Sequence record: NC_029103.1
Length of the DNA stretch: 64,000 bases
Reading direction: 5' to 3' (one strand)
Part shown: in pieces, positions 1 through 64,000 of the stretch
How positions within the stretch are numbered: position 1 is the stretch's first letter
Layout of the letters: each line of letters opens with the position of its first letter
Made by a program: the position numbers and the translations under genes
The notes under the pieces: model-generated
Databases searched by the model: none
What the model was told of the DNA's origin: nothing
The model's input: the letters and a program-made list of their open reading frames with translations, nothing else

Positions 1-43
1 AAGAGGAAAATAATTAATAAAAACTTCTAGATTAAAAAAAAGT

Positions 44-709
44 CTAACTATTATTATTTGTTAAACCTTCTAATTCAGGCAACTTGTGTTCTATATCATA
101 CAACACGTTACCTATCTCATCTAACAAGGCACTTAATACCTCTAATTTCTTATTCTTACTCATATTATCATAATAGTATATATACGGATCAATTTCATCA
201 TAATAGTTATAATTTTTGACTCCGAAGGCAATATCGCCTATCTTCCTGTACCAATAATCTAAATCAATATCACTTAATGACTCCCCGTCCTTTAATGCAC
301 GGTTAATTGCATTTCCGAACTCTTCCAATACCTCAGCATAAGCTTTTAGACGCCTAGCTTTACAGGTATCACTAAGCTCATCATTTTGTATTATATTCTC
401 ATATAACATTGACAACGTGTCGGCTAGGTAATCTCTTGTATCGTCTGCGTAACTATCTAGTTCTAGATCCATCTCCTGTTCCCATAGCTTCTCGTACTCC
501 TTTTTCACTTCATCCCAGAACTTTTCTGATTTATCTATCTCTTTTTGAAGTTCATTATCCTCTTCCTCTGTAAGATACATATCTACGAACGTGTCTAACT
601 GGTCTGGGCTATGATATTCCAAGCAATCAAGTACAGTGTCTCCAGAGATATTTGTACAGTAATCTACTACCCTTTCTATTATGATTCCGGCTACCTCACT
701 TGGTTCCAT
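44..709 (-). CDS. Acidic protein, paralog family A (copy 1); likely start MEPSEV at 709
   Basis: Very D/E-rich ORF that aligns by eye with 24770-25447 and 31910-32569 (V..YC...LDCL..H.P..L; FW..VK.EY.KLW). GGAATAAAA precedes the ATG at 709. Confidence 0.75.
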   Translation of the reverse strand: MEPSEVAGIIIERVVDYCTNISGDTVLDCLEYHSPDQLDTFVDMYLTEEEDNELQKEIDKSEKFWDEVKKEYEKLWEQEMDLELDSYADDTRDYLADTLSMLYENIIQNDELSDTCKARRLKAYAEVLEEFGNAINRALKDGESLSDIDLDYWYRKIGDIAFGVKNYNYYDEIDPYIYYYDNMSKNKKLEVLSALLDEIGNVLYDIEHKLPELEGLTNNNS

Positions 710-956
710 TTTTATTCCCAATACAAAATTCGTGGGTCGAGATATAAATCTTTTCCTCAAACAGATGTTTTAGACAGTGCTGACTTCCTCCTCGTCCTTC
801 CAAGGCAGAGTAGCTCACTCTCTTTGTTTTTCCATTTTTTACGTTATTTCTGCCTAACTGGTTGGGCATAACCGTCAATATTCAACATCACCAGAGTAGA
901 AAAAGCGAAACGAAAAGCTTATTAATTCGTCAAACAGATGTTTTAGATGAAGAAAA

Positions 957-1325
957 ATGGTGGTTTCAGTAGTCCTTCCAGGTTTAAGCGGTAGAAAGGC
1001 AAAAATAGCAGGGTCTATTGTCAAAGTAACGTTTGGATCAGCCGATTTCGACGTTCCAAAAATAGCAATAGCACTACTAATCGTCGGTGTGATCATAGGT
1101 CTTTCAGGACTTATCCTATCCATCTTCGCCACCGCTACTGCAGGAGCAATCGCCAATCCACAACCAGGAACATTAGCATACAACATGACACACCCATTAG
1201 TCGACGGTATGGTATCGTTCTTCAGCTTCTTCCCAACGTTGTATGTACTCTTAGGCGTAACAGGAATAGTATTAATCGCGGCAGGAATAATATCCATAAT
1301 AATGGACAAATTCAAGACGGGTTAA
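957..1325 (+). CDS. Major capsid protein of spindle-virus type (hydrophobic helical hairpin with basic N-terminal extension)
   Basis: Two long hydrophobic helices joined by a loop with an N-glycosylation sequon (NMT), and a basic N-terminal leader. Same architecture as SSV1 VP1 and the SMV1 capsid protein. TATA-like element upstream, pyrimidine tract downstream. Confidence 0.75.
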   Translation: MVVSVVLPGLSGRKAKIAGSIVKVTFGSADFDVPKIAIALLIVGVIIGLSGLILSIFATATAGAIANPQPGTLAYNMTHPLVDGMVSFFSFFPTLYVLLGVTGIVLIAAGIISIIMDKFKTG

Positions 1326-1425
1326 AACTCTAAAGTTAAACACGTATTTTTTCGTTTATCCATTATCTTCTTCCTCCTTCTTCTTCCTCCTCTTTTTAAT
1401 ACTTTTGTGCTGTTAAGATATTAAC

Positions 1426-2274
1426 ATGGGTCTAAAAACACCACCTTCAAACGTAAGTTTGACAAACACTATAACTATAACCCCACCACCACACACTACT
1501 CAGCAACAGCTTAGTCCTTTTTCGTTATTCCAAATGTTGCTATCTCCACCATACGTCTACATTTTCATCGCCTTAGGTGTGCTAATTGTAGTATTCATTG
1601 TCGTACTCTTAGCGTTCAGGAAGTCATACGCAAAAGACCCGATAAGAAGTGGACTAATACGACAAATCCGTCGTTCTAAGAACAGTGACGTNGTAGTCGT
1701 GAACGTCGATATAGCTACCAGGTCTGCCCAGTTATATATCGGTGAGAAATTGTCNCCNTCNNTNTACACAATCCACGACCCGGTTACAGGAGAGGAGCTG
1801 ATAGTTCCGGTAACCTCTGAGTCTATGGTAGGGATGATACAGTACGGAAAGATACACAGACCGCTGTTAATCACAATAAGGAAAAGTAATACAATGCCGT
1901 TTGCAATAAGGTTAGAGACGTTAGAAACATCAATACCTGTGTCTGAGTATGATACTGCAGAACCGGAACTGTTAGCACAGTTGGCAAAGGTCAAAAAGAT
2001 GATTACCGGTACTATAACGTTGTCTCCTACGACAAAGCTTGCTATTGCTGTTGACCCTAAGTTGTTATTGAGCAGACGGCTATCGCAGGAATTGGAAATA
2101 CTCAGTACAATACCAACGGCAGTTAAGGAGATGAACACAAACTTAGTGAAGTTATTGAAGTTGCAAAATGAGAGTAAGCGTGTACAAACGATGGGTAGAA
2201 TAATGCTATACTTCGTTATCGGCATAATGGCGATGATGTTCCTTGCAGTGCTGTTCGGTTTACATATAATTTAA
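1426..2274 (+). CDS. Membrane protein with N- and C-terminal TM helices
   Basis: Hydrophobic segments at about aa 42-64 and 257-281; adjacent to the capsid gene. Confidence 0.7.
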   Translation: MGLKTPPSNVSLTNTITITPPPHTTQQQLSPFSLFQMLLSPPYVYIFIALGVLIVVFIVVLLAFRKSYAKDPIRSGLIRQIRRSKNSDXVVVNVDIATRSAQLYIGEKLXXXXYTIHDPVTGEELIVPVTSESMVGMIQYGKIHRPLLITIRKSNTMPFAIRLETLETSIPVSEYDTAEPELLAQLAKVKKMITGTITLSPTTKLAIAVDPKLLLSRRLSQELEILSTIPTAVKEMNTNLVKLLKLQNESKRVQTMGRIMLYFVIGIMAMMFLAVLFGLHII

Positions 2275-2374
2275 CCTATTTTTTTCCCCTTGTCTCTGCT
2301 TCTACAGTCCGTTAGTGTCGAGTAAGAAAATTTTTAATAGCTACGAGCAAACATATGTTTGAGGGATGTGAAAA

Positions 2375-4645
2375 ATGAGTAACAACAACGCTTCACTCGT
2401 CCCGTTAAACGAGTATCTCCTCCAGGTTTTTTCTAAGTTCCTACTATCTAAAGATTTTATATTTGACTACGATGTATCAAAGAACTACGACGGATCATTA
2501 ACGTTAGTTAATTATAAGCCTTTTGCAACGTTTAGCTATGATACCTCGCCAGGATATATGCCATTTATAATTCAAATAAGTACTTCAGGGAAGAAACGCC
2601 ACTGGAAGAAATACCCCTTTGCCCACATAATAGAATATGGTGAACGTGGTAAGGAAAAGTTCGTACCTTTAGATGAAGATAGTATTATCAATATAATCGA
2701 GGGATACGGTTTTACACTTTATTATAAGAATATTGATGTCAATGTAGTGCAAAGTGGTACAAATAAAGAATATAATTCAAAGGTAGTCTTAATCTATCCA
2801 AAAACTCCATTTGGTAAGGACACCTCGGAAGAAGATAAGAAAAAGATTGAGGCAAAAGTAAAATCAGTAATTCAAGCATTACAGTCCGTTAGCCCTATGA
2901 TCCGAGATAATTTCGATGCAATATATACGATTCAAACTTCCTCCAAGCAGGACTTATACCCGCACATTATACTCATCCCTAAGGGGCTTCTAAATGAAAT
3001 TTCCGATTTCCTGATATCTCAGTATAAACAAACTTATGGAAATGTTACCTTACCACCTGCAGAATTTGTACCTAANGAAGATGTGAAGTCCCAAGAAATA
3101 NAACAATTCNNNGANAAGNTNCCNNTCGANNTNNTTGGNAAAGCNGTCANAGGTACATACGGTTCTTATCCAGCAGTACTTTTACCGAAAGGAGANTANT
3201 CNCANTACCTCACAGGCAACGAACGTGTAATCAACNTCGGNGAAAATGATGTAATAGTTTTCGTCAATCCTCAGACTCAGAGTANCCCACAACAAGTAGT
3301 TCCCACCCCTCAAGCTCAAGAACAACAAAATACAGCTTCTTTAGGTACTCCACAACAAAGTACTCCACAACAACAAACCCCTACTCCTGAACAGCAGAAC
3401 GTAGAACAGAATGCAGTAGAAAATAGAAGTAATAACCTTAATAACTTAGAAAAAGTACTCAATATCGAACTTTCACTCTACATTCCCGACTGGCTAAAAC
3501 CATACCTAAACAAATACGGCATAAAGAAGGGAGAATCTTTAAGCAGAAAAGAGCGTGAGGAGTTCGCTGAAAAGATCTGGAACGAGTTACAAAAGAACTG
3601 GAAAAGAATCTTGGAATTATTAGACGTTAACAACGCCAGTATTCTTCCTACTACCGTCCTGGCGTTAGTTACCAAATTCCCGTCTGAATACAAAGCTTCA
3701 AGTAAGAAAGTTACCTACCAGTCAGGGAATGTCATAGAAGAGACTACCAGAAGCGTTCTGTCTAATGTATTCGCAGAACTCAGACAGAATTACCTCATAC
3801 CGTTGTTAGACTCTTTTGCCCCAGACCAAGTGTTGGACTTAAGAGTTATCAGACCACTGAGTCCGGACGAGTTCGAGAAGTACCAACAAGAACTTAGTAA
3901 CATGGTGGACTTCTACAGGGACGCATATATGATCTTCTCATTCACCAACTGGTTCAGAGACAAAGGTTACCAACAGATAAAGGGTACCAGTAACCTTAAG
4001 GAACCAAATCCTGAGAAGCTCAAATATCTTCACGACCTTGTTGATGCCTTTACACATCTAAAGTCTATAGGTCTCTCTGTACCACTAATTGTAGACAAAA
4101 ATAACACGCTGTTGGTCGGGTCGCTTAACGACCTATCACCAGAAGGGGAGTATACCGTACTAAAGATAAAGGACTTCGACCTCAACCAAACCAGTGAAGA
4201 GGAATTGAAGGAATTAAAATCACTTTTGGATTTTGCAAAGAAAGCCTTTGACGACCAGTACGGTGTGTTAATTGCCAAAACTACTATAAGTCCTGCGACT
4301 CTTGACATGCAAGTNTTNAAAACCATAGTGAAATTATTAGGTATATGTTCGGAAGAGGACGAAATCTGTTTGTATAAGGCGAGACAACAATTATCAGCTT
4401 TCCCCGAGTCGCTTAAGGACAAGTTTATAGATAACATCGCAAAGGAAACCGGAAGGAACCCGAAGTACAGGATACAATTAATTAACTTGTTCGCAACACT
4501 GTTCGCACTTGTTAACTACTACGACTATCTGTCCNCNTTGCAGAGTGAAGAGATAAAGAACCAAGCTATTAGGAAACTAAGGGAAGAGGAAGAGGAAAAA
4601 GCTAAGAAGATACTTGATATGGTGAAGGAAGGCTTAAGGCTCTGA
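2375..4645 (+). CDS. Large uncharacterised protein with Gln/Pro-rich linker, probably virion/morphogenesis
   Basis: 756-aa ORF with RBS (GAGGGATG), promoter and operator at 2349. Confidence 0.7.
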   Translation: MSNNNASLVPLNEYLLQVFSKFLLSKDFIFDYDVSKNYDGSLTLVNYKPFATFSYDTSPGYMPFIIQISTSGKKRHWKKYPFAHIIEYGERGKEKFVPLDEDSIINIIEGYGFTLYYKNIDVNVVQSGTNKEYNSKVVLIYPKTPFGKDTSEEDKKKIEAKVKSVIQALQSVSPMIRDNFDAIYTIQTSSKQDLYPHIILIPKGLLNEISDFLISQYKQTYGNVTLPPAEFVPXEDVKSQEIXQFXXKXXXXXXXKXVXGTYGSYPAVLLPKGXXXXYLTGNERVINXXENDVIVFVNPQTQSXPQQVVPTPQAQEQQNTASLGTPQQSTPQQQTPTPEQQNVEQNAVENRSNNLNNLEKVLNIELSLYIPDWLKPYLNKYGIKKGESLSRKEREEFAEKIWNELQKNWKRILELLDVNNASILPTTVLALVTKFPSEYKASSKKVTYQSGNVIEETTRSVLSNVFAELRQNYLIPLLDSFAPDQVLDLRVIRPLSPDEFEKYQQELSNMVDFYRDAYMIFSFTNWFRDKGYQQIKGTSNLKEPNPEKLKYLHDLVDAFTHLKSIGLSVPLIVDKNNTLLVGSLNDLSPEGEYTVLKIKDFDLNQTSEEELKELKSLLDFAKKAFDDQYGVLIAKTTISPATLDMQXXKTIVKLLGICSEEDEICLYKARQQLSAFPESLKDKFIDNIAKETGRNPKYRIQLINLFATLFALVNYYDYLSXLQSEEIKNQAIRKLREEEEEKAKKILDMVKEGLRL

Positions 4646-4690
4646 TAATATTTTTAAACCATTACTCAAACATATGTTTTGGGGAAAAAG

Positions 4691-5092
4691 ATGAGCTGGT
4701 CAAATTGGGTTAGATCAGAGTTCAACGACTTACATCCAGAGAAGTACGCCAGAGACGCATTACACACGNTNNTATTATTCGAAAGAGGGGAAATAGACTA
4801 TCCTGAAGTAACACTGAAACTTGCAGGAGATGAGGCNTGGTCTGACGCCTTCCCACCTTTGAAGTAAAGCGTTACACGACCTTGTACTCTTAAATAAAAG
4901 ACGAAATAAAANAGAAACGGCATACCTGACGGCACGCCAGTACCTGACTGCGTTAAGGAGAGAAATAACTNAAGGAAGCTAAGAAACGCGGGATACTGCA
5001 AAACGTTAGAGGAATGGGCTAACGGNTACGAAGAAAGCTATGATTTTGAACNAGNTAGGGTGATTAAGAAAATGGGTTTTTTNCTGATCTAG
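4691..5092 (+). CDS. ATV p131/p145-like helical virion protein paralog (frameshifted or ambiguous in this consensus)
   Basis: LFERGEIDYPEVTLKLAGDE matches the p131-type motif (YPEVTLKLAGEE). Coding-like sequence continues in other frames to about 5092. Confidence 0.6.
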
Positions 5093-5133
5093 CCACAGCG
5101 TTACGTTCATCTATTTCTTTCATAGTTATCGTT

Positions 5134-5388
5134 ATGTTTACGATAATATTCATTATAGTCTTCGGTCTCCTTGTGTACTTTTTCAACGTCTTCAACACTG
5201 CACAGTCTCAAGTGTCTCAAACCGTTCATCCTACGAACAATATTTCACATGCAGTCTCCGCTGATATACATAATGCTTATACAGGTTTCGTCCCATACGT
5301 AAACTACTGGATGTACGGACTTGGAATAGGTATAGTTGTAGCTCTCATTTTTATTATAGCGACATCGATTAGGGAGGAAGGTGAATGA
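5134..5388 (+). CDS. Small two-TM hairpin protein, possible minor capsid paralog
   Basis: Two hydrophobic helices around a polar loop with sequon NIS. Confidence 0.6.
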   Translation: MFTIIFIIVFGLLVYFFNVFNTAQSQVSQTVHPTNNISHAVSADIHNAYTGFVPYVNYWMYGLGIGIVVALIFIIATSIREEGE

Positions 5389-5717
5389 TAATGGAACTCA
5401 AACCGTCCATAACTACAGCAATAATATTTTTTGCGTTGGCTACGATGTTAGTAGTCGTAGCTTTCCCGTTCTTTAACCTCATAAGTAAACAAGTCCTCAT
5501 TATCTCTAACACTTCTATAATCTATACAAATAGTACAAGAGATTCGGTACAAGTAGCTAATTCCACATTTACGGTGAATCAACCGCAATATTATTCCCAA
5601 CAGTTCAATGTCCTGTTGACGTTCTACAGTATTATTGCATACCCGTTTTTTGATATTACAGTGTTCATAATGATCGTTGGGCTTGCGTTCATCTACTGGT
5701 TTTTGCGAGAAAGATAG
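5385..5717 (+). CDS. Small two-TM hairpin protein with sequon-rich loop
   Basis: Hydrophobic termini; NTS and two NST sequons; 4-bp overlap with the previous gene. Confidence 0.6.
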   Translation: MIMELKPSITTAIIFFALATMLVVVAFPFFNLISKQVLIISNTSIIYTNSTRDSVQVANSTFTVNQPQYYSQQFNVLLTFYSIIAYPFFDITVFIMIVGLAFIYWFLRER

Positions 5718-5782
5718 TAGACCTAATGGGGAGCAACAAAAATCTCGTAATCTTTAAAACAGCTGTTTAAGAGATATATTTA

Positions 5783-8700
5783 ATGAGTGAGAATACTGTC
5801 CCACAACAGATAAACCAGCTACTCTCTCAGGGCAATTATCAGCAAGCATTACAGTTAGCACAAAAATACGGTTTAACCGAAACAGCACAAGAAATCCAAG
5901 CGTTAATATACGTACAACAGGCGATTAACAACGCAGAGAACGGTAACCTCGACCAAGCATTAACTGATTTGCAGAACGCACAGAAGTTAGACCCTGAAAT
6001 AAACTTACAACCCTATTTCGCTTATCTCAACGTTATCCAGCTTTTCGATTCTGCGAATGAGGCACTGAAGAACGATGACTACAACACCGCTTTAACTGAC
6101 CTAAACCAAGCTCTACAAATAGCTCAACAGTACCCGAATGTGATCAACGTATCGCAAATACAACAACAGATACAGACAGTGCAAGCTCTGCAACAGATAA
6201 ACCAGTACATCAATAACGCTAACAGCGAACTGGAAAAAGCAAATTTCGCACAAGCTTACCAGTACCTTCAGCAAGCCTTACAACTGGCACAACAAAACAA
6301 TATCAGCGACAAGAGACTCGAAAACGTAACAACAGCCGTTTCATTCTTAGCGAAGATACCTCCGTTCCCACAACCACCGGAAGGAGAAATAACATTACAA
6401 GAGTTGCAACAGTACTTACAATCACTGAAATCATACTTCTCCACAGCATCACAGTACGCTACAGAAGCGTCACGGTATTACAACGGTTTTTCAGTCCTTG
6501 CAAACGGTTACCAACAGTCAGAACAGGTCAGTTCTCAGCTCCTGGATGTTGTTAATCTGTTAGTCTATGCACAAGATATTGTAGAAGGAAAGAGAAGCGT
6601 ACCAATGCCTGTACAGGATAAGAACCAAATATCTGAAACACAATACGCAATAAATCTTATACAACAAGCACAGGAACAATTAGGCAACATTAACGCTAAC
6701 GACACACCATTAGCAGGTTTAGCGAATTCGTTATCCGAAACTGCCCAGAAAATGTATACTATATACACTGCTTACTTACAAGTACTTGAGGACATAGGAG
6801 AAGCACAACAAGAGGCAGTAAATGGGAACTATTCTCAAGCTGTTCAGTATCTTCAACAGGCGTCACAAATAGCACAACAGAACGATATTACGATAAACTT
6901 AACTAACTATATTCAAGGTTTTACGGTTTTAGAGGGCTTACAACCATTACCTAAGCAACCTTCTAAACAAACGTTCCTTACTCTTTCTCAATATTTCAAC
7001 AGTGTGTATCAGGTTCTTCAGCAGAACTACCAGGTTTTGGAAAAGGCTTCTAAATACCTTCAACTAAATTTACAGGCAGTCCAAGGTGACATCCAGGACG
7101 CTAAGAACATATCGCAAGCCATGCAGTTGTTAGCAGAAGCCCAGTTTTTACTTACACCATCACCAAACAATACATTAGTCACCAATGTTGTGAACAAAAT
7201 TCGGCAAATTTTTGGCTCATCATCAAACAACACATCATCGTCCTCTAATATCATAAGCATGATTCTATCGAATAAGGACACAATTCTAAACAATATTTCG
7301 CAAGCTCTGCGGTTACTGAGCGAAAGTGAGAGCTACGATATGCAAAGTACCGCTCAACAGCTGTTTGAAATGGCACAAAAATACCAAGCCCAAGTGCAGA
7401 CTTACTTGGCAGGACTTGAGAAGACTCAGCAAACACTAGACGCCTTGAACACTGTAAACTCACTCGTAACTCAACAACCAAATGCTAATTCCCCGTCAGC
7501 ATACTTTCTGGCTTTACAAAACAACTATACCGAAGCTCTTAGAGTGTTAAAGAACGCAATGTCTTCCGCTATGCAAGCTAACTCTCTCTTCGAACAGATT
7601 AATGCTACACCACCGTTTGATATGAACCAATTTGAAAATGAGGATGTTGCGTTAGAGCAGTTCATTCAGCTCTTCGGGACTACTGCAAGTGCATATTCGT
7701 CAGTTGAAAGTTTATTAAACAATCAAGGTAACTTAAGTACTCCCTCAGATTACGCGAAGTATTACCAGAACGTAGCCTCCACGATACAGATGGCAATACA
7801 GCAAATAAATGCATTAAGGATTAGTGACAACGATGTTGTACAAGTAAGGCAACAAATAATTCAGTCGTTGCAAGAAAACGAGACTAACTACCTGGCTTTA
7901 TCGAACGCCTTTAACATAATAGCCCAAGCAGGGAATTCTCCACAGTCCTTAGCTCAAGCTTACAAGCAAGCATCACAGTACCTTTCTCAGTACCAAGCAC
8001 TTCAGTCTGTTGCACAACAATTCGCAAATATGAGCGAATTCTACACTCTCATTGCACAGGCTAACGGACTCCTTCAACAAGCGAGGAACACCTCCTCTCT
8101 TAGTACCGAAATTTCTCTAATGGAGCAGGCAAGGGAATATCTACAACAAACGCTCCAATACGTCCCGTCTAATTCACAAGCATATCAAACCATTCAGAAC
8201 GAGATATCGAATATTAACAAAGCAGTAAGCGTATTACAGAATGTACAACCCTTGCAACAACAACTAAAGAACGCGTTAAATAACGGGGACTGGTTATCTG
8301 CTTTATATTATTATAATGAATTATTGCAAACAACACAAGGTACTAACATAAACAACGTGATTACCGATGTATCACAAAATAACTACTTTAAAGCGATACA
8401 AGACGTTAACAACAACTCATCACTTCAACCGCAACAAAAACAGTTCTTGAACAGCCTTATAGCTACGGCAGGCATTAACACGTATTACTTGCCTCTGATG
8501 CAGTCCTCACTACAACAGGCTCAGTCACAAGCGTCTTCTTTGCAATTGTCCAATACCTTCAATTTCGCCGAACAGATGCAACCAGTAGCCAATGACTTGC
8601 AGAACGCACTTCAGTATGCTCAGGATGCTGAGAACTTAGCACAATATGTTTCTCCTCAGCTACAACAGAACTTATCCCAAGTCGTGTCAAAGATCCAGGA

Positions 8701-11700
8701 GAAGTATAACGCAATTGAGGAACAGATACATAGTGCCGAAAGTAATTGGCTACTTAACGGGTTTGAAGGTTTTGTTAACACTTTTAACACCGCTATAAAC
8801 GACCTGATGAACGATATTAACAACTTTATTTATTCACATTTAGGTAAGAATACTTTCACTGAAATCTTGGCAGGGATCGTTGACGGTGCCATATTTGTAG
8901 CAATCTCCGCTATTCCTTATGTCGGGCAAGCCTTCGATGTATTGTCGTTGATATCTTTTGTTGGTAGTATAGCATTTGATTTGTTAGCTGGTTCTGCGTC
9001 ATATAACGAGACGGTTAATTCCTTCAAACAGATGTTTACAAACCCAACGTCAATATCAACGATAGTGACACTGATAACTGGTGTACTTGCAAGAAAGTTG
9101 ATAGAACCAGACGAGGTAGCCACTACTGACATAACTAAGACTACGGACAGCGTGAAAACAGTCCTGTCAAAAATTGAGGATTCTATAAAGGACAAGGTCG
9201 ACATATCAAAAATAAGTGGTAAGGTAACTGATACTGTCAAAACAGACGTAATCAAGTCCCCAGACTTCTCAAAAATTAATGAACCTGGTGAAAGAGGTAA
9301 AGATAGATAAGCTAGACATTAAGGCACTGAAGAAATTAAGTAACAAGATGGTAAAGATTGAAGGGGACGCATANNAATTCGTTGATACTGATATATCCGA
9401 CACAAAGATTACGATAACAACTTCATACATTTTAAAGGACGTAAAACTGAAGGCGTTTGACGGAGCAAAGAATATTGTAGTAAAGTTAAGCAAAGACTTT
9501 GATAAGGGTATAGAAGTTAACGTTACACCGAAGCTTATTGACGATGTTGATAATGCAGTTGCNACATTTGAAAANGGNNAANTCAAGNTCACAACGNTNA
9601 NNGAAGAGACCATAAAGAACGCACTNTCTTCAAACGATTTAGNCACAGCTCTGGACACTATCAAAACTAANNTGNCNGNGACTGTCGNCAAACAACTGCT
9701 TGATGAACTCAAAACGNAAGACGGCAACATAGTGAAAATATCCCCAGACGAGGGCATNGCNTATNTCGGTGGTAAATTCTACGATGTGTTCTACAAGGAC
9801 GGCACACNAGNGAAGATGGANGNGATANATGACGNTNTNGCATTAGNTAAGCTAGAAAAATTCGNAGAGGACACTGTAGGTAACTTCGTAACGCTTAACA
9901 AGAACTTGATAGAACAACTGTTGAAGAACAACGAAAACTTGCGGACTATCGAATACCAATTAACAAATAAGCTTACAGGCAACGTTGTAAGGAATGAGTA
10001 CCTGAGAATTAAGGACTTATTAGGGAATGAGACAAAGTTCACGTCCAAAACTGAGATAAACCCTAACGAAATAAAATCAATTAATGAAATTGAAGGAAAG
10101 AATCTACCTGAAATATCTCAAAGTTCTGGGTATTTAACACCACAGGAAGTCGATAATCTACTCAGCTTTGATAACAAGTTTTCGCAGATATTCAGGCAAC
10201 TAATTGATGAACANCCNGAGGTCAAAGACTTACTTGAGAAGTTAGCGTCGAAAGGAAAATTGCCAGCTAGTTTNANACNACTTGAAGATATAGCTGATAA
10301 GATAGAATCATTTTACGANGCTCTGGACAANGAAGTGAAAGATATAGAGAGCAAGTTAAGCAGTAACCCACTATTCGACGGTGTAAAATGTCTCGAGTGT
10401 TGTTAAGTCTATTGCGGAAAAANTAGTAAAGAATAAACCCAGATGACGTACTGGACGGCGANGTACCTAAGATNTCACTATCAGATGTCCTAGACCGCTT
10501 AAGCACAGCAGATAGGGCTAAAGTAGTGTTGAATTACCTGAAGACAGACCCTAAGGTATACGAACGAGGTAATGCAAAAAACTGAGCAATTTCTCTAGCT
10601 GATACTAGAGATTACATACTAGCCCAAGCATACGACCAGATTGCTATAGCAATGAAGAATAATAAACCGATAACTGCCGATGGACTGGAAAACGTAGTTT
10701 GCAGATATAGACGACGCTATAGAAAATATAGAAAATATAAAGTCCTACAGAATCACAAACACCTGTTTCAACAACAAACACCACTTCTAACACTACCACC
10801 TCAACAACAACAACTACAGAGGGTACAGCTTCGAACAGCTCTTTCAAACGGCACATCAACAGTCCTACAATCATCAGAACAACAGCAAGGAGGGGTATTG
10901 ACGAGAGTNTCTCTAAANNCAATGGTAGAAAACGCCTTATCGAGCCTATTCCCAGATTTCGAAAAACTNCCGTCAACTGTGAAAACGTTATTTGAGAACA
11001 TTGTCCTCAGGGAGTTAGGCGAAAAAGGAGAACTAACAACAGAAGACATAACGAAAGCATTAGAGGACGCAAAAGCAGAGTATCAAGCGATATTGGACAG
11101 CATCAAGAAGATGGTTAATGACGTTAAAACTGAAGTGAAGACTAGNAGNGAAGAAGAAAACATTGTAAATAACCTGGACACTAGTATAGNCGANCTGGAG
11201 AAAAAAGTAAAGTTTGATGTGAAAAAGCTGTCGCAATTCTTGTCTATAGCTAGTTTCGTAGCAGACATGTTTAACGTCGCAACAGCAGTTGAACTTATAA
11301 CACAACTGAATGCACTCACTCCCCAACAGTTACAGCACACGATTATCCTTACCCAACCTCAGCTGGAGACAATAACTAGTATTGCCCCAACAATTAAGGA
11401 ACTAATCGTAAAGTTGGACAAAGGCGTGAAACTAAAAGACTTACAAGGTATAGCAGTGCAAATTAGGGACGCTTTGCAGAAGATGGGGATTAATATCGAC
11501 GTCGAACAGTTGCTAAGGATAATTAGTGTGTTACAAACTATAACTAAGGAGTTCAATTTACAAATTAGCGAGATAGCGTCTCTTATCGCTATAAACGATG
11601 TTAACGGTTTAACTGTTATTCCTATACCCGTCATATCAGGTATTACGTCACTGATTACGTCTATCCAGACTGGAAACACTACCACAATAACTGGAAACAC

Positions 11701-11935
11701 TACTTCAGTCGGCAGTGAAGAAATCCCAGAAACAACGCTATCTGTTGGCACCATACCACTGCAAGGAGAAGCAATACAACAGCTACAACAATTGTTAACA
11801 CCACCAAACGCTACACCACCTAATATTAATAATGAAGAAGGAGGGTCTCAAGGAGGAGGGGTTGCTGTACCTCCATCGTATTCAACGTCACAAACAACAT
11901 CATATAAGTCGAAACAACAATATTTAATAATATGA
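5783..11935 (+). CDS. Giant (~2000 aa) helical/TPR-like virion protein, split here into 5783-9310, 9279-10406 and 10652-11935
   Basis: Consecutive same-strand ORFs with no intergenic promoter and breaks near N-rich sequence. Gln-rich YxQAxQxAxQ repeats and a central hydrophobic segment. Size is like the ~1900-2300 aa proteins of ATV/STSV1. Confidence 0.6.
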
Positions 11936-12159
11936 AAGTGACGGTAGTTAGCTAGAGCCAGTTCGAATTAACGTAATCTTTTTTCCTTACTTCGTACTTT
12001 TTTCCGTATATAGCATTTCGAACTTTTGCCTCTTTTTCTTCCCCTTCACCTGGTTTCAACAGTGCGAAATTAAAACAGCAGTGGAAGCCCGTCCTTCGGC
12101 TCCAGTTTCCCCTCAAACAGATGTTTATATTTTTTTAGCCTGCTTGAAAATCTTATGAT

Positions 12160-24281: not shown

Positions 24282-24639
24282 TATTCATCACCTTCAGACA
24301 GATTGGGAATTCAGGGTCGAGGTTTATATCATCTATTTTTAGGAGTTCCTTCACTCTTTCTCTAGCCTTCCTAATCATTTGATATAACGAAATATTGTTG
24401 TCGGTGCAGGCACCTAGTGCGATATAAAAATCTAAAGCAGATGCAAGTATTGCGTCTATAACGTTTCTAACCTGGTCTGTTGGCACGTTAATGCTTACCT
24501 TGTTCTCCTCATCCTTGAACGTTATTGTGTCACTGACCTCATAGTATTTGTTAGGAAGTTTGAAGGAAAAACACTTTGCGAAGTGTTCTGCTATGGGTTC
24601 AGGTATGTAGACTCTTGTGTTAACTACATAGTATTTCAT
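24271..24639 (-). CDS. Hypothetical protein
   Basis: 122-aa ORF, first gene of the ATPase operon. Confidence 0.6.
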   Translation of the reverse strand: MKYYVVNTRVYIPEPIAEHFAKCFSFKLPNKYYEVSDTITFKDEENKVSINVPTDQVRNVIDAILASALDFYIALGACTDNNISLYQMIRKARERVKELLKIDDINLDPEFPICLKVMNNAS

Positions 24640-24769
24640 AACTTTAACTTAGGTCGTAAAGTATTAAAAAGAGTGTGTTATTATGCCCTAATGATTGAGG
24701 TCTGCTGTGTGTTTTGATAAAAAAGTTTATTATTAATAATAAAAATGTACATGGTTGAGGAGGAAAGGA

Positions 24770-25447
24770 ATGGAACCACGTAAGGTAGCCGAACTCGTAA
24801 TGAAAAGAGTAGTGAATTATTGTTTGAAGACAGACGATTACTCTAGTGAGATCGATGAAGGCGAGCTTGATACTTTTCTTGTATGTTTGGAAGACCACCG
24901 TCCATGCCAATTAAAATACTTCGTATATGAATATCTTCCTGAGAAAAAGGCTAAAGATCTTAAAGAAGCAATAGAAAACTCAAAGTCGTTCTTGGATGAA
25001 GTGCAAAAAGAGTACGATAAGTTGTGGGAAAAAGAAATCATTTCGCATCTAGGCGAGATCTTTGGTGATGAACTGTCATGGTCATATCTATTTGATGTAT
25101 GGTCAGACGAGACACTTGATGATGAAGAAAAAGCTGAATACCTAGAAGATTTCGTCAATGCATTAAAGGAGTTCCGTGATGAAATTGAACGTGCATTAAA
25201 GGATAAGAAGCCGTTAGATGAGTATGACTTTAGTAGCTGGTTCAATTATATTAGTCACACTCTTGGAGACGACAGTAATGATGGATATATCGATTATTAT
25301 GCAGATTTTTATGATATATTGAGCGACAATGGTAAATTAGAGTTATTAAAAATATTACTAGACACGATAAAAGGAGAGTTACCCGACTTATATGATGATT
25401 TGAAGATTCTCAAGTCTAGATCAGGAGCCTTAACGAACGAAAGGTAA
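24770..25447 (+). CDS. Acidic protein, paralog family A (copy 2); start MEPRKV at 24770
   Basis: Protein and 5' nucleotide similarity to 44-709; RBS GAGGAGG. Confidence 0.75.
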   Translation: MEPRKVAELVMKRVVNYCLKTDDYSSEIDEGELDTFLVCLEDHRPCQLKYFVYEYLPEKKAKDLKEAIENSKSFLDEVQKEYDKLWEKEIISHLGEIFGDELSWSYLFDVWSDETLDDEEKAEYLEDFVNALKEFRDEIERALKDKKPLDEYDFSSWFNYISHTLGDDSNDGYIDYYADFYDILSDNGKLELLKILLDTIKGELPDLYDDLKILKSRSGALTNER

Positions 25448-25460
25448 AACTTCTTAATAT

Positions 25461-27362
25461 CTAAACCTTCGAATACACGACCGAGAACAGTTCGCTTGCA
25501 TCATAATTATTAAATTTGTAATATTCGTCACAGATCTCATCTATAATATACTGCATACCATCAGGTACTTCGTCATCATCATATACATGTATACATGTCA
25601 CCACTAAGTTGTTGTTTCTTACGAAGTTCTTAAACTCCTCAAGTGTAAACTTGTTGTAACCTGTCTCAAAGTCGGACATTATAAAGATCTGTCTCACGTC
25701 CTTTAGTCCCGGATAGTTATTGTAATAGCTCATGAATTGTTTTAGTGCAGACATCATGTCCGTTCCTCCTCCAGCTTCGACCTGAGCTATTTCGAAAACG
25801 TTGTTAACATCCAGAGGCTCGGTTGACGAATAATCAAAGTACTGTACGAATACCTTCTTGTTATTCTTTTCAGCTTCCATAGCAGAAGCTAGGGCTACGG
25901 CAGAGACGTTTTCAAATGCAGTGTACCCATTTGGCATTTCACTGTTCATCGACCCGCTTTTATCTATCAAGAAATAGAAGTCTCCTACTCCCTCATTTTC
26001 TACTGCCCTTTGTAGTAAGGCTCTGTTAGTATAGCGTTCTAAGAAAATCTCGTCCGGTAGGAGTAGCTGGCTCTTAAACATATGCTTGAGGTTATTCCCG
26101 ATCGTTATCCCCTTCATCACGCCTCCTTGGTCTTTAACGCCTTTGTTAGCGTACTCCAAATCAACTTGGTTAGCTAAAGCAAGAATCCTGTTAGCCCTCT
26201 CCAGTAATTCTAAAATTCTAGGATTGGCTTCCTTTAACATTCCTCCTCCTGAGCCTTTTCCTATAGATAACGCTGACAAAGACTTCTCAAGACTTTCTTC
26301 CAGTTCATCTAAAATCATTGCTTCTTCCTCCATGTCATTTTCAAGTTCTTCATAAATCTCTTCTATTTCTTGTCCTTCTCCTTCTGATTCTTGTTCACTG
26401 CCTTGACCTTGGTTACCTTCTCCTCCTTGCTGTCCTTCTCCTTTTGATTCACCTTCTCCTTCCTGTCCTCCACCTTCACTACCTTCACTCTCTTCACTAC
26501 CACCTTGTTCGCCTTCTTCCTCTCCTAGTTCTCCTCCTTCTTCACCACCTTCCCCGCTTTGGCTTCCCTCACTTTCACTTTCCTCTCCTTCTTCCCCGTT
26601 TTGTGATTCTCCTTCTCCACTCTCCGCTTCTCCTCCCTCTCCTTCTTCTCCACTCTGGCTCTCCTCATTCCCACTTTCTCCTTCTTCTGATTCCTCCCCT
26701 TCTTTGGCACTACCTTGTTCTCCTTCATTTCCTTCTTCTCCACTTTGTGATTCCCCTTCTCCTAATTCTTGTCCTTCTTCTCCTTCGTTTTCGTTTCCTT
26801 GTTCTGCTCCCTCTTCTCCACCTTCACCTTGTTCTTCACCATTTTGAACTTCTACACTTTCTTCCCCGCTTTGTTGTCCTTCTTCGCTTTCTTGCCCTTC
26901 TTCACCTTCTCCGCTATTCTGACCTTCTTGTTTCTCACTGTTTTCTCCTTCATTCCCACTTTGTTCTCCTCCTTCCTCTCCTAGTTCTCCTCCTTCTTCA
27001 CCACCTTCCCCGCTTTGTTCATTTTCGCTCTGTTCCCCTTCTTCCTCTCCTAGTTGTGTTTCCCCTTCTTCTATACCCAGTTGTTCTCCTTCTTGTTGTT
27101 CCCCTTCGTTACCTTCTTCACTTTCTTGCTCCTCGCCTTGCTTGTTCCCCTTCTGGCTTTTTTCACCTAATTCTTGTCCTTGTTGCTCTTGACTCTCTTC
27201 CCTTTCGCTTTCCTCTCCTTTCTGCTCACTTTCCTGCTGTTCTCCTTTTCCGCTTTGCTTCTGCTCTCCTTGTTGCTTTTCTCCTTTGTTTGGTCTATTG
27301 CGTCTGAGTTTTCTCTCTTGTAACTCCTGTTGTAACATCTGTTTGATAGTGTTAAAGGACAA
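25461..27362 (-). CDS. von Willebrand A domain protein with long Glu/Gly/Gln/Ser low-complexity region (MoxR partner)
   Basis: MIDAS motif DKSGSM, GGGTD and MSDFE; adjacent to the MoxR ATPase. Confidence 0.9.
   Translation of the reverse strand: MSFNTIKQMLQQELQERKLRRNRPNKGEKQQGEQKQSGKGEQQESEQKGEESEREESQEQQGQELGEKSQKGNKQGEEQESEEGNEGEQQEGEQLGIEEGETQLGEEEGEQSENEQSGEGGEEGGELGEEGGEQSGNEGENSEKQEGQNSGEGEEGQESEEGQQSGEESVEVQNGEEQGEGGEEGAEQGNENEGEEGQELGEGESQSGEEGNEGEQGSAKEGEESEEGESGNEESQSGEEGEGGEAESGEGESQNGEEGEESESEGSQSGEGGEEGGELGEEEGEQGGSEESEGSEGGGQEGEGESKGEGQQGGEGNQGQGSEQESEGEGQEIEEIYEELENDMEEEAMILDELEESLEKSLSALSIGKGSGGGMLKEANPRILELLERANRILALANQVDLEYANKGVKDQGGVMKGITIGNNLKHMFKSQLLLPDEIFLERYTNRALLQRAVENEGVGDFYFLIDKSGSMNSEMPNGYTAFENVSAVALASAMEAEKNNKKVFVQYFDYSSTEPLDVNNVFEIAQVEAGGGTDMMSALKQFMSYYNNYPGLKDVRQIFIMSDFETGYNKFTLEEFKNFVRNNNLVVTCIHVYDDDEVPDGMQYIIDEICDEYYKFNNYDASELFSVVYSKV
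26380..27300. repeat. Purine/pyrimidine-skewed low-complexity coding repeat (EEGEQ/ESEEG units)
   Basis: Includes a 45-bp duplication at about 26517-26561 and 26973-27017. Confidence 0.85.
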
Positions 27363-27438
27363 ACCTTGTAGGCTCTTACGCTGTATCAGGAGCTGGATTT
27401 CGTCTAATTTTTCATTTATGTGGTTAATTCTATCTAAA

Positions 27439-27672
27439 TCAATATTTTTTTAGAAAATTATAAACGAAATAGGCGAGGATTGCTGGGAACTGTAGTAGAA
27501 GTTTGTTTTGCTCTGACGCTATCTTAACAAGTTTATGCACAGTATTCCATACACTGTCCTTAATATCGTCTCCAATTTTAAGAGATTTCGTTACAGTTTC
27601 AAAAATAGTGTTTGTTAGTTCTGTTAGNTGTCTCTCTTCTTCATCATTATTATTATTAAAGAAGCTTTGCAT
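27439..27672 (-). CDS. Small hypothetical protein between the MoxR and VWA genes
   Basis: 77-aa ORF starting 4 bp after the MoxR stop. Confidence 0.55.
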   Translation of the reverse strand: MQSFFNNNNDEEERXLTELTNTIFETVTKSLKIGDDIKDSVWNTVHKLVKIASEQNKLLLQFPAILAYFVYNFLKKY

Positions 27673-27676
27673 ATTC

Positions 27677-29422
27677 TCACTTTATCTGCGAAAGTGTTTT
27701 TAAATCCTTTTCTAATGTGTTAACAAAATCTAGTACCCTAGTCTTTGCCTCACTAAAAGCATTGTCAATACTCTTCATTATCTCCTCTTTTTGATTTAGT
27801 ACGACAGCTTCTTTTGGTAGTACGTCAGAAAATTGCGGGAAGAATTTCTGTATTCCCAGGATGAGTTTTTTGTTCTCTTCATTCCCTCCTAGTTTCGTTA
27901 GTTCGTTAATTTTACTTTCAATTTCCGCTTTTGTCTCGTCATAAGCCTTCTGGATCTTCTCCAACTCTTCAGTTTTCAGGCGATTTATATCTATCTTGTT
28001 CGAGATATCAGATACAATACTTTGGAGGAGTTTACGCGTTAAAGTCCTTACTCTAACATTATTTGAATACTTAGTTTCAAGATCGCTTAAGGTACTTACG
28101 GCTTTTATGAATTTATTCAACTTATCGTATGTGTTAGAACCACTTGTTACGTCCGAAAATTTTACGATAAGGTCTGCTCTGTCTTTTGCTAAATCGGGAG
28201 ACGACGCCGGGAATGAGCTAGTAATAACATTTACAGCAAAAGCCGACCTTTCGTCTATCAACTTATTCAGGTTTTTGTCATTAAGTATGTCCTTTGTTTT
28301 TTCAGCAACAATATTTAATATGTCATTAATATTAATAGAAGACTTATTCGACCCGTTATTAAAATACGCCTCGATAGTTTTCGAGATTATAGGAGTTATT
28401 ATATTTCTTAGCTCTGGAGTGAAGGGAATTGTAAGGTAGAACGCTAATGCAGTATGTACTGGTGTAATTGTTGAGTTGCCGAACATTTCNCGTAAGGCGT
28501 TAGCGACNTGCATTACGCTTTTGAACTTCCTTTCGCTGATCGTCAGATATCCTCCCATCGATTTGAAGTAAGTCCTAACAATTCCGGAATCACCAAACGT
28601 CCTCGGGTTTTGCAAAGCCCGTCCTATTTCACCTAAGATGAGGTTAGCTTGTCTGACNGCTTCGAGGGTAATATCCTCTGTCACATATTTCGTGTAATCT
28701 GAAAGGATTTTATCCTGAATTTTTTTGACTTCGTCGTAACTCGTTACAATCGGAATGGAAGTAGGCTTAGTCGCCGTCAAGACTTTATAATACCTTTCCG
28801 CGATGGAGTTGAGGTCTTGTATGTCTTCCAAGTTAGGCGAAAGAACTGTAGCAAATATCTTGAACCTGTCTAGGAATGCTCTGTCCGCTTGTGTATTTAC
28901 TCTTACTTCGTTTGACGCAGAAAAGAACGCTAGCCAGGGTAACGAGATCTCTTTACTTCCGTTCCTGAACTTCTTTTCGTTAATAGCACGAAATAGCGAT
29001 TCGGCAAGGACTTTGTTGCTCTTGAAAATCTCGTCTATGAAAACCAGCTTTGCAGAAGGTAGAAAGCCTTCTGTGATGTACTCTAGTACTCCTTCTTCCC
29101 TTAGTTTCTTTAGGTTTGCATTCCCAAAGATATCCTCTGGTGTCATCGCTTCGTGAGCTAGCACTATAAAAAGCTCTTCTGGCTTAATTCCGTCAATCAT
29201 CCTCGAAAGGATCTCGATAGTATAGGTTTTTGCGGTACCTGGGTCTCCGATGAGCAGTGTAGGAAAACCTGTTAAAAGTCCTGTTATAACAGCTGTTTTG
29301 ACGTCTTCATTTCCTACTACGTATTTATCTAACTCGTCTTTCAAACGCCTTGCAATAGTAGCCACGTCGGTAGAAGAAGAAATCTCGGCGTTTTGTCCTC
29401 CTTGTTGTTCTTGCATTTGCAT
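27677..29422 (-). CDS. MoxR/RavA-type AAA+ ATPase (ATV p618-like); likely start ATG 29422
   Basis: Walker A GDPGTAKT, Walker B FIDEIFK, FSASNE, AFLDRF; C-terminal coiled coil. Confidence 0.9.
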   Translation of the reverse strand: MQMQEQQGGQNAEISSSTDVATIARRLKDELDKYVVGNEDVKTAVITGLLTGFPTLLIGDPGTAKTYTIEILSRMIDGIKPEELFIVLAHEAMTPEDIFGNANLKKLREEGVLEYITEGFLPSAKLVFIDEIFKSNKVLAESLFRAINEKKFRNGSKEISLPWLAFFSASNEVRVNTQADRAFLDRFKIFATVLSPNLEDIQDLNSIAERYYKVLTATKPTSIPIVTSYDEVKKIQDKILSDYTKYVTEDITLEXVRQANLILGEIGRALQNPRTFGDSGIVRTYFKSMGGYLTISERKFKSVMXVANALXEMFGNSTITPVHTALAFYLTIPFTPELRNIITPIISKTIEAYFNNGSNKSSININDILNIVAEKTKDILNDKNLNKLIDERSAFAVNVITSSFPASSPDLAKDRADLIVKFSDVTSGSNTYDKLNKFIKAVSTLSDLETKYSNNVRVRTLTRKLLQSIVSDISNKIDINRLKTEELEKIQKAYDETKAEIESKINELTKLGGNEENKKLILGIQKFFPQFSDVLPKEAVVLNQKEEIMKSIDNAFSEAKTRVLDFVNTLEKDLKTLSQIK

Positions 29423-29523
29423 AAGAACATCTGGTATCAGAAGCTTATAATTCTTCCTCAAACAGCAGTTTGAGCGTTAAAATACAAACGCACTTTTTAA
29501 GGCTTTCGGGACAAGGAAATAAC

Positions 29524-30186
29524 ATGAGTCTAAACCCCAACAACAATAAAAAGCAACAACAACAGCAACAAGAACCCGTTTATGAAGTATCCGGAGCTAC
29601 ACCAACACCTTCTCCTCCATCACCACCACTGTTCACGCCTTTACAACAAACCCAACAACAACCTCAGTTATCGCCACTTGGGAAAAGAAATATTGTAAAA
29701 GTAGACCCAAACTTAGTCAGGCAAGCAATTAGGGAAAAATCTATCATACCGACTAGGCAGGTGACCCAAAAAGAAGCAATCCAAATAATGTCTATCCAAG
29801 AAATCCTAAACAATTACGTATTAATCCTAACAAAAGACCTTAAGAGCGGGTCTCTGCAGTTCTACGGTACCCCATATAACGTGGACGAGACTTTCCAGAT
29901 CTTATTATCAATCCTGACGGACAGGTTTTCAAGCCTTGCAACTGATGAACTGTCTGAAAAGTTCTCGGAGCTTCAGGCTTTGATATCAAGTGATGCGAAC
30001 TACGATGATATAATAGCGAAGCTTAACCAGGCACATAAACTAGTAGTGTTATTGTTGTTAGCGTTCGAGAGGAGCATAATGGAAGTCGGAGGAGTAACCA
30101 CTTCAAAGATGAGAGTAGAGATGTTGTCACCACTCGAAATTGCACAGACGCTAGGTATAACACCGATAAGCACCGATAGGTTGTAG
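29524..30186 (+). CDS. Hypothetical protein with Gln/Pro-rich N-terminus
   Basis: ATG 29524 after AAGGA; divergent from MoxR. Confidence 0.65.
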   Translation: MSLNPNNNKKQQQQQQEPVYEVSGATPTPSPPSPPLFTPLQQTQQQPQLSPLGKRNIVKVDPNLVRQAIREKSIIPTRQVTQKEAIQIMSIQEILNNYVLILTKDLKSGSLQFYGTPYNVDETFQILLSILTDRFSSLATDELSEKFSELQALISSDANYDDIIAKLNQAHKLVVLLLLAFERSIMEVGGVTTSKMRVEMLSPLEIAQTLGITPISTDRL

Positions 30187-30189
30187 AAG

Positions 30190-31249
30190 GTGCTTGTTAT
30201 GGAACTGAAAGACAATTTATCGTGGTTTTTTGCAGGACTAGGTTTAACCAGTATAGGGACTGCGTTCTTAGGTGACGGAAAACCGTATTTACTACCTCCC
30301 GCGTTCCTAGTTGTTGCTCTAGGTATGCTCTCTATATTCGTGAGACAAAGAATACTCATCGTTTCGGCTTTTGTTATTGCGACTGTTACAGCGGTAGCGA
30401 ATATAATGACGGGCTTACCTGTCCTAACGGATGAAGAAGCGATAATATTATATGCGTCGCACCTATTCTTGGACGGAAAAAACCCGTACCTTTACTCAAT
30501 GGCTAAAGCGTTTACCATATATCACGTCCCGTATAATGTTGTGACCGGCACAACATCAAGTTCGTTTATGCCGTCAGTCTATATTTACCCTCCATTATCG
30601 TTCATCAGTGTCGCAGTTCTGCACAACCTTGAAACAGTAGACGTAATAACAGCTGTTTTAGCTTTTGTGTATTCCTTCCTCAAAAGACACGAAAACGTTT
30701 TCATCGCGTCTTTTTTNCNATTTTCCAGCACTTTCGTACGATTTTTGCGACAGGGCAAGAACTGAACCTTTTTGCATATTCTATAGCGTTTATAGCGTTT
30801 GCTTAACGAGAGGTTTCAGATACATACTCTTGGGGATATCTGCAGACGTAAANCAGTTCGCGATATTGATAGCAATCCTTCTGGTTAAGTTTGAGAGACA
30901 GAAACTAAGGAAGATAGTAGAGTTCACGTTACCGTTACTGCTCTCCTCAATACCTTTCCTTTCAAAACAGTACCTCGCGTCCGTTATAACTATTACACAA
31001 CCTGTCGCACAACAAGGAGTCTCATTTTCACTCCTTACAGCATTCGGCTTACCTATACCTTCATTTATGTATACTGTGCTACAGGTGTCTCTTTTCACAT
31101 TAATCCTATTATATAATAATAAGAAAGAGTTGGCTTGGGGTCTCCCGGCGTTGATATGGATATTCTCTTATAGAGATTTAGCGTATTTTACATTTTATTT
31201 TGCGATACAGTACGCAGAATGGATGGTGAATGAAGATGCAAAAGTTTGA
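30190..31249 (+). CDS. Multi-TM GT-C fold (GT87/DUF2029-like) glycosyltransferase, split by a frameshift near 30720
   Basis: DEEAI...GKNPY and YIYPPLSF motifs; many TM helices across ORFs 30190-30765 and 30665-31249. Confidence 0.6.
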
Positions 31250-31895
31250 ACTTATACTAACATTAGCTGTTGTGGTACCCTCCCTTTTCACGTTCTCTAT
31301 CTTTTTCTATCACTCACAATTACACGGGAAAGTAGTGGGTTTTTACGATGTAGGAAAGATAAATATGTACAACGTGATAACGGTATGTGTGCAAAACCCT
31401 ACCGATAAAACGTTTGTATTGGTTCCGGTAATTAATAGCCACCGTTGGTACCCAAACACAATAACCGTGAAACCGCATGAACGTGTTATAGTAAATGTTA
31501 CAGCACCGGATCCTACTATTGCTATTTCGCAGGACTCTCCGTATGTAATTACGTTCTACTTGTACAATACTAAAACAGCCATTTTCTCGCTAAACGGTTT
31601 CGCTCCTGCAGGTATGATTTACCCTATCGTGAATCCTAATTTTACTGTACTGTATAACTCGTCTTACGGGGTATCGGAATACGGCTGGCAGATAGTATAT
31701 TATGGGAATATAACGGTGCAGAAGGGGAAAATTACGGTAAATGGTACGGCGTTGATAGAACAGACATTATACTACCCAATAAATGGGAGCATAACAGTTG
31801 TACATGACGGTGGAGAAGTAAAATCATGTATATGTGATAATACTCTAGTAATATACGCACAAAATACGACGATATGTTCAGTGATTATTACTTGA
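31230..31895 (+). CDS. Membrane-anchored extracellular beta-rich protein
   Basis: N-terminal TM helix, sequons; overlaps the GT-C gene. Confidence 0.6.
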   Translation: MKMQKFELILTLAVVVPSLFTFSIFFYHSQLHGKVVGFYDVGKINMYNVITVCVQNPTDKTFVLVPVINSHRWYPNTITVKPHERVIVNVTAPDPTIAISQDSPYVITFYLYNTKTAIFSLNGFAPAGMIYPIVNPNFTVLYNSSYGVSEYGWQIVYYGNITVQKGKITVNGTALIEQTLYYPINGSITVVHDGGEVKSCICDNTLVIYAQNTTICSVIIT

Positions 31896-31909
31896 AATTA
31901 AAAAAGAAT

Positions 31910-32569
31910 TTAATATGTTAATTGTAGTGAATTATATTCTTTTATTTCCTTATCTATATCATACATTATGTTTCCAATGGAATCCAAAAGCGTAGCTAGT
32001 GCTTCAAGCTGTGCATTTTCGGTTAAAGAATGTTCATAGAGATCGAGGTAGTGATCAAAATCATTTATATATGACATCCCACCATTTTTAGCTATATCGT
32101 CTGCATATTTTCCTAGCTCATTATCTTTCAACGGAGTTTGACTTTTTAGTGCGTCCAATATGGCTTTGCCTAATTCATCTAGGGCATTATTCAACGTCTC
32201 AAGCCGATGTTTCTTTTCATTATCGTCTATTGAATCATCTTCTATTATTGATTCATAAACCCACTGGATTTGGTCACGCAAGTTTTCTGCTATAGCTTTT
32301 GCAAGTTCGGACATCCATACTTTTTTGTATTCATCCTTAAGCGACCTCCAAAAAGCCAAATTGCCGTTTTCTAGGATTTCTCTTATTTTTTCATCATTTC
32401 CGTAATAATCGCCACTTGCTTCTAAGAAATTTTCTAGTTCTTCTGGAGGGTGCAGAAAAAGACAGTCCAAATATGACGTTGCTGGATTGTTGGTACAGTA
32501 TGCTCTTACATTATTTCTTACCATTTCTGCTATTTCTGCTATATATTGTGGACTTATGTTTGAATCCAT
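31910..32569 (-). CDS. Acidic protein, paralog family A (copy 3)
   Basis: VRAYC...YLDCLFLHPPEELENF...FWRSLKDEYKKVW matches family A. Confidence 0.75.
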   Translation of the reverse strand: MDSNISPQYIAEIAEMVRNNVRAYCTNNPATSYLDCLFLHPPEELENFLEASGDYYGNDEKIREILENGNLAFWRSLKDEYKKVWMSELAKAIAENLRDQIQWVYESIIEDDSIDDNEKKHRLETLNNALDELGKAILDALKSQTPLKDNELGKYADDIAKNGGMSYINDFDHYLDLYEHSLTENAQLEALATLLDSIGNIMYDIDKEIKEYNSLQLTY

Positions 32570-32665
32570 AAATCCTCACTTAAAAAAATTCTGAGACGAT
32601 ATATATAAGCCTTTCTTAAACAGCTGTTTGAGGTTTATATACCGGTTTTTAGAGTATAAAATAGT

Positions 32666-32947
32666 GTGAGCAAAATGTCTCAGGAATTTTCAAATGACGA
32701 AGAAGGAGAAAGTATTTTCCGTTATTCTAATAAAAGCCTGCTAAAGCTAGATTGGGATGTTGTCGATAAATTAATAGAATCATTCCTAAATGAACACATG
32801 AGGACATGGAGTGAATATAATTACTTCATCATTGATGACGACACACTACTGATTAAGGTATACGAGGCACAAGGTGAGGTTGAGCCGGCGTTCACAGTAA
32901 AAGCTAGGTTAGAAGGCGACAGGCTAGTAGTCGTCGAGGTAAGATAA
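32666..32947 (+). CDS. Small acidic protein
   Basis: TATA (TTTATATA) and operator at 32618 upstream. Confidence 0.7.
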   Translation: MSKMSQEFSNDEEGESIFRYSNKSLLKLDWDVVDKLIESFLNEHMRTWSEYNYFIIDDDTLLIKVYEAQGEVEPAFTVKARLEGDRLVVVEVR

Positions 32948-33229
32948 GTGAAAGTTCCGGTGTTCATAAGATATAGGGACATAGAGGACATTTGTGATTG
33001 TGATGGACAAGAGGGGATAATATGCGACGATTATAAAGGTTATATTGACATTGGTGTTGATGATGTTGAGTTTGACAATGATGATTTAGAAGAGATTGTC
33101 AAGGAATATGGAGATGATATCTTGGAAGATATAGTAGAGAAATACCTTGATGATATTGCAGACATTTTAATGGAGGATAAACGTCTTCTGGACAAACTGC
33201 TCAGAAAACTAAATATAAATACATGGTAA
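32948..33229 (+). CDS. Small, extremely Asp-rich protein (possible DNA mimic)
   Basis: About one third of residues are D/E; abuts the previous gene. Confidence 0.65.
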   Translation: MKVPVFIRYRDIEDICDCDGQEGIICDDYKGYIDIGVDDVEFDNDDLEEIVKEYGDDILEDIVEKYLDDIADILMEDKRLLDKLLRKLNINTW

Positions 33230-33283
33230 ATTCTTTTTCGGACTAACTTCCTTTTGCCCTTCCAAGAGGTTCGGGCTTTCCAT

Positions 33284-33865
33284 CTAACGTGGAATATTTA
33301 TATTCATCCTGATGAACTGTAATGCTTTCAGTAACTGTGTTTTCTTCTCAGTTACGCATTCTCTATAGTACTTCGCCGTGCATTTCTTCTCAATAGTGTT
33401 TTCGTCTATACCTAATTCGCTGACAAGCGTCTGATATAACGACGTCCCCTTAATACTGCTAATCATAGTAGCCGTCCTAATTTGCACGTCCTTTAGGATG
33501 CTAAGCACGGTGAGTACGTCAAATCCGTTGGGATTAACGAATTTCGTCAGTACATCTATCAGATACGAACTTTCAGCAACAAGTCCTTCCTCGTTGACGT
33601 AAAACAGATGTTTTTTCCCTGTACTGTTCAGTATTTTCGTAATCAACGACTTAACGTCCTCGCCAGAAGCATTCATCACGATGAACATAATATCGCAACC
33701 GATCTTCAGTATCTGCCTTAGTTCGTCCTCAGATGTAGCACTTTCATATTTTTTGAGGACTAATTCCCTCCACAGCTCTTCTATCTCGTCACTGTAATAT
33801 GTGAGCATTATAGTGTTTAGCCTTTCTATGGCTAAGGTAGGATATACCATGCTGTTGTTCCCCAT
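33284..33865 (-). CDS. Hypothetical protein
   Basis: 193-aa ORF. Confidence 0.6.
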   Translation of the reverse strand: MGNNSMVYPTLAIERLNTIMLTYYSDEIEELWRELVLKKYESATSEDELRQILKIGCDIMFIVMNASGEDVKSLITKILNSTGKKHLFYVNEEGLVAESSYLIDVLTKFVNPNGFDVLTVLSILKDVQIRTATMISSIKGTSLYQTLVSELGIDENTIEKKCTAKYYRECVTEKKTQLLKALQFIRMNINIPR

Positions 33866-33951
33866 ACATACCTCTTTATATACGATGAATTGGAACTGTT
33901 CAGGAGTAGGGACTTCGTTTTCTTTTTTAGTATATACCGTTGCTCACCACC

Positions 33952-34485
33952 TCACTCGACCATAAACCACTCACAACCATTACACGTAATATCGTTTATA
34001 TCATCTATAACCACACTATCACCTAAGCAGACCGCAGTACGCTTACGACCGGGCTTTTTCACTTTCGCTATAATACATTTCTTGTAGTTAAACGTAAGGT
34101 GGTGGAACCCACCTATATCAAATTCTAAAGCGTCAAAAGTGTGTCCTCCATCTGTTTTATACTGTATTTTACGGTATGAGGAAATGTAGTATTCAGAAGC
34201 TGAAGCCGAGCTTACTACTGCGAACTTCTTTAGGTCGACCTGTTTTTTCAGATAAACCGCATAGTTAGTGTCCTGTATCATCACATCGGTAACGAAGTAA
34301 ATCCCAGGGTGCATGATCCTGTGCTGTAGTCTGCCGGCTATCCTTGTATCGACGTAAAGTGTGTATTCGTTCCCATTTTCAACTATTTTGTATATTTTAT
34401 TCTTGAACGGATTTCGCAGGTAGTTAAATAATATCACGTTTTTGCCGACGAGTGATTCTAAAGGGGAAAGAGACATTATTACCAC
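33952..34485 (-). CDS. Hypothetical protein
   Basis: 177-aa ORF in an operon-like array. Confidence 0.6.
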   Translation of the reverse strand: MVIMSLSPLESLVGKNVILFNYLRNPFKNKIYKIVENGNEYTLYVDTRIAGRLQHRIMHPGIYFVTDVMIQDTNYAVYLKKQVDLKKFAVVSSASASEYYISSYRKIQYKTDGGHTFDALEFDIGGFHHLTFNYKKCIIAKVKKPGRKRTAVCLGDSVVIDDINDITCNGCEWFMVE

Positions 34486-35054
34486 CAGAGACCGAGGGTT
34501 CTCCGTTTATTCATTGACGCCAGGTAGTCCTTCCTCGCAACACTAGCGAAAATAAAGTAATTATTGTAGGTAAACCCAACGGCACCGAATGTATCAAACT
34601 CCTTAGAATAGTTAGTAGGCTCAGAATCTTCAAACTTGTTAATGACGAAGTAATTCGATACATCGTTATAACGTTCCAAGATAAGCCAGATCCACCTTGG
34701 GAAGACGAAAAACTTCCTTTTAGCGTTCACGTTCATTTTTAGTATCTTCTCTCTCTTCCTCGCAAACTCTTGCGGAGAAATGTAAACTATTGCGAAATAG
34801 ACTATCCTGTCACTCGGGTTCCCTTGGTTTATCTGTGTAGTCATCTTATAGTATAATTTCAGGAAATCAATGGGTAAATCCATCATTACGGAAATACCGC
34901 TAGTTTCAGAATACATTATAGCTACATGTACACCGTTTTTCTCTATTATNTTCGTTTTTTTATCAATGCTGACAAGGGCTGGAGGCAAAAGTAATAATGC
35001 GTCGTAATTCTTATAGACTGTTGGTGATTGTTTTTTCTTCTTAAACAATAACAC
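34479..35054 (-). CDS. Hypothetical protein
   Basis: 191-aa ORF with GGAGGTG RBS. Confidence 0.6.
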   Translation of the reverse strand: MLLFKKKKQSPTVYKNYDALLLLPPALVSIDKKTXIIEKNGVHVAIMYSETSGISVMMDLPIDFLKLYYKMTTQINQGNPSDRIVYFAIVYISPQEFARKREKILKMNVNAKRKFFVFPRWIWLILERYNDVSNYFVINKFEDSEPTNYSKEFDTFGAVGFTYNNYFIFASVARKDYLASMNKRRTLGLWW

Positions 35055-35068
35055 GAGTATTACACCTC

Positions 35069-35452
35069 CTAAGGTATGAAATAGTCACCATCATTACTAC
35101 TACCAAAAATGTGCAACACGTCGACAGCGAACGCGTAAATAAAGTATGCTATAGATAGTCCGAGAATAGCGATACTGATGTATAGTAGTACGGCACCGTC
35201 GGTACTGTAAGGCGTAACTCTATATGTCACGTTGTACGGCGTAGTGTAGACCGGGTTATANGTTATGTATGGAGAAAGGTACANGGAAATNAGAGTNAAG
35301 CCTATGGAAAACGTCAAGAACGGCAGAGCGAGCCGTAGATGCGTCAAACTGCTGTTTCTTAGCAAGAATAGCTCAATTATAGTCAAAACGACGAACCCAC
35401 CTGCAACATCGACAAGGAAGACTTGAAGTATAAAAAAATGGAGGTAATGCAT
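35069..35452 (-). CDS. Three-TM membrane protein
   Basis: Hydrophobic helices. Confidence 0.6.
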   Translation of the reverse strand: MHYLHFFILQVFLVDVAGGFVVLTIIELFLLRNSSLTHLRLALPFLTFSIGXTXISXYLSPYIXYNPVYTTPYNVTYRVTPYSTDGAVLLYISIAILGLSIAYFIYAFAVDVLHIFGSSNDGDYFIP

Positions 35453-35492
35453 TTATTACAGTTGAATTTACTGCAGTCATATTTCCTCAACA

Positions 35493-35804
35493 TCACCACA
35501 GTAGTTCCTTTTCGTTTACGATTTCTTCAATTGTTTTACCGTTTCTGAGTCTTTTGGTGATTTCNCTCATNGCGTTAAGGAGTGCTATGCTCGTGTATGG
35601 AGGTTCTTTTACTTCTACTACTTCTCCGTCATCGTTAAGCTCCCAATACCCNTTCGCNAAAAGGTACATGAACGATAGCATCTCTGGGAAATCACTATCG
35701 TTCTTACTTTGAATTGTAGAAAGGGTCTCGAATGCCTTTTTTAGAACTTTACACTCCGGTTTCATGTCTTTAACCTTCTGCAAAAAAGGTTTAAAAACCA
35801 GCAA
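35493..35804 (-). CDS. Hypothetical protein
   Basis: ORF divergent from 35895, operator at 35820. Confidence 0.5.
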   Translation of the reverse strand: MLVFKPFLQKVKDMKPECKVLKKAFETLSTIQSKNDSDFPEMLSFMYLXAXGYWELNDDGEVVEVKEPPYTSIALLNXMXEITKRLRNGKTIEEIVNEKELLW

Positions 35805-35894
35805 GAAGGAATTCCTCTTAAACAGATGTTTGAAAGTTGACTTCCTCCCCCCGGGTCATTCGACTTTTTAAAGCTATCACGCGAAGAATCTAAC

Positions 35895-36479
35895 ATGGTA
35901 AACTCGAAAGTCAACATAGATAAATATTTCACAGTGCGTGTAGAAGGGTTCATGCCCCAAGATACACCGACCATTGGTGTGGCATACGTCGATTTCTACA
36001 CGAGAATCGACAGAGTCAAAAACGANAAATTTGCACACACGAACATATTATGCATAGGCATAGGTGACGGACATNANACTCTTTATATTTCTGCCGTTGT
36101 GGACAACGAATATATCAAGAAACACCGCGAAATAATGATGACGTCAAACCTTAACCTCTTCAAATTTGGGATATATTTCTTTTTTGATGACGGAAAAGGT
36201 AATAAGAAGGTCTACCTATTCTACGAACCGTTCGACCCAGCGACGTTAGAAAAGTTTGCAGAAATGAAAAACGACGAAGAGGCGATAAACTACTTCGACA
36301 CTAGGTTTCAGGGAAAATGCAGTAAACTAGCATGGGAAAGAGACGAAAAAGGTCTCAAAACGTTTTACTTCGTGTATAATGTCGAGGGCAAAGCTAAGGA
36401 ACTAGAGTTCAAAGAAGAGAACGGGAAAATAACAATAANAGGTTTTAANCAAACAACGAAGGAGAGTGGAACCAAATGA
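35895..36479 (+). CDS. Hypothetical protein
   Basis: 194-aa ORF overlapping the HAD gene. Confidence 0.6.
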   Translation: MVNSKVNIDKYFTVRVEGFMPQDTPTIGVAYVDFYTRIDRVKNXKFAHTNILCIGIGDGHXTLYISAVVDNEYIKKHREIMMTSNLNLFKFGIYFFFDDGKGNKKVYLFYEPFDPATLEKFAEMKNDEEAINYFDTRFQGKCSKLAWERDEKGLKTFYFVYNVEGKAKELEFKEENGKITIXGFXQTTKESGTK

Positions 36480-36970
36480 TGTTAGTCNTNGATCTNGACG
36501 GCACGCTTTTCGATACTTCNGCNAGGTGGAACGAATGCGAGAAGCTNGCNAACGGAAATAAACGTATGTTTTGGGAATGNTNNCAGTCNNCNAGGTTCAT
36601 GAANNTGGANAANCCAAAACGGGANGTTATCGAGTTCGTGAAACAGTTAGTGGAAGAGAAAAAACCCGAAGTAATAGCAGTGGTCAGCGGTCGTTCGGAA
36701 AAACAGCGTGAAGATACTCTCAAACAGCTGTCTAAGATAGGAATAAACCCCAACGAGGTCGTGCTGAGGAACGAAAAGGACTTCAGGAAAGATTATGAGT
36801 TTAAGAGAGATGCAATAAAGGGGCTAATGGAAAAATACGACCAGGGTAAGGTAATAATGATAGATGACAGTGACGCAGTGTTAGAATATCTGGAAAAAGA
36901 GGGGATAGAAGTAATTGATGCAAAAAAGATAGTGAAAAGAGAGAGAAAGGAGAATACGAATGCCTTGTAG
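36476..36970 (+). CDS. HAD-superfamily phosphatase (PNKP 3'-phosphatase-like)
   Basis: Motif I DxDGT, motif II VSGR, motif III K, motif IV MIDDS. Confidence 0.8.
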   Translation: MMLVXDXDGTLFDTXXRWNECEKXXNGNKRMFWEXXQXXRFMXXXXPKRXVIEFVKQLVEEKKPEVIAVVSGRSEKQREDTLKQLSKIGINPNEVVLRNEKDFRKDYEFKRDAIKGLMEKYDQGKVIMIDDSDAVLEYLEKEGIEVIDAKKIVKRERKENTNAL

Positions 36971-36978
36971 AGAAAAAA

Positions 36979-37773
36979 TTAGGAGGAGAGATCTGATTTA
37001 ATTTTATTTATGATGTGTGACGAAAGGTGGCACGGGTTTTTGTTGTACAGTATAACGTACTGTAAACAAATCGGTGATATATTGTATTTCAACGCTAATT
37101 TTTCTATTTCTTTCCTTGTTATTGTGCTATTTGTAGTCGTTGTACTTTTGTTCCATAAATTATAGTTCCACCAGTCAGCATCATCACAGTTATCTTTCTC
37201 GCCTAGCATCTTCTTGAAGTGGCATATTATTTTCCTTAGATCTGTTGGTAATTCTGATTCTTCTGATGTTGACGGAATGTTGTGAGTTTTTATAATATAT
37301 TTGTAGGAAGAATTAGCAACATTGATGAGCTTGCTGAGTAATAACAGACCTGATTGTGATATATCGTAATAGGATCTGTGCAACCATACTGAGAAGAAGA
37401 GGTAGGGTATTTTGGTGTTAGCGAGAGAATTAATAAACTTTTCTAGGCTTATCATGGAGATCAACGGAAATTTTTTTGTTATTGGATCTGCAATTTCAGC
37501 TTGCGGTAGTTGCTTCCTTATCTGGTCAAACCTACTGGGTCTCGTTATTATAAACAAAGGTGTCAGTAGCTCATTTCCTTCAAAATTAACAATACTGGTT
37601 AGTTCGATGTTATAAAAGTTGCTGTAAAACGATATTTCAATAGGTGTGATATATCCTTGTTGTACTAACCATCTGAATTTTTTAATCTCTGGCTCGAACT
37701 GTTCGCTCATTTCGGTCATCACCTCGAAATTTAGAACACATAGAACTTTCTCTGTATTGATGAATAGTGCCAA
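36979..37773 (-). CDS. Hypothetical protein
   Basis: 264-aa ORF. Confidence 0.6.
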   Translation of the reverse strand: MALFINTEKVLCVLNFEVMTEMSEQFEPEIKKFRWLVQQGYITPIEISFYSNFYNIELTSIVNFEGNELLTPLFIITRPSRFDQIRKQLPQAEIADPITKKFPLISMISLEKFINSLANTKIPYLFFSVWLHRSYYDISQSGLLLLSKLINVANSSYKYIIKTHNIPSTSEESELPTDLRKIICHFKKMLGEKDNCDDADWWNYNLWNKSTTTTNSTITRKEIEKLALKYNISPICLQYVILYNKNPCHLSSHIINKIKSDLSS

Positions 37774-38294
37774 AGCCTTCCGAATCCTGCCAACTGCGAT
37801 AACTGTACTACAAGCTCGTACGGTAGCCCAGAAATATAGACTCCTCCTTGTTTTAGTAACAATTTAATTTTCTCGAATTCGTTTAATTCTATAGTAATCA
37901 CTTCGGTATCGTTGTATTTTTTACTTAATAATTCTAGGGCATACTTTGCTAGAAATAATGGTGATTTCTCATCTGCACTAAGTACTTCTTTCGTCGTTAT
38001 GAAGTACTTTAGTGATATCGTATGACGTAAAACTAAAATCGCCCCTATAATTCCCCCTGCCCCGCTAATTGCTATAGAGGCAGGAGGGGAGATTTTGATA
38101 TCTGTAACTAATTGATTGTAAACAAACTCTACTGGCATTTGTGGTGCATCGTTGATATGGCTTAGTGCAAAATCGACATGTTGTTTCTCTATCCTGGGAG
38201 ACTTTAATATAACCTCCCAGGATAATGTTTGGCTAGTTGTTTGATTTGTAGAATTAGGATTTGATTTAACTTGTGGTTGTTGTGGAGTGGTCAT
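37731..38294 (-). CDS. Hypothetical protein under a CTAAC-type promoter
   Basis: 187-aa ORF; promoter at 38325-38353. Confidence 0.65.
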   Translation of the reverse strand: MTTPQQPQVKSNPNSTNQTTSQTLSWEVILKSPRIEKQHVDFALSHINDAPQMPVEFVYNQLVTDIKISPPASIAISGAGGIIGAILVLRHTISLKYFITTKEVLSADEKSPLFLAKYALELLSKKYNDTEVITIELNEFEKIKLLLKQGGVYISGLPYELVVQLSQLAGFGRLWHYSSIQRKFYVF

Positions 38295-38440
38295 ATTTGG
38301 TCAATCATATGTATGCCAACGAGAATATTTAAGTTTTCTGCATAACCCGTTAGGAGGAAAAGCGGGTTGAGGTGTGTGGTGAGGAGAGAGGAAATAAGAC
38401 CTCAAACAGTTGTTTGAGAGAAAGAGGGAATAAAAAAGAA

Positions 38441-38893
38441 CTAGCAAACTTCAGCAGTTGATCTAATTTTAATTATATACCTGCCAGAAGACAGTTTTTT
38501 AGAATATATTTCGTAATACACTGTACACCAACCAACGTATTCGTTATGATAATCCCTACCTTCAATTAACAACTTTAGTTCTTGTAATGCCTTATCCTTC
38601 AATGTCTTTGCTTTCTTCTTCTTTTTGTTTTCCCACATTACTTCTAATTCATAACCAAGATCGGGGTCTGGGTCATGTTCAAACGTATAGTGCATGTCAA
38701 GTTCTTCATAACTTTCAGCGATAAAACCACAAAGTTTGCAAAAATACAATTTGTTTTCTTCTTGAATTTTATTTTTCTTCTGAGTAGTGCTACTTCCCAT
38801 GGTTTTCGCCACTATAGTATTCGTTATGGGAATATATAAAATTTCTGCCAAACAAGTTAGGCAGTAAATGTTAGAACAAACGTGGTAAAACAA
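38441..38893 (-). CDS. C2H2 zinc-finger protein (true start probably about 38800)
   Basis: FCKLCGFIAESYEELDMHYTFEH. Confidence 0.65.
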   Translation of the reverse strand: MFYHVCSNIYCLTCLAEILYIPITNTIVAKTMGSSTTQKKNKIQEENKLYFCKLCGFIAESYEELDMHYTFEHDPDPDLGYELEVMWENKKKKKAKTLKDKALQELKLLIEGRDYHNEYVGWCTVYYEIYSKKLSSGRYIIKIRSTAEVC

Positions 38894-39004
38894 ACGACAA
38901 GTCTTATATCTCTCAGGACGCGGAGCAGGTCGAGGGCTGGGTACGGCGAGACAACTCTACAACAGCTGTTTGAGAGGGCAATAAAAATAAAAACGGGCTG
39001 GCTT

Positions 39005-39193
39005 TTAGCTTGTGAGCGAGTACAGTTTGTACAAATACATCTGGATTTTTTGCACAACAAAATATGCTTTCCCTAGCTTCTCCTTATCCAGATTACCTTT
39101 CGTCATAATCTCATTCATAAGCTCTTCCAACTCACTGAAATCGTCTTTTAACATTTCCGTGATTTTTTGTGCCAATATTTCATCCATATTCAT
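39005..39193 (-). CDS. Small helical protein under a CTAAC-type promoter
   Basis: 62-aa ORF; promoter at 39218-39246. Confidence 0.65.
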   Translation of the reverse strand: MNMDEILAQKITEMLKDDFSELEELMNEIMTKGNLDKEKLGKAYFVVQKIQMYLYKLYSLTS

Positions 39194-39338
39194 GGCACTT
39201 AATTACTGGTAAGTCTGGTATTTAAAATTTCTGCTCAACAAGTTAGACAGAATCGACGAGCTGTGTACACTGAAAACAACTCTAAAACAGCTGTTGTTTA
39301 AAATCGGATTAAAAGAGAAGGAGAAGGGAAAAAAAGAA

Positions 39339-39533
39339 TTATTGATTTTGCGGTTGTTGACTTTGGTTCTGCTTGGGTTTGAAAAAGATTATCTTGTTCT
39401 CTGGATCCAAGACTGGCTCATAATCGAGTAAAAAAACAGCAGATTTTCCTGGCACTGAAATGTAGTATATCGGATATACTTTACCGTTTTTCTTCGTTGT
39501 TTTAACCCTCCATCTTAACTTTACCTCGACCAT
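39339..39533 (-). CDS. Small basic protein, possible swapped-hairpin (AbrB-like) DNA binder
   Basis: KKNGKVYPIYYISVP pattern; GGTGAAAAT RBS. Confidence 0.5.
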   Translation of the reverse strand: MVEVKLRWRVKTTKKNGKVYPIYYISVPGKSAVFLLDYEPVLDPENKIIFFKPKQNQSQQPQNQ

Positions 39534-39587
39534 ATTTTCACCTATTATATAATATGAATTATATGCTTAAAAAGGTAGTCAAGATAG

Positions 39588-40316
39588 TTAGGTAGAAAGT
39601 TTACGCAAAATATCCAGGGCGTCTTTCGTTTGTGTGTACTGTATAATTCTTTCTAACTTCCTATGTCCGGTTATCTTCGCGATAAGTGCTGGGTCTGTAG
39701 CATTTTTTGCCAGGAAGGAAATCAGTGCATATCGCAACGAATGTGTGTTGCACTTCAGGTATTTCAGTGCGAACATCCTTATTCTTGCTTCCAGTTTATC
39801 GTCATTGATGGTCAGTACTGATTTGTAAGCTAGTCTGTTCCTGATGACATCGGGGATAATGAAGAACCTCGTGTTGCCGTGCTTTTCTGCTTGCAGTTGA
39901 AACTCTCTTTGCCCCGATTCCGCAAACGTCTTAAATGCCCTAATTGCCTCACCTATCCTAGCACCGTTTAACAGCTGTATGAGCAGAATGGCAACGTACG
40001 CCTCGTAGGGCATCAAGTTCAAATCAAACAGCTGTTTGTACGCAGACGTGAGGACTTTCTTGGCTTCGAGGAAATCTACGCTGTAGTCCCAAGTATGCTC
40101 TATCTTCTTCTTGCCGAGCGGTCTCAGAATTCTCTTGAGTACCTCACTTTCCTCTCTCTTTCCTTTCTTCTTCTCCTCCTTCAGTCCTAGTTTTACAGCT
40201 ATCATATCAACGATATCCTTCCATCCCTTTTCCTTAGCTTCTTTAAGGTACTCCAAAAGCTTAGGGGAGTTGTCGGGAAGGTTTAGAATAATTTGCTTAA
40301 GTTCGTCTTTGTCCAT
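39588..40316 (-). CDS. Tyrosine recombinase/integrase (Xer-like, not the SSV partitioning type)
   Basis: Catalytic residues NGAR, K, HSLR, TGH and QY are all present. Confidence 0.92.
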   Translation of the reverse strand: MDKDELKQIILNLPDNSPKLLEYLKEAKEKGWKDIVDMIAVKLGLKEEKKKGKREESEVLKRILRPLGKKKIEHTWDYSVDFLEAKKVLTSAYKQLFDLNLMPYEAYVAILLIQLLNGARIGEAIRAFKTFAESGQREFQLQAEKHGNTRFFIIPDVIRNRLAYKSVLTINDDKLEARIRMFALKYLKCNTHSLRYALISFLAKNATDPALIAKITGHRKLERIIQYTQTKDALDILRKLST

Positions 40317-40442
40317 TTATTTCACCCTGTTACTATCAAAAATTGAATTTTGTTTTTATCGGGTTGACTTAATTCTCCCTTATCTTCCATTTCGCTTTCC
40401 CTCATATTATCCTCTCAAACAGAAGTTTAAAAACCCCGAGGG

Positions 40443-40468
40443 ATTTCGCTTTGAGCCGAAAGCGAAAT
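40443..40468. other. Candidate tyrosine-recombinase core site (10-6-10 inverted repeat)
   Basis: ATTTCGCTTT-gagccg-AAAGCGAAAT; an extra half-site lies at 40389-40398. Confidence 0.5.
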
Positions 40469-40509
40469 GTTTTTAATACTACCTTCCTATTTTTTACATG
40501 GGGAAATAG

Positions 40510-41196
40510 ATGAAAATATTAAAGAGCGAATTGTTAGGAATTGAAGAAAATGATAATAAGTTAAAAATAACATTCAAAACCACTTCTAGCGAACCATTAG
40601 TATTTAGATTTAAGAATGAGATATTCGGAATTGCGGAAAATGTGGACATTTATGAAATTACTTTTGACGTGTTTCCAGTGATCATGCTTGATTATACTAT
40701 GAAAAATGCATTTACAGAAAGATTCAAAAGAATGACGACTGACAAATACATTATAAATGTAGACACAATCGGTGATTTTAACGACTTCGACGAATTCAAA
40801 AACTTCTTGGTTAGATATCCATCGTATGTACGTTTTTTAGAACTAGTATACCGCATTTTTAACATGAAACCATGGTTATTTCCTCTGTATATTTCAACAT
40901 TTTCGTACAAACATTATATAAATTTAAATCAGCATGAAAATCAGCATGAGCATGAAATAGAAATAACAATAGAAAAGATAAGTATCAGCAATATCTTCAA
41001 GAAGTTTCATGTTAACAATAAAATATCAATGAAATTGCTAGACAAAAATGGTTATTTGTTGTTATCAATCAATAATACACCTTTTATCGATTTAGGTCAT
41101 ACTATAATGTATAATGATCTTATTAAAATATTAGAAGAAAGACCGAAAGCGATAATAAATATATTAATAATGCTAATATTAACTCTTGCAGATTGA
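40510..41196 (+). CDS. Hypothetical AT-rich protein
   Basis: 228-aa ORF with GGGG RBS. Confidence 0.6.
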   Translation: MKILKSELLGIEENDNKLKITFKTTSSEPLVFRFKNEIFGIAENVDIYEITFDVFPVIMLDYTMKNAFTERFKRMTTDKYIINVDTIGDFNDFDEFKNFLVRYPSYVRFLELVYRIFNMKPWLFPLYISTFSYKHYINLNQHENQHEHEIEITIEKISISNIFKKFHVNNKISMKLLDKNGYLLLSINNTPFIDLGHTIMYNDLIKILEERPKAIINILIMLILTLAD

Positions 41197-41474
41197 CGTA
41201 TTTAATTATGAACTCCTCAAAAGTTTTTTCTCCCTGACCTATTTTCTCCCCTTAAACGAGCTGAATATTGTTACAGCTTGGTGGAGCTACATGTCAACTT
41301 CTTAAGGAGCTTTAACAGCTTTTTTAAGAATTTGTATTCCTTCCCGTCATTGCCCATCATACTTCTTATTGTGACGGTCAGTGGGAAAATAGTCATTTTC
41401 TTTTCTAACAGCTGTTCATTTATATGTTAGTTTGTTGATTATTTATTTAGAGTGAATTTGGAAAAGGTGGTAAT

Positions 41475-42125
41475 ATGACCCCACTCAATATAAACCTCAA
41501 TATAAATCCACTCACAGGGGTCGAAATAATAATAACGCTACTTTTAGCAATAGCCACATACGATGTATATACTAAAGTAAAAACAACAAAAACAAAACAT
41601 TTACACGAGATATTAAGTCTTGAAGCAATTGCAATAAAATCAACAATTATAGACATGTCACGGTTTGCTCTATTATGGGTAGCCATGATCTTATCATTAA
41701 TTAGTATAATATGGTCTACTAAGTTATCTATAGTGTTCGTAGCAGACTCGCTACAAAGTCCTTTATCTACTGGCATTGAAATCGCCCTTTTCCTGCTTTT
41801 ATTTGTTAATGTCACATTCATCCGTTATTTCTTTAACAAATACGGAGCCGTCTACAAATTGCCACTCGCATTTTTAGTGAGAAATAATATTAAACAGTTC
41901 CTAGCTAAACGTCCAGAAATGGTTATAACACTAATGGCTTTTCCTATAGCATACGCCATAACAATTATCTACCTTTTGACGCTACTCATAAATGCTCCAT
42001 CACTTTTATCAAAAGAGGTTGTAGGTATAGTCACTGTACTTCTGCTCATTGAGGTTCTACCTAACAAAAAATATGATAACGCTATTAATCTTGTAGAAAA
42101 AATTTGGAGTATAAGAATGAAGTGA
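41475..42125 (+). CDS. Multi-TM membrane protein, paralog family C (copy 1)
   Basis: YFFNKYGAVYKLP and NKKYDN motifs shared with 44944-45639. Confidence 0.7.
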   Translation: MTPLNINLNINPLTGVEIIITLLLAIATYDVYTKVKTTKTKHLHEILSLEAIAIKSTIIDMSRFALLWVAMILSLISIIWSTKLSIVFVADSLQSPLSTGIEIALFLLLFVNVTFIRYFFNKYGAVYKLPLAFLVRNNIKQFLAKRPEMVITLMAFPIAYAITIIYLLTLLINAPSLLSKEVVGIVTVLLLIEVLPNKKYDNAINLVEKIWSIRMK

Positions 42126-42296
42126 AATAATTTTTCTTTACTTTCTTTTTGGTCTCTATTTTCTGTGATACTCATATTATTTCTTTTCCCCTCCCCGTTT
42201 CTTTCTCCTCGGCTTCTTTCGTGTTGTCGATAATTTCAAACAGCTGTTTAAAAGCTTAAATATTCGCCTACCGAATGTTGTTGTAAGGGTCGAAAA

Positions 42297-42713
42297 ATGA
42301 TGGAAGAGTTAATGGAAAAAATTAAAGAATTCCTAGATGGAAAGAACGCAGAATATAATATAGGTCAGCCAGAAGAAACTGTAAATGACACGACATTAGT
42401 AGAAATTAAGTTGGGGAAACCTATAGAGTTAACAGAAAACGAATACGAAAAGTTAAGCGATCTTCTAAGGTTCTTAGGTTTTCGTCCTACTGACATATGG
42501 GAAAACCGGGTAAATGATTCCTTGAATTATAGAAGTTATAAAGGCGTTGACGAGTTCCTAGACAAGAACAACGACCAGGTGCGTATATATTATACTAAAG
42601 TTTCAACAGGTGACGAAACTACATATTTTGTTAATAAGATAGAGTTTGAGACTGAGGAAAATATACAGAAATATTTTAATGAGCTAAAGAAATATGTGAA
42701 CGAACTTTTCTAA
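42297..42713 (+). CDS. Small acidic alpha/beta protein (weak AcrID1-like pattern)
   Basis: Operator and TATA upstream; IELTENEYEKL pattern. Confidence 0.65.
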   Translation: MMEELMEKIKEFLDGKNAEYNIGQPEETVNDTTLVEIKLGKPIELTENEYEKLSDLLRFLGFRPTDIWENRVNDSLNYRSYKGVDEFLDKNNDQVRIYYTKVSTGDETTYFVNKIEFETEENIQKYFNELKKYVNELF

Positions 42714-42842
42714 TCTAAGCTAATTTTTCGTTTCTCTACACTGTCCTTAACCCCACCTGGGTCTGCTTCTTGCAGACTGACAGTACCCTCAAACATCTGT
42801 TTTATTTAAATACTAGCACCTATAATACTTTATTGAGGAAGG

Positions 42843-43535
42843 ATGGTTAAGGCTTGGTTTGACCAGTTAGATTTTGATGTGATAGAAGATATAGAATACA
42901 CTCGCGACGGAAAACCTGTAAAACCCTACGTGTCCTCATTTCATATTGTTACAAAGGTTCGATACGACGGTAAATACAAAGAATTAGATGTTATGGTCTT
43001 TCCGCAAAAGAATAAGATATTGATAGGATATCTGAAGGACGGTGAGTTTGAGGTCGTTGACGCAAAACTCTATGATTCAAGTGTTGGAATGGTGTTTGAT
43101 GACCTGCTTGACACACTTACCCCAATTACTAAAACAGTTCAAGAGAAAATACAGGAGGAAATTCAAGAGCTTAGTAACAATCCTGATAATGACGTATTGC
43201 CTAATATAACGCAGACCTTAAGGGTATACGGGACGATATTTAATGAAAATCCTTACGGTGAATATGTAGGTAATGTCACTATCAAACAGTATGTAGGCAC
43301 CAGCGTTGAGACGGAGCATAAAGTTGCTGAAGAATCGTTTGAGGTGAAAAAATCAAGTGATGGGGAACTAGAAGCAGTAGAATATGATCACGGGAAAGAG
43401 ATATTCAATCCAGTTTACCAGGAGATGTTAGACACCTTAATTCCCTCTAAAAGCGAGTTCGAAGATCTTATTGGACTTATAAAGCAGGCGATAAGGGAGG
43501 GTAAAGCTGAATATGATGATAAGAACCTAATTTAG
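42843..43535 (+). CDS. Acidic protein, paralog family B (copy 1)
   Basis: Shares KPY.S.F, YGTI, KKSSDGEL.AVE and Y..ML...IPSK.EFEDL with the next gene. Confidence 0.75.
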   Translation: MVKAWFDQLDFDVIEDIEYTRDGKPVKPYVSSFHIVTKVRYDGKYKELDVMVFPQKNKILIGYLKDGEFEVVDAKLYDSSVGMVFDDLLDTLTPITKTVQEKIQEEIQELSNNPDNDVLPNITQTLRVYGTIFNENPYGEYVGNVTIKQYVGTSVETEHKVAEESFEVKKSSDGELEAVEYDHGKEIFNPVYQEMLDTLIPSKSEFEDLIGLIKQAIREGKAEYDDKNLI

Positions 43536-43594
43536 CCTCTAAAACAGCTGTTTAAGTTAAATATTAGGACGAATAATATTTTTCCCGAGGGAAT

Positions 43595-44431
43595 ATGACA
43601 AAACACTGGCTGGAGATCTTCGATATAAAACCCTGGTTTGAGGCTTTCGACTTCCATATAAAAGTAAATATTAGGTATACAAACGAGGAAGGGCAGATCA
43701 AGCCATACTTGTCAGCATTTTCCGTTAGCCTTGACGCACTTTATCCTCACTTACAAACTATAACAATCGCGGTTTTTCCACAGAGCGATAAGTTAGAACT
43801 ACTATATGGAAATTCATACAATTACGTCATTGCTAAAGTACCTATCGAATATGCCGGACTGACATCCCATTTTATGCCGGTCGAAGAGACGCTCGACCAT
43901 ATAAATCTACCGGACTATGTGAAGGACTATTTGAAGAGAGTGTTGAAGCTAATACTGGACAAATTCTATGTCCGTGATGATCCGTTGAAGTTTCTTTCCG
44001 CTCTTAACCAGGGTGACACAAATGCTCTTGACGAACTGCATAAACTAATACAGACTATACATATTTATGGAACGATATATGACAAAGGGGACAATCGGAA
44101 AGACATAGGTAAGGTCAGTATTTACGATTATTTCGCTATCAATGGTAAAACAGAATACAACGATATTTACGATTATTTCGACAGCGTCGACTACGATGAA
44201 GCTGAACAATATGTCACTAAAAAATCATTTGTGATACAAAAATCAAGTGATGGGGAACTAACGGCAGTTGAAAAAGTCGGTGACAGAGAACTGTTCAATC
44301 CGACTTACCAGACAATGTTAAGTGTTATAATCCCCTCTAAGACGGAGTTTGAAGACCTTGTTCAATTCGTAAAGGATGTGATAAAGGAGAAAGGCGAAGC
44401 GGAATACGGTGATAAGAATGCAGTTCTCTAA
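43595..44431 (+). CDS. Acidic protein, paralog family B (copy 2)
   Basis: Tandem paralog; nucleotide identity in the 3' half. Confidence 0.75.
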   Translation: MTKHWLEIFDIKPWFEAFDFHIKVNIRYTNEEGQIKPYLSAFSVSLDALYPHLQTITIAVFPQSDKLELLYGNSYNYVIAKVPIEYAGLTSHFMPVEETLDHINLPDYVKDYLKRVLKLILDKFYVRDDPLKFLSALNQGDTNALDELHKLIQTIHIYGTIYDKGDNRKDIGKVSIYDYFAINGKTEYNDIYDYFDSVDYDEAEQYVTKKSFVIQKSSDGELTAVEKVGDRELFNPTYQTMLSVIIPSKTEFEDLVQFVKDVIKEKGEAEYGDKNAVL

Positions 44432-44511
44432 AAACAGATGTTTAAGTTAAAATTGGGTCGTTCACTGCTCCACGTCTTCTATTTAAAAACAAACTGGTAG
44501 AAGGTAATGAT

Positions 44512-44817
44512 ATGGGAATATTAGAAGAAGTCCAAAACGCACTATCCTACTACCAGAGGACTGCCGTCGATGAAAACGACACATTATACCTGCATAACAT
44601 ATATTCCCAACTATACTACATTCTATCAGTAGAGAATAGACCTCTGAATAGTGACGAATTCGACAATCTATTGAAAGCGTTAGGGATAAACGATACCACG
44701 ATGTTAGTCCAAGAGTACCAGAACCTATCCGAAGACCAGAAAAAGCAACTGTTGATGCAAATACTGGGAATGATAGAGAACGTTATGAGAAATATACACA
44801 CTATGACTAACTACTAA
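44512..44817 (+). CDS. Small acidic helical protein
   Basis: 101-aa ORF with GAAGGT RBS. Confidence 0.65.
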   Translation: MGILEEVQNALSYYQRTAVDENDTLYLHNIYSQLYYILSVENRPLNSDEFDNLLKALGINDTTMLVQEYQNLSEDQKKQLLMQILGMIENVMRNIHTMTNY

Positions 44818-44943
44818 TTCTCTCGAAACTCATTCTTTTAAAGCCAATATTATTTTTCATTATTTTTCATCTCTCATGTTAACTCTTGTTTCAGATCATG
44901 CGGGAAGTCGTAGTTTTTAAACAAACTAGGACAAGATGATAGT

Positions 44944-45639
44944 ATGAATCCGTTTAGTGTGAACCCACCTACAATTGAAATGACACTATTCCCATTAGGC
45001 AGTTTACTAGTTGTAGTCATAACTACGTTATTAATGTATATTCTATACATTACAATAAAAAAATGTGAATCTAAAATAACATGTCGTGAGAAATTAAGTC
45101 CTGGAATGATTGAGTTAAAATCGGTGATTGCTGTCATGCCACGCTTCTTTTTATTTTTTGTAGTAATGACTTCACCATTATCTATCTTAACTATGTCTAC
45201 TATGATGTCTATAGCATTCGTCATAGGTTCGCTACTAGGCAAGATACGGAGTACTCTACCTGCTGATGTTGAAATTCTGGTCTCTTTTCTGTTTTTTGTT
45301 GTTAATATTATACTTGTGCATTATTTCTTTAGCAAATACGGTTCTGCATATAAATTACCATTTGTAGTTTTCAGAAGAAATGACATCAAACAGTATTTTA
45401 AAAGGCACAAAGACCTTCGTATTAAACTCCTTTTTATATATATGGTATTAGCATCGGGTTCTGTAACATATGGCATAACAATTTTCAACCTTTTAACGAA
45501 TCTCGCAACTTCACGTTCAATTATATCAACAATTGATACAAGCATAGTTATTACACTACTACTCGTTTATGTCATATTTAACAAAAAATATGAGAATGTT
45601 TTCAAGCTTGCGAAAAAAATATTTGGAATAAAGGAGTGA
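44944..45639 (+). CDS. Multi-TM membrane protein, paralog family C (copy 2)
   Basis: YFFSKYGSAYKLP and NKKYEN motifs. Confidence 0.7.
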   Translation: MNPFSVNPPTIEMTLFPLGSLLVVVITTLLMYILYITIKKCESKITCREKLSPGMIELKSVIAVMPRFFLFFVVMTSPLSILTMSTMMSIAFVIGSLLGKIRSTLPADVEILVSFLFFVVNIILVHYFFSKYGSAYKLPFVVFRRNDIKQYFKRHKDLRIKLLFIYMVLASGSVTYGITIFNLLTNLATSRSIISTIDTSIVITLLLVYVIFNKKYENVFKLAKKIFGIKE

Positions 45640-45670
45640 ACTTCTTTAAATTGGAAGGAGGTCTAAGCCT

Positions 45671-46430
45671 ATGAGAGTTGAACTTGTATCATATACAAAA
45701 GACGGAGAAAAGATAATTGCGATAGCCTCAAAGATGAGTAGGTCTAGGAAGGGTTGGGACTATCACTGGCAAAATATGACCGATGAAGAAATAGAGGAAT
45801 GGATAAGGGATGCAATAGTTCACGGATATTGGTCTGTGCTTGAACACAGTGTATACACTTTCTCGCTTGAAGGTATTTCAAGAGTAGCGTCACACCAATT
45901 GGTCAGGCACCGTATCGCTTCGTATACTCAAATGAGTCATCGCTTTGCAAAAACCAGTCGATGAATATTATCAGCCTGTTATACCGCCTTCTACTAAGAA
46001 TCGGGCTAGGCAAACTGTAGAGGAAGCGTATAGAGAAGCATATAACCACTATTATAAACTCCTAGAAGCTGGTGTACCTGAAGAAGATGCCCGTTACGTT
46101 TTACCGAACGGTGTCAACACGAACATTGTTGTGACCATGAACGCACGAGAACTTTACAACTTCTTTGCCCTGCGTTTGTGTTCAAGGACACAGTGGGAGA
46201 TACGTCAGGTGGCGTGGAAGATGCTCGAAGAAGTGAAGAAAGTACATCCTAGACTATTCCGTTATGCTGGGGCTAACTGTATTATCCACGAGAACTTTAT
46301 ACGTGACACGCCGATAACCCTAGACGAACTTAACGAGAAGACGGAGTTTATATCGATGCGTTGTATAGAAGGAGTCCCGAAAGAAGGGATTTATAAATGT
46401 ATACAAAACGCAAGAACTCGTTCTAGTTAA
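45671..46430 (+). CDS. thyX: Flavin-dependent thymidylate synthase (split by an extra A at about 45950)
   Basis: HWSVLEH and [11 protein letters not shown] (RHRx7S) motifs, LPNG...[12 protein letters not shown], and RLC.RTQWEIR. Confidence 0.93.
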
Positions 46431-46682
46431 CGAATAAGTCTAATTTTTCCTTTTCTTTTCTCCGTTTTTCATTAGTCAAGTTCTAGGGTGAAGGGGCAAC
46501 TACTAATTCTAACAGCTGTTTGAGAGTGAACGAAAGACCGACCCCTTAAAACCGAACTTTTCCGTGCAGGTAGGAACCCAGACATGGTGGATACGGATAT
46601 GTTTTCAGATAGTTGTTCCACGCCTTCTTTTCGTCTCCAGGGTTTCTCATCTCCTCCACCAGCTTCCTAACNANGNCTTTAT

Positions 46683-47132
46683 TTAGTAGAATTCGGTATA
46701 ACTATAGTNCCTTTCCTTGTTACATATTATGTCGTCTCCCTTAATTTTCTCAATCTTATTGCAGAAAACGAACAGTATATTGTCACTCATGAAAGCCTTC
46801 ACATTCTCTGAAGTGATCCTAAGTTCAATAGGAATAACTGTATTGTTCTCTTCGAGTACTAAGCCACAAAACACTACACATTTATCTTTATCTTCATCCC
46901 TGAAAAGGTGCAGTGAAATTAGTATACGTGGGTTTTCAGAGAAGGGAATATCTCCAAAGTATACTATTGCCGGGGTACCCTCTNCAGTCTCTCTAACGAA
47001 AGGTATGCGTAAGCCTAGATTATTTATTGCTACCCTGAGTTCGTCCGGATTTTCAGTATTGNNAAAACTAAATTTCATTTCTATCAGACCCCAATACAAT
47101 CTCTTCATTTGATTTTCTTTTAAAGCCAACAA
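46683..47132 (-). CDS. Hypothetical protein
   Basis: ~140-aa ORF. Confidence 0.5.
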   Translation of the reverse strand: MLALKENQMKRLYWGLIEMKFSFXNTENPDELRVAINNLGLRIPFVRETXEGTPAIVYFGDIPFSENPRILISLHLFRDEDKDKCVVFCGLVLEENNTVIPIELRITSENVKAFMSDNILFVFCNKIEKIKGDDIICNKERXYSYTEFY

Positions 47133-47577
47133 GTAGAAATATTGTANNANNANTAATATTTTATTTACCCCGTTTATATCTGTGGTTCTTTTTTATACNA
47201 GTAGCGATATTTTATTTACGTAGATATTTATTGAGACAGTTCTTATATTTANAGTGATATTTTCCCTATCAAATTTTATTCTATGCTACGAGTNATAATA
47301 ATATCTCTCACTTGTAAAAGATTTTCAATAATAATATTTTACATGTTTTGTTTTTGCTCAATAACATGCCAAATTCTCAAAATGTTTCGATTTTNNTAGC
47401 CAAACTATTTGGTTGAGGGAAATCGTGAATACGTAGAACTATGGTTAAGGTAAATTAAGCAGTTTTGAAGGACTGGGAACTAACCTATTATACTAATTAA
47501 ATATAAACAAAAACATATTTTCAAAAAGCCGACTTCTTCCCCTGCCANGGCAGGTCTTTCAGTCCCTGGCACTGAAT

Positions 47578-48624
47578 CTATGATGAATGCGTCAACCGTA
47601 TCTTGAAACTGTGAACGCGGGGATGTTTAAACACCAGAGTCCTCAGGACATTGTATGTAAGCTTTTTGACATGCCTCTCTTTTCTGTATGTATACTCTAC
47701 AATAAAGCGACCAAAACCTATTTTGTAGTCTTGTTGTTTTTTCTTTTTCTTCTCTTCTGACTTAGATTTTGCATCAAACTTCGGAAAAGCCTCATAAACC
47801 TCTCTTGCCTCTTTCCTACGTTGTTTTTTCTTTTTCTTCTCTTCTGACTTAGATTTTGCATCAAACTTCGGAAAAGCCTCATAAACCTCTCTTGCCTCTT
47901 TCCTGCGGTTGTCTCTTAGGAGAAGCAGTATTACTGCTATTTTGATAACGTGTATATTATTGATTTTTGAGAACTTATCAAGTAGATTTAGGTAGCCGTA
48001 CTTATGCAGAAGATTGTATTTGTACTCTTCTATGAACTTTCTGCGTATTTCTGCTTTCGCTTTTATTTCAGCTTCTGATAAATACAGTTTATGATTTAAA
48101 ATATAATTCAAATTCTTTATCGTATTGGATAGTTTTTGTCTTGCGTTATCCTCATCGTCCTGAGTGAAATTCAGAATAATTGGTATGACAGAGTCAAATT
48201 CAACGTTACAGTACTTTATAGCAAAAGCACCGATGATATACAGCTTTCCTCTTATTTTGTTGTTGGCAATTACTTTTTCTGCAATTGTTGTAAAGAGAGC
48301 TTTTTGTGTAGAATTTGTAATTAAAATAGATAGTCTATACGCGAACGTATAGTAATTTTGTTTTCTTTCAAAAAACTTTGTAGGAAGAGTACCAATACCT
48401 CGGTTTGGTAAGAGAGCGTAATGGTGTTGGTAATGAGAATAGAGTTTATCGGCTTTAGATTCTTTTTCTAGTCCTTCCGTGTTAGTAACTAAAAACATGT
48501 CGTAGTCATAGTCAATAACTTCCCCCGTATCCGCACAGACGGTGTAGATACCGTCTGTGATGATTTCTTTACAATTGTCTGTTTGAGTTAGACTGATTTG
48601 GTTATGAACGATAGCTTCTGTCAT
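47578..48624 (-). CDS. Divergent TFB/TFIIB-like protein
   Basis: Ribbon-like C...VCADTGEVI, reader-like LLPNRGIGT and cyclin-like KIRGK...GAFAIKYC in TFB order. Confidence 0.55.
   Translation of the reverse strand: MTEAIVHNQISLTQTDNCKEIITDGIYTVCADTGEVIDYDYDMFLVTNTEGLEKESKADKLYSHYQHHYALLPNRGIGTLPTKFFERKQNYYTFAYRLSILITNSTQKALFTTIAEKVIANNKIRGKLYIIGAFAIKYCNVEFDSVIPIILNFTQDDEDNARQKLSNTIKNLNYILNHKLYLSEAEIKAKAEIRRKFIEEYKYNLLHKYGYLNLLDKFSKINNIHVIKIAVILLLLRDNRRKEAREVYEAFPKFDAKSKSEEKKKKKQRRKEAREVYEAFPKFDAKSKSEEKKKKKQQDYKIGFGRFIVEYTYRKERHVKKLTYNVLRTLVFKHPRVHSFKIRLTHSS
47734..47904. repeat. Near-perfect 87-bp tandem duplication (29 aa) inside the TFB-like gene
   Basis: RRKEAREVYEAFPKFDAKSKSEEKKKKKQ occurs twice. 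Confidence 0.95.
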
Positions 48625-48811
48625 ACTGAGTCTCAGTCATAAACAGCTGTTTAAAAATATTTAACACCATTAACAGGGTAGTATCCTTGACAAAACAAAC
48701 GGCAAGCATAGCCCCTTCTAGGGGAGGACGTCAGACGGAGCTAATTATCCTTGAGAAAGAATACAAGAAGATGATGAGGAAAAAAGGCAGGGTAAAAATT
48801 AATTTGATTTA

Positions 48812-49051
48812 CTATTTCTTCTGACTTATATACTCTAGTACTTTCTTTAAATGTAAGTCTTGTTTCTCTCTATTGCTTATTTCCAAGGCTATTTTTATTG
48901 CCCTTAACAATGTGTCCCTTTGCTTTCTCAGTTTTTCGTTTTCTCTTTCGAGTCTTTCTATCTTTTTCTCTAAGACTGTTATGGTATCTAGTGCCTTTCT
49001 ATATTCAATTTCTAGTTCTGTATTTCTCTGAATGATGTCTTTTATTGTCAT
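48812..49051 (-). CDS. Coiled-coil/leucine-zipper protein (start MTIKD at 49051)
   Basis: Heptad pattern; CTAAC-type promoter at 49085-49111. Confidence 0.7.
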   Translation of the reverse strand: MTIKDIIQRNTELEIEYRKALDTITVLEKKIERLERENEKLRKQRDTLLRAIKIALEISNREKQDLHLKKVLEYISQKK

Positions 49052-49241
49052 GTTATTCCCTAGTCTATATGTTTTTAGTTGATATTTTAAGCTTTCTGTC
49101 AAACGAGTTAGGATGATACTGAGGGTAAGAAAGAGAAGTGGAAATAGACATTAGAAGAAGGAGAGAGAAATGGATTAGGTTAGGGGCTAAAAATAGAAAG
49201 GATAAAATAAAAAATAACGTAACTTGGTACCGTTATAACCG

Positions 49242-49418
49242 TTATAACCTTATTTTCTCTACTTTAGCAACAGGAACGTTCTCTTTTTCTAATTCTCTCC
49301 TTACAAAATCCTTGATTGCTACTCTGATAGCTTCTGACCTATACATGTTATTTCTTATTGCATATCTGTCTAATAGTTCCAATAGGTCTTCTTCTACCTT
49401 AAATGTTACGACTCTCAT
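49242..49418 (-). CDS. Ribbon-helix-helix (CopG-type) regulator, 58 aa, missing from the ORF track
   Basis: Translated by hand: [58 protein letters not shown]; GGGG RBS. Confidence 0.88.
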
Positions 49419-49547
49419 TTTTCCCCGGTTTAAGTATTACTCTTGGTTGGTATTTAAGCTTTCTGGCTAACGAGTTAGGACGAAAGGGCGAGACGGTTAG
49501 AATGACTCTGTATAACAGCTGTTTCATAAAAAATGGGGGTTCAAAGC

Positions 49548-49584
49548 AGGTGGAAAGCCTCGTCCCTTAGTGCTGGGTAGCTCA
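49548..49584 (+). mobile_element. Solo IS605 right-end remnant
   Basis: GGAAAGCCTCGTCCCTTAGTGCTGGGTAGCTCA resembles 63225-63262 and 60613-60654. Confidence 0.6.
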
Positions 49585-49589
49585 ATTGG

Positions 49590-49841
49590 TTAAGAGGACA
49601 AAAGTTCACGCTCTAACTTGTCTAATTTGTCCCTCGCAGTATCAATAATATATCCTACTTGGTTTTCCATCGAATCTATGAGGTCTTCCACCACATTATC
49701 TTCTACTTTGTAATGTTTACCGTTAATTTTTACGTTTTTCCCTTCAATACGAATAAAGTAATCATGTGACTTTACCCCTGATTGCAAAACCAATTTTATT
49801 ACGTCAGATAGAATCTGTCTTGAATATTTATTGAAATCCAT
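49590..49841 (-). CDS. Small hypothetical protein
   Basis: 83-aa ORF. Confidence 0.55.
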   Translation of the reverse strand: MDFNKYSRQILSDVIKLVLQSGVKSHDYFIRIEGKNVKINGKHYKVEDNVVEDLIDSMENQVGYIIDTARDKLDKLERELLSS

Positions 49842-49903
49842 CTTAATTTTGAAAACTTCTTCAGGTTCACCGTCACTTTTTCTTTTTTTAATAGTGAGCG
49901 ATT

Positions 49904-50485
49904 TTAGAAGAGAATAAAAACACTATAAATGTATTCTGGAGAATCTGCCTCATAGAAATGTAACTTAGGGGTTCTATGCCTGTATGCATAATCTATGAAA
50001 ACTTTATCAAAATCTAACGTAAAATGATGGGATGAGAAATCTTTTTTGATATAGGAGAGTATTGTATGTACAAGTTTGCCTATTAAATTTGACATTTTAT
50101 TTTTGTCTGCTTCCATCTCTTCCCCGTTAACGTTTAGTACAAAGATATCTTCAACAAATTTTTTCATAACGTATTTTAACTCCACTGAATTACCAAACTC
50201 GCTTAAAATCTTCCCAATCTGCTTTGAAAGATTAGAGTTATCGGTATTCTTATTAACCAGTTCAAAGTTTCCCGAAAAGCGGTCTTCTATGCTTACCTTA
50301 TAACCAGTCTGGTTTATAGTGAATGTAACGCTACCTCCAAGGTAATTTAACCTAAGGGTTAATATCTCTCCTGGAACTTTGTTGTAGCGGATATAAGATC
50401 CAAGCACATTGTTACTTAACAAATGCTCATTTTCCGTCAGTTCCTGTTCCTTCTTTTCCTTTTCGCCCCAGAACTCCTGAGACAT
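49904..50485 (-). CDS. Hypothetical protein (start MSQEFW at 50485)
   Basis: GGAGGG RBS; operator and TATA at 50509. Confidence 0.65.
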   Translation of the reverse strand: MSQEFWGEKEKKEQELTENEHLLSNNVLGSYIRYNKVPGEILTLRLNYLGGSVTFTINQTGYKVSIEDRFSGNFELVNKNTDNSNLSKQIGKILSEFGNSVELKYVMKKFVEDIFVLNVNGEEMEADKNKMSNLIGKLVHTILSYIKKDFSSHHFTLDFDKVFIDYAYRHRTPKLHFYEADSPEYIYSVFILF

Positions 50486-50682
50486 TCTGCCCTCCATTTT
50501 ATACTCTCAAACAGCTGTTTAAAAATGTTCTGCCATGAACCGCAGGGTAGCACGAATGATTTCCTCACTGATTGAAAACCTTAGGTATCAAGGAGCTGAG
50601 AAAAAGAGTGTAAAGCAAAGGAAAGAACGGAGCGAATAATATAAAAATAAGAAATGTATAATATAGGGGGAGGGGAAAAGAG

Positions 50683-51366
50683 GTGGGTCGTTCAATCAAT
50701 ATATCTTCTTCGGAGGTTAATAAACCTTTTGCTCAAATAATTTATGATGTAAAGGGAGAAATTATAAGGACTTTTGGAATTTTGAGGAAAAAATTACTCG
50801 GAGTAAAGGACGTAATCGACCTTATAAACATACCGGCGTGGATAAAATCGCGTCTAAAGGACGAGAACGGTAGTGTAGAAGTATTAGAAGAAGGATACGG
50901 GAATAGAATACTCATAATTAAACTGGAGGATCCAGTGACCGATGACTGGACTAAGAAACAGAGAAAAACGGCTTTCGTTATCTATTTCTCATTTCAAACT
51001 TCAAAGCCCGTCGTACCTGCTCAACTACCATGGAAACTCAATCAGATCTACAAAATTGTCAATAAACTGCGAGCCAAAGGTTATCATGTTTTCCCTGGAA
51101 TCGTTGCTTTTTCATTCACTCAAGGAGCCAAAGAAATACTAAAGAAACATAAAGTAGAAGCATTTACAACGCTGGACTCGGTAAAACAATGGATATATAA
51201 CAAGATAATTTTCAGATTACAAAAATTAGTTGAAATAGCAAAATTCACATTTAAATTTGACAAGATATTTGTCTTTCTCAGGTCGATCATTCAGGAGCTG
51301 GGCTATGATATCCCAGACCAGCTCCTTGAAGTTTGGGCATTAAAGCCCAAGTTCCCGGAGCGTTGA
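50683..51366 (+). CDS. Basic hypothetical protein flanking the candidate origin
   Basis: 227-aa ORF. Confidence 0.65.
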   Translation: MGRSINISSSEVNKPFAQIIYDVKGEIIRTFGILRKKLLGVKDVIDLINIPAWIKSRLKDENGSVEVLEEGYGNRILIIKLEDPVTDDWTKKQRKTAFVIYFSFQTSKPVVPAQLPWKLNQIYKIVNKLRAKGYHVFPGIVAFSFTQGAKEILKKHKVEAFTTLDSVKQWIYNKIIFRLQKLVEIAKFTFKFDKIFVFLRSIIQELGYDIPDQLLEVWALKPKFPER

Positions 51367-51988
51367 AAAAGGCAGAGGGTCTGTCATCTAATTCTATCAA
51401 CTATTTTTCTCAGTCTTGTAATAAATATTCAGAGGACATTAAACTTCAAAATTAATTTCAAAATAATTCTTCTACCTTTTATAAAATTCTTTACAATTCA
51501 ATCTTGTAAAGTTGTGACTTATTACAAAATTTTCACATAGAACTACACTATTTTCATTTTATTTCTTTATATTAACAGAAACTCTGGAAAGACGTGAACA
51601 GAAATAAATTACAATTATTAAGGGAATGAACAGATATTTTTCCTAAAATAACGTGTTTTATAAAGAGAAATTTTTAGGATAAGGGCAAAAATTAACGACG
51701 TGAACAGAACCAGGGTGACTGTTGCACGTATATAGTATACTGTAAAAGTAACTATATCTAATAATCTAATCTAATATAAGGAACTACTAGGACGAGCTAC
51801 TGCAAAGTACGTAGTTTTTAGTAAAGGCAGTACACACTACAGCACACCACTGTACGCTACAGCACTCCAACCTGGCTTTAACACACCCTTACTTTTTGTT
51901 TATTATATTAAGGGGTTAATTTCGCCGAGTTGTTACTTTTTCACTAAGTCTCTTAGTCTAGTGATAAAAATTAGGATAAAGTTATAAA
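51367..51988. other. Long AT-rich non-coding region, candidate replication origin
   Basis: No ORF of 60 aa or more; GACGTGAACAGAA at 51591 and 51697 plus related AACAGA(A) copies; CTACAGCAC twice near 51840-51865. Confidence 0.4.
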
Positions 51989-52282
51989 TTGAGTTTTGCA
52001 TATATTCAAATTATGAAAAACATTTCGGGAAACAAGTATAATAATACTATTGCTCCTATGACAGAGGAAGAGTACGTAAAAGCGAGGGAATTCTATAAGT
52101 TTCTAGTAAGTATAACCAAGTGCAACAATGGGATCTTGACAATCGACAGGGAGAAGCTGATCGATATTGCATCTGCTTATATGGACTGTACTCCCATTGA
52201 GGCATACAACATACTGCTGAAGATGAAATCTTACGGCTGGGTAATTGCTTTAGATAAAGACTACATTGCAGTTAAGGTCTGA
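51989..52282 (+). CDS. Winged-helix-like DNA-binding protein
   Basis: REKLIDIASAYMDCTPIEAYNILLKMKSYGWV fits a wHTH followed by a wing. Confidence 0.6.
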   Translation: MSFAYIQIMKNISGNKYNNTIAPMTEEEYVKAREFYKFLVSITKCNNGILTIDREKLIDIASAYMDCTPIEAYNILLKMKSYGWVIALDKDYIAVKV

Positions 52283-52649
52283 CTTTCTTTTCGCGAGTGT
52301 TCTCCGCTCGGTTCTGTCTCAGCGGGCTGAGGTTGTCTGGCTATCCCTAAAACAGCTGTTTGTGGATTCATTTTCATGATCATCCCAGCTCACTCGCCAA
52401 ACTTGTATCGCCCTTTTTTGAATCATTAACTTTTTATCTGAATTTAACTTAGATTTAAACTGACCCATATATCACACCTCTTTTTTCTGATTTGTGACGA
52501 AGACGGAAAAACGGATTATGACGAGAGGAGTCCCAACATCCTCCTCTCCTTTTCCATATTTTCTTAATATTCGAGCTTCCCGTCGCGGTTCTGTCCAACT
52601 CGTTAGAGATTTAAATAACAGCATGGAGGAGTAGAAACTGGGGTTTAAG

Positions 52650-53240
52650 ATGATATTAGCAATAGGCTATAACCCAATAATCGAGAAACTTCAAGACATC
52701 ACTGGTTACATAATATACCCAAGGTTCTTCGACGACAAGAAGACATTACTCATAGACAGGAATTATAAGAGATACCTTAAGGAGCTTTGGTTTAACAAGA
52801 ACAGGATAGAAGTAGCGTTGTACCCTGACAATATTGACTACCTCCTTCCAGTCCCAAAGGACATAACTTACGTCGTTCCTATTCATACCCTGAGTCAGTT
52901 AGAAATTGCCGACAAGCTTACGGAAAATAACTATAAGGTGATAACTGGGTACGCCTCAGACCAGAAGTACAGGGACTATACCATTGACGACTTCATCAAG
53001 GCGTCTAAATACAAGAATTGGTACCTGGGCATTTCCACCAAACATGAGCTGAAAGAAGCCATGCTCTATTCATTCGATTACGGAGACATCACGTTAATGT
53101 TGCTCGGTAGATTCCAGCAGTTAAAGGACATTAACTACGTGAGGAGGAAGCTGAAAGAACTGTCACAACTGGTAAGCAGGCATGGAAAACAACTTACTCT
53201 GTTCGATTTTTCACAAAGCAACGGCACCTCGAACCTCTAG
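52650..53240 (+). CDS. Hypothetical protein, possible degenerate TGT-like barrel with C-terminal PIP-like motif
   Basis: LYPD, VVPIH, WYLG and DYGD motifs; QLTLFDF at the C-terminus. Confidence 0.6.
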   Translation: MILAIGYNPIIEKLQDITGYIIYPRFFDDKKTLLIDRNYKRYLKELWFNKNRIEVALYPDNIDYLLPVPKDITYVVPIHTLSQLEIADKLTENNYKVITGYASDQKYRDYTIDDFIKASKYKNWYLGISTKHELKEAMLYSFDYGDITLMLLGRFQQLKDINYVRRKLKELSQLVSRHGKQLTLFDFSQSNGTSNL

Positions 53241-53377
53241 CGGGTTTTTTATCATACTCTCTCCTAAACAGCTGTTTTAGAGTTTCTGCTCACCTGCTCG
53301 CCCGTCGCAGTTCTGCTAACCTGTTAGGCAGAAAATTTATATACCAGACTGCAAAGAGTATAAGTGGGGATAAAAAA

Positions 53378-53836
53378 ATGTCAACCCCACAAACACAAAC
53401 CCAACCTCAAACCCAAGCACAAATTCCAAGATACGAGAACTGTCTTCTTGTCACGAGGCATAAGCTCTTAGAACAACAGGAAGAAGACCTAATGAAAATT
53501 TGTAATAAGGTGTCAAGAGTGGAAATGCTCCCTGTAGATCTCAATGAACTAAAGAGAACGGTGGATTTCTATGATGCAGTGATTGGAATAGTTCCTTTAC
53601 CGCTCCAAGTACAAATATTACAAATGAAGAAACCGGTTTTGCTTTTCGAAATGATAGCAATAGGTACAGCAAAAACACATGAGGAAGCGGAAGAGATGTT
53701 AGCAAAGACAGGGAAGCAAGGGATAATCCTTCCCCCAGTACGTAGCGGAGAACCGTTCCGGGTATCAGTATATAAGGGAGTGATCTTGGTGAAAGAAATA
53801 AAAGTTGTTGATGAACCAATCATACAACACTGGTAA
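53378..53836 (+). CDS. Csx16/Crn4-like protein (candidate viral cyclic-oligoadenylate ring nuclease)
   Basis: LLVTRH ... DAVIGIVPLPLQVQI parallels Csx16 (FVTRH ... DTVIGTLPVHLAAEV). Confidence 0.5.
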   Translation: MSTPQTQTQPQTQAQIPRYENCLLVTRHKLLEQQEEDLMKICNKVSRVEMLPVDLNELKRTVDFYDAVIGIVPLPLQVQILQMKKPVLLFEMIAIGTAKTHEEAEEMLAKTGKQGIILPPVRSGEPFRVSVYKGVILVKEIKVVDEPIIQHW

Positions 53837-53845
53837 GTGATCAAG

Positions 53846-53989
53846 ATGAACTGCCTAGAATACTTGAGCGAAAAATATAACCTAAGGGGCTATAGTCCCG
53901 ATACATATCTAATTTTGATAGAAGCAACAAATTTGTCACCAGATGAGTGCGAAAGCTTATTTGCCTATGCAGAAGCCACATACGGTTAA
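53846..53989 (+). CDS. 47-aa protein missing from the ORF track
   Basis: MNCLEYLSEKYNLRGYSPDTYLILIEATNLSPDECESLFAYAEATYG, starting 9 bp after the previous stop, followed by a T-tract. Confidence 0.55.
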   Translation: MNCLEYLSEKYNLRGYSPDTYLILIEATNLSPDECESLFAYAEATYG

Positions 53990-54145
53990 AAGCCAGCCCG
54001 TTTTTTTATGCTCTGCTCTCTCAAACAGCTGTTTGAGAATTTTAGCTTGCCTGCCCGCTCCTGCCCGCTCGGATGTTTCTTCATAACCTGTTAGGCAGAA
54101 AATTTATATATCAAACCGACGAAGTATAAATGTGGTGGTAATATA

Positions 54146-54499
54146 ATGAGATGTTTTAAGGTTCAGGAGGTAATTTGCGTAGATGAAGAAGAAAAGATCA
54201 TGATAAACCTTACAAGGAGAAAATATAAAATTTTAAAGGACGAGGAATACTTCAAATTAATAGAGGAGTTAGAGAAGTACGGTAAAGAGTTAGAAGTTTT
54301 CGTCATAGCAGATCATCGGTACTTTCCAAGGACTTATTATGCTATTTATAGTATCAAGGTCGGTACANCNATATACTANTATTTTNTGGANNTTTANGAC
54401 GGTAGNAGTGCANNNTATTCNTATNNTTTNTGNAAGNNAAGNAANGAATGNGAGAGTANCATTAATGACTTAGAAGAAGANAACATAGCGATGNNNTAA
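54146..54499 (+). CDS. Acidic protein, paralog family D (copy 1)
   Basis: YFPRTYYAIY motif; CTAAC-type promoter. Confidence 0.65.
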   Translation: MRCFKVQEVICVDEEEKIMINLTRRKYKILKDEEYFKLIEELEKYGKELEVFVIADHRYFPRTYYAIYSIKVGTXIYXYFXXXXDGXSAXYXYXXXKXXXEXESXINDLEEXNIAMX

Positions 54500-54549
54500 T
54501 TNATTTTTTCTTTTTTGTTTTCTCTCTAAAACAGCTGTTTGAGGTATTT

Positions 54550-55017
54550 TTGTGTGTTATACGCTTTGATGTTGTTCAACTTCTAACGAAACTTGTTAGG
54601 TGTTACGGCTTAAATATTATTTACGACAAGAGAGTATANGAGGGCAAAATGACCAGATCAGTAGGGTTTTTATGTGATACGTCAGAAATTTTTTTAAACA
54701 TAGATGATGAAGTTGTTATCATTAAATTTAATAATAATAGAAAAATCATCGACATTGATATCGACNTAAAGAGTANATANAGNGATTATTCGAATGAATG
54801 TAGGGAAATTAAAGAAGTGGAGACGGATATAGAGGAATTATACTCAGCAAAATACTATCCTAGAACATATTATACAATTTATAGGGTTGTTGTACAACAA
54901 CCTAAAATAAAGCTATATTTAATGGAAAAGTTTAACGGAACCACAGGTTTAATCGTGTTCTTCTCTTGCAGAACTTTCAGAAACTGTATTAGAAAAATNG
55001 ATAANTTTGAAAAATAG
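54550..55017 (+). CDS. Paralog family D (copy 2)
   Basis: YYPRTYYTIY motif. Confidence 0.55.
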   Translation: MCVIRFDVVQLLTKLVRCYGLNIIYDKRVXEGKMTRSVGFLCDTSEIFLNIDDEVVIIKFNNNRKIIDIDIDXKSXXXDYSNECREIKEVETDIEELYSAKYYPRTYYTIYRVVVQQPKIKLYLMEKFNGTTGLIVFFSCRTFRNCIRKXDXFEK

Positions 55018-55191
55018 TCATTTTTCCTTCTTTGCGTATAGTACTTTCCCGTGGATTTTCAACACTCCGGTTCTGTCATACTCTGCTAACGCGTCTAGAT
55101 ACTCTTTATACGCGTCGACAATATAATCTACTCTCTTGTGCATCCTTTCCAAGATCTTTTTCTGTTCATCTGTTAACTTATGTTCAACCAT
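55018..55191 (-). CDS. Small protein of a type common on Sulfolobales mobile elements (start MVEHKL)
   Basis: LTDEQKKILERMHKRVDYI...RTGVLKIHG; family recognition from memory only. Confidence 0.6.
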   Translation of the reverse strand: MVEHKLTDEQKKILERMHKRVDYIVDAYKEYLDALAEYDRTGVLKIHGKVLYAKKEK

Positions 55192-55234
55192 TTGGGATTC
55201 ACTATTAACTATACTTCTGTCGAACAATTTATAA

Positions 55235-55786
55235 CTACATTTCGCTCCACATTCCCGTCGCCATNANGACNTATATTATGCTCATCACTTCTCCGAACNA
55301 CGATAAGAAATCGATAATTAANGAGAGGTCTNNGACAAACAGCTGTANTGGNGGAGCGATGAACGGTAGTGATATNCTGGACGTCATAGGTATCAGTATA
55401 GCGGTAAAATACACTAAAATGCTNTNGAAGCTNTTGAAGATGAACTGAAGTAGTAAGTAAATGAAGATTATTTGCATAGTACTCATTTGTTGTTGAGACA
55501 AGTTGAGCAGGTAATTTCTNGTGAANAACGCAGAAATAGTNGCAAGTCCTGCTATTACTCCTCCTGCTATTATGCCTGCACCTTGAAATATACTCCCTAG
55601 AATGTGTTCTAGAAATAGCACTAGATTGAACGACAGCAATGTTGAGATATAATTTGCAAGTGTGGGGTTCGTTGAATATTCGTTGAAATTAATCAAGGTC
55701 ACTAGCAAGTCGACTAGAAAAGTCGAATATATTATACCCTCATTTATCTTGTAGAAAACGGTCGCAAGTGAACCTATCAGTCCCAT
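55235..55786 (-). CDS. Multi-TM membrane protein
   Basis: Several hydrophobic helices; operator at 55814. Confidence 0.65.
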   Translation of the reverse strand: MGLIGSLATVFYKINEGIIYSTFLVDLLVTLINFNEYSTNPTLANYISTLLSFNLVLFLEHILGSIFQGAGIIAGGVIAGLXTISAXFXRNYLLNLSQQQMSTMQIIFIYLLLQFIFXSFXSILVYFTAILIPMTSXISLPFIAXPXQLFVXDLXLIIDFLSXFGEVMSIIXVXMATGMWSEM

Positions 55787-55866
55787 AAGGAGATTTTAGA
55801 CCCTGGAATTAAAAAACATATGTTTTAGCTCCAAGGGCTGGGGGGGGGGTAGGGAAGGCCCTTGCT

Positions 55867-56259
55867 ATGGAATGGAGAACCCAGTATTTAAATACCCTTT
55901 TTATCAAAAGTTCTCTTATGCTTACCCAAAAAGAAATGGTTTCGGCAATTTATAATTGTGTTAAGAAACGTGAAAAACATCTTATTGACGAAAAAGCTTT
56001 CTTAATTTCCCTCTCTGTAGGAATCCCTATAGACGATTTTTATGAGGTAGATGGACGTCTTACTTATCGCGGTTTATCAAGCGTTTATGATGTTGACTGC
56101 GGGAATTATTTGTCTATAATAGATAAATACGATGAGAAAACGATTTTAGGGGCTTCTCTGTACATGTTTAACCTAATAAGGAGAGGAGTACGCGGGAAGT
56201 TAAACGAGAAAGCCTCAAAATTACTCTCGGAACTTAATCTATTCCAGGGCTATTCTTAA
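55867..56259 (+). CDS. Hypothetical protein
   Basis: 130-aa ORF. Confidence 0.55.
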   Translation: MEWRTQYLNTLFIKSSLMLTQKEMVSAIYNCVKKREKHLIDEKAFLISLSVGIPIDDFYEVDGRLTYRGLSSVYDVDCGNYLSIIDKYDEKTILGASLYMFNLIRRGVRGKLNEKASKLLSELNLFQGYS

Positions 56260-56299
56260 TTTCTTTCATAACCTCTTCTTTATTCAACAGACCCTCAAG

Positions 56300-56785
56300 T
56301 TATTTTTTCAAATCAGCGTGGATCTTCGAAAAAAGATAATAACCTAAGGAGTCCTTTGAGGGCATAGGTGTCGTGTCGGCAACTAGTGCGTGTAATAATG
56401 CTCCGCTCAGCTCAGATATATAAGGGAATACTTCTTTTTTCTTTATATACACCAAGATAGGCATCCCCAAAAACACTACTAGGAAATTTGCGGTGTCGAA
56501 TATATCTTTAATCGTGGAATCCTCATTCGTGTTAGTCTTTTGCAGTTTCGAATATACTGTTGTTACGAAGCGTAAATACAACGAATAATAAGCGGTTATT
56601 AGGAAATTAGGGTTATCAGAATTTAATACCTCTTTGTAGAACTCCTCTTCATTTTTCTTCAACACGTCAATAAGTTTTTGTAACCTGTCCATTGTCATAT
56701 TAACATATTCTTCTATGGTCGCATTCTTCATTCCTTTTAGAACCTTATAATATTCCTCTAAAAGGAGAGGAATGTTAGCTAACAT
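56300..56785 (-). CDS. Hypothetical helical protein
   Basis: 161-aa ORF. Confidence 0.55.
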   Translation of the reverse strand: MLANIPLLLEEYYKVLKGMKNATIEEYVNMTMDRLQKLIDVLKKNEEEFYKEVLNSDNPNFLITAYYSLYLRFVTTVYSKLQKTNTNEDSTIKDIFDTANFLVVFLGMPILVYIKKKEVFPYISELSGALLHALVADTTPMPSKDSLGYYLFSKIHADLKK

Positions 56786-56905
56786 AGTTACAAATCTAAT
56801 ATCGCAATGTAGTATATTTAACTTTTGAGCAGTTCTTGATTTTTCAAGTATAAAGCCTTATCCGATTATAATCCTGTGATATCTTTATCACTTTTCTCTT
56901 TTAAA

Positions 56906-57270
56906 CTAAATAAATACCCTACATAATGAACAAATAAAGTGGCAAGATAGTCCTCATATGCCGGAATATAACCATGATATTCATGTAATATAATTTTTCC
57001 AATCACCCCTAAATATTCAGACATATATTCCTTATTATACACCCTGACTACTGGATATGTTCCCTTCTTGATATCGATTTCAATATATTTTACCTTTTTT
57101 ATACTATCTAGGTAAGGATTATCTACGATTATAGATTTGTTTTTTATCTTATCTAGATAAGGATAGTCTGTGATTATATATTTGTTATCCTCAGCTTCAG
57201 CTATGATGAACTTCGATTTCCAGTAACGTTTTATACTGAAATCTGTTGACCTTTATATGTATATCTTCAT
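56906..57270 (-). pseudogene. ORF interrupted by a TAA at codon 6 (pseudogene or base error)
   Basis: ATG overlaps the upstream stop; about 115 open codons follow the stop, with the internal repeat DYPYLDKIK/DNPYLDSIK. Confidence 0.5.
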
Positions 57271-57560
57271 CTACATCCTTTAGGTATATGTCGTCTACTC
57301 CTTAACTCCCCATAAAGGTCTGTATCTCTTCTAACTATTTCTAATGTCCTTTTTCTTAACTTACGACGTCTCAATTCTAACGTACCGTCTTTTTTCCATA
57401 TTATTTCTTCACTACATATATACCCCTCTTTATACCCCGCATATTCTTCCCCAATTTTTACGTTATGTCCGACATCTATGTACCCTCTACATGCCCTAAA
57501 CTTTCCTTCAAAAACCTTATTTTCTTCTAAAAATTTGCAAAGGAAATATGTTCTTTTCAT
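57267..57560 (-). CDS. Small basic protein
   Basis: 97-aa ORF. Confidence 0.55.
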   Translation of the reverse strand: MKRTYFLCKFLEENKVFEGKFRACRGYIDVGHNVKIGEEYAGYKEGYICSEEIIWKKDGTLELRRRKLRKRTLEIVRRDTDLYGELRSRRHIPKGCR

Positions 57561-57591
57561 TTTTGTTCCAACCTTGTTTCAGTTAAAATCT

Positions 57592-58078
57592 TTAAAACGT
57601 CATATGTACTGCTAGAAACAGCATTAATATCCCCAACAACGTTGCTAACCCATTAGCAAACGGGTTGTTATAGGAGAAATGTGCTAAAGCTATCCTCTTC
57701 CACCTTCCGTCGACCTTATGGTAAAATCCCCTTCTCAGTGAAGATGTCTAAGAGCATGTGAGAAAGCCCTGCTACAGCTCCGTCCATGAAAGTTATCAGG
57801 ATAAGCATGATAGGTGAATGAAATACGAAGTGTAAAGCGAGGGCAAACGGTACTGAACCCAGCAATCCCCAACCAATGCTCCTCGGTATTGTATGAGTTG
57901 TTGGAGTCCTCGAGATATATTCTCCCTTTATTTCATGTCCCAGAGTATCAATAACGTTGTTTATGAATATGGAGAGAACTCCAGCGTTTACTACGAGTAG
58001 AGGAGAGCCACTCAGGAGAATGAAGTTAAGCAGTGTTAACAAACCAAATGAAAATATATAATGTGTTCTTAACTGCAT
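57592..58078 (-). CDS. Membrane-bound metal-dependent hydrolase (YdjM/DUF1286-like), extra T near 57727
   Basis: TH, DTLGH, RTPTTH and SHMLLDIFT motifs; removing one T gives KGIYHKVDGRWKRIALAHFSYNNP. Confidence 0.75.
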
Positions 58079-58263
58079 CCTTTATCCCCACTTATTTCCT
58101 TATAATAATATATTTAAAAGTATGAACATGACTCCAACCAGTTAGGTATTTCTCTTGGTCAGTCTCAGACCAGTATGTTGGCTTTGCCAGTGAGTGCTTA
58201 GCAAATCACTCAAACATATGTTTTAAATATCTGTTTACCAACGATATACATAGGAGGATAGAA

Positions 58264-59046
58264 GTGGAAAGAATACTAGATGAAGGATTCTTAGATGGGA
58301 GGGCAGTTATAGAAGAAGTATTTCGTACGAATGTCGGAGATGGTACCGTCTACGTATACAGAATAGAGCCTGATGAGTATCATAGTGGCGACATAGACTT
58401 TACTGATTTCTATATTGCAACATACGATACTAGTGGCAATCAAGGAGAAATATGGGGTTGGGGTGAAACTCCTAAGGAAGCACTGAAAAATGCGGAAAGG
58501 AAGTGGGGTGAAGAAGAAATAGCTAAAATGCGAGAGAATCCAACAATGGGATATTTCAACCCCTTTTTACAGGCTTTAAAAACGTTAAAAGAAAGGATAA
58601 AAGAAAATATAAAAGAAACATTAGAACCAGTGTTAGATGAGGTAAATGTAACGGAGGAAGACTTGGAAGACATACTCTTTGAAGACTTAGAAAAGTATGA
58701 ATACTTGACCGGAGAGACAGTTGGAATACTAGATGTACGAGGAGTATTCCGTGATAATGTCGGAGATGGTATTGTCAGGGTGTACAGTATAAGCGATTCT
58801 ATCGCATACAATAATAAATTACCCTTTTCTGCTGACTTCTATATTGTGACGTTATCTTCCTCAAATGGGGCTGGTATTATGGAAAAAACGTGGGGTTTAG
58901 GTGCCACTCCTGAAGAAGCACTTGAAAATGCGGAAAGGAAGTGGGACGATCTAACAGGTGGATATCTCAACCCGTTTACAAAAACTTTAGAAATGTTAAA
59001 AGAAGAGGAAAACGAAGAGGACAACAATGTATTGCAAAACTATTAA
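58264..59046 (+). CDS. Acidic protein made of two tandem ~120-aa domains
   Basis: FR.NVGDG.V.VY, DFYI.T, WG.G.TP.EAL.NAERKW and Y.NPF each occur twice. Confidence 0.8.
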   Translation: MERILDEGFLDGRAVIEEVFRTNVGDGTVYVYRIEPDEYHSGDIDFTDFYIATYDTSGNQGEIWGWGETPKEALKNAERKWGEEEIAKMRENPTMGYFNPFLQALKTLKERIKENIKETLEPVLDEVNVTEEDLEDILFEDLEKYEYLTGETVGILDVRGVFRDNVGDGIVRVYSISDSIAYNNKLPFSADFYIVTLSSSNGAGIMEKTWGLGATPEEALENAERKWDDLTGGYLNPFTKTLEMLKEEENEEDNNVLQNY

Positions 59047-59157
59047 TTTTAATATATTCTAGAATTTCACGCTTATCGATTCCTGCTTCTCTGATACTCT
59101 CCTTTCAAGGGGTTGAGTCGTTCAGTAATTTAAAGCAAACATGCTAAGTTTATACAT

Positions 59158-59676
59158 ATGAGAAGTGGTTACAAGAAAAAGATTAGGAGAGTTAAGACAC
59201 ATAACCACGACCTATACATATATTCCTTCCCGTGGGAGTGCTACAAATTCAACCAAATAGGCGACGATGTTTACGAATTATTCCAAGCTGACTGTCACGA
59301 CCCTGAAGCCAAAAGAAAAGGGGAGACCGTGGTAACGCTGAACGTTAAAAAGAGAGGTATTTATTACGTCCTGATGTTTCCGGAGAAGATAGTAATCAAA
59401 CTAGCGAAAGAAGAACATAGATACACTGTGACTAATTTACTCTTTCTCCCCAGAAAGGTCTACGACTTACAATTCGACGACCAGAACCTTACTCTGAGAT
59501 ACGTATATCCTTCTGGCAAAAAAGTAGGCAGTGTAAAGATCAAATTGCCCAAGCCGATTACGTTTGAGAGAGACAGAAAAGATGAGTACAGTATACTGAA
59601 GTTCTGGAAGGCAGAAGATTACGAGGTTTTGAAAAAAGAAGTCCAGGGAAAGGTGAAAGTTGTTGCGAATAAATGA
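59158..59676 (+). CDS. Basic hypothetical protein coupled to the P-loop ATPase
   Basis: Overlaps the next gene. Confidence 0.6.
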   Translation: MRSGYKKKIRRVKTHNHDLYIYSFPWECYKFNQIGDDVYELFQADCHDPEAKRKGETVVTLNVKKRGIYYVLMFPEKIVIKLAKEEHRYTVTNLLFLPRKVYDLQFDDQNLTLRYVYPSGKKVGSVKIKLPKPITFERDRKDEYSILKFWKAEDYEVLKKEVQGKVKVVANK

Positions 59677-60580
59677 TTACATAAAATTAAACGACACAAA
59701 CCCGGAGGACGCACTGCTGAAAGTAGATTACAACACGCTGTTACCGATGTTCGACAGATACTACACACAGGTGTATGAGGGCAATGTAAAGTTCATCGAT
59801 TTCCCCTACATGGAGAAACAATACGCCGAACTATCTAGAAAATATTACATGGAAGGTATCGCAGACCTCACGGTACTCATGATGCACACGATATACCAAA
59901 TAGCGATAGACAGAAAGGAACATAAGTTCGAAAAAATAAGACCCGTACCGATTGACACAGGTCAAACGTCAATCGTTAGCGGTGAGAGCAGAGGAGGAAA
60001 ATCCTCACTAGCATTATGGCTAGCCTACGCGTTATACGGGGACTGGGACGTCGCTATTGCCCACATCATCATTGACCCCTTACAACTCGACGACTTAATT
60101 GAGGCGATGAAAACGTATGGAATAAACAAAATCCCGATGATAATTATAGACGATGCCGGAATAGGATTTGGCAAGCAGGTGGGGAAAATGGACAGACTGA
60201 GACTAGAAAAGATACACAAATACGCACAAACCTGGGCAATTAAATTCGGCAACGTGTTGATGACTATACCGTCGGAGACGAGACTATCCGGTGTGTTAAT
60301 GAAAGCCATGCCGTCGTCGTACGCCATTACGATAAAACCGTTAACAATGACGACGTCTGAGGCACATGTATACAAGAACGTTGTGAACATTACCGGGAAG
60401 CTATTGAAGGTTAAATATTCGCTGAGAGATTACAACAATATTCCCGTCGGGCTTATGGTGAAGAACGAGCTAAAAAAGTACGCTCATGTGGTGTACACTC
60501 CAAGACTTTTGCCGGAGGACGCTTACGCCAAATATAAGCAACTCAGGGAAGACTACTTGTATATTATCGCGAAAATGTGA
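59660..60580 (+). CDS. P-loop NTPase (ASCE type)
   Basis: Walker A GESRGGKS, Walker B IIIDD. Confidence 0.8.
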   Translation: MLRINDYIKLNDTNPEDALLKVDYNTLLPMFDRYYTQVYEGNVKFIDFPYMEKQYAELSRKYYMEGIADLTVLMMHTIYQIAIDRKEHKFEKIRPVPIDTGQTSIVSGESRGGKSSLALWLAYALYGDWDVAIAHIIIDPLQLDDLIEAMKTYGINKIPMIIIDDAGIGFGKQVGKMDRLRLEKIHKYAQTWAIKFGNVLMTIPSETRLSGVLMKAMPSSYAITIKPLTMTTSEAHVYKNVVNITGKLLKVKYSLRDYNNIPVGLMVKNELKKYAHVVYTPRLLPEDAYAKYKQLREDYLYIIAKM

Positions 60581-60612
60581 AACTTTTTCCTAACTCAACC
60601 TACTTATGTTCA

Positions 60613-60654
60613 AAGGAGAGTGGGAAGCCTTGCCCTTTAGAGCGGGGTAGCTCA
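60613..60654 (+). mobile_element. Solo IS605 right-end remnant
   Basis: GGGAAGCCTTGCCCTTTAGAGCGGGGTAGCTCAC. Confidence 0.7.
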
Positions 60655-60726
60655 CCCTGTCTTGTGCTGGATAAAAGCACCTGTTTTCTTTAAATATTTC
60701 CTTGTCAAAATTCCATTTAGATAAGA

Positions 60727-61530
60727 ATGGACACAAATGATTATTTCCTAAAAATAAGTGAGTACTGCAATTTTAATATAGACTGTATCGATAAGACGTT
60801 GTCAGATAAAAAGAAACTAGGGAAAATCTTAGGCATAGAAAATAAGAAGGAGTTAGACAACATAAGGTTTTTCATAAGCACCAATTTCGATAAATATGTT
60901 TACAGAAATTATAAAAAATTCCCGAAGGACGAAATAGCAAAGTTTATAATATCTAATATGTGCGGTTATGATTTCAAATGCATGCTAGAGATACTGAAAG
61001 AAAATAACTTACAGGACATGCTAGATTATATGCTAGATTATTGGGCTAAGACCTACGATATTGAACCCATAGTTAATGAATTTATCACTGTTTCTTTAGA
61101 TGATCCCTTGGAAGATTTAGATCATAGTGAATATACATTGCCAACTATCGCATGGCTCGAGTTTATTGATAGACCAGAAGCAAAGCTTCTTTTTGCAATG
61201 TATGATGATTATGTTCCACTTGGAATATTTGATCGTATGGAGGGAAAATATCATTATAATTATAAGGAAGTGTTCGGTGAAGAACCGGAAGATATAGAGA
61301 ATAAAATAAGGGAATTAGTAGACAAAATTGAGTCAAGAACAGAAGACCGTCTCAGAGAAATTGCAAAGAGTATTTATGATGAAACTCTTGAGCTAATAAA
61401 TAACAATCCGGCATACAAAATTGTAGATTATATAGAGTGTTATAGTTATCTGTGCTACCTGTTGGATTTGGATAAAATTCCAATAGTTCATATCGACGAG
61501 AACAGAAAAAATCAACTTCTTAATACTTAA
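60727..61530 (+). CDS. Acidic hypothetical protein
   Basis: 267-aa ORF, D/E/Y-rich. Confidence 0.65.
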   Translation: MDTNDYFLKISEYCNFNIDCIDKTLSDKKKLGKILGIENKKELDNIRFFISTNFDKYVYRNYKKFPKDEIAKFIISNMCGYDFKCMLEILKENNLQDMLDYMLDYWAKTYDIEPIVNEFITVSLDDPLEDLDHSEYTLPTIAWLEFIDRPEAKLLFAMYDDYVPLGIFDRMEGKYHYNYKEVFGEEPEDIENKIRELVDKIESRTEDRLREIAKSIYDETLELINNNPAYKIVDYIECYSYLCYLLDLDKIPIVHIDENRKNQLLNT

Positions 61531-61634
61531 CTTTCTGGGGGTTAAGGGGGCGGAAGTNCCTACCGTCCGTAAGGTGGGGGATGGATAGCCCCCTTATAGA
61601 AACCTTTTATAGTTATCAAAAAATAGATATAACT

Positions 61635-62042
61635 ATGCGGTACAGATTGGACAGAGGATCGCATTCAGTTTACGCTCTTTATTACCACTATGTCCAAGTG
61701 GTGAAGTACCGCAGGAAGGTGTTCGATAATGAAGAGATTATAAACTTCTTGAAGGAACAAATTCAAGAAATAAGCGAAACGTTCGAGGTTGAGGTCATAG
61801 ACATAGGGGTAGATAAAGATCACTTCCACATGTTATTCAAGGCGAAACCGACCCTGAATATACCCAGATACATAAACGCGATCAAGACGATCACGTCTAG
61901 GGAAATACAGAGAAAATTTCCTCAAGTAAAGGAAAAACTATGGAAAGGACACTTCTGGTCACCTTCCTACTTCCTAGCAACAAGTGGACAAGTAACACTA
62001 GAGGTGCTGAAAAAATATGTGGAGAGCCAAGGGAAAGAGTAA
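61635..62042 (+). CDS. tnpA: Y1 HUH transposase TnpA
   Basis: HFHML HUH motif; FWSPSYFLAT with catalytic Tyr. Confidence 0.93.
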   Translation: MRYRLDRGSHSVYALYYHYVQVVKYRRKVFDNEEIINFLKEQIQEISETFEVEVIDIGVDKDHFHMLFKAKPTLNIPRYINAIKTITSREIQRKFPQVKEKLWKGHFWSPSYFLATSGQVTLEVLKKYVESQGKE

Positions 62043-63257
62043 CAAGATCCAGTTATCATTCAAGTACAGGATTTACCCAACTAGGGAAGTAGAGGAAAAA
62101 CTCCTCAGAGTGATGCAGGTTGAGGCTAAAGTGTACAATGCGTTGCTAGACGCAGTGAATAACGCAAGGAAAGAAGGGAAAAGGATAACACCTAAGGACA
62201 CCCAAGACATGTTGAAAGACTTGAAGATAGAAGGGAAGGAACTAGTTTACTCCAAGGTTCTTCAAATGGTGAATAATCAANTGTGGTACAACATTAACTC
62301 TCTTCACGAACTGAAGAAGAGAGGGAAGAAAGTGGGGAAATTGAGGTACAAGAAGATCATGAAGATCATAAACTACAATCAATCNGGTTTCAAGGTAGTT
62401 GGAGATAANCTNATNCTCTCAAAGATAGGGGAGATGAAAGTACTCTTCCACAGACCGTTAGAAGGCGAGGTAAAAGGGGTAATAATAAAGAAGAGTGCTA
62501 AAGGATGGTATGCTATCTTCCAGGNTGAGGTNGAAAAGANACCTCTNGAAAAAACTGGGAAAGTNGTTGGNATAGACTTAGGAGTGGAGAAACTGGTAAC
62601 TACTTCTGANGGCGTAGTGATAGAAAATCCTAAGGTCTTTGATAAGGTAGAGAGGAGGATAAAGATTTTACAAAAATCATTATCAAGGAAAAAGAAGGGA
62701 TCTAGAAACTACGAGAAGGTTAGAGAAAAACTAGCCAAGATACANGAGTATGTGAAGAATCTCATGAANGATTATATTCACAAGGTAACTTCGTGGCTCG
62801 TAGAACAGTATGATGAGATATACGTGGAAGATCTCGATGTGAAGGAGATGGTTGAGGACAGTGANAGNAAANNTTTGANAAAGCATATTCTCCACTCTAA
62901 CTTCTCCAAGTTCATNAGCNACCTCTCCTACAAGGCTGAAAGAGCTGGTAGGAGGGTGGTGAAGGTAGATCCGAGGAATACTTCAAAAAACATGTGCTAG
63001 ATGCGGATACGTTAAAGAAGGATTTAACGTTGGTTGACCGTGTGTTTGTATGCCCAAAGTGCGGTTGGGTCACTGATCGCGACTATAATGCTTCTCTAAA
63101 TATTCTTCGTGCGGGGTCGGGACTGCCCTTAGAGCCTGTGGACAGGAAACCTCTGCTATACATCCCCTTCTCAGAGGGGGTGTATAGTAAGTTTCCTGGA
63201 AGAAGCAGGAAATCCCCATCGCGAGGTGGGGATGCCCCGTCCGTGAGGGCGGGGTAG
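62017..63257 (+). CDS. tnpB: RNA-guided nuclease TnpB (extra A in the A6 run at about 62990 splits the C-terminus)
   Basis: RuvC IDLG, YVEDL and DRDYNA; zinc finger C.RCG...CPKCG is restored by removing one A. Confidence 0.92.
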
Positions 63258-63378
63258 TTCACTACTTAACCCTATTTTTTATACTATCTCCTTTAGTGTT
63301 TACCCCTGGCGTAACTCTCCTTGCATTCGGTGAACCGAATCTTCCTCTTTTTAAAATAATCTGATAAGAACATTAATC

Positions 63379-63705
63379 ATGGGGAAAAAGATCGTCTCAT
63401 TTAGACTAGAACGAAGTGCAGTTGAAGCTATTGAGTTTAAGACTAAGAATAAATCTACGTTCATGAGAGACGCTATAAACTACCTCCTCCAGGAAGGTAT
63501 AACAAAGGATGATATCCTAAAAATAGCCTCATCAATCCCGGTAGACGAGAAGAAACAGGTAAGTGTAAAAATTGATGAAGAGACGTTAGGCAAACTAAAA
63601 CGGATTGCGGAAGAAAACGGTATACAGGTAAGTGAGCTAGTAAGAATATCAATATGGAAACTCCTCATGAAAGAAGGGCTTGTTAGCTCCATACAACCCC
63701 AATAA
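63379..63705 (+). CDS. Tandem double ribbon-helix-helix DNA-binding protein
   Basis: IVSFRL...NKSTFMRDAI and QVSVKI...QVSELVRISI. Confidence 0.8.
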   Translation: MGKKIVSFRLERSAVEAIEFKTKNKSTFMRDAINYLLQEGITKDDILKIASSIPVDEKKQVSVKIDEETLGKLKRIAEENGIQVSELVRISIWKLLMKEGLVSSIQPQ

Positions 63706-63745
63706 ACTTTTTTCACTGTTTAAACATATGTTTAAGTGATGCGAA

Positions 63746-63964
63746 TTGAACCCGTTTGCAGTATTCTTCACCGCAGTCCTGATTATAATACCGTTTCTAC
63801 TGTTTATCATAGTTCTGGCAAACGACTTTACTGGGATATTTTACGGCATAGACGGCAGTTCGTTCACTCCAGTTGCAAATACTGTAAACTATATGTTGTG
63901 GGCATTCGTTATTCTAGCAATAGCTTTAGTTGCAGTAATGATTATCTATAGGAAATACACCTAA
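63746..63964 (+). CDS. Small hydrophobic hairpin protein, capsid-like paralog
   Basis: Two hydrophobic helices and a basic C-terminus (IIYRKYT, like VP1); operator at 63722. Confidence 0.6.
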   Translation: MNPFAVFFTAVLIIIPFLLFIIVLANDFTGIFYGIDGSSFTPVANTVNYMLWAFVILAIALVAVMIIYRKYT

Positions 63965-64000
63965 GCCTTTCACGATCAACAGAATGCTTAACAGAACCCT

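Follow-up and report, generated by a model that had tools for sequence, protein, structure and literature searches.

The window analysed here, a stretch of 64,000 nt of Sulfolobus monocaudavirus SMV3 (NC_029103 positions 324-64323), contains, besides both major capsid protein genes and the genes of an AAA ATPase and an integrase, scattered and unclustered copies of the palindrome AAACANNTGTTT (Table 1). There are 31 exact matches, whereas dinucleotide shuffling leads to an expectation of 0.15 (none of 100 shuffles contained more than 1) and a Markov-1 model to one of 0.22. The first-pass annotation had reported at least 28 exact copies, all at correct coordinates, and had placed about 26 of them between genes; relative to the RefSeq annotation, 25 are fully intergenic, one overlaps the start of the tiny ORF gp12, and five lie within genes. 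Non-coding DNA makes up 14.4% of the window, and the intergenic enrichment of the sites is pronounced (binomial P = 2.7e-16).

The two central positions, initially taken as free, are in fact restricted: G or T at position 6 is combined with A or C at position 7 in 28 of 31 sites, with GC (12 sites), TA (8) and GA/TC (8) as the centres. The complete element is a palindrome of about 18 bp, CTC-AAACA-KM-TGTTT-GAG, whose symmetry and restricted K-M centre fit a dimer that touches a pair of half-sites separated by roughly one turn of the helix. Beyond about 3 nt the flanks are unconserved, which argues against a mobile repeat.

Table 1. Palindromic sites and candidate binding proteins in SMV3 (window coordinates)
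Position	Strand	Feature	Context
759..770		Class C site	gp02 (minus strand), 10 nt upstream of TATA
932..943		Class A site, CAGATG	gp03 promoter, TATA-6 nt-site-13 nt-ATG; kept in SMV1, SMV4 and SMV2
2349..2360		Class A site, CATATG	gp05 promoter, TATA-to-ATG interval
4668..4679		Class A site, CATATG	Promoter of major capsid protein gene gp06
5757..5768		Class B site, CAGCTG	Fused to TATA of virion protein gene gp09
9026..9037		Coding-region site	Within gp09; site also at orthologous SMV1 position 9003
10757..10768		Coding-region site, atypical CACCTG	Within gp11; SMV1 site at 10735
12115..12126		Class C site	Fused to TATA-like ATATTTTTTT, 33 nt upstream of ATG 12160
15938..15949		Class A site, CATATG	Promoter of gp16 (second major capsid protein gene)
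18352..18363		Class A site, CATATG	Promoter of gp19 (minus strand)
21705..21716		Class A site, CATATG	gp22 promoter (minus strand), ATG 5 nt away
22257..22268		Class B site, CAGCTG	Fused to gp23 TATA
23347..23358		Coding-region site	Within AAA ATPase gene gp24; SMV1 site at 23880
32618..32629		Class C site	Shared by divergent gp35/gp36 promoters, TATA boxes 9 and 4 nt off
33602..33613		Coding-region site	Within gp38; SMV1 site at 34638
35820..35831		Distal site	Between divergent gp42/gp43, TATA boxes 27-36 nt away
38404..38415		Class D site	About 50 bp upstream of gp46 early/ADG-type palindrome and TATA
40026..40037		Coding-region site	Within integrase gene gp50; same codons in ATV and ATSV integrase genes
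42238..42249		Class C site	gp53, 6 nt upstream of TATA
42791..42802		Class C site	gp54, 2 nt upstream of TATA
43542..43553		Class C site	gp55, 3 nt upstream of TATA
44432..44443		Class C/distal site	Upstream of gp56, begins directly past gp55 stop codon
47578..48624	-	gp61, 348 aa	SMV-specific, marginal TFIIB/TFB-like fold; own promoter has a class B site
48641..48652		Class B site, CAGCTG	Fused to TATA of gp61 (TFIIB-like protein gene)
50509..50520		Class B site, CAGCTG	Fused to gp65 TATA
52013..52282	+	gp67, 89 aa	Best candidate binder; orphan, probably winged-helix
52350..52361		Intergenic non-promoter site	68 nt beyond gp67 stop codon
53266..53277		Class D site	Behind gp68-ending T-run, about 45 bp upstream of gp69 ADG-type palindrome
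54023..54034		Class D site	Behind gp70-ending T-run, upstream of gp71 ADG-type palindrome
54529..54540		Class D-like site	Behind gp71 T-run
55814..55825		Class C site	Divergent gp74/gp75 interval, fused to gp74 TATA (tgtttTTTAATT)
58212..58223		Class C site	Fused to gp80 TATA (tgtttTAAATAT)
63379..63705	+	gp86, 108 aa	Rival candidate; single-chain tandem ribbon-helix-helix
63722..63733		Class B site, CATATG	gp87 promoter, directly past gp86 stop codon

Most sites occupy defined positions relative to the core promoter. Six lie between TATA box and ATG (class A), five are fused to the TATA box (class B), about ten abut it on the upstream side (class C), and four are found some 50 bp upstream of early-gene promoters (class D). 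The three arrangements first proposed (between TATA and ATG, overlapping TATA, and upstream of or abutting it) hold at every site cited for them: the AAACA half of 5757, 22257, 48641, 50509 and 63722 is fused to a TTTTTAAA TATA box, and 32618, 42238, 42791, 43542 and 58212 abut the upstream side. Spacing from the TATA box varies, from 0 to 10 nt upstream and from 5 to 10 nt downstream, and some sites (35820, 52350 and class D) are distant from any core promoter. Several come right after T-rich gene ends. The ATG at 12160 opens the long gp14 ORF, whereas the annotation puts gp12 at the 12115 site; SMV1 repeats this arrangement, with a site at 12073 and the gp10 start at 12117. An ADG-type palindrome and a TATA box occur 45-75 nt downstream of the 54529 site, within the annotated gp72 start region.

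The claim that the element precedes almost every transcription unit was overstated. Among the 67 genes with at least 30 nt of non-coding DNA in front, 28 (42%) have an exact site upstream and eight more a site with one mismatch (54% in total); 31 have none. The suggested association of TA centres with structural genes and of GC centres with accessory genes is not significant when sites are compared by genome half (Fisher P = 0.17). By position class it is significant: TATA-to-ATG sites are TA-centred in five of six cases, and TATA-fused sites GC-centred in four of the five class B sites or five of six once 54529 is counted, the latter grouping, which includes a site listed as class D in Table 1, being the one to which Fisher P = 0.015 belongs.

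SMV1 and SMV4 carry 28 and 30 sites of the AAACANNTGTTT type, respectively, and keep the element at promoters orthologous to those of SMV3; in the upstream regions of these three viruses the site and the TATA box form conserved islands in otherwise diverged DNA. In SMV2 the element is degenerate (17 position weight matrix hits against 0.3 expected) and most orthologous sites have decayed. The site also precedes genes without a homolog in SMV1 or SMV4, namely gp53, which has a weak match in SMV2, and gp54 and gp55, which are confined to SMV3 among the compared genomes. Every IMG/VR contig with several copies is SMV-like. The conservation test proposed at first gave more than expected: ATV and ATSV share the core, with other flanks, and STSV2 is without it. 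The core ACAGCTGT occurs 44 times in ATV and 38 times in ATV2 against about one expected, and ACAKMTGT 23 times in ATSV against 5.2 expected, in each case with flanks that differ from those of SMV; in STSV2 and YNP1 the core is found at chance level only. The ATSV sites lie 25-29 nt upstream of start codons. Although 28 of the 44 ATV cores are within genes, intergenic enrichment is still significant (P = 1e-7), and most intergenic cores precede start codons by 33-76 nt, where archaeal activators are more typically found. A common core with different flanks in SMV, ATV/ATV2 and ATSV suggests a system older than the SMV clade, whose flanks have co-evolved with the protein that reads them.

Judged from sequence, the motif is very likely a protein-binding transcriptional operator, and the factor that binds it is likely encoded by the virus itself. 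The single dimeric viral factor first envisaged is consistent with the operator-like dyad symmetry, the fixed TATA/ATG geometry and the conserved islands, and a viral origin is favoured. On balance, we regard the element as the probable operator of a virus-encoded, presumably dimeric regulator controlling much of SMV transcription, with the gp67 family as the likeliest binder. At class A and B promoters, which include those of both major capsid genes, gp09, gp05, gp19, gp22 and gp23, the site falls within the stretch that TBP, TFB and RNA polymerase cover. Some archaeal repressors bind in this stretch, and by analogy a protein on such a site should block assembly of the pre-initiation complex, and it is this position that argues for repression: otherwise strong structural promoters would remain off until the regulator is removed or titrated. 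The class A sites, which would fall in the melted region, are TA-centred in five of six cases. At the ten or so sites that abut BRE/TATA from upstream, in some cases serving divergent gene pairs, binding could either occlude the BRE or recruit a factor. More speculatively, the four class D sites, right behind T-rich gene ends, might act as insulators or roadblocks. ATV/ATV2 and ATSV would use the same ACA-KM-TGT system with their own flanks.

The protein that best fits this role is gp67, although its identification as the binding factor is tentative. Homologs are found in SMV1 (gp43), SMV2, SMV4, ATV (gp19/ORF98a), ATV2 and ATSV (gp84), and the family HMM matches exactly the seven motif-bearing genomes, a correspondence that covers only three or four independent lineages, without any match in the motif-free STSV2 or YNP1. 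Among the compared genomes, gp67 is the only small non-membrane protein with such a distribution. Of the binders originally suggested, the wHTH-like protein at 51989/52013, which is gp67, is the one with a fitting distribution; neither of the two ribbon-helix-helix (RHH) proteins nor the "TFB-like" gp61 has one. In SMV1, SMV3 and SMV4 a motif site lies just beyond the 3' end of the gp67 gene or its homolog, and in ATV and ATV2 the homolog has two sites next to it. Searches of Pfam and PDB gave no significant match to gp67; weak but consistent Pfam hits indicate that it is probably a winged-helix protein. The gp67 promoter has no motif site, and SMV2 retains a gp67 homolog despite the decay of most of its orthologous sites. 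A homolog 75% identical to gp67 is encoded by a conjugative-plasmid-like contig of Sulfuracidifex metallicus, in which no core motif was found in the 17 kb examined.

The site could instead be read by gp86, two molecules of this SMV-specific tandem RHH protein binding each palindrome as Arc and TraY do. A confident prediction (mean pLDDT 91.7) gives gp86 the fold of a double RHH within one chain, the top structural matches being chains of the F-plasmid relaxosome, presumably TraY, and, for one repeat, Arc. The protein also matches PHROG 876, 'transcriptional repressor' (1e-27), is present only in SMV1-4 and SMV-like metagenome contigs, and is followed 17 nt past its stop codon by a class B site. 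Nevertheless, we consider this reading unlikely. There is no gp86 orthologue in ATV, ATV2 or ATSV, yet the ACA-KM-TGT core is enriched there 9- to 44-fold, so that the binders of the ATV and ATSV cores would have to be proteins that are unrelated to gp86 or have diverged from it beyond detection. SMV2 gp86 remains 60% identical, with the same conserved beta-strand residues, while the SMV2 sites decay. Moreover, the gp86 promoter has another palindrome, ATTCGGTGAACCGAAT, which may be the real target of gp86 rather than CTCAAACAKMTGTTTGAG.

That viruses with hosts from different genera (Sulfolobus/Saccharolobus and Acidianus) have the core in common could also mean that a Sulfolobales transcription factor reads it and that the viruses evolved sites to join a host circuit. 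However, STSV2 and YNP1 are also viruses of Sulfolobales and are without the motif, and on the same named host, Sulfolobus solfataricus, SMV1 has AAACA..TGTTT and ATV2 GAACAGCTGTTC. Furthermore, Sulfolobales are absent from the 80 listed of 88 genome matches to the perfect 18-mer, a single stringent form that a looser, AAACAKMTGTTT-like host regulon would escape. The lineage-specific flanks on one host and the absence of Sulfolobales from these listed matches lead us to prefer a viral factor, and we hold a host one to be rather improbable.

A non-transcriptional role, in genome organisation, packaging, replication or partition, or as a bidirectional terminator or hairpin, would account for the ATV cores within genes, for the sites behind T-rich gene ends, for the TTT that ends the element on each strand and for the five coding-region sites conserved between SMV3 and SMV1. 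One of the coding-region sites, in gp50, may be explained by conserved protein sequence, given that the ATV and ATSV integrases use identical codons. This role is nonetheless very improbable in view of the precise placement relative to TATA and ATG and of the intergenic enrichment (P = 3e-16 when rounded for SMV3, and significant in ATV as well). In addition, the sites are dispersed, the predicted hairpin is weak (mean of -2.4 kcal/mol for 22-mers), and a stretch of three T residues is short by the standard of archaeal terminators. The nucleoid or packaging site raised at the outset is unlikely for SMV because the positions are promoter-locked; for ATV, with 28 of 44 cores within genes, it is less unlikely.

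Finally, it is highly improbable that gp61 reads the motif as an element of promoter specificity, in the role of an alternative initiation factor. This protein is confined to the SMV clade, has an N-terminal ribbon followed by a disordered linker and a helical core, finds its best non-orthologous fold matches in two libraries among giant-virus proteins with the name TFIIB and single chains of RNA polymerase II pre-initiation complexes, presumably TFIIB as well, and would find class B and C sites in a BRE-like position. However, the fold likeness is only marginal (E values of 0.02-0.6, TM of 0.2-0.34), PDB sequences gave no match in a profile search, hhalign against a genuine viral TFB gave 2% probability, a perfect palindrome at variable positions on either side of TATA poorly fits a monomeric factor of fixed geometry, and ATV and ATSV carry the core without gp61.

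Altogether, 31 palindromes, most of them placed at promoters, and the versions that related viruses have of their own point to a virus-encoded master switch of viral gene expression, for which no earlier description was found in the literature. A close parallel is F55 of SSV1, the single-RHH repressor controlling fusellovirus lysogeny, whose targets are tandem direct repeats in front of a few genes; its operators overlap TATA/BRE and start sites, and structural genes are thought to be kept silent in the carrier or lysogenic state. Both cases combine a Sulfolobus spindle virus, several promoter-overlapping operators and a small viral DNA-binding protein, here a proposed one. In the present system, however, the operator would be a perfect 18-bp palindrome with 30-44 copies per genome, and the best candidate is no RHH protein but an orphan of winged-helix-like type. 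In Thermococcales, the palindromic motif recognized by a regulator such as TrmBL1/Tgr (TGM motif) or SurR mediates activation at those promoters of a regulon where it lies upstream of BRE/TATA and repression where it lies downstream of TATA; the class C and class A/B sites of SMV3 are split between the same two positions. Those proteins regulate host metabolism and their ligands are known, homology between them and gp67 was not detected, and the site-TATA spacing of SMV3 is variable.

Three further systems are from Sulfolobales and their viruses. The early/anti-defence-gene (ADG) regulatory sequence of archaeal viruses is a virus-specific inverted repeat on the core promoter in SMV2, SMV3 and SMV4, proposed to be bound by a repressor (Bhoobalan-Chitty et al., 2024; PMC11065993). 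We rejected its identity with the palindrome described here: the ADG repeat, CTGCC-TAAC-NN-GTTA-GGCAG over BRE, separates AAC from GTT by 2 nt, as against 4 in the present element (PMC11065993), its promoter set is different (gp46, 47, 48, 62, 69, 71 and others), and AAACANNTGTTT was not found in the core of any listed ADG promoter. Likewise, the aCcr1-box of host cdvA-type promoters, a 9-bp A(T/G)G(A)TA(G)A(T/G)TACN, was dismissed as a different sequence; SMV3 gp63 is a tested viral aCcr1 homologue (PMC9976878), and homologues of gp63 are absent from SMV2 and present in the motif-free YNP1. Lastly, ORF145/RIP of ATV, described in a study that also searched for ATV promoter motifs, is a global repressor of transcription encoded by a bicaudavirus, and it differs from the regulator proposed here in that it binds RNA polymerase rather than DNA (PMC5123050).

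The palindrome proposed as an operator, AAACANNTGTTT, occurs 31 times in the window, against 0.15 copies expected from dinucleotide-preserving shuffles, and the over-representation claimed in the first-pass annotation thus holds against a shuffled control. By megablast, the first 20 kb of the window are 100% identical to Sulfolobus monocaudavirus SMV3. Positions given here are window coordinates, equal to the coordinate of the circular SMV3 record (KP282677/NC_029103, 64,323 bp) minus 323, and gene positions follow the RefSeq annotation (87 CDS). Twenty-five of the sites are intergenic, one overlaps the beginning of a very small annotated ORF and five lie within genes, a strong intergenic bias (P = 2.7e-16) in a window of which just 14.4% is non-coding. 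The flanks of the site are also symmetric, with C at -2, T at -1 and C or A at 0, mirrored on the right side, and the two central bases conform to K-M (GC in 12, TA in 8, GA/TC in 8), which makes the element a palindrome of 18 bp, CTC-AAACA-KM-TGTTT-GAG. The window holds 22 further copies with one mismatch, 10 of which are intergenic. Restriction-site avoidance or methylation is rejected on the over-representation of CAGCTG in both SMV and ATV, and the SMV3 methyltransferase gp20, which has no counterpart in SMV1 and SMV4, also counts against such a reading. An intrinsic terminator or RNA hairpin is rejected on the weak mean folding energy of the 22-mers (MFE -2.4 kcal/mol) and a T-run of just 3 nt, and a dispersed repeat or MITE on flanks that are random past the 18 bp, similarity stopping about 3 nt from the core on either side. 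The palindrome is real, conserved and highly non-random.

Most sites fall into four classes defined by their placement relative to the TATA box and the start codon (see table). In class A, a strong BRE/TATA of the GAAAAG-TTTTTAA type is followed after 5-10 nt by the site and after another 5-14 nt, which include a GAGG-like Shine-Dalgarno sequence, by the ATG. In class B, the ATG comes 20-25 nt past the TATA box, which suggests leaderless mRNAs. Two of the class C sites, 32618 and 55814, each serve a pair of divergent genes; beside the latter, between gp74 and gp75, a G10 homopolymer (GGGCTGGGGGGGGGGTAGGG) is found within 55830-55850. With start sites inferred from TATA/ATG spacing, the palindrome would overlap the pre-initiation complex at the 11 class A and B promoters and at several TATA-fused class C sites. 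The centre of the palindrome varies with its position (Fisher P = 0.015, in a grouping that counts 54529 as TATA-fused): it is TA in five of the six class A sites and GC in four of the five class B sites, or in five of six with 54529 added. A plausible explanation for the TA centres of class A is that CATATG would be better tolerated than CAGCTG where the DNA must melt.

Positions of the palindromes and of the genes for candidate binding proteins (window coordinates)
Feature	Position	Strand	Description
Class A sites	932, 2349, 4668, 15938, 18352, 21705		6 sites, between TATA box and ATG
Class B sites	5757, 22257, 48641, 50509, 63722		5 sites, AAACA half belongs to the TTTTTAAACA TATA box
Class C sites			about 10 sites, ending within 0-10 nt of the TATA box on its upstream side, over the BRE or next to it
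Class D sites	38404, 53266, 54023, 54529		right behind the terminal T-run of the upstream gene, ~50 bp upstream of the other palindrome and TATA box
Other site	52350		68 nt beyond the gp67 stop codon
Second palindrome, gp46 promoter	~38343-38352
Second palindrome, gp47 promoter	~38850-38860
Second palindrome, gp48 promoter	~39236-39246
Second palindrome, gp62 promoter	~49100-49110
Second palindrome, gp63 promoter	~49468-49477
Second palindrome, gp68 promoter	~52596-52606
Second palindrome, gp69 promoter	~53317-53327
Second palindrome, gp71 promoter	~54084-54094
Second palindrome, gp79 promoter	~58135-58145
gp61	47578-48624	-	348 aa, SMV-clade-specific
gp67	52013-52282		89 aa, candidate binder
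gp86	63379-63705	+	predicted single-chain tandem RHH

An exact site is present at 28 of 67 promoter-like regions (42%) and a one-mismatch site at eight more, so that the initial description of the element as lying at almost every transcription unit was too strong, while all major virion-gene promoters are indeed included. The genome is metagenome-derived and contains runs of N (~5150-5200, 19200, 54400-54470 and elsewhere), which leave X residues in a number of predicted proteins (gp15, gp29, gp42, gp74) and could mask further sites. Three long non-coding stretches are devoid of either class of palindrome: 51367-52012 (646 nt), 46431-46682 (252 nt) and 47133-47577 (445 nt). The start of gp14 is annotated at 12286, which probably lies too far downstream; the ORF opens with an ATG at 12160 (879 aa), 33 nt after the motif at 12115, which is fused to a TATA-like sequence, an arrangement also seen for SMV1 gp10. 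If gp14 starts at this ATG, as its SMV1 orthologue does, site 12115 would belong to class C. The tiny ORFs gp12 and gp13, which overlap the 12115-12286 region on the opposite strand, are doubtful.

A second palindrome, CTGCC-TAAC-NN-GTTA-GGCAG fused to GCAGAAA-TTAAATA, lies approximately 50-60 nt upstream of start codons at nine promoters. Judged by its sequence, it is the regulatory sequence of early and anti-defence genes (ADG) described by Bhoobalan-Chitty et al. (2024; PMC11065993), whose supplement lists SMV3 gp46, 47, 48, 62, 69 and 71; gp63 (an aCcr1 homologue), gp68 and gp79 look like additional members of this class. The published motif is a CTGCC(T)AAC..GTTAGGCAG inverted repeat on the BRE of strong early promoters, and inverted repeats overlapping the BRE were reported for SMV2 in the same study (PMC11065993); the latter are of the CTGCC-TAAC-NN-GTTA-GGCAG type. 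For gp72, the TTG annotated as start codon (54550) is doubtful, since a palindrome of the ADG type (CTTCTAACGAAACTTGTTAGG) and the TATA box GCTTAAATATT, found downstream of it in the 54529-54620 region, suggest a later start. Identity of the 31-copy palindrome with the published repeat is rejected, as sequence, spacing and promoter set all differ. The aCcr1-box, a 9-bp A(T/G)G(A)TA(G)A(T/G)TACN sequence (PMC9976878), is likewise rejected, on account of its unlike consensus and of a distribution of gp63 homologues that does not follow that of the palindrome. No other description of the motif, or of an SMV/ATV promoter motif, was found in the searchable literature, which did not include the primary genome reports of SMV1 and ATV; as far as this literature shows, the 31-copy element is the undescribed one of the two promoter palindromes of SMV3. 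The two palindromes mark different promoter sets, and SMV3 promoters therefore fall into at least two classes with different putative operators.

The conservation test proposed in the first-pass annotation gave a positive result within the SMV clade, where SMV1 and SMV4 carry 28 and 30 exact sites, respectively. In alignments of orthologous upstream regions of SMV1, SMV3 and SMV4, the site stands out, together with the TATA box, as a conserved island between diverged flanks. It is also found upstream of gp53, gp54 and gp55, three genes without homologs in either SMV1 or SMV4. In SMV2, decay has affected the majority of orthologous sites, with 17 PWM hits left against 0.3 expected. The perfect 18-mer retrieved 30 stretches from IMG/VR; all multi-copy contigs are SMV-like, at 0.35-0.7 sites per kb, and a single match was found in each of four unrelated contigs. 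Against 185,579 genomes, one per prokaryotic species, the perfect 18-mer gave 88 scattered single matches, with no Sulfolobales among the 80 listed. With no Sulfolobales among these 80 matches, a host regulon is rejected for the perfect 18-mer, the strictest version of the site, which the scan covered.

Beyond the SMV clade, the core is enriched with other flanks in ATV, ATV2 and ATSV, and is at chance in STSV2 and YNP1. ATV contains 44 copies of ACAGCTGT (1.0 expected; consensus ~TTAAGAACAGCTGTTCTTAA) and 62 of CAGCTG (11.8 expected), and 18 AAACAGCTG 9-mers, corresponding to a half-site, are present in ATV and 18 in ATV2. Sixteen of the 44 ATV cores are intergenic in a genome that is 8% non-coding (P = 1e-7), mostly 33-76 nt upstream of start codons and often halfway between divergent genes. 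In the complete ATSV genome, ACAKMTGT is found 23 times against 5.2 expected, with the consensus TGAAAAC-ACAKMTGT-GTTTTCA, and several sites, including 5885, 14340, 54058 and 61987, are located 25-29 nt upstream of start codons. The distribution of the core indicates that the element predates the SMV clade. An ACA-KM-TGT core common to three lineages, each with its own flanks, is what one co-evolving family of DNA-binding proteins would produce. Moreover, the SMV1 and ATV2 records both name Sulfolobus solfataricus as host, and their differing flanks argue for a viral factor. In ATV, CCCCAGTTTTGTT is also present just upstream of the TATA box at both promoters of the capsid-protein paralogues (gp42/ORF145-RIP and gp62; 20856-20930 and 48245-48320), and the palindrome at 18164 is followed, up to 18210, by three tandem TGTCTTAAG-like repeats.

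The best-supported reading is that the site would be the target of a virus-encoded dimeric regulator. Several candidates had been put forward in the first-pass annotation, of which the putative winged-helix protein gp67 has a fitting distribution, while the RHH protein gp86 and the TFB-like gp61 are confined to SMVs. Among the genomes compared, gp67 is the sole small non-membrane protein whose distribution matches that of the motif: its HMM finds homologues in SMV1, SMV2, SMV3, SMV4, ATV (gp19/ORF98a) and ATV2, a distant one in ATSV (gp84, 1e-8), and none in STSV2 or YNP1. A site lies just past the 3' end of gp67 in each of SMV1, SMV3 and SMV4, and the homologue is flanked by two sites in ATV and in ATV2; metagenomic examples of this association are biased because they were retrieved by the motif itself. 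An exhaustive HMM search of 1.84 billion representatives showed the family to be tiny, with only 17 clusters, none of them connected to a named family, and no match was found among PDB sequences. Its winged-helix matches all fall below threshold: ATV gp19 matches HTH_Crp_2 (E = 7e-4, 19.9 bits, cutoff 27), and other relatives match TFIIE_beta and DUF2250. Counting against gp67 as the binder, a 75%-identical homologue is encoded on contig SRR11038956_1 of Sulfuracidifex metallicus (gene 6676-6963), and the core of the palindrome is absent from the 17 kb of this contig that were examined. This contig, whose genes match the DUF87, FtsK_SpoIIIE, TrwB_AAD_bind and P-loop_TraG families, looks like a conjugative plasmid, and the homologue that it carries could either result from gene capture or target incoming viruses.

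The other candidates fare less well. gp86 is confidently modelled as a tandem ribbon-helix-helix protein of the TraY/single-chain-Arc type, with two beta-alpha-alpha units per chain: in the AF2 model (mean pLDDT 91.7), strands 3-11 and 58-66 are each followed by two helices, the second unit matches Pfam RHH_1, and Foldseek retrieves Arc as well as F-plasmid relaxosome chains (TM 0.55-0.66) that we take to be TraY. Its family is limited to SMV1-4, and the presence of the core in ATV and ATSV, which have no gp86 orthologue, demotes it as the binder. The gp86 promoter (~63300-63330) has a palindrome of its own, ATTCGGTGAACCGAAT, directly 5' of the TATA box, possibly the autoregulatory site of gp86. 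As for gp61, the best non-orthologous fold matches in PDB and BFVD are single chains of Pol II pre-initiation complexes, presumably TFIIB, and giant-virus proteins named TFIIB, with marginal scores (E 0.02-0.6, TM 0.2-0.34). The protein consists of an N-terminal ribbon with only two conserved Cys left, a disordered linker, a helical core and, at the C-terminus, an additional beta-beta-alpha-beta domain; in the SMV3 copy, a 29-aa stretch (RRKEAREVYEAFPKFDAKSKSEEKKKKKQ) is duplicated in tandem. gp61 may thus be a highly diverged TFB-like factor of viral type. Sequence comparison gave no Pfam or PDB profile match and an hhalign probability of 2% against a genuine TFB; the lack of sequence-profile matches, a fold likeness that is consistent but marginal, and the absence of the protein from ATV and ATSV lead us to reject gp61 as a specificity factor reading the site. 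Finally, gp63 is dismissed for its different, known box and its wrong distribution.

Class A and B sites lie inside the TBP/TFB/RNAP footprint, a position used by known archaeal repressors, and repression is therefore expected: the regulator would hold down strong virion-gene promoters. The variable spacing of the sites is a better fit to steric occlusion than to precise recruitment. For class C and most ATV sites, located upstream of the BRE/TATA, activation would be equally possible. We infer that the regulator may run a lysogeny, carrier-state or timing switch. It is possible, if rather doubtful, that the orphan winged-helix family represented by SMV gp67, ATV ORF98a and ATSV gp84 is the master regulator of large tailed spindle viruses, reading the conserved ACA-KM-TGT core, the flanks of which would co-evolve lineage by lineage, and from 30-44 sites per genome silencing structural promoters and activating or insulating others; it would then constitute the carrier/lysogeny-to-virion switch of the Bicaudaviridae. 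Plasmid-borne copies such as that of the Sulfuracidifex contig might even interfere with incoming viruses.

No cis-regulatory code was previously known for large spindle viruses, MEME analysis of 46 ATV promoters having returned only the TATA box with no binding sites reported (PMC5123050). The present data provide a genome-wide map of putative operators (31 in SMV3, 28-30 in SMV1 and SMV4, 44 core copies in ATV and a variant in ATSV), a promoter geometry from which repressed genes can be predicted, and a few candidate binders. They also split SMV promoters between the 31-copy element and the published early/anti-defence palindrome. If true, the proposed regulation would explain how large spindle viruses hold back their virion genes, and would offer a series of natural protein and operator variants in which the co-evolution of specificity can be studied. 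SMV1 is culturable, and Sulfolobus TBP, TFB and RNAP can be obtained for in vitro transcription; given also the named Sulfolobus host of SMV1 and ATV2, the hypothesis is quickly testable, and the map is immediately so. Regulation in archaeal viruses is known for only a handful of cases, such as SSV1 F55, SvtR, AvtR, Sta1, RIP and the aCcr1 homologues. The viral operator and regulator proposed here, both putative, make up a new regulon and not a new kind of system; the placement of class C and most ATV sites upstream of the BRE/TATA recalls the position-dependent regulators TrmBL1 and SurR.

Follow-up and report, generated by a model that had tools for sequence, protein, structure and literature searches.

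Genes and promoters at the locus

The stretch of DNA analysed, called the window here, comprises 64,000 nucleotides of the genome of Sulfolobus monocaudavirus SMV3, and its coordinates are the NC_029103 record positions minus 323. Seven composite promoters, each a palindromic element joined to a BRE and a TATA box, are found in the window (Table 1). Six of them were quoted in the initial annotation, and all six are present in the orientation of transcription, 5′ of the named start codons; the seventh, before gp47, was absent from that annotation and is equal to the others in quality. The core promoter is near the archaeal consensus, with a BRE of the form AGAAAN and an 8-bp TATA box, TTTAWATA, and the start codon follows 20–37 nt downstream.

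Table 1. Promoters, operator-like elements and genes in the window (left-out, score with the site left out of the 35-nt PWM)
Feature	Position	Strand	Description	Support
TATA-less dyad before gp03	847..872	+	TTTCTGCC-TAAC-TG-GTTG-GGCATAAC	top non-member PWM match
Second TATA-less dyad	15849..15874	+	about 100 nt upstream of gp16 ATG (15960)	
gp45	36979-37710	-	ATV ORF326a homologue	PHROGs 2.2e-116 'virion structural protein'; tblastn to ATV 37% identity
gp46	37731-38294	-	ATV ORF187 homologue	PHROGs 1.6e-96 'virion structural protein'; tblastn to ATV 52% identity
gp46(-gp45) composite promoter	38326..38360	-	TTTCCTCC-TAAC-GG-GTTA-TGCAGAAA, A, TATA box CTTAAATA	PWM 39.2 bits; left-out 36.6
gp47	38441..38800	-	119 aa; single C2H2 zinc finger, lysine-rich tract	
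gp47 composite promoter	38833..38867	-	TTACTGCC-TAAC-TT-GTTT-GGCAGAAA-T-TTTATATA	left-out 40.3 bits
gp48	39005..39187	-	SSV1 D-63 family, helix-turn-helix hairpin	PF20940 2.5e-27; PDB 1SKV 6e-11
gp48 composite promoter	39219..39253	-	ATTCTGTC-TAAC-TT-GTTG-AGCAGAAA-T-TTTAAATA	sequence and PWM
gp62	48812..49051	-	79-aa coiled-coil protein	weak coiled-coil Pfam matches only (ZapB etc.)
gp62 (possibly also gp61) composite promoter	49083..49118	-	TATA box CTTAAAATA, one base longer	left-out 26.5 bits
gp63	49242..49418	-	58-aa RHH, viral aCcr1 homologue	PF01402 4.7e-8
Exact aCcr1-box consensus AGTAATACT	49433..49441	-	in gp63's own promoter, downstream of TATA box	motif from PMC9976878
gp63 composite promoter	49451..49485	-	TTTCGTCC-TAAC-TC-GTTA-GCCAGAAA-G-CTTAAATA	
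gp68 variant promoter	52587..52617	+	left arm GTTCTGTC, CAAC-TC-GTTA, GAGA, TTTAAATA	
Operator-1 copy, gp69	53266..53277	+	AAACAGCTGTTT, 45 nt from gp69 dyad	
Other operator-1 copies	38404-38415, 39285-39296, 49513-49524, 54023-54034			
gp69-gp70 composite promoter	53309..53343	+	perfect inner palindrome CTAACCTGTTAG	PWM 44.2 bits
gp69 and gp70	53378..53989	+	152 aa and 47 aa	
gp71(-gp72) composite promoter	54076..54110	+		left-out 42.2 bits
gp71 and gp72	54146..55017	+	gp71 117 aa, near-orphan; gp72 155 aa	
Inner palindrome alone CTAACTGGTTGG	58134..58145	-	14 nt upstream of gp79 TATA box; without outer arms	
gp86	63379..63705	+	single-chain tandem RHH	PF01402 3.8e-8, C-terminal half

The genes behind these promoters are diverse. 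Both ATV homologues of gp46 and gp45 carry a virion structural protein annotation. The Pfam C2H2 matches of gp47 are weak, all under the gathering score, and CxxC...HxxxxxH is seen in its sequence; gp62 has no counterpart in SMV1. gp69, a virus-specific alpha/beta protein, has 32 homologues, every one metagenomic, and Cys, Arg-His, Asp and His residues are invariant in their alignment. Its AlphaFold2 model (pLDDT 89) has no PDB match at E<=1e-3, and its BFVD matches are unnamed viral proteins only. For gp71, only two homologues are found among 5.8 billion proteins, and neither gp71 nor gp72 matches a Pfam family at cut-off or a PDB chain.

These SMV3 promoters and genes are already published as a predicted early/anti-defence set: gp46, 47, 48, 62, 63, 69, 70 and 71 are motif-defined anti-defence candidates, gp47 being ADG.04 (Bhoobalan-Chitty et al., 2024, PMC11065993; here and below, what is said of this study refers to its main text and legends). 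Added here are the 26-bp dyad with its BRE arm, conservation in the clade, TATA-less copies before capsid genes, the aCcr1-box of gp63 and gp86 as a candidate binder.

A discrete class of promoters with a 26-bp dyad

The seven sites are a discrete class of near-identical promoters. With a 29-nt PWM they score 34–44 bits and the next best site 8.2; with a 35-nt PWM, each member reaches 26–42 bits against a model built without it, gp62 being the weakest, and the top non-member 17.5. The pattern TAACNNGTTNNNCAGAAA is matched 18 times with <=2 mismatches (3.3 expected; 0/100 shuffles), and CTAACNNGTTAG 11 times with <=1 mismatch (2.7 expected; 0/100 shuffles reach 11); at <=2 mismatches CTAACNNGTTAG is not enriched (34 vs 34.5 expected). 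No strong core of the form CAGAAA-NN-TTAWATA is found in the window without the palindrome.

The palindrome is part of a 26-bp imperfect dyad, TTTCnnYC-TAAC-NN-GTTR-KGCAGAAA, whose right, promoter-proximal arm doubles as the BRE; the gp63 promoter, for example, fits the generic outer and inner pattern TTTCNNNCNNNCNNGNNNGNNNGAAA read on both strands. The symmetry reaches into the BRE: over 44 sites, positions -8, -7, -5 and -1 of the left arm are conserved and complementary to +17, +16, +14 and +10 (64–89% vs 19–30% expected), and the centre is free to vary (0.08 bits at position +5). The left outer arm is conserved only in part, so a pyrimidine-rich upstream context could account for some of the outer symmetry.

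Two further elements pointed out in the initial annotation are indeed present upstream, namely a C-rich block at -20 to -11 and, 33–60 nt upstream, copies of operator-1, AACAGCTGTT. Operator-1-to-dyad distances have a periodicity of 10.5–11 bp, which weakens to p about 0.03–0.05 if repeated distances enter only once.

Variant and TATA-less copies

Looser versions of the composite promoter had been reported at 52595, 58134 and 854. All of them exist, but they are three unlike things and not one class. The gp68 promoter has its TATA box 3 nt after the palindrome, in place of the right outer arm, and this arrangement is orthologous at L005:769 and L019:7740. At 58134 the inner palindrome stands by itself before gp79, a DUF1286 membrane protein gene. 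The element at 854 is a TATA-less dyad. It precedes the ATG (957) of gp03, a major capsid protein homologue, by about 100 nt, and the actual BRE/TATA of gp03, CGAAAAGCTTATTAA, is found about 45 nt 3′ of the dyad. A second TATA-less dyad, which the initial annotation did not contain, precedes gp16, annotated as 'major head protein' and homologous to SMV1 gp11.

TATA-less dyads were found at 13 loci, every one before a gp03 or gp16 homologue; at least 10 genomes or contigs have a dyad at these two conserved positions, and the gp03 copy is shared by SMV1, SMV4 and further viral contigs. In the SMV1a expression time course, the only one for a relative of SMV3, the structural module makes up the early region, and gp03 and gp11 are its two timing outliers, top-expressed and 'full-time' (PMC12199143). 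Because the TATA-less dyad precedes two capsid-related promoters, these copies suggest that a dyad-binding factor acts on structural genes too.

Conservation in related viruses

SMV1, SMV4 and some 15 viral contigs from hot springs (IMG/VR) share the dyad cassette. Where orthologous promoters were aligned, the contig flanks diverge around the conserved motif. In SMV2 the outer arms are kept and the inner half-sites differ (TTAC/TGAC-NN-GTCA/GTAA), both having changed symmetrically. The dyad is absent from the whole 62.7 kb of ATV and from all GTDB species-representative Sulfolobales genomes. The RHH promoter is the sole composite promoter of SMV1, and the RHH orthologues of SMV1, SMV4 and L005 likewise carry the cassette. 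With only one composite promoter retained in SMV1, the 'regulon' does not hold together as a unit throughout the clade.

Candidate dyad-binding proteins

According to the initial annotation, the RHH protein gp63 would regulate the set, its own gene included, through the palindrome. The known target of gp63 speaks against this. The purified protein, an aCcr1 homologue, recognises the aCcr1-box AGTAATACN in the cdvA promoter and, as a mimic of the host cell-division repressor, stops host cells from dividing (PMC9976878). This box is unrelated to TAAC-NN-GTTA, and ATV encodes an RHH protein 61% identical to gp63, yet has no dyad. Moreover, an exact aCcr1-box sits in gp63's own promoter, 3′ of the TATA box, so that autoregulation of gp63, if any, would use a separate site. 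GTAATAC is found at the same spot in SMV1 and L005 and not in SMV4; in the window as a whole, the aCcr1-box is not enriched (24 vs 18.9 expected). gp63 is unlikely to be the dyad binder.

Probably, the dyad binder is encoded by the SMV clade itself. A tentative and rather doubtful candidate is gp86, whose AlphaFold2 model (pLDDT 92) has the order beta-alpha-alpha, linker helix, beta-alpha-alpha. Its top fold matches are F-plasmid relaxosome chains of ~105–120 residues, with TM 0.55–0.66, which we take to be TraY. Homologues of gp86 are present in SMV1, SMV2 and SMV4 and none in ATV, and viruses whose dyads are of the TAAC type carry other beta-strand residues in this protein than those with T(T/G)AC-type dyads. 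The promoter of gp86 itself has no dyad. About 40 core genes are distributed alike, so that the association of gp86 with the dyad is confounded by phylogeny, and the co-variation is based on two related lineages.

Regulatory interpretation and alternatives

The best overall explanation, held with moderate confidence, is that a single cis-regulatory cassette, present at the seven sites, serves seven SMV3 transcription units, and that gp68 has an eighth, shortened copy. Judged from sequence, the dyad may well be a repressor-type operator for a mixed gene set, its binder probably coming from the virus clade, with gp86 as candidate. With no factor bound, host TBP and TFB would use the cassette promoters strongly; a dimeric sequence-specific protein seated on the dyad would mask the BRE in competition with TFB, and occupancy could thereby switch the whole set off together, which would amount to a temporal shut-off or to feedback. 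The TATA-less copies precede the strongest, continuously expressed genes of SMV1a, an arrangement which fits activation at least equally.

The initial annotation read the set as an immediate-early anti-defence regulon with the palindrome as an Aca-like autoregulatory operator of gp63. As a whole this is quite unlikely, although gp63 is an RHH protein with the cassette on its own gene, as are its orthologues described above, the only such promoter of SMV1 among them, and gp63 is both a low-probability ADG and a putative regulator in the 2024 study (PMC11065993). Against it stand the different target, the separate aCcr1-box and the dyad-free ATV. What holds of the regulon is the discrete set of shared strong BRE and TATA promoters with a dyad, as also published, but the set is mixed. 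Because gp63 mimics a host cell-cycle regulator, gp46 and gp45 are homologous to virion-annotated ATV genes and the dyad also precedes the major capsid gene, the cassette genes plausibly form an 'accessory and takeover' set, not a purely anti-defence one. The orphans gp69-72 are the best anti-defence candidates.

Alternatively, the dyad could be an upstream activating site, where a dimer 5′ of the BRE recruits TFB/TBP and distal copies boost the capsid promoters, making their expression very high or sustained. The inner palindrome stops 2 nt short of the BRE, a position that the archaeal activators Ptr2 and TFB-RF1 also use. The host has a palindromic UAS with a comparable shape, the Ara-box AACATGTT; the genes behind the TATA-less dyads are the top-expressed ones of SMV1a, and the operator-1 periodicity suggests face-of-helix co-operation. 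However, a symmetric dimer on a dyad spanning the BRE should occlude it, core promoters already near consensus need no help, the distance from distal dyad to TATA box varies, and the periodicity drops as stated; activation is unlikely. Even less probable is that there is no dedicated regulator and that one very strong promoter was copied within the genome, the palindrome being an extended promoter element or a by-product. The BRE, TATA box and downstream CCAG/initiator region are near-identical among copies, the gp69 and gp71 promoters resemble a recent duplication, and the 2024 study stresses a strong promoter seen also in highly expressed host genes (PMC11065993). Copying would leave unexplained that across 44 sites the arms stay constant amid a variable NN spacer and variable flanks, that the left arm mirrors the right, that the dyad recurs at two conserved loci without a TATA box, and that the SMV2 half-sites changed symmetrically.

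Relation to known systems

The ADG regulatory sequences of 2024 concern the same virus, promoters and gene list, with a strong BRE/TATA core and virus-specific flanks. In their SMV2 version an inverted repeat overlaps the BRE, and its outer arms, TTTCTNCC/GGCAGAAA, are common with SMV3. The difference is that main text and legends describe the dyad for SMV2 only, the SMV3 logo being in Supplementary Fig. 3, and mention neither the 26-bp symmetry in SMV3, SMV1 or SMV4, nor the TATA-less capsid copies, nor the aCcr1-box of the gp63 promoter; SMV3 lacks a homologue of the regulator proposed there, SMV2 gp37 (PMC11065993).

Aca-controlled phage anti-CRISPR promoters and rudivirus Aca8 share with SMV3 a strong promoter (putatively early in SMV3), inverted repeats over core elements and the idea of a small limiting repressor, but any acr genes of SMV3 are candidates only, the set-encoded gp63 has another known target, and gp86, the candidate binder, comes from another locus that lacks the motif. 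In the aCcr1/aCcr1-box circuit of Sulfolobales gp63 is a studied member (PMC9976878), whereas its box is not the SMV3 palindrome. The Ara-box, a XylR-dependent UAS of Sulfolobales, likewise lies upstream of the BRE and is palindromic over 8 bp, AAC-NN-GTT; unlike it, the viral element has a central AT in 1/44 sites, requires the flanking T...A and the outer arms, and has no link to pentose genes.

SvtR (SIRV1), AvtR (AFV6) and F55 (SSV1) are small RHH proteins whose binding sites, imperfect repeats in inverted or tandem arrangement, lie at the BRE/TSS or close to it. Their consensus sites, ATnnTTCAAnAnnnnnAAAATG, ATnnTnnTAnnACnTT and ATAGATAGAGT, are unrelated to the SMV3 dyad, for which an RHH binder is a candidate only. 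The high-affinity site of SvtR, which precedes a structural-gene promoter by about 80 nt (PMC5569661), resembles the distal dyads of SMV3.

A composite promoter class in SMV3

The record of Sulfolobus monocaudavirus SMV3 (KP282677/NC_029103; Bicaudaviridae, host Sulfolobus) describes a circular genome of 64,323 bp to which the window is 100% identical, and window coordinates are obtained by subtracting 323 from the record coordinates. Six motif strings, each a palindrome fused to a promoter, had been quoted in the initial annotation; all six are found upstream of the named genes and in the direction of transcription, and the motif observation is confirmed. A seventh site, overlooked there, lies before gp47. 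A position weight matrix scan of the window, which had been proposed as a check, returns exactly seven composite sites at 34–44 bits with the next best match at 8.2, and with a 35-nt model in a leave-one-out setting each site reaches 26–42 bits and the best non-member 17.5. The palindrome CTAACNNGTTAG alone occurs 11 times at up to one mismatch against 2.7 expected, a number reached in 0 of 100 shuffles; at up to two mismatches no enrichment is seen in the window. Palindrome plus CAGAAA is strongly enriched (18 matches versus 3.3 expected), and the core CAGAAA-NN-TTAWATA without a palindrome is absent from the window.

Virus-specific regulatory motifs have been reported for SMV2, SMV3, SMV4, and others (Bhoobalan-Chitty et al., 2024, Nat Commun; PMC11065993), and the SMV3 element, a virus-specific conserved sequence with a strong BRE and TATA box before several genes, is by its sequence of the same type. 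Supplementary Data 1 of that paper lists gp46, gp47, gp48 (“ADa”), gp62, gp69, and gp71 as anti-defence gene candidates (ADGs) of SMV3, and gp63 and gp70 as low-probability ones. This list corresponds to the seven promoters found here, with gp70 following gp69 in one unit, and therefore the main idea of the initial annotation was already in print for this genome. The additions made here are incremental: a 26-bp dyad, its second context at capsid genes, an SMV2 variant, an aCcr1-box in the promoter of gp63, and a candidate binder, gp86.

Anatomy of the composite promoter

Forty-four non-identical sites were aligned on their TAAC (7 from SMV3, 1 from SMV1, 4 from SMV4, and 32 from 15 IMG/VR contigs). 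TAAC and TT show no variation, G precedes TT in 41 of the 44, and the two centre bases are unconstrained, one of them carrying 0.08 bits. The right side of this inner palindrome runs on as R-K-G-C-A-G-A-A-A, and the left flank is conserved as T at -8 (39/44), T at -7 (35/44), C at -5 (39/44), and C at -1 (42/44). Each of these is complementary to its partner at +17, +16, +14, and +10, respectively, in 64–89% of sites against 19–30% expected; thus, the element is a 26-bp imperfect dyad, TTTCnnYC-TAAC-NN-GTTR-KGCAGAAA. The right outer arm of the dyad is at the same time the BRE (AGAAAN), which is followed by an 8-bp TATA box, TTTAWATA, in all seven SMV3 sites. This is the arrangement of an archaeal core promoter, taken here as an 8-bp A/T box with a purine-rich BRE of 6 nt immediately 5′ of it and the start of the gene ~20–40 nt downstream; indeed, in 39 of the 40 composite sites with a callable start, the start codon lies 20–37 nt past the TATA box. 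From its sequence, the SMV3 motif is predicted to be a symmetric operator overlapping the BRE. Identity with the Ara-box or the XylR UAS was considered and rejected: the Ara-box requires exact AACATGTT, single-base changes nearly abolishing promoter activity (PMC7264815), and the central dinucleotide of the dyad is free, being AT in 1 of the 44 sites.

Both upstream features described in the initial annotation are present, namely a GC-rich block, found between -20 and -11 as a C-rich block, and a copy of operator-1, the other palindrome of this genome, found as AACAGCTGTT with its centre 33–60 nt from the dyad. The distances between AACAGCTGTT and the dyad fall into groups near 34, 44, and 55 nt (resultant length 0.63 for a period of 10.5–11 bp), and a helical phasing of the two elements is no more than suggestive when relatedness is taken into account (p about 0.03–0.05). 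Operator-1 as AAACAGCTGTTT occurs in 61 copies at two or fewer mismatches in the window, against 4.4 expected; 11 of its 12 perfect copies are intergenic by the annotated coordinates, and it is often extended to CTCAAACAGCTGTTTGAG directly past a T-run.

Coordinates of dyads and associated features (window coordinates for SMV3, own coordinates for other sequences)
Feature	Sequence	Coordinates	Strand	Remark
Composite promoter	SMV3	38833-38867	-	before gp47
TATA-less dyad	SMV3	847-872		about 100 nt upstream of the gp03 start codon
TATA-less dyad	SMV3	15849-15874		about 100 nt upstream of the gp16 start codon
TATA-less dyads	L024	656; 15720		
TATA-less dyads	SMV1 (L023)	779; 16781		
Region with left half-dyad TTTCTACCTAAC	SMV3	39534-39610	-	half-dyad overlaps the last codons and stop of integrase gp50
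Degenerate cassette copy	SMV3	55204-55232		TAAATTGTTCGACAGAAG-TATAGTTAA
Operator-1 AAACAGCTGTTT, examples	SMV3	5757; 22257; 32618; 42238; 43542; 48641; 50509; 52350; 53266; 54023; 54529		
gp69	SMV3	53378-53836	+	
gp73	SMV3	55018-55191	-	
gp86-gp87	SMV3	63379-63964	+	
Thymidylate synthase	SMV3	45671-46430	+	two overlapping ORFs, gp58 and gp59
N bases	SMV3	about 55240-55300; 55348; 20275		
aCcr1-like RHH ORF	SMV1 (L023)	41790-41960	-	unannotated
aCcr1-like RHH ORF	SMV1a (L026)	about 38660-38830	-	unannotated

Dyads without a TATA box and other loose sites

Three sites had been described as looser versions of the motif, and they turn out to be of three kinds. That at 854 is a full dyad without a TATA box; that at 52595 is a true promoter, of gp68, with the TATA box 3 nt past the inner palindrome and orthologous copies in two contigs; and that at 58134 is the inner 12-mer only, separated by 14 nt from the gp79 TATA box. 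The site at 854 has a twin at 15856, not listed before, again a full dyad lacking a TATA box. A BRE/TATA proper (CGAAAAG-TTTWTTAA) is located about 40–45 nt downstream of each, before gp03 and gp16, and between this TATA box and the ATG stands CAAACA[G/T]ATGTTT, a variant form of the other palindrome. The pair is also present in SMV1 and SMV4, and one or the other copy singly in seven further contigs; every TATA-less dyad stands before a homologue of gp03 or gp16, and its distance to the TATA box varies. A 16-base scan of IMG/VR for this form gave 62 loci, only 13 of which have the extended element, and the remaining ones, without it, are chance matches in unrelated phages.

The TATA-less copies within one genome are more alike than they are to their orthologues, a pattern in the sequences that points to gene conversion or to co-evolution with a genome-specific factor. 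The two copies are identical over about 35 nt in SMV4, both have lost the G of GTT in SMV1, and both read ATATTCAAC in SMV3. The major capsid protein of SMV1 is gp03, and SMV1 gp11, homologous to SMV3 gp16, is an abundant virion protein. Since the dyads stand before capsid-related genes, they are not specific to anti-defence genes.

Some partial copies were also noticed. The left half-dyad at the end of the integrase gene is perfect and lies just upstream of gp49 (64 aa), which is conserved beside the integrase in SMV1–4; the homologue of gp49 in SMV2, gp40, has a promoter with a shortened dyad and the TATA box directly after it. The protein gp73 is 83% identical to SMV1 gp44, an experimentally validated viral Phd-like antitoxin listed as ADG.17 (PMC11065993), and only the degenerate cassette copy is found upstream of it. 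The N bases in the window make ORF calls and motif scans nearby unreliable, and the SMV4 and SMV2 records also contain N's, including within the SMV4 RHH promoter. The split of the thymidylate synthase into gp58 and gp59 may reflect a frameshift or a misassembly of this genome, which is metagenome-derived.

Genes under the composite promoter

The genes under the cassette are of mixed nature. The product of gp48 belongs to the SSV1 D-63 family (PF20940, 2.5e-27, 95 bits against a cut-off of 27; PDB 1SKV, 6e-11), whose fold, a four-helix bundle made by a dimer, has been proposed to act as an adaptor and is not a classical DNA-binding domain. A single C2H2 zinc finger is found in gp47, and gp62 is a coiled coil of 79 aa. 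PHROGs annotated “virion structural protein” are matched by both gp46 (1.6e-96) and gp45 (2.2e-116), with identities of 52% to ATV ORF187 and 37% to ATV ORF326a, respectively; the two ATV ORFs carry that annotation too, and ATV virions contain a 22-kDa protein. Two homologues were found for gp71 and 32, all metagenomic, for gp69. The gp69 family has invariant C22, R27-H28, D37, C42, D145, and H151, and its model is a confident alpha/beta fold (pLDDT 89) for which PDB and BFVD gave no informative structural neighbour; the family may be an enzyme. Finally, gp63 is an RHH protein of 58 aa (PF01402, 4.7e-8), the SMV3_gp63 whose over-expression arrests division and enlarges cells (Li et al., 2023; PMC9976878). 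With an aCcr1-box in its own promoter, it is a member of the aCcr1 family, understood as ~58-aa RHH homologues of SiRe_0197 that arrest division on over-expression and bind the aCcr1-box.

The initial annotation had read this set as an early/anti-defence regulon. That reading, itself already a published prediction, is partly supported, and the label is too narrow: the set includes the cell-cycle regulator gp63 and homologues of genes that are annotated as virion proteins, and the dyad is found upstream of capsid genes as well. The best anti-defence candidates are gp69–72, gp47, gp48, and gp62. Motif-based prediction is the main current route to archaeal anti-defence genes, and caution is needed in calling every motif-bearing gene anti-defence because, for example, SMV4 gp02, listed as ADG.73 (PMC11065993), is a capsid protein homologue.

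Distribution among viruses and hosts

Four composite sites are present in SMV4, one in SMV1/SMV1a before an RHH ORF, and others in hot-spring viral contigs with gp45–gp50 homologues; none was found across the whole ATV genome. A scan of GTDB species-representative genomes gave no match in Sulfolobales and six in bacteria, about the number expected by chance, and hence no sign of the cassette in host promoters or proviruses. In the published ADG promoters of SMV2, the outer arms are those of SMV3 and the inner half-site is changed, TTTCTACC-TTAC-NN-GTCA-GGCAGAAA; contig L099 has a version of the dyad resembling that of SMV2.

In SMV1a, the composite promoter is the single one of the genome and drives an unannotated ORF. 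This ORF, the aCcr1-like RHH ORF (VRVVTFKVDEELLEKLD...) of SMV1 and SMV1a, is likewise preceded by the sole composite dyad promoter of SMV1. Probably, the per-gene expression tables in print miss it, because it is unannotated and the records carry “gp40” on the opposite strand. In the SMV1a time course, the early region is the structural module (PMC12199143).

Candidate binders of the dyad and a possible mechanism

Hardly anything is known of how large spindle-shaped archaeal viruses regulate their genes. The RHH protein gp63, which the initial annotation suggested might autoregulate the set in an Aca-like manner, is unlikely to be the dyad binder: its published target motif differs from the dyad, the aCcr1-box in its promoter would be a separate autoregulatory site, and ATV has a 61%-identical RHH protein yet no dyad. 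Furthermore, GTANTAC, the core of the aCcr1-box, is not enriched in the window, so that gp63 has no apparent viral regulon past its own promoter. A common binder is also unlikely to be found in gp47, gp48, or gp62, all three missing from SMV1, which keeps three dyads. No counterpart of SMV2 gp37, the regulator proposed for SMV2 (PMC11065993), exists in SMV3, SMV1, or SMV4; the protein also looks hydrophobic by sequence, and it was discarded as a binder in these viruses.

Of the predicted DNA-binding proteins examined, gp86 is the only one that tracks the dyad-bearing clade, with counterparts in SMV1 (gp50), SMV4 (gp67), and SMV2 (gp64) and none in ATV. It is a tandem RHH protein with two beta-alpha-alpha units in one chain; the AlphaFold2 model (pLDDT 92) consists of beta-alpha-alpha, a linker helix, and beta-alpha-alpha, with strands at 3–11 and 58–66. 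The best Foldseek matches are chains of ~105–120 residues from F-plasmid relaxosome entries (probability 1.0, TM 0.55–0.66), which we take to be TraY. In viruses with the TAAC-type dyad, the two beta-strands are (K/R)I(V/I)SFR and KQxSVKID; in SMV2 and L099, they are xVLSFR and K(T/R)xS(V/L)KVD. This apparent co-variation of strand and dyad gives weak support to gp86 as the binder, because two related lineages only are compared and many core genes have the same distribution. No dyad is present in gp86's own promoter, and a host factor may bind the dyad instead. With gp86 as a candidate and with defined probes, the experiments are narrowed.

As to what a bound factor would do, we prefer to read the cassette as a strong promoter with a built-in symmetric operator including the BRE, and a dimeric factor on the dyad would compete with TFB and turn the whole set off together. 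Precedents for such a repressor are RHH regulators of other crenarchaeal viruses: F55 has sites at early promoters that overlap the BRE and TSS, and SvtR, with a site about 80 nt upstream of the promoter of a structural gene, represses that promoter (PMC5569661). An activator would also fit, the dyad being positioned just upstream of the BRE and its distal copies going with the most highly expressed genes. Returning to repression, we put forward, as a speculative and rather unlikely reading, that a viral regulator specific to the clade, perhaps gp86, has the dyad as its operator and would shut off about eight accessory and takeover promoters over the BRE and separately control the two capsid-related promoters via the distal TATA-less copies, the SMV2 inner half-site and the beta-strand residues having co-evolved. 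If true, a one-factor switch would explain why, in SMV1a, gp03 and gp11 do not share the timing of the genes around them.

The pair of gp86 and gp87 (72 aa) is conserved at 59–96% identity in SMV1–4 and in about 37 metagenome proteins, and the two genes are adjacent at every neighbourhood checked, usually past a DnaA-like gene.

What the first reader, a model, noticed from the sequence alone, without database searches (positions are those of the whole stretch)
42230..44820. Operator-bounded cassette array: each gene is a self-contained [operator-TATA-RBS-ORF] unit
Seen: four consecutive genes, each preceded by operator 1 (42238, 42791, 43542, 44432). The last two operators lie within about 10 bp of the previous stop codon in near-identical context (CTCTAAAACAGCTGTTTAAGTTAAA versus CTCTAAAAACAGATGTTTAAGTTAAA). 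Two of the genes are tandem paralogs, and the recombinase gene is about 2 kb away. Inference: the operator may double as a crossover point for adding, duplicating or shuffling accessory cassettes (integron-like, or like phage promoter-repeat shuffling).
Basis: inference. Interest (0 to 1): 0.6.

Follow-up and report, generated by a model that had tools for sequence, protein, structure and literature searches.

The report
Promoter palindrome bounding swappable virus genes
In the archaeal virus SMV3, four neighbouring accessory genes each start with a copy of a short palindrome that marks promoters all over the genome, and related viruses have often gained, lost or swapped such genes exactly at that palindrome, much as T4-like phages shuffle genes at repeated promoter cassettes.

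Summary
The window is Sulfolobus monocaudavirus SMV3 (record position minus 323). gp53, gp54, gp55 and gp56 are each preceded by AAACA-NN-TGTTT at 42238, 42791, 43542 and 44432. gp54 and gp55 are paralogs, and the integrase lies 1.9 kb away.

The palindrome is not special to this array. SMV3 has 31 strict copies (0.4 expected), 26 of them intergenic and on the promoter side of genes. SMV1 and SMV4 have 28 each; SMV2 and ATSV have almost none, although both carry the integrase. Its first role is therefore most likely the docking site of an unidentified regulator.

The cassette idea is partly supported. Metagenomic relatives hold the same gene families in many different orders, nearly always with the palindrome at the joints. 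Two fairly recent events are exact motif-to-motif changes (L020/L021 versus L026; L015 versus L036), and six more have one end at the motif. Other recent events end elsewhere: the SMV4 1.6-kb tandem duplication, gene relics in SMV1 and L054, and an ORF-only deletion. Assembled contigs showed no excision joints at the motif.

The best reading is homology-driven, PeSL-like shuffling, not an integron. The scan had already noted this palindrome on other DNA (s1-165013).

The parts
42238..42249 (.). Palindrome copy 1 (AAACAGCTGTTT), followed by TTAAATAT at 42256-42263; promoter of gp53.
42297..42713 (+). gp53 (138 aa, PHROG 24726, function unknown). Homologs in SMV2 (gp43, there placed after the gp56 homolog), in ATSV and in metagenome loci.
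42757..42790 (+). Upstream half of the junction module: GGTCTGCTTCTT with a possible hairpin GTCTGC-TTCTT-GCAGAC, then ...CTC. It is shared by junctions in front of different gene families in relatives.
42791..42802 (.). Palindrome copy 2 (AAACATCTGTTT), followed by TTTAAATA at 42805-42812; promoter of gp54. A 99.6% identical strain has the perfect AAACAGCTGTTT here.
42843..43535 (+). gp54 (230 aa, PHROG 28172), paralog of gp55.
43542..43553 (.). Palindrome copy 3 (AAACAGCTGTTT), 6 nt after the gp54 stop codon, followed by TTAAATAT at 43557-43564; promoter of gp55.
43595..44431 (+). gp55 (278 aa, PHROG 28172). It has 15 metagenomic relatives. The model is confident, with only a weak likeness to MHC-I-type platforms.
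44432..44443 (.). Palindrome copy 4 (AAACAGATGTTT), directly after the gp55 stop codon. The TTAAAAT at 44447-44453 belongs to a 10-nt stretch absent from SMV1 and SMV4.
44480..44489 (+). Conserved TATA-like box (TATTTAAAAA) of gp56, kept in SMV1, SMV2 and both SMV4 homologs.
44512..44817 (+). gp56 (101 aa, PHROG 17954), conserved at 81% identity in SMV1, SMV2 and SMV4 (two copies in SMV4).
41475..42125 (+). gp52, paralog of gp57. The two bracket the four-gene array. A degenerate motif (TAACAGCTGTTC) lies at 41406, upstream of gp52.
44944..45639 (+). gp57, paralog of gp52. Its promoter has no motif, and the gene is absent from relatives L058 and L032.
39588..40316 (-). Integrase gp50 (STSV/SMV family tyrosine recombinase). 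The motif copy at 40026 inside the gene cannot be told apart from conserved coding sequence.

Best explanation
gp53 to gp56 are four separate transcription units in the accessory, hyperplastic region of SMV3, between the integrase and thyX. Each starts with a copy of a 12-18 bp palindrome, (CTC)AAACA-NN-TGTTT(GAG), which is shared by about 30 promoters in SMV3, SMV1 and SMV4. Inferred: the palindrome is first of all the binding site of a dimeric regulator that has not been identified. It sits against the BRE/TATA of accessory genes and of divergent gene pairs. It sits over the likely transcription start of structural genes. One factor could therefore set the timing of many genes. Shown by comparison: the same sequence occurs at nearly every joint of this region, together with a T-rich tract and a GGTCTGCTTCTT block upstream and the TATA box downstream. 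Relatives have gained, lost and replaced whole promoter-plus-gene units with the break at the palindrome. Inferred: these exchanges arise by homologous or microhomology-guided recombination between junction copies of co-infecting relatives, as with the PeSL cassettes of T4-like phages. They are not made by the integrase. The motif is a frequent crossover point, not an obligatory one.
For: Genome-wide regulatory element:
- SMV3 has 31 strict copies against 0.42 expected; SMV1 and SMV4 have 28 each.
- 26 of the 31 are intergenic, although only 14% of the genome is.
- The motif occupies 8 of 10 divergent, 25 of 56 tandem and 1 of 8 convergent intergenic regions.
- There are fixed positional classes: 5-16 nt before the ATG of structural and other genes, and 40-68 nt before the ATG abutting the TATA box.
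- Between homologous arms (cassette-region loci), motif positions are 96% identical while flanking positions are 60-70% identical.

Cassette behaviour:
- The families gp51, gp52/57, gp53, gp54/55 and gp56 occur in many orders in SMV1, SMV2, SMV4 and about 30 metagenome loci, with the motif at the joints.
- The gp54/55-type promoter arm is joined to 10 different upstream arms, and the gp53-type arm to 6.
- Among 112 non-collinear pairs with a homologous downstream arm, upstream homology stops within 12 nt of the motif centre in 107.
- 25.5% of intergenic HSP ends lie within 15 nt of a motif centre, against a 10.5% background.
- Clean event 1: L020/L021 versus L026 have flanks 90-96% identical and a replaced block of 2.3 kb versus 1.3 kb bounded by motif copies on both sides. 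L021 and L026 come from the same sample.
- Clean event 2: L036 carries a 582-nt gp53-like cassette between two motif copies where L015 has a single copy. The flanks are 94-96% identical and the two alignments overlap by 15 nt at the motif.
- Six further events have one end at the motif.
- Cassette starts measured against SMV3 fall at 42231-42236, 42788 and 43538-43542.

The PeSL precedent is described in PMC2839356 and PMC4122927.
Against: - The enrichment of breakpoints over the intergenic background is only about 2-fold. Part of it is expected anyway: the motif is a conserved island at the outer edge of each promoter, intergenic spacers are short, and non-functional relics decay with time.
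- 5' boundaries are tight at the motif, but 3' boundaries often are not. This fits 'the promoter travels with its gene' as well as it fits crossover in the motif.
- Several recent events do not use the motif. The SMV4 1632-bp tandem duplication ends inside genes. SMV1 keeps a 41-nt relic of the gp55 3' end. L054 keeps a 36-nt relic of the gp55 5' end. L013 versus L014 differ by an ORF-only deletion. The gp52 and gp57 indels are not flanked by motifs.
- No joints between motif copies were found in three viral metagenomes that hold a 99.6% identical strain. Only assembled contigs were available, so this is a weak test.
- No binding protein is known and no expression data were available.
- Metagenome contigs could in principle be chimeric at short repeats, although most arrangements recur in independent assemblies.
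Confidence: 0.6

Rival explanations
1. Regulation only. The palindrome is just a transcription-factor site (or a boundary or roadblock element) at the outer edge of each promoter. Rearrangements arise by illegitimate recombination anywhere. Selection for intact promoter-plus-gene units, genome compaction and decay of relics make old breakpoints appear to sit at the motif.
For: The motif is genome-wide and also marks core structural-gene promoters that are not shuffled. Recent events end away from motifs. 5' boundaries are tight while 3' boundaries are loose. The excess over the intergenic background is only about 2-fold.
Against: Two events between 90-96% identical flanks have both ends exactly at motif copies, and one of them shows a 15-nt overlap at the motif. 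In L020 versus L026, about 110 nt of spacer upstream of the motif stayed with the upstream gene, and the switch is at the motif itself. Intermediate, relic-type boundaries are rare: 5 of 112.
Confidence: 0.3
2. Integron-like site-specific recombination. The nearby tyrosine recombinase (gp50), or another viral protein, cuts and rejoins at the palindrome to insert or excise cassettes.
For: The recombinase gene lies 1.9 kb away at the edge of the variable region in all SMVs. Its family (STSV/SMV) has no characterised att site. The two motif-to-motif events would also fit a site-specific mechanism.
Against: SMV2 (integrase 76% identical) and ATSV keep the integrase but have only 2-3 motif copies, none at cassette joints. 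The centre of the palindrome differs among neighbouring copies (GC, TC, GC, GA), whereas tyrosine recombinases need matching overlap regions. The inverted 5-mers are separated by 2 nt, not the 6-8 nt of known core sites (general knowledge; the 7-bp overlap is cited). Every cassette has its own promoter, unlike integron cassettes. No circle or excision joints were seen at motifs.
Confidence: 0.05
3. The palindrome half next to the TATA box is a virus-specific BRE read by the divergent TFB-like factor gp61. This would be a sigma-factor-like redirection of the host RNA polymerase to viral promoters; the element would be palindromic because it serves divergent promoters.
For: In class-B and divergent promoters the motif abuts the TATA box on one or both sides, for example TATA-8 nt-palindrome-5 nt-TATA at 32618. 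A TFB-like gene exists (scan note s1-165432, not tested here), and its own promoter carries the motif.
Against: In about a dozen promoters the motif lies downstream of the TATA box, 5-16 nt before the ATG, which cannot be a BRE position. Other copies lie about 55 nt upstream of the ADG-type promoters. SMV2 has a gp61 homolog (39% identity) but not the motif.
Confidence: 0.05

Closest known systems
PeSL (promoter-early stem-loop) regulatory cassettes of T4-like phages (Arbiol et al. 2010, PMC2839356; Comeau et al. 2014, PMC4122927)
   Same: Both are short composite regulatory repeats at the borders of non-essential ORFs in hyperplastic regions. In both, insertions, deletions and replacements between related genomes are flanked by the repeats, and each ORF is a self-contained expression unit.
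   Different: This is an archaeal virus with TATA/BRE-type promoters. The conserved core is a 12-18 bp perfect palindrome that also sits at structural-gene promoters all over the genome. A stem-loop terminator is not consistently present. Mini-circles have not been shown. Many rearrangements do not use the repeat.
Virus-specific regulatory sequences of archaeal anti-defence genes (Bhoobalan-Chitty et al. 2024, PMC11065993)
   Same: Both are conserved palindrome-plus-strong-promoter modules shared by many single genes of one archaeal virus. SMV2, SMV3 and SMV4 were analysed in that paper, and inverted repeats overlapping the BRE were proposed to be repressor sites.
   Different: The published SMV3 set seen in the supplement (six of its eight SMV3 rows: gp46, 47, 48, 62, 69, 71) carries a different palindrome (CTGCC-TAAC..GTTA-GGCAG). 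The protein accessions of gp53-56 are absent from it. The AAACA-NN-TGTTT element and its link to gene-order breakpoints are not described there.
Dual-position archaeal operators such as the Thermococcales glycolytic motif bound by Tgr/TrmBL1 (recalled from memory, not checked here)
   Same: One palindrome is placed either upstream of BRE/TATA or downstream of TATA in different promoters, so that one factor can act in opposite ways on two sets of genes.
   Different: The binding protein here is unknown. This is a viral regulon, and no expression or binding data exist.
Integron attC/attI cassette arrays
   Same: Both are arrays of single-gene units separated by a repeated palindromic element, with a tyrosine recombinase gene nearby.
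   Different: The cassettes here have their own promoters. The site is 12-18 bp, not a 57-141 bp folded attC. The recombinase belongs to another family, and its presence does not track the motif.

Membership tests
PeSL-like mobile regulatory cassettes | Repeated composite element holding a promoter, placed between non-essential ORFs of a hyperplastic region | tested here: met
   A motif plus a TATA-like box precedes gp53, gp54 and gp55, and the same families carry it in relatives. The region between the integrase and thyX varies in all relatives. Promoter activity is inferred from sequence only.
PeSL-like mobile regulatory cassettes | Stem-loop terminator as part of the element | tested here: inconclusive
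   T-rich tracts and a GGTCTGCTTCTT block precede many copies. A hairpin GTCTGC-TTCTT-GCAGAC is present at 42761-42777 and, with changed letters, in L015, but it is absent from many junctions. The bacterial-type terminator scan reported no hairpin at the four junctions.
PeSL-like mobile regulatory cassettes | Indels and replacements between close relatives are flanked by the element | tested here: met
   Both ends lie at the motif in L020/L021 versus L026 and in L015 versus L036. One end lies there in six more events. About ten other events have no end at a motif, so the link is frequent but not exclusive.
PeSL-like mobile regulatory cassettes | Circular products of recombination between neighbouring elements | tested here: inconclusive
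   Only Logan contigs were available. They showed no joints at motif copies. One rare go-back joint (44974 to 41522) lies in the paralogs gp57 and gp52, not at a motif.
Integron | Promoterless cassettes expressed from a common Pc promoter, each ending in an attC site (imperfect palindrome of 57-141 bp) | tested here: not met
   Each gene has its own TATA-like box. The repeat is a 12-18 bp perfect palindrome.
Integron | The recombinase and its sites occur together | tested here: not met
   The integrase is conserved in SMV2 (76% identity) and annotated in ATSV. SMV2 has 3 motif copies in 50 kb and ATSV has 2 in 39 kb.
Transcription-factor regulon (operator) | Over-represented motif at fixed positions relative to core promoters | tested here: met
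   31 copies against 0.42 expected. 26 of 31 are intergenic. Occupancy is divergent > tandem >> convergent. The copies fall into positional classes.
Transcription-factor regulon (operator) | Motif conserved more than its flanks in orthologous promoters | tested here: met
   Motif positions are 96% identical between homologous arms (cassette-region loci), and neighbouring positions are 60-70% identical. Orthologous copies are present in SMV1 and SMV4.
Transcription-factor regulon (operator) | An identified protein binds the motif and changes transcription | not testable with these tools
   Candidates such as the tandem-RHH protein gp86 occur in all four SMVs. The aCcr1 box is a different sequence. 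The HTH_45 protein of some relatives is absent from SMV1, SMV3 and SMV4.
Published ADG (anti-defence gene) regulatory motif of SMV3 | Gene preceded by the virus-specific ADG consensus and listed as ADG | tested here: not met
   The accessions of gp53-56 are absent from the supplement of PMC11065993 (six of the eight SMV3 rows read). Their promoters lack the CTGCC..GGCAG palindrome seen at gp46, 47, 48, 62, 63, 68, 69 and 71.

The most novel reading that the evidence does not exclude
The palindrome is a dedicated, protein-guided exchange site. A viral factor (the STSV/SMV-family integrase or the palindrome-binding protein) would catalyse insertion and excision of promoter-plus-gene cassettes at it. 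That would make this the first integron-like or cassette-capture system known in an archaeal virus, with the regulatory site doubling as the recombination site.
Probability: 0.07. Interest if true: 0.85.

Novelty: new variant of a known kind. Interest (0 to 1): 0.58.

Why it matters
Archaeal viruses carry many fast-changing accessory genes, including anti-defence genes, and how these are gained and exchanged is poorly understood. Suppose a regulator's binding site, repeated at every promoter, also serves as the seam at which whole expression units are swapped between co-infecting viruses. That would explain both the mosaic gene orders of the large spindle viruses and how a new gene arrives already wired into the viral expression programme. 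It would extend the PeSL principle from T4-like phages to archaeal viruses. It would also give a practical handle: the motif could be used to delimit accessory cassettes in metagenomes and to insert genes into SMV-type viruses. Separately, a palindrome at about 30 promoters in two positional classes is a directly testable candidate for the temporal switch of bicaudavirus gene expression, which has not been described.

Tried and rejected
- No relatives of gp55 turned up in IMG/VR by protein, and none turned up with the junction pattern.
- Among isolates, tblastn in the phage collection finds gp54/55 only in SMV3.
- Pfam and PHROGs give no function for gp51-57.
- The gp55 model has no Foldseek match in the PDB. 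The wide search gave only a middling likeness to MHC-I-type platforms (Z 7.2), which I do not treat as homology.
- The literature search for the motif sequence found nothing relevant. Other searches found no description of it in bicaudaviruses. PMC94828, the pING plasmid paper with a reported recombination motif, is not held, so that precedent could not be checked.
- Finding the binding protein by presence or absence failed. gp86 (tandem RHH) is in all four SMVs. gp63 is the aCcr1 homolog, whose box is different. gp73 corresponds to the SMV1 gp44 antitoxin homolog. The HTH_45 protein next to the motif in L010-L015 has a homolog only in SMV2.
- The idea that the motif copy inside the integrase gene is an att core was dropped. 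It lies in generally conserved coding sequence and is not kept in SMV2.
- A terminator-only reading was rejected because the motif is nearly absent from convergent intergenic regions.
- GGTCTGCTTCTT is not enriched genome-wide.
- The read-level test for circles was limited to assembled contigs. The absence of joints there is weak evidence.
Full report
**Identity of the window**

The stretch 42100-45000 is 100% identical to Sulfolobus monocaudavirus SMV3 (KP282677.1 / NC_029103.1, 64,323 bp, circular, Bicaudaviridae). Window position equals record position minus 323. The record annotates four hypothetical genes here:
- gp53, 42297-42713
- gp54, 42843-43535
- gp55, 43595-44431
- gp56, 44512-44817

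The integrase gp50 lies at 39588-40316 on the minus strand.

**The observation**

All four motif copies are present at the stated places, 40-68 nt before the four start codons. For gp53, gp54 and gp55 a TTAAATAT or TTTAAATA box follows 2-6 nt after the motif, and a GAGG-like stretch precedes the ATG. Copies 3 and 4 lie 6 and 0 nt after the stop codons of gp54 and gp55, in nearly the same context (95% over 21 nt). gp54 and gp55 are paralogs (32% identity, E 2e-36).

One detail needs correcting. For gp56, the TATA-like box that is conserved in SMV1, SMV2 and both SMV4 homologs is TATTTAAAAA at 44480-44489. The TTAAAAT beside the motif is part of a 10-nt stretch that SMV1 and SMV4 lack.

**The motif is genome-wide**

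AAACANNTGTTT occurs 31 times in SMV3, against 0.42 expected. SMV1 and SMV4 have 28 copies each, SMV2 has 2-3, and 39 kb of ATSV has 2. The longer consensus is CTC-AAACA-NN-TGTTT-GAG, and the centre can be GC, TA or GA/TC.

Placement in SMV3:
- 26 of the 31 copies are intergenic, although only 14% of the genome is intergenic.
- The motif is found in 8 of 10 divergent, 25 of 56 tandem and 1 of 8 convergent intergenic regions. It therefore belongs to the promoter side of genes, not to their 3' ends.

There are three positional classes:
- Class A lies 5-16 nt before the ATG and downstream of a TATA box. It includes both major head protein genes, the virion protein gp9, the TFB-like gp61 and others.
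- Class B abuts the TATA box and lies 40-68 nt before the ATG. It includes gp53-56, gp80, gp83 and the divergent pairs gp30/31, gp35/36, gp42/43 and gp74/75.
- Class C lies about 100 nt upstream of genes that carry a second, different palindrome (CTGCC..GGCAG plus TATA).

That second palindrome precedes the SMV3 genes that Bhoobalan-Chitty et al. 2024 list as anti-defence genes, so it is taken here to be their regulatory sequence. The rows of their supplement read here (six of the eight SMV3 entries) name gp46, 47, 48, 62, 69 and 71, and the accessions of gp53-56 are absent from it.

Between homologous arms (cassette-region loci) the motif positions are 96% identical and the neighbouring positions 60-70%. 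I found no paper describing this palindrome in these viruses. The scan itself had already noted it on other DNA (s1-165013).

The most likely primary role is therefore the binding site of a dimeric regulator. In class A it would overlap the transcription start, and in class B the BRE. This is inferred. No binding or expression data were available, and I could not name the protein.

**Are these cassettes?**

The region between the integrase and thyX (gp58/59) differs in every relative. gp55 has 15 metagenomic relatives. I fetched their contexts as L010-L026, and 31 further loci from a scan with the junction pattern.

The same few families (gp51, gp52/57, gp53, gp54/55, gp56) appear in many orders, nearly always with the motif at the joints:

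| Source | Gene order |
|---|---|
| SMV3 | 51, 52, 53, 54, 55, 56, 57, 58 |
| L017 | 52/57, 54, 55, 56, 57, 58 |
| L025 | 53, 55, 56, 57 |
| L058 | 54, 56, 58 |
| L054 | 54, (55 relic), 53, 56 |
| L032 | 51, x, 55, 56, 53, 58 |
| L016 | 51, 99 aa, 53, 55, 52/57, 54, 145 aa |
| SMV2 | 56 followed by 53 |

Junctions in front of different families share a wider module: a T-rich tract, CCCC.GGGTCTGCTTCTT, about 15 nt, CTC-palindrome, then the TATA box. So the genes do behave as self-contained promoter-plus-ORF units that are reshuffled.

**Do breakpoints coincide with the motif?**

Several tests were made.
- Of the unique intergenic HSP ends among twelve non-redundant loci, 25.5% lie within 15 nt of a motif centre, against a 10.5% background. 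Comparing the closer relatives L058, L060 and L051 with SMV3 gives a similar, modest excess.
- For class-B sites with a homologous downstream arm, upstream homology is either collinear (26 pairs) or stops within 12 nt of the motif centre (107 pairs). Only 5 pairs are intermediate. The gp54/55-type promoter arm is joined to 10 different upstream arms, and the gp53-type arm to 6.
- Cassette starts measured against SMV3 cluster at 42231-42236, 42788 and 43538-43542, with exceptions at 42192 and 42761.
- I listed the replaced or inserted blocks that lie between flanks at least 84% identical. Two of them have both ends at motif copies.
  - L020/L021 versus L026: the flanks are 90-96% identical, the replaced blocks are 2.3 kb and 1.3 kb, and the switch is at the motif on both sides. 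L021 and L026 come from the same sample.
  - L015 versus L036: a 582-nt gp53-like cassette sits between two motif copies in L036, where L015 has one copy. The two flanking alignments overlap by 15 nt at the motif.
- Six more events in that list have one end at the motif.

**Evidence on the other side**

- The motif is a conserved island at the outer edge of each promoter, and spacers are short. Selection for intact units, followed by decay of relics, would by itself place old boundaries there.
- 3' boundaries are often not at a motif.
- Several recent events do not use the motif:
  - SMV4 has a perfect 1632-bp tandem duplication whose ends lie inside genes.
  - SMV1 keeps a 41-nt relic of the gp55 3' end in front of the motif.
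  - L054 keeps a 36-nt relic of the gp55 5' end.
  - L013 and L014 (98% identical flanks) differ by deletion of an ORF alone.
  - The gp52 and gp57 indels are not flanked by motifs.
- Three viral metagenomes hold an SMV3 strain that is 99.6% identical and collinear over 40438-45811, with no joints at motif copies. Only assembled contigs could be laid, so rare forms would be missed.
- The one rare go-back joint (44974 to 41522, depth 2.7 against 885) lies in the paralogs gp57 and gp52.
- In that strain, 7 of about 22 differences fall within 100 nt around the gp53/gp54 junction, and several of the new letters match alleles seen in metagenomic relatives. This suggests a small recombination patch there.

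**Integron-like reading**

This reading is not supported.
- The cassettes have their own promoters.
- The site is a short perfect palindrome whose centre differs between neighbouring copies.
- The integrase belongs to the uncharacterised STSV/SMV family.
- The integrase is conserved in SMV2 and ATSV, which almost lack the motif.
- The motif copy inside the integrase gene cannot be told apart from conserved coding sequence.

**Verdict**

The palindrome is first a genome-wide promoter element. Its copies, with their flanks, are also frequent but not obligatory seams for gain, loss and replacement of accessory promoter-plus-gene units, most likely by recombination on short shared sequence.

The closest known system is the PeSL cassette of T4-like phages. 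The case differs in its archaeal promoter architecture, its palindromic core shared with core-gene promoters, the uncertain terminator part, and the lack of shown mini-circles.

The functions of gp53-56 remain unknown.

Noticed in passing
window 41475-42125 and 44944-45639; joint 44974 to 41522: gp52 and gp57 are paralogs that bracket the four-gene array. Two viral-metagenome runs hold a rare contig (depth 2.7 against 885) that joins 44974 back to 41522 with GGAC between. That is the signature of a circle or tandem duplication of the whole array between the paralogs, or else a relative's arrangement.
   Followed up: partly
window 40417-40468: A variant motif, AAACAGAAGTTT, is followed by a 10-bp-stem hairpin ATTTCGCTTTGAGCCGAAAGCGAAAT between the integrase and gp51. 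The arrangement is kept in SMV4 and in loci L012, L015 and L016, with some changed letters in the stem.
   Followed up: partly
L008 (SMV4) 40404-43673: A perfect 1632-bp tandem duplication (99-100% identical copies) duplicates the gp56 homolog and truncated copies of its neighbours. Both ends lie inside genes.
   Followed up: yes
L019 3173-3829 and L023 2339-2995: Relatives carry an extra 218-aa gene with a Cmr7A (PF19021) hit between the gp57-like gene and thyX. It may be a viral copy of a CRISPR type III-B subunit serving as an anti-defence cassette.
   Followed up: no
L010/L011 (25-kb contigs), 7571-9186: A gp54/55-like and gp56-like cassette pair with the motif lies directly beside cellular genes (IF-2B, glycosyltransferase, SpoIIM-like). 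This suggests an integrated element or a chromosomal copy of the cassettes.
   Followed up: no
window 42757-42853: In a 99.6% identical SMV3 strain from viral metagenomes, 7 of about 22 differences (including a 6-nt deletion) cluster around the gp53/gp54 junction. One of them turns AAACATCTGTTT into the perfect AAACAGCTGTTT.
   Followed up: partly
window 38295-39300 and 49130-54150: A second palindrome, CTGCC-TAAC..GTTA-GGCAG, fused to a strong TATA box precedes gp46, 47, 48, 62, 63, 68, 69 and 71; I take it to be the published anti-defence regulatory sequence. Most of these units (gp46, 47, 48, 63, 69, 71) also have an AAACAGCTGTTT-type copy roughly 25-95 nt after the preceding gene's stop codon (six of eight, gp68 too, within about 70 nt).
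   Followed up: partly
window 63379-63705: gp86 is a protein with two ribbon-helix-helix repeats (RHH_1, E 4e-8) that is conserved in SMV1-4. It is one candidate DNA-binding regulator, and a motif copy lies 16 nt after its stop codon.
   Followed up: partly
window 43595-44431: The gp55 model is confident (pLDDT 84, pTM 0.85). It shows two similar sheet-plus-helix halves and has no convincing relative among solved structures (best Z 7.2, to MHC-I-like platforms).
   Followed up: yes
whole window: 332 scattered single or double N letters occur in clusters (for example 3076-3285, 9374-9865 and 20262-21374). None lies in 42230-44820.
   Followed up: no

What the first reader, a model, noticed from the sequence alone, without database searches (positions are those of the whole stretch)
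47578..48624. Virus-encoded divergent TFB-like factor
Seen: three TFB-like signatures in the right order and spacing. These are a degenerate zinc ribbon (NCKEIITDGIYTVCADTGEVI, only two Cys), a B-reader-like LLPNRGIGT (compare LHDKGLST) and a first-cyclin-like KIRGKLYIIGAFAIKYC (compare LIRGRS...AAAIYAAC). The C-terminus is replaced by a Lys-rich region. Established: Sulfolobales use a truncated paralog, TFB3, as a transcription activator. Inference: a viral TFB mimic could redirect or block host RNA polymerase. It carries operator 1 over its own TATA box (48641), which links it to the regulon.
Basis: partly seen in the sequence, partly recalled or inferred. Interest (0 to 1): 0.68.

Follow-up and report, generated by a model that had tools for sequence, protein, structure and literature searches.

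The report
Hidden TFB-like factor in SMV viruses
This hot-spring archaeal virus carries a much-changed, so far unrecognised copy of its host's basic transcription start factor TFB, which probably lets it interfere with the host's RNA polymerase; this is not yet tested.

Summary
The window is Sulfolobus monocaudavirus SMV3. The ORF at 47578-48624 (-) is gp61 (ALG96998.1, 348 aa), annotated as hypothetical.

Independent tests support a TFB/TFIIB relationship:
- The N-terminus carries the non-canonical two-Cys B-ribbon of Sulfolobales TFB1/TFB2. In 41 host-phylum genomes that motif occurred only in TFB genes.
- Profile-profile comparison with a family of annotated viral TFBs gives P=1.6e-4 over ribbon, linker and first cyclin repeat. 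None of 180 shuffles reached the score.
- Language-model features of each half point to PF08271 and PF00382.

The protein is not an orthodox TFB. The B-reader (GPEWR) and the BRE-reading last helix are missing. A variable Lys-rich insert (tandemly duplicated in SMV3) and a conserved basic beta-beta-alpha-beta tail take their place.

The palindrome at 48641-48652 is real, specific to the SMV viruses tested, and abuts the TATA box.

Binding to RNA polymerase or TBP, and the function, remain untested. Viral TFBs are already annotated in other archaeal viruses, so this is a new variant of a known kind. The scan had already noted this stretch from an overlapping window of the same genome.

The parts
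47578..48624 (-). gp61 (ALG96998.1), 348 aa; TFB-derived protein, core gene of SMV1-4
   Evidence: ORF and record annotation. Matches phrog_19561, function unknown. 55 homologues, none with a Pfam hit. Homologues are present in SMV1, SMV2 and SMV4.
48505..48579 (-). Residues 16-40: non-canonical two-Cys B-ribbon (C18-x11-C30-A-D-T-G-E-V-I)
   Evidence: Host TFB1/TFB2 read C-x15-C-[ST]-E-T-G-E-V-I. hhalign aligns the ribbons, P=0.014. The motif occurs only in TFB genes in 41 genomes. ESM features of residues 1-85 point to PF08271. The model shows three short strands at 21-39, but pLDDT is only about 50.
48388..48414 (-). Residues 71-79, LLPNRGIGT: linker motif resembling TFB HDxGLST
   Evidence: P73 and T79 are invariant and G76 nearly so. 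hhalign places the motif opposite the HD-x-G-L-S-T position of host and viral TFBs. The model is of low confidence here.
48085..48372 (-). Residues 85-180: first cyclin-like repeat (five helices plus a linker helix)
47860..48084 (-). Residues 181-255: second, shortened cyclin-like repeat lacking the last (BRE-reading) helix
47725..47859 (-). Residues 256-300: Lys-rich insert restricted to the SMV3-like clade
   Evidence: Missing from SMV1, SMV2 and SMV4 and from most homologues. pLDDT about 40-60.
47733..47912 (.). In-frame 87-bp tandem duplication (2.1 copies, 97% alike) = residues 240-268 and 269-297
   Evidence: Tandem Repeats Finder and the translation. In two viromes the contigs break at the repeat. 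Repeat-unit contigs have word depth 1600 against 810-1010 in the flanks. A 99% identical 348-aa protein lies on another contig.
47581..47724 (-). Residues 301-348: conserved basic C-terminal beta-beta-alpha-beta domain, fold unassigned
   Evidence: pLDDT about 79-93 with elements E307-313, E316-321, H324-332 and E336-342. Conserved in all homologues. A truncated second copy in SMV4 keeps this domain.
48641..48652 (.). A-box palindrome AAACAGCTGTTT, 16 nt upstream of the gp61 ATG
   Evidence: 33 copies in the window against 0.29 expected. Conserved at the promoters of the SMV1 and SMV4 homologues. SMV1 has 25, SMV4 30 and SMV2 11 copies; SYV1 and ARV2 have none.
48653..48664 (-). T/A-rich box TTAAATATTTTT; with the first As of the A-box it reads TTTTTAAA, a likely TATA box for a leaderless transcript
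   Evidence: Read directly from the sequence and aligned with SMV1, SMV2 and SMV4. The role as TATA box is inferred from its position about 26-30 nt before the ATG. No transcript data exist.

Best explanation
gp61 descends from a Sulfolobales-type transcription factor B, probably captured from a host or from another virus.

It keeps the non-canonical two-Cys B-ribbon, which in TFB/TFIIB docks the factor on RNA polymerase. It also keeps a two-repeat cyclin core, which in TFB sits on TBP and TATA DNA. It has lost the B-reader, needed for start-site choice and opening, and the last helix that reads the BRE. It has gained a basic C-terminal domain.

The most likely mode of action is that gp61 enters or competes for host pre-initiation complexes and so reprogrammes initiation in infected cells. 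It would act either as an alternative or auxiliary initiation factor at viral promoters or as a competitor of TFB1/TFB2.

Shown here by computation: the homology and the domain layout. Inferred: binding to RNA polymerase and TBP. Unresolved: whether the effect is activation or inhibition.
For: - Ribbon: gp61 reads C18-x11-C30-A-D-T-G-E-V-I; host TFB1/TFB2 read C-x15-C-[ST]-E-T-G-E-V-I. Feng et al. 2018 (PMC6101594) describe Sulfolobus TFB1 as non-canonical, with two Cys and the fourth Cys changed to Thr.
- Motif specificity: C-x-[DE]-T-G-E-V had 4 hits in 41 genomes, all at TFB ribbons.
- Profile comparison: hhalign of the gp61 family against 12 viral TFB-like proteins that carry PF08271 and PF00382 gave probability 50%, P=1.6e-4, over 103 columns (gp61 residues 24-138).
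- Nulls for that score of 39.1: reversed alignment 15.0; column shuffles mean 15.2, maximum 29.7 (0 of 120 reached it); reversed-block shuffles maximum 21.3 (0 of 60).
- Fold, full model: the ten best Foldseek PDB hits are all TFIIB/Brf chains, though weak (E 0.13-0.8).
- Fold, BFVD: after the protein's own family come viral TFIIBs, including the SSRV1 TFB.
- ESM features: residues 1-85 point to Zn_Ribbon_TF (50 of 100 hits, score 0.91); residues 86-256 point to the TFIIB repeat (10 of the 10 best named hits).
- Distribution: conserved in SMV1-4 and about 55 metagenomic relatives. The SMV1 homologue gp46 is not among the abundant virion proteins listed in PMC12199143.
Against: - No standard HMM sees the relationship: NCBIfam gives no hit, the NF001658 scan of the genome is negative, the PDB profile search is empty and there are no precomputed Pfam hits.
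- hhalign against host TFBs alone aligns only the ribbon (P=0.014).
- The ribbon and linker are modelled with low confidence.
- The TFB-invariant residues P46, W48, R49 and the V288-Y294 helix have no counterpart.
- There is no expression or binding evidence.
Confidence: 0.6

Rival explanations
1. Decoy or inhibitor. gp61 uses its ribbon, its core, or both only to sequester host RNA polymerase or TBP. This would shut down host (or late viral) transcription, as ATV RIP/ORF145 does by another route.
For: gp61 lacks the B-reader and the BRE-reading helix that a productive TFB needs. Sulfolobales spindle-shaped viruses do encode RNA polymerase repressors: ATV, a bicaudavirus, encodes RIP/ORF145 (PMC5123050, PMC8448823, abstracts).
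Against: A conserved, basic extra C-terminal domain and a conserved second repeat are more than a simple decoy needs. From memory, natural TFB paralogues with poorly conserved B-readers, such as P. furiosus TFB2, still initiate.
Confidence: 0.2
2. The TFB/cyclin fold has been reused outside transcription. Possible roles are an Orc6-like part in viral replication or manipulation of the host cell cycle. This would fit the neighbouring genes: the aCcr1 homologue gp63 and the ZapB-like gp62.
Against: The ribbon that docks on RNA polymerase is retained, and with the TFB-specific motif. TFIIB/TFB fit over both repeats better than Orc6 does. The gene neighbourhood is not conserved in function across SMV1, SMV2 and SMV4.
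Confidence: 0.1
3. gp61 is not a TFB relative: it is an SMV-specific helical protein whose resemblance is convergent or due to chance.
For: Sequence identity at aligned positions is only 8-13%. Z stays at or below 8, and the tool notes warn that helical models reach such values without kinship. The HH probability is only 50%.
Against: Four largely independent signals agree on the same family and on the same domain order. By the reversed-pattern rate, the ribbon motif has about a 1e-6 chance of arising in frame in the first 40 codons.
Confidence: 0.08

Closest known systems
Sulfolobales non-canonical TFB1/TFB2 (host general initiation factors)
   Same: Two-Cys ribbon with Thr at the fourth-Cys position and G-E-V after it; a G-x-x-T linker motif; an R-G-[RK] ... 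A-x-x-I-x-Y-x-C helix in repeat 1; two cyclin-like repeats in the same order.
   Different: The ribbon hairpin is 4 residues shorter. There is no GPEWR B-reader and no C-terminal helix-turn-helix recognition helix. gp61 has an extra Lys-rich insert and a beta-beta-alpha-beta tail. NF001658 gives no HMM-level match.
Annotated TFB homologues of other archaeal viruses (rudiviruses MRV1, ARV2, ARV3, SSRV1; SYV1, SYV2; Halorubrum tailed viruses)
   Same: They are virus-encoded TFB-family proteins of Sulfolobales viruses with the same T-E-T-G-E-V ribbon. They are the best profile match to gp61 (P=1.6e-4).
   Different: They are recognisable by BLAST and Pfam (28-36% identical to host TFB1). They keep the W-R B-reader and the last helix. 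gp61 does neither and was annotated as hypothetical. In the papers searched I found none of these viral TFBs functionally characterised.
TFB3 (truncated, UV-induced TFB paralogue of Sulfolobales)
   Same: It is a TFB relative lacking the DNA-reading C-terminal helix-turn-helix. It acts as an accessory factor with TBP and TFB1 rather than as a stand-alone initiation factor (PMC6101594).
   Different: TFB3 has a canonical four-Cys ribbon, which is essential for its function, and a coiled coil in place of cyclin repeats; it is about 170-200 aa long. gp61 has the two-Cys ribbon and keeps the cyclin core.
ATV ORF145/RIP
   Same: It is a protein of a Sulfolobales spindle-shaped virus (ATV, a bicaudavirus) that targets host RNA polymerase directly (PMC5123050).
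   Different: It has an unrelated fold and binds inside the DNA channel. This is an analogy of function only, and gp61's function is untested.
Cyclins, Rb pocket and Orc6 (cyclin-fold superfamily)
   Different: They match over one repeat only and have no B-ribbon. Sulfolobales have no CDKs, according to the preprint abstract listed.

Membership tests
TFB/TFIIB family | N-terminal B-ribbon (PF08271): four Cys, or the two-Cys non-canonical form of Sulfolobales TFB1 | tested here: met
   gp61 reads C18-x11-C30-A-D-T-G-E-V-I; the host reads C-x15-C-[ST]-E-T-G-E-V-I. hhalign gives P=0.014. The motif is TFB-exclusive in 41 genomes. ESM features point to PF08271. Zinc binding itself cannot be tested here.
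TFB/TFIIB family | B-reader with the conserved G-P-E-W-R | tested here: not met
   P46, W48 and R49 are invariant in 22 TFBs. gp61 has no W or R in the corresponding residues 41-60. The family conserves N48, E50, G51, H64 and Y65 instead.
TFB/TFIIB family | Linker motif H-D-x-G-L-S-T before the core | tested here: inconclusive
   L-L-P-N-x-G-I-G-T, with invariant P73 and T79 and nearly invariant G76, aligns to it at low per-column confidence.
TFB/TFIIB family | Two cyclin-like repeats (PF00382 twice) | tested here: met
TFB/TFIIB family | C-terminal helix-turn-helix recognition helix that reads the BRE (V-T-x-x-T-x-R-N-R-Y) | tested here: not met
   V288, T289, R291, N292, R293 and Y294 are invariant in TFBs. 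In gp61 the structural alignment stops at P. woesei TFB chain residue 1281 of 1d3u_B. In gp61 the insert and a beta-beta-alpha-beta domain follow from residue 256.
TFB/TFIIB family | Binds TBP-TATA DNA and recruits RNA polymerase | not testable with these tools
   The single complex prediction (core + TBP_SACS2) gave no answer. Biochemistry is needed.
TFB3-type truncated TFB | Canonical four-Cys ribbon plus a C-terminal coiled coil, no cyclin core | tested here: not met
   TFB3-like ORFs of three Sulfolobales genomes carry C-x2-C ... C-x2-C and are 172-203 aa long. gp61 has two Cys and a cyclin core.
Anti-defence gene set of Bhoobalan-Chitty et al. 2024 (promoter-motif based) | Listed as an ADG of SMV3 | tested here: not met
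   Part 4 of Supplementary file 3 lists gp46, gp48, gp62, gp69 and gp71, and gp47 appears in part 2. That makes 6 of the 8 SMV3 entries seen; gp61 is not among them. ALG96998 does not occur in any supplement, though the table may use YP_ accessions.

The most novel reading that the evidence does not exclude
gp61 may be a virus-specific initiation factor in which the new basic C-terminal domain replaces BRE reading and instead recognises the SMV-specific A-box (AAACAGCTGTTT).

The A-box abuts TATA boxes at many SMV promoters. It lies just upstream of the TATA, in the BRE position, at gp53-56. It lies just downstream, overlapping the TATA, at gp61 itself and at gp3, gp9, gp23, gp65 and gp72.

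That would be a sigma-like promoter-class switch in an archaeal virus. At its own promoter gp61 could shut itself off or reverse the polarity of the complex.
Probability: 0.12. Interest if true: 0.85.

Novelty: new variant of a known kind. Interest (0 to 1): 0.62.

Why it matters
Archaeal viruses are generally thought to rely on host TBP and TFB (the 2017 review PMC5569661 says so). In the papers I could search I found none of the few annotated viral TFBs studied functionally.

gp61 shows that a whole group of spindle-shaped viruses (SMV1-4 and about 55 metagenomic relatives) carries a TFB derivative too diverged for routine annotation. It has a natural 'dissection' of TFB functions: the ribbon and core are kept, while the B-reader and BRE reader are lost.

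It gives a concrete, testable handle on how these chronic viruses reprogramme host RNA polymerase. It may also bear on what the abundant A-box promoter element does, and on which TFB modules suffice for recruitment and which for opening.

Tried and rejected
- Sequence searches that found nothing beyond the family: NCBIfam, single-sequence and profile searches of the PDB, and an hmmsearch of 1.84 billion representatives. The last gave only 4 clusters, including the distant singleton P0058, which has no relatives and lies on a 1.6-kb contig.
- The NF001658 scan of the SMV3 genome was negative.
- No proviral copies were found in 185,579 species genomes.
- Foldseek on the core-domain model and the shape search of the ESM Atlas (TM about 0.25, unrelated folds) were uninformative.
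- hhalign -glob gave trivial end alignments. Plain block shuffles are a poor null because they keep the local matches intact, so I replaced them with column and reversed-block shuffles.
- Complex prediction of gp61 residues 66-256 with S. solfataricus TBP returned 'no answer' (score 0.00). This counts neither for nor against binding.
- No RNA runs hold the locus, so expression and the transcript start are unknown.
- The supplements of the SMV1a transcriptome paper are not held, so the temporal class of the homologue gp46 could not be read.
- I rejected a TFB3-like architecture and membership of the published SMV3 anti-defence gene list.
- An 11-bp inverted repeat inside the ribbon-coding DNA (48534-48559) is not conserved in SMV1, SMV2 or SMV4, so I dismissed it as incidental.

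Full report
**Identity of the locus.** The window is Sulfolobus monocaudavirus SMV3 (KP282677/NC_029103; window coordinate = record coordinate minus 323). The ORF at 47578-48624 (-) is the 61st annotated CDS, ALG96998.1, 'hypothetical protein', 348 aa. It matches only phrog_19561, of unknown function. It has no NCBIfam hit and no PDB sequence hit.

Homologues are present in SMV1 (gp46, CDF81366), SMV2 and SMV4 at 39-50% identity. A further 55 or so cluster representatives come from Sulfolobales hot-spring metagenomes, none with a Pfam domain. An exhaustive HMM search of 1.84 billion representatives added only one distant singleton, P0058. The family is therefore narrow and specific to the SMV group.

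**Check of the observation.** They coincide with the most conserved positions of the family. C30, G34, E35, V36, P73, T79, K127, A133, F134 and Y138 are invariant, and C18 and G76 nearly so.

The account of the C-terminus needs correcting.
- Residues 181-255 are helical and conserved.
- The Lys-rich stretch is an insert confined to the SMV3-like clade.
- In SMV3 the insert is doubled by an in-frame 87-bp tandem repeat at 47733-47912.
- A conserved basic tail (301-348) follows in every homologue.

In two independent viromes the contigs break at the repeat. The repeat-unit contigs have about twice the word depth of the flanks (1600 against 810-1010). This agrees with two copies.

**The ribbon.** I fetched TFBs from Sulfolobales and other Thermoproteota genomes with NCBIfam NF001658. 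Sulfolobales TFB1 and TFB2 read C-x15-C-[ST]-E-T-G-E-V-I-E. This is the known 'non-canonical' two-Cys ribbon, in which the fourth Cys is a Thr (Feng et al. 2018, PMC6101594).

gp61 reads C18-x11-C30-A-D-T-G-E-V-I-D. It keeps the same two Cys, the same Thr and the same G-E-V. A DNA pattern encoding C-x-[DE]-T-G-E-V found four sites in 41 genomes, and all four lie inside TFB-family matches at the ribbon. The reversed control pattern found five sites. The chance of such a site arising in frame within the first 40 codons of a given gene is therefore of the order of 1e-6. hhalign of the gp61 family against host TFBs aligns exactly this region (P=0.014).

**Profile evidence beyond the ribbon.** TFB homologues are already annotated in other archaeal viruses: SYV1, SYV2, ARV2, ARV3, MRV1, SSRV1 and Halorubrum tailed viruses (Baquero et al. 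preprint). A family of 12 such proteins, all carrying PF08271 and PF00382, matches the gp61 family with probability 50% and P=1.6e-4. The match is one colinear stretch of 103 columns. It runs from the ribbon through LLPNRGIGT (placed opposite the HD-x-G motif) to residue 138 in the first repeat.

| Comparison with the viral TFB profile | hhalign score |
|---|---|
| Observed | 39.1 |
| Reversed alignment | 15.0 |
| 120 column shuffles | mean 15.2, maximum 29.7 |
| 60 reversed-block shuffles | maximum 21.3 |

None of the 180 shuffles reached the observed score. With a greedier alignment setting the register continues through both repeats. K-I-R-G-K...A-F-A-I-K-Y-C then lies on L-V-R-G-R-S...A-A-S-I-Y-A-S-C, and A-V-I-L-L-L-L-R-D-N-R-R lies on A-A-I-Y-I-A-A-L-L-N-D-E-R-R. 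The per-column confidence there is low.

**Fold evidence.** The full-length AlphaFold2 model has a mean pLDDT of 72.7, and 86-96 for residues 85-255.
- Its ten best Foldseek PDB hits are all TFIIB or Brf chains, though weak (E 0.13-0.8).
- In BFVD, after the protein's own family, the next hits are viral TFIIBs, including the SSRV1 TFB.
- The Foldseek-independent VIA search lists cyclin-fold proteins almost exclusively among its top 36.

A second model of residues 66-256 alone has a pLDDT of 82.

|---|---|---|---|
| Brf1 | 8.0 | 154 | 79 |
| TFIIB (7ena_BA) | 7.5 | 157 | 108 |
| P. woesei TFB core (1d3u_B) | 7.4 (rmsd 4.9) | 157 | 108 |
| Cyclins | about 6-7 | about 100, one repeat only | 79, 108 |

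**Language-model evidence.** ESM Atlas feature searches give leads only, not proof.

| Query | Nearest named families |
|---|---|
| Whole protein | PF08271/PF00382 clusters, scores 0.85-0.89 |
| Residues 1-85 | Zn_Ribbon_TF in 50 of 100 hits, score 0.91 |
| Residues 86-256 | TFIIB repeat in 10 of the 10 best named hits; also ORC6 and BRF2 |

**What is missing.** The TFB-invariant B-reader residues (P46, W48, R49) and the C-terminal recognition helix (V288-Y294) have no counterpart. gp61 is therefore a TFB derivative, not an orthodox initiation factor.

It is also not TFB3-like. TFB3 keeps four Cys, which are essential for its function, and replaces the core by a coiled coil.

**Promoter and A-box.** The perfect palindrome AAACAGCTGTTT at 48641-48652 lies 16 nt upstream of the ATG. 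It directly follows TTAAATATTTTT on the coding strand, so that TTTTTAAA is formed across the junction. That spacing would fit a leaderless transcript, but this is inferred, as no RNA data exist. The arrangement is conserved at the promoters of the SMV1 and SMV4 homologues and half-conserved in SMV2.

The window has 33 copies with at most 1 mismatch, against 0.29 expected. Of these, 22 are intergenic. They fall into three positional classes:
- 9-16 nt before a start codon: gp3, gp9, gp23, gp61, gp65 and gp72.
- 40-68 nt before a start codon, upstream of the TATA: among others gp53-56.
- After gene 3' ends.

SMV1 has 25 copies, SMV4 30 and SMV2 11. SYV1 and ARV2, which carry orthodox viral TFBs, have none. 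The 'regulon' link is thus real as a sequence fact. What binds the A-box is unknown, and a palindrome more usually points to a dimeric repressor.

gp61 is not among the six of the eight SMV3 entries I saw in the published anti-defence gene table.

**Mechanism.** From established knowledge of TFB/TFIIB, the ribbon docks on RNA polymerase, the core binds TBP-DNA, and the B-reader and linker drive opening and start-site selection.

A protein with ribbon and core but no B-reader or BRE reader should still enter or compete for pre-initiation complexes. It would not act as a normal TFB. I therefore favour a role in reprogramming initiation (confidence 0.6 for engagement with the transcription machinery). 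Whether it activates or inhibits is open.

The rival readings are a pure decoy (0.2), reuse of the fold outside transcription (0.1), and no kinship at all (0.08). The single complex prediction with TBP gave no answer, so it is listed only under Tried and rejected.

**Novelty.** Virus-encoded TFBs are known as annotations. I found no paper naming the SMV protein as one, and no functional study of any archaeal viral TFB, in the library searched. This is a new, strongly derived variant of a known kind.

The scan had already noted this same stretch from an overlapping window of the same genome.

Noticed in passing
window 47733-47912: An in-frame 87-bp tandem duplication (29 aa twice) duplicates the last helix of repeat 2 plus the Lys-rich spacer. 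Contigs of two viromes break here, with about double depth for the repeat unit. In SMV1a a different gene (gp41) carries a reversibly expanding repeat called 'Sader' (PMC12199143), so repeat expansion may be a general habit of SMV viruses.
   Followed up: partly
window, 33 sites (e.g. 5757, 22257, 32618, 42238, 43542, 48641, 50509, 52350, 53266, 54023, 54529): The A-box AAACAGCTGTTT is mostly intergenic (22 of 33 sites). It sits in three positions: 9-16 nt before a start codon, 40-68 nt before one (upstream of the TATA), or just after gene 3' ends. It is abundant in SMV1 (25), SMV4 (30) and SMV2 (11) and absent from SYV1 and ARV2. Its binder is unknown.
   Followed up: partly
SMV4 record KP282678 41650-42034 (locus L062): About 1.2 kb downstream of the full-length gene lies a truncated, frame-broken second copy of the C-terminal half of the gp61 homologue (matches residues 169-256 and 299-344). 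Its 92-aa ORF ALG97075.1 is probably the 91-aa BFVD entry that matched the model.
   Followed up: partly
window 45671-46430: The thyX gene is annotated as two overlapping ORFs (45671-45964 and 45945-46430), which suggests a frameshift or a sequencing error. Runs of N give X residues in the neighbouring gp60 (46683-47132).
   Followed up: no
locus L003 (Logan contig of SRR6344961), 363-1328: P0058 (321 aa) is the only distant relative of the family (E 6e-6). It keeps C-x11-C-E-E-N-G-E-V-L and L-P-N-x-W-I-G-T, so these two motifs are the oldest conserved parts. It has no relatives of its own in 5.8 billion proteins.
   Followed up: partly
loci L049 and L050 (SYV1, SYV2): The annotated TFBs of SYV1 and SYV2 have lost even the third Cys of the ribbon (they read D-T-E-T-G-E-V). 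They carry a C-terminal extension with a C-P-R-C-G zinc-ribbon-like motif. This is another example of viral TFBs remodelling their C-terminus.
   Followed up: no
window 48534-48559: A perfect 11-bp inverted repeat lies inside the DNA that codes for the ribbon. It is not conserved in SMV1, SMV2 or SMV4, so it is probably incidental.
   Followed up: yes

What the first reader, a model, noticed from the sequence alone, without database searches (positions are those of the whole stretch)
53378..53836. Viral Csx16/Crn4-like protein: candidate non-AcrIII-1 ring-nuclease anti-CRISPR
Seen: LLVTRH near the N-terminus, then DAVIGIVPLPLQVQI and a hydrophobic strand. This order matches my recollection of Csx16 (FVTRH...DTVIGTLPVHLAAEV...YFHL). 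Established: the Csx16 family (Crn4) is associated with type III CRISPR and degrades cyclic oligoadenylates, and the known archaeal viral ring nuclease AcrIII-1 (DUF1874) is a different family. The gene is under the composite promoter. Inference: the virus may destroy cOA signals with a captured Crn4-type enzyme.
Basis: partly seen in the sequence, partly recalled or inferred. Interest (0 to 1): 0.75.

Follow-up and report, generated by a model that had tools for sequence, protein, structure and literature searches.

The report
Csx16-like early anti-defence gene in SMV3
An archaeal virus gene already flagged by its promoter as a probable anti-defence gene turns out to be a distant, remodelled relative of Csx16, an enzyme that destroys the cyclic-oligoadenylate alarm signal of type III CRISPR, so the virus may use it to silence that alarm; this is not yet shown.

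Summary
The window is Sulfolobus monocaudavirus SMV3. The ORF at 53378-53836 (+, 152 aa) is real, intact and conserved. It is also not a bona fide Csx16. It has no hit to PF09652 or TIGR02620, lacks Csx16's second invariant His and its RGxEL motif, is about 35% longer in its core, and is never CRISPR-linked. It does look like a remote Csx16 homologue. hhalign gives 72-93% probability across 12 alignment combinations, against about 0.2% for reversed controls. Three family members have PF09652 as their only Pfam hit, all below threshold. A genuine Csx16 model finds the ATSV orthologue of gp69 as its top match in the viral structure library (TM 0.57, E 0.02). The composite promoter is real and conserved. 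A 2024 paper already lists gp69 as predicted anti-defence gene ADG.68, with no function assigned. SMV3 lacks AcrIII-1. Best reading: a divergent, mobile-element-specific Csx16-like protein that binds and probably cleaves cA4. That function is inferred, not shown.

The parts
53378..53836 (+). CDS of SMV3 gp69 (AXI69_gp69, YP_009226292.1 / ALG97006.1), 152 aa, 17.4 kDa, pI 6.3. Published as predicted anti-defence gene family ADG.68.
   Evidence: PHROG 31280 matches full length, E 9e-90. 32 close homologues and 51 representatives at 50% identity.
53378..53428 (+). N-terminal T/Q/P-rich tail (residues 1-17). Predicted disordered, variable or absent in homologues.
   Evidence: pLDDT below 50 for residues 1-13. 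The alignment shows variable length, and several homologues start at about residue 18.
53432..53461 (+). Strand beta1 followed by the T26-R27-H28 loop. R27 and H28 are the only residues invariant across the whole family. This segment aligns with the invariant [ST]RH of Csx16.
   Evidence: invariant R27, H28; Csx16 invariant R11, H12.
53573..53668 (+). beta3-alpha3-beta4 segment, D66-AVIGIVPLPLQVQILQMKKPVLLFEMIAIGT-97. It is the equivalent of Csx16 'GDxVIGTLPVNLAAEVxxRGxRYLHLSL' and carries most of the homology signal. G70 is conserved in the viral subfamily and P73 is near-invariant family-wide.
   Evidence: bridge members 17-24 bits; PF09652 profile positions 32-65.
53669..53794 (+). C-terminal half, alpha4 - beta5 (IILPP) - GE - R128 - beta6. 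It is specific to this family, and beta5 is an insert relative to Csx16. R128 (nt 53759-53761) is near-invariant.
53828..53830 (+). H151, invariant only in the SMV/ATSV-like viral subfamily.
53245..53349 (+). Composite upstream module. It comprises a T-run; the palindrome AAACAGCTGTTT (53266-53277); CCCGTCGCAGTTCTG (53301-53315); an imperfect inverted repeat CTGCTAAC/GTTAGGCAG (53313-53331) abutting a BRE-like AGAAAA; and the TATA box TTTATATA (53336-53343), 34 nt before the ATG.
   Evidence: The module is about 90% conserved upstream of homologues in L015 and L016. It matches the description of SMV anti-defence promoters in PMC11065993.
53846..53989 (+). gp70 (47 aa), 9 nt downstream and probably co-transcribed. 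Listed as low-probability anti-defence gene pADG.12.
54084..54116 (+). Second copy (94% identical) of the inverted repeat/BRE/TATA block, driving gp71 (54146-54499, ADG.69). Same regulon.

Best explanation
gp69 is an early-expressed anti-defence gene. Its product is a divergent, mobile-element-specific relative of the Csx16 family of small CARF-like (derived Rossmann) ring nucleases. Proposed mechanism: like Csx16, Csx20 and Crn1, it forms a homodimer whose ligand pocket is built from the C-terminal ends of beta1 (T26-R27-H28) and beta3 (G70...P73). It binds cyclic tetra-adenylate made by the host's type III Cas10. It cleaves it without metal to linear A2>P, with H28 as general acid/base and R27 and/or R128 stabilising the transition state. 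Csx1-type effectors are then never switched on. Shown here: the gene is real and under purifying constraint. It has a confident alpha/beta fold. It is remotely homologous to Csx16 over beta1 to beta4. It carries a conserved early anti-defence promoter. SMV3 has no DUF1874. Inferred: dimerisation, the ligand, cleavage rather than binding only, the catalytic residues, and the in vivo effect.
For: Homology. hhalign of the 37-sequence family against 6 annotated Csx16 gives probability 92.3%, E 5.7e-7, residues 20-93 against Csx16 1-65. Twelve alignment combinations give 72-93%. Reversed and column-shuffled controls score 11-13 against 38-45. Every real Csx16 scores positively against the family HMM and 99% of family members do so against the Csx16 HMMs, unlike reversed or shuffled sequences. 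Family members P0039, P0040 and P0035 (E 1e-30 to 1e-40 to the gp69 profile) have PF09652 Cas_VVA1548 as their only Pfam hit (E 3e-4, 2e-3, 0.05; 21.4, 18.6, 14.3 bits). They also hit several PADLOC Csx16 models (best 4.7e-5). gp69 itself has a single PADLOC hit, Csx20 (E 0.008). Structure. The gp69 model has pLDDT 89 with order b1-a1-b2-a2-b3-a3-b4-a4-b5-b6. The Csx16 model has pLDDT 93.7 with order b1-a-b2-b3-a-b4-a-b5. Foldseek of the Csx16 model against all of BFVD puts A0A120L048 at rank 1 (probability 0.97, TM 0.57). A0A120L048 is the 144-aa protein that matches the gp69 model at E 3e-18 and 40% identity, taken to be the ATSV orthologue. Context. gp69 is ADG.68 in PMC11065993 Supplementary Data 1. 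The promoter module is conserved. There is no DUF1874 among 86 SMV3 ORFs. A distant member is followed 7 nt later by a SAVED-like gene (E 2e-5). Csx16 is a cA4-specific ring nuclease and occurs in phage genomes (PMC12409355).
Against: gp69 itself gives no hit to PF09652, TIGR02620 or any PDB sequence, and only 6.4 bits against my Csx16 HMM. All curated-model hits of relatives are below the gathering threshold of 25 bits. The Foldseek reciprocal hit has E 0.023, and the forward PDB search gives only generic Rossmann methyltransferases at TM about 0.3. Two of the four invariant Csx16 motif clusters are absent. The second His aligns with Leu51, and RGxEL has no conserved counterpart. The shared parts, a strand-loop and a strand-helix-strand, are the generic core of Rossmann-like folds. 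No member was found in a CRISPR locus. The ATSV orthologue lacks the promoter motif. The catalytic residues of Csx16 have not been mapped by mutagenesis in the papers read. Ring nuclease genes do not always act as Acrs in their native setting (AcrIII-1).
Confidence: 0.45

Rival explanations
1. A cyclic-oligoadenylate sponge. The Csx16-like fold binds cA4 tightly but cleaves it slowly or not at all, as reported for Csx15, and protects the virus by sequestration.
For: Half of the Csx16 invariant residues are missing (second His, RGxEL). Csx15 is a CARF-fold protein that binds cA4 well but is a very slow nuclease (PMC13148439).
Against: R27-H28 are absolutely invariant across a very divergent family, which is more typical of catalysis than of binding alone. 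The Csx15 paper argues that sponging is a poor strategy against the large amounts of cOA made by type III systems, and notes Csx15 is absent from phages.
Confidence: 0.15
2. An anti-defence protein with the same fold but another target. It could bind a different nucleotide signal (cA3, cA6, a CBASS-type cyclic oligonucleotide, SAM-AMP). Or it could bind a host defence protein directly.
For: The early anti-defence promoter only says 'anti-defence', not which defence. The C-terminal half is family-specific. A distant member neighbours a SAVED-like gene, and SAVED domains sense diverse cyclic oligonucleotides. Crn4 shows that ring nucleases can have broad specificity.
Against: The closest detectable relatives, Csx16 and more weakly Csx20, are both cA4-specific. 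cA4 is the predominant type III signalling molecule (PMC12409355), and from my own knowledge it is the signal used by Sulfolobales type III systems.
Confidence: 0.2
3. An early viral gene unrelated to defence, for example nucleotide metabolism or host take-over. Under this view the similarity to Csx16 reflects convergent or generic Rossmann-like features rather than shared function.
For: All matches to curated Csx16 models are sub-threshold. Foldseek against PDB returns only weak generic Rossmann hits. Distant members sit beside replication-type genes (Prim-Pol, RHH, MoxR ATPase). Block shuffles show that a single 12-column block already gives roughly half the hhalign score.
Against: Out of 24,736 Pfam and 5,027 PADLOC models, the hits converge on Csx16/Csx20 and on nothing else consistently. 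Two separated motifs align collinearly. Csx16's best viral structural match is precisely this family. The gene was independently predicted to be anti-defence.
Confidence: 0.18
4. A genuine Crn4-family ring nuclease, as the finding's title says.
For: There is a superficial T-x-H near the N-terminus and a conserved Arg near the C-terminus. Crn4 has T13, H15 and R112.
Against: Crn4 is the former Unk01, described as a novel non-Rossmann fold of 4-5 beta-strand pairs and one short helix. gp69 has 4 helices and 6 strands in alpha/beta order. The family profile found no Crn4 chain among PDB sequences at E<=10. The Crn4 codes 9SMA, 9QS9 and 9R7B are not among the top 50 Foldseek PDB hits.
Confidence: 0.01

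Closest known systems
Csx16 (Pfam PF09652 Cas_VVA1548 / TIGR02620), a cA4-specific CRISPR ring nuclease (Hoikkala et al. 2025, PMC12409355)
   Same: Both are small stand-alone alpha/beta (CARF-like, derived Rossmann) proteins. Both have an invariant [ST]RH loop after beta1. Both have the G-x-[LV]-P strand end followed by an 'xLxxxVxxxG' helix and a hydrophobic beta4. The order of secondary-structure elements matches. Csx16 also occurs on viruses, for example Methanobacterium virus Drs3.
   Different: The gp69 core is about 133 aa against about 100 aa. It has an extra helix between beta2 and beta3, and an extra strand (IILPP) before the last strand. It has no second invariant His, no invariant Trp in helix 1 and no RGxEL. 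It has its own near-invariant Q34 and R128, plus H151 in the viral subfamily. It scores below every curated Csx16 threshold and is never found in a type III CRISPR locus.
[not shown]
   Same: It is the only PADLOC hit of gp69 itself (E 0.008, residues 22-63, covering the TRH region), seen in 4 of 22 close members. It has the same kind of fold.
   Different: The hit is weak and N-terminal only. I could not obtain Csx20 sequences for a profile-profile test.
AcrIII-1 / Crn2 (DUF1874), the known archaeal viral ring nuclease
   Same: The proposed role is the same: a viral enzyme that destroys cA4. Histidine-based, metal-independent chemistry is proposed for both.
   Different: It is an unrelated family. 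SMV3 has no DUF1874 hit. AcrIII-1 mostly lacks the early anti-defence promoter (motif prevalence 0.13) and failed as an Acr from its native promoter (PMC11065993), whereas gp69 carries the early promoter.
Crn4 (Unk01), a broad-specificity ring nuclease (Chi et al. 2025, PMC12830947)
   Same: It is a small dimeric ring nuclease that is also found on phages and plasmids, with essential His and Arg residues.
   Different: It has a different, non-Rossmann beta-rich fold and shows no sequence or structure match to gp69.
ADG.68, a predicted anti-defence gene family of archaeal viruses (Bhoobalan-Chitty et al. 2024, PMC11065993)
   Same: It is this very gene, AXI69_gp69 / YP_009226292.1, flagged by the same promoter motif. 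Its neighbours gp71 (ADG.69) and gp70 (pADG.12) are also listed.
   Different: The paper assigns no function or fold to ADG.68. It counts 2 homologues, 1 of them with the motif.

Membership tests
Csx16 (PF09652 / TIGR02620) | Scores above the curated threshold of the family models | tested here: not met
   gp69 has no PF09652 or TIGR02620 hit even at E<=10, and none of the 22 close members has one. The best relatives reach 21.4, 18.6 and 14.3 bits against a cutoff of 25.
Csx16 (PF09652 / TIGR02620) | Invariant [ST]-R-H loop directly after strand beta1 | tested here: met
   T26-R27-H28. R27 and H28 are invariant in 37 diverse members and align with Csx16 R11/H12.
Csx16 (PF09652 / TIGR02620) | Second invariant His after beta2 (H32 in alignment A7) and invariant Trp in helix 1 | tested here: not met
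   The His aligns with L51, and the helix-1 Trp has no counterpart.
Csx16 (PF09652 / TIGR02620) | G-[TS]-L-P at the end of beta3, followed by the 'NLAAEV' helix and beta4 | tested here: met
   G70-I-V-P73 followed by LPLQVQILQ. P73 is near-invariant. This segment gives 17-24 bits in the bridge members.
Csx16 (PF09652 / TIGR02620) | Invariant R-G-x-E-L after beta4 | tested here: not met
   No conserved RG. hhalign treats it as an insertion in Csx16. A K/R-x-x-E-E-A at residues 98-104 of the viral subfamily may be a vestige, but this is only my reading.
Csx16 (PF09652 / TIGR02620) | Protein of about 100 aa with the fold b1-a-b2-b3-a-b4-a-b5 | tested here: inconclusive
   The element order is the same, with two inserted elements. 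The Csx16 model's top BFVD hit is the ATSV orthologue at TM 0.57/0.43, probability 0.97, but E 0.023. No pairwise superposition tool was available.
Csx16 (PF09652 / TIGR02620) | Encoded in or next to type III CRISPR-Cas loci | tested here: not met
   All contexts examined are viral or mobile-element-like. Real Csx16 genes lie beside CARF/Csm6 genes.
Csx16 (PF09652 / TIGR02620) | cA4-specific ring nuclease activity; homodimer with the site at the interface | not testable with these tools
   This needs biochemistry or multimer and ligand modelling.
Crn4 (Unk01) | Non-Rossmann fold of 4-5 beta-strand pairs, one short helix and a beta-hairpin arm | tested here: not met
   The model is alpha/beta with 4 helices. 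The Crn4 fold is described. 9SMA, 9QS9 and 9R7B are not among the top 50 Foldseek hits.
Crn4 (Unk01) | Sequence similarity to Crn4a/b | tested here: not met
   The family profile against all PDB chain sequences at E<=10 returns four unrelated chains only. I did not verify independently that the Crn4 chains are in that copy.
AcrIII-1 / Crn2 (DUF1874) | Match to DUF1874 | tested here: not met
   No such hit for gp69. DUF1874 is absent from the top 25 of 31 families listed for 86 SMV3 ORFs at E<=1e-3.
Csx20 | Match to Csx20 models | tested here: inconclusive
   PADLOC PDLC01659, E 0.008, residues 22-63, in 4 of 22 members. Two distant members hit Csx20 models weakly.
Archaeal-virus early anti-defence genes (ADG regulon of Bhoobalan-Chitty et al.) | Preceded by the virus-specific conserved BRE/TATA motif with flanking inverted repeat | tested here: met
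   The block CCTGTTAGGCAGAAAATTTATATA is exact at 53320 and 54087, against 0 expected. The module is conserved in L015 and L016. The gene is listed as ADG.68.

The most novel reading that the evidence does not exclude
gp69 and its roughly 50 sequence clusters constitute a new, mobile-element-only family of cyclic-oligoadenylate ring nucleases, a sister of Csx16/Csx20. It would be the first ring nuclease of an archaeal virus to sit under a genuine immediate-early anti-defence promoter. It could therefore work as a real type III anti-CRISPR during infection, where AcrIII-1 reportedly does not.
Probability: 0.35. Interest if true: 0.75.

Novelty: new variant of a known kind. Interest (0 to 1): 0.6.

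Why it matters
Only a handful of inhibitors of type III CRISPR are known. In archaeal viruses the one known ring nuclease, AcrIII-1, is debated as a true anti-CRISPR, because it is not expressed early and failed to act from its native promoter. Here, a gene chosen independently by its early anti-defence promoter (ADG.68, function unknown) acquires a specific, testable biochemical hypothesis. If confirmed, it would add a further ring-nuclease lineage that exists only on mobile elements. It would show which parts of the Csx16 scaffold are dispensable: the RH loop and the GxLP helix are kept, and the second His and RGxEL are lost. It would also give a thermostable tool for quenching cA4 signalling.

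Tried and rejected
1. Single-sequence and profile scans of gp69 against Pfam, NCBIfam and PDB sequences found nothing meaningful. The recurrent weak FmrO hit (13 of 22 members, best E 0.005) lies over residues 58-97 and I take it as generic Rossmann similarity.
2. Foldseek of the gp69 model against PDB gave only methyltransferase-type Rossmann folds at TM about 0.3, and no CARF, ring nuclease or Crn4 entry.
3. An iterated search with the broad alignment did not reach any named family.
4. I hoped cellular relatives would sit in CRISPR loci. None do.
5. I looked for a paralogue of gp69 in SMV3 and found none.
6. I wondered whether SMV3 and ATSV were the 'two phage genomes with Csx16' of PMC12409355. 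A Csx16 seed hits Methanobacterium virus Drs3 and, weakly, Clostridium phage phiCs5676-1 instead. The paper's table was not available.
7. A SixA-type histidine phosphatase (RHG motif) was considered because of the RH after beta1 and one weak SixA hit. I rejected it: there is no conserved Gly after RH and no fold match.
8. The close viral subfamily alone against Csx16 gives only 21% hhalign probability because its diversity is low (Neff 1.9). The signal needs the broader family.
9. Supplements of the ring-nuclease diversity paper, which hold sequences and the phage list, were not held.

Full report
IDENTITY OF THE WINDOW AND THE GENE

The window is 100% identical to Sulfolobus monocaudavirus SMV3 (KP282677 / NC_029103, 64,323 bp, circular, Bicaudaviridae). 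Window coordinate = record coordinate - 323. The ORF named in the finding exists exactly as stated: 53378..53836, + strand, ATG start, 152 aa. It contains none of the 332 N positions scattered through the deposited sequence. It is annotated as a hypothetical protein, ALG97006.1 / YP_009226292.1, locus tag AXI69_gp69.

THE OBSERVATION

- LLVTRH is residues 23-28.
- DAVIGIVPLPLQVQI is residues 66-80.
- A hydrophobic strand, VLLFEMIAIGT, follows at residues 87-97.

THE FAMILY

- gp69 matches PHROG 31280 (function unknown) end to end.
- Among sequenced viruses, only SMV3 and Acidianus tailed spindle virus (ATSV_A144, 43% identity) carry it.
- Metagenomes add 32 close homologues.
- A full HMMER scan of 1.84 billion representatives gives 51 clusters at E<=1e-3, most of them 135-150 aa.
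- In a 37-sequence alignment spanning the family, only R27 and H28 are invariant. Q34, P73 and R128 are near-invariant. The C-terminal H151 is invariant only in the SMV/ATSV-like subfamily.
- The first 17 residues are a T/Q-rich, variable tail predicted to be disordered.
- Neighbourhoods are viral or mobile-element-like throughout. Close relatives lie in SMV-like contigs with conserved gene order. Distant ones lie next to RHH, Prim-Pol and MoxR-type ATPase genes or among runs of small ORFs. None is in a CRISPR locus.
- One distant member is followed 7 nt later by a 185-aa gene that hits the SAVED cyclic-oligonucleotide sensor domain at E 2e-5 and 24.9 bits, just under Pfam's 26.2-bit cutoff.

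WHAT THE NAMES MEAN

The finding equates Csx16 with Crn4, and that is wrong.

- Crn4 is the former 'Unk01'. It is a dimeric, beta-rich, explicitly non-Rossmann fold with essential H15 and R112 and broad cA3/cA4/cA6 specificity (PMC12830947).
- Csx16 is a separate family. Together with Csx20 it was confirmed as a cA4-specific ring nuclease with a CARF-like derived Rossmann fold. Csx16 HMMs hit two phage genomes (PMC12409355).

IS IT CRN4? NO.

The AlphaFold2 model of gp69 is confident (mean pLDDT 89, pTM 0.75). Its fold is alpha/beta: b1(19-25) a1(32-41) b2(42-48) a2(55-62) b3(67-70) a3(74-82) b4(87-98) a4(101-111) b5(115-118) b6(127-138). Foldseek against PDB (entries to April 2026) gives only weak Rossmann-type methyltransferase hits at TM about 0.3. 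The Crn4 entries 9SMA, 9QS9 and 9R7B are not among the top 50. A family profile against all PDB sequences finds no Crn4 chain.

IS IT CSX16? NOT A MEMBER, BUT VERY PROBABLY A REMOTE RELATIVE.

gp69 and its 21 closest relatives give no hit to PF09652 or TIGR02620. To test the resemblance properly I needed real Csx16 sequences.

- A search seeded with their alignment returned 1,903 proteins. All 120 listed carry PF09652, and many are named Csx16 by their sources.
- Real Csx16 proteins are about 100 aa, with invariant R11, H12, A15, W18, H32, G46, L48, P49, G60, R76, G77, E79 and L80.

Profile-profile comparison:

- The broad gp69 family against Csx16 gives 92.3% probability, with pairwise E 5.7e-7.
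- The match aligns gp69 residues 20-93 with Csx16 1-65.
- TRH falls on SRH, and VIGIVPLPLQVQILQ...LLFEM falls on VIGTLPLPMVAEVQQ...YLHLC.
- Twelve combinations of differently composed alignments give 72-93% over the same region.

Controls:

- Reversed profiles score 11-13, a probability of 0.1-0.2%.
- Single-column shuffles score about 11.
- Shuffles that keep 12-column blocks average 20-24 and reach 80% probability in 3 of 120 trials. A single motif block therefore accounts for about half the score, and the collinear combination provides the rest.

Profile-versus-sequence tests agree in both directions:

- All 120 Csx16 sequences score above 0 bits against the family HMM (mean 7.5). Only 3-5% of reversed or shuffled versions do (mean about -5).
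- 99% of family members score above 0 against the Csx16 HMMs.
- The sequences are related to one another, so the very small rank-test p-values should not be read literally.

Curated models give transitive support. Three secure family members are P0039, P0040 and P0035, with E 1e-30 to 1e-40 to the gp69 profile and 33-37% identity to gp69.

- Their only Pfam hit among 24,736 models is PF09652, at E 3e-4, 2e-3 and 0.05. All three are below the 25-bit threshold.
- They also hit several PADLOC Csx16 models, best E 4.7e-5.
- gp69 itself has one PADLOC hit out of 5,027 models, Csx20 at E 0.008 over residues 22-63.

Reciprocal structure test:

- A confident model of a genuine Csx16 (Drs3 protein with 36 Csx16 sequences; pLDDT 93.7) has the order b1-a-b2-b3-a-b4-a-b5.
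- Searched against the whole viral structure library, its top hit is A0A120L048, with probability 0.97, TM 0.57 on the Csx16 length, and 18% identity.
- A0A120L048 is the 144-aa entry that matches the gp69 model at E 3e-18 and 40% identity. I take it to be the ATSV orthologue. The library gives it no name, so this rests on length and identity.
- The Foldseek E-value of 0.023 is not significant on its own.

What is not shared:

- Csx16's second invariant His aligns with Leu51.
- The helix-1 Trp has no counterpart.
- The RGxEL motif has no conserved counterpart.
- gp69 has an extra helix (a2) and an extra strand (b5, IILPP), plus its own conserved Q34 and R128.

My estimate is about 85% that the homology is real. 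Membership of Csx16 as currently defined fails.

THE PROMOTER

The 'composite promoter' is real. Upstream of gp69 lie, in order:

- a T-run;
- the palindrome AAACAGCTGTTT (12 copies in the window against 0.01 expected);
- CCCGTCGCAGTTCTG (a second exact copy lies upstream of gp68);
- an imperfect inverted repeat abutting a BRE-like AGAAAA;
- the TATA box TTTATATA at 53336-53343, 34 nt before the ATG.

The 33-nt inverted repeat/BRE/TATA block recurs at 94% identity upstream of gp71. The whole module is about 90% conserved upstream of the homologues in two metagenomic relatives whose proteins are only 67-69% identical. It is absent upstream of ATSV_A144.

This is already in the literature. Bhoobalan-Chitty et al. 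2024 (PMC11065993) used such virus-specific early-promoter motifs to predict anti-defence genes. For SMV2 they noted inverted repeats overlapping the BRE. Their Supplementary Data 1 lists AXI69_gp69 as ADG.68 (2 homologues, 1 with the motif), gp71 as ADG.69 and gp70 as pADG.12, all without function.

The same paper reports that acrIII-1 mostly lacks the motif (prevalence 0.13) and failed as an Acr from its native promoter. A Pfam survey of 86 SMV3 ORFs shows no DUF1874.

MECHANISM

Best explanation (confidence 0.45): an early-expressed, divergent Csx16-like protein that binds the cA4 made by host type III systems and cleaves it. The invariant R27-H28 lie at the C-terminal end of b1, and G70...P73 lie at the C-terminal end of b3. 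In Rossmann-like and CARF folds these strand ends form the ligand site, which is established knowledge. His as general acid and Arg as phosphate clamp is the chemistry shown for AcrIII-1 and Crn4. Dimerisation, ligand, cleavage and phenotype are all inferred.

Rivals:

- a non-cleaving cOA sponge (0.15);
- the same fold aimed at another nucleotide signal or defence (0.2);
- a non-defence early function, with the similarity being generic (0.18);
- true Crn4 (0.01).

NOVELTY

The anti-defence prediction for this gene is published, and viral Csx16 genes are known. I found no paper in the searchable library that links ADG.68, gp69 or ATSV_A144 to ring nucleases. The new element is the remote Csx16 relationship of a mobile-element-only family with a remodelled motif set. 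I class it as a new variant of a known kind, with interest 0.6.

Noticed in passing
window 5757, 22257, 32618, 40026, 42238, 43542, 48641, 50509, 52350, 53266, 54023, 54529: The 12-nt palindrome AAACAGCTGTTT occurs 12 times in SMV3, against 0.01 expected. The copies checked around gp67-gp72 are intergenic and usually follow a T-run. It could be a terminator stem or a binding site for a viral regulator.
   Followed up: partly
L007:454-1011 (JGI 3300005099 contig Ga0072682_121504): A distant member of the gp69 family (P0065) is followed 7 nt later by a 185-aa ORF that hits the SAVED sensor domain at E 2e-5 and 24.9 bits (cutoff 26.2). This is a possible mobile-element pair dealing with cyclic oligonucleotides. 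Only a single instance was seen.
   Followed up: partly
BFVD entries A0A0N9NIQ7 and A0A2H4PAY0 (both 133 aa): A0A0N9NIQ7 resembles the gp69 model (TM 0.55, probability 1.0, 16% identity). A0A2H4PAY0 resembles both the gp69 model (probability 0.92) and the Csx16 model (TM 0.59). Both lack names in the tables at hand. They may be further viral Csx16/Csx20-like proteins.
   Followed up: no
L013 (Methanobacterium virus Drs3, record 1477-1788); Clostridium phage phiCs5676-1, record 24295-24438: Drs3 encodes a bona fide PF09652 Csx16 (103 aa, P0183). A Clostridium scindens phage gives a weak hit to the Csx16 seed (E 0.2). These may be the 'two phage genomes with Csx16' mentioned in PMC12409355.
   Followed up: partly
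window 52580-52593 and 53302-53315: CCGTCGCRGTTCTG occurs exactly twice, 60-75 nt upstream of gp68 and of gp69. gp68 has a different TATA region and is not in the published anti-defence gene list.
   Followed up: partly
window, 15 clusters (for example 9374-11194, 19271-21374, 54368-55541): There are 332 N positions scattered singly within coding regions of the deposited genome, 50 of them in gp71-gp74 just downstream of the target. They look like masked polymorphic sites of an assembly from an enrichment culture.
   Followed up: no
window, whole genome (ORF coordinates not resolved by the survey): The Pfam survey of 86 ORFs shows two ThyX (Thy1) ORFs, an IS200/IS605 pair (Y1 transposase plus OrfB with a Cas12f1-like TNB domain), an N6/N4 DNA methylase, a RIP/P131-like protein, a bpMoxR ATPase, a PNKP-type HAD phosphatase and an integrase.
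   Followed up: no
L003:10001-13424 and L004:6991-10432: The distant member P0076 lies in a conserved block with an 80-aa RHH protein and an 874-879-aa Prim-Pol protein, downstream of a bpMoxR ATPase. This is a plasmid- or virus-like replication module.
   Followed up: no
window 52734-52764 and 53422-53452: A 31-nt inverted repeat (77% complementary) joins the coding regions of gp68 and gp69. The gp69 arm ends just before the TRH codons. It is probably chance.
   Followed up: no
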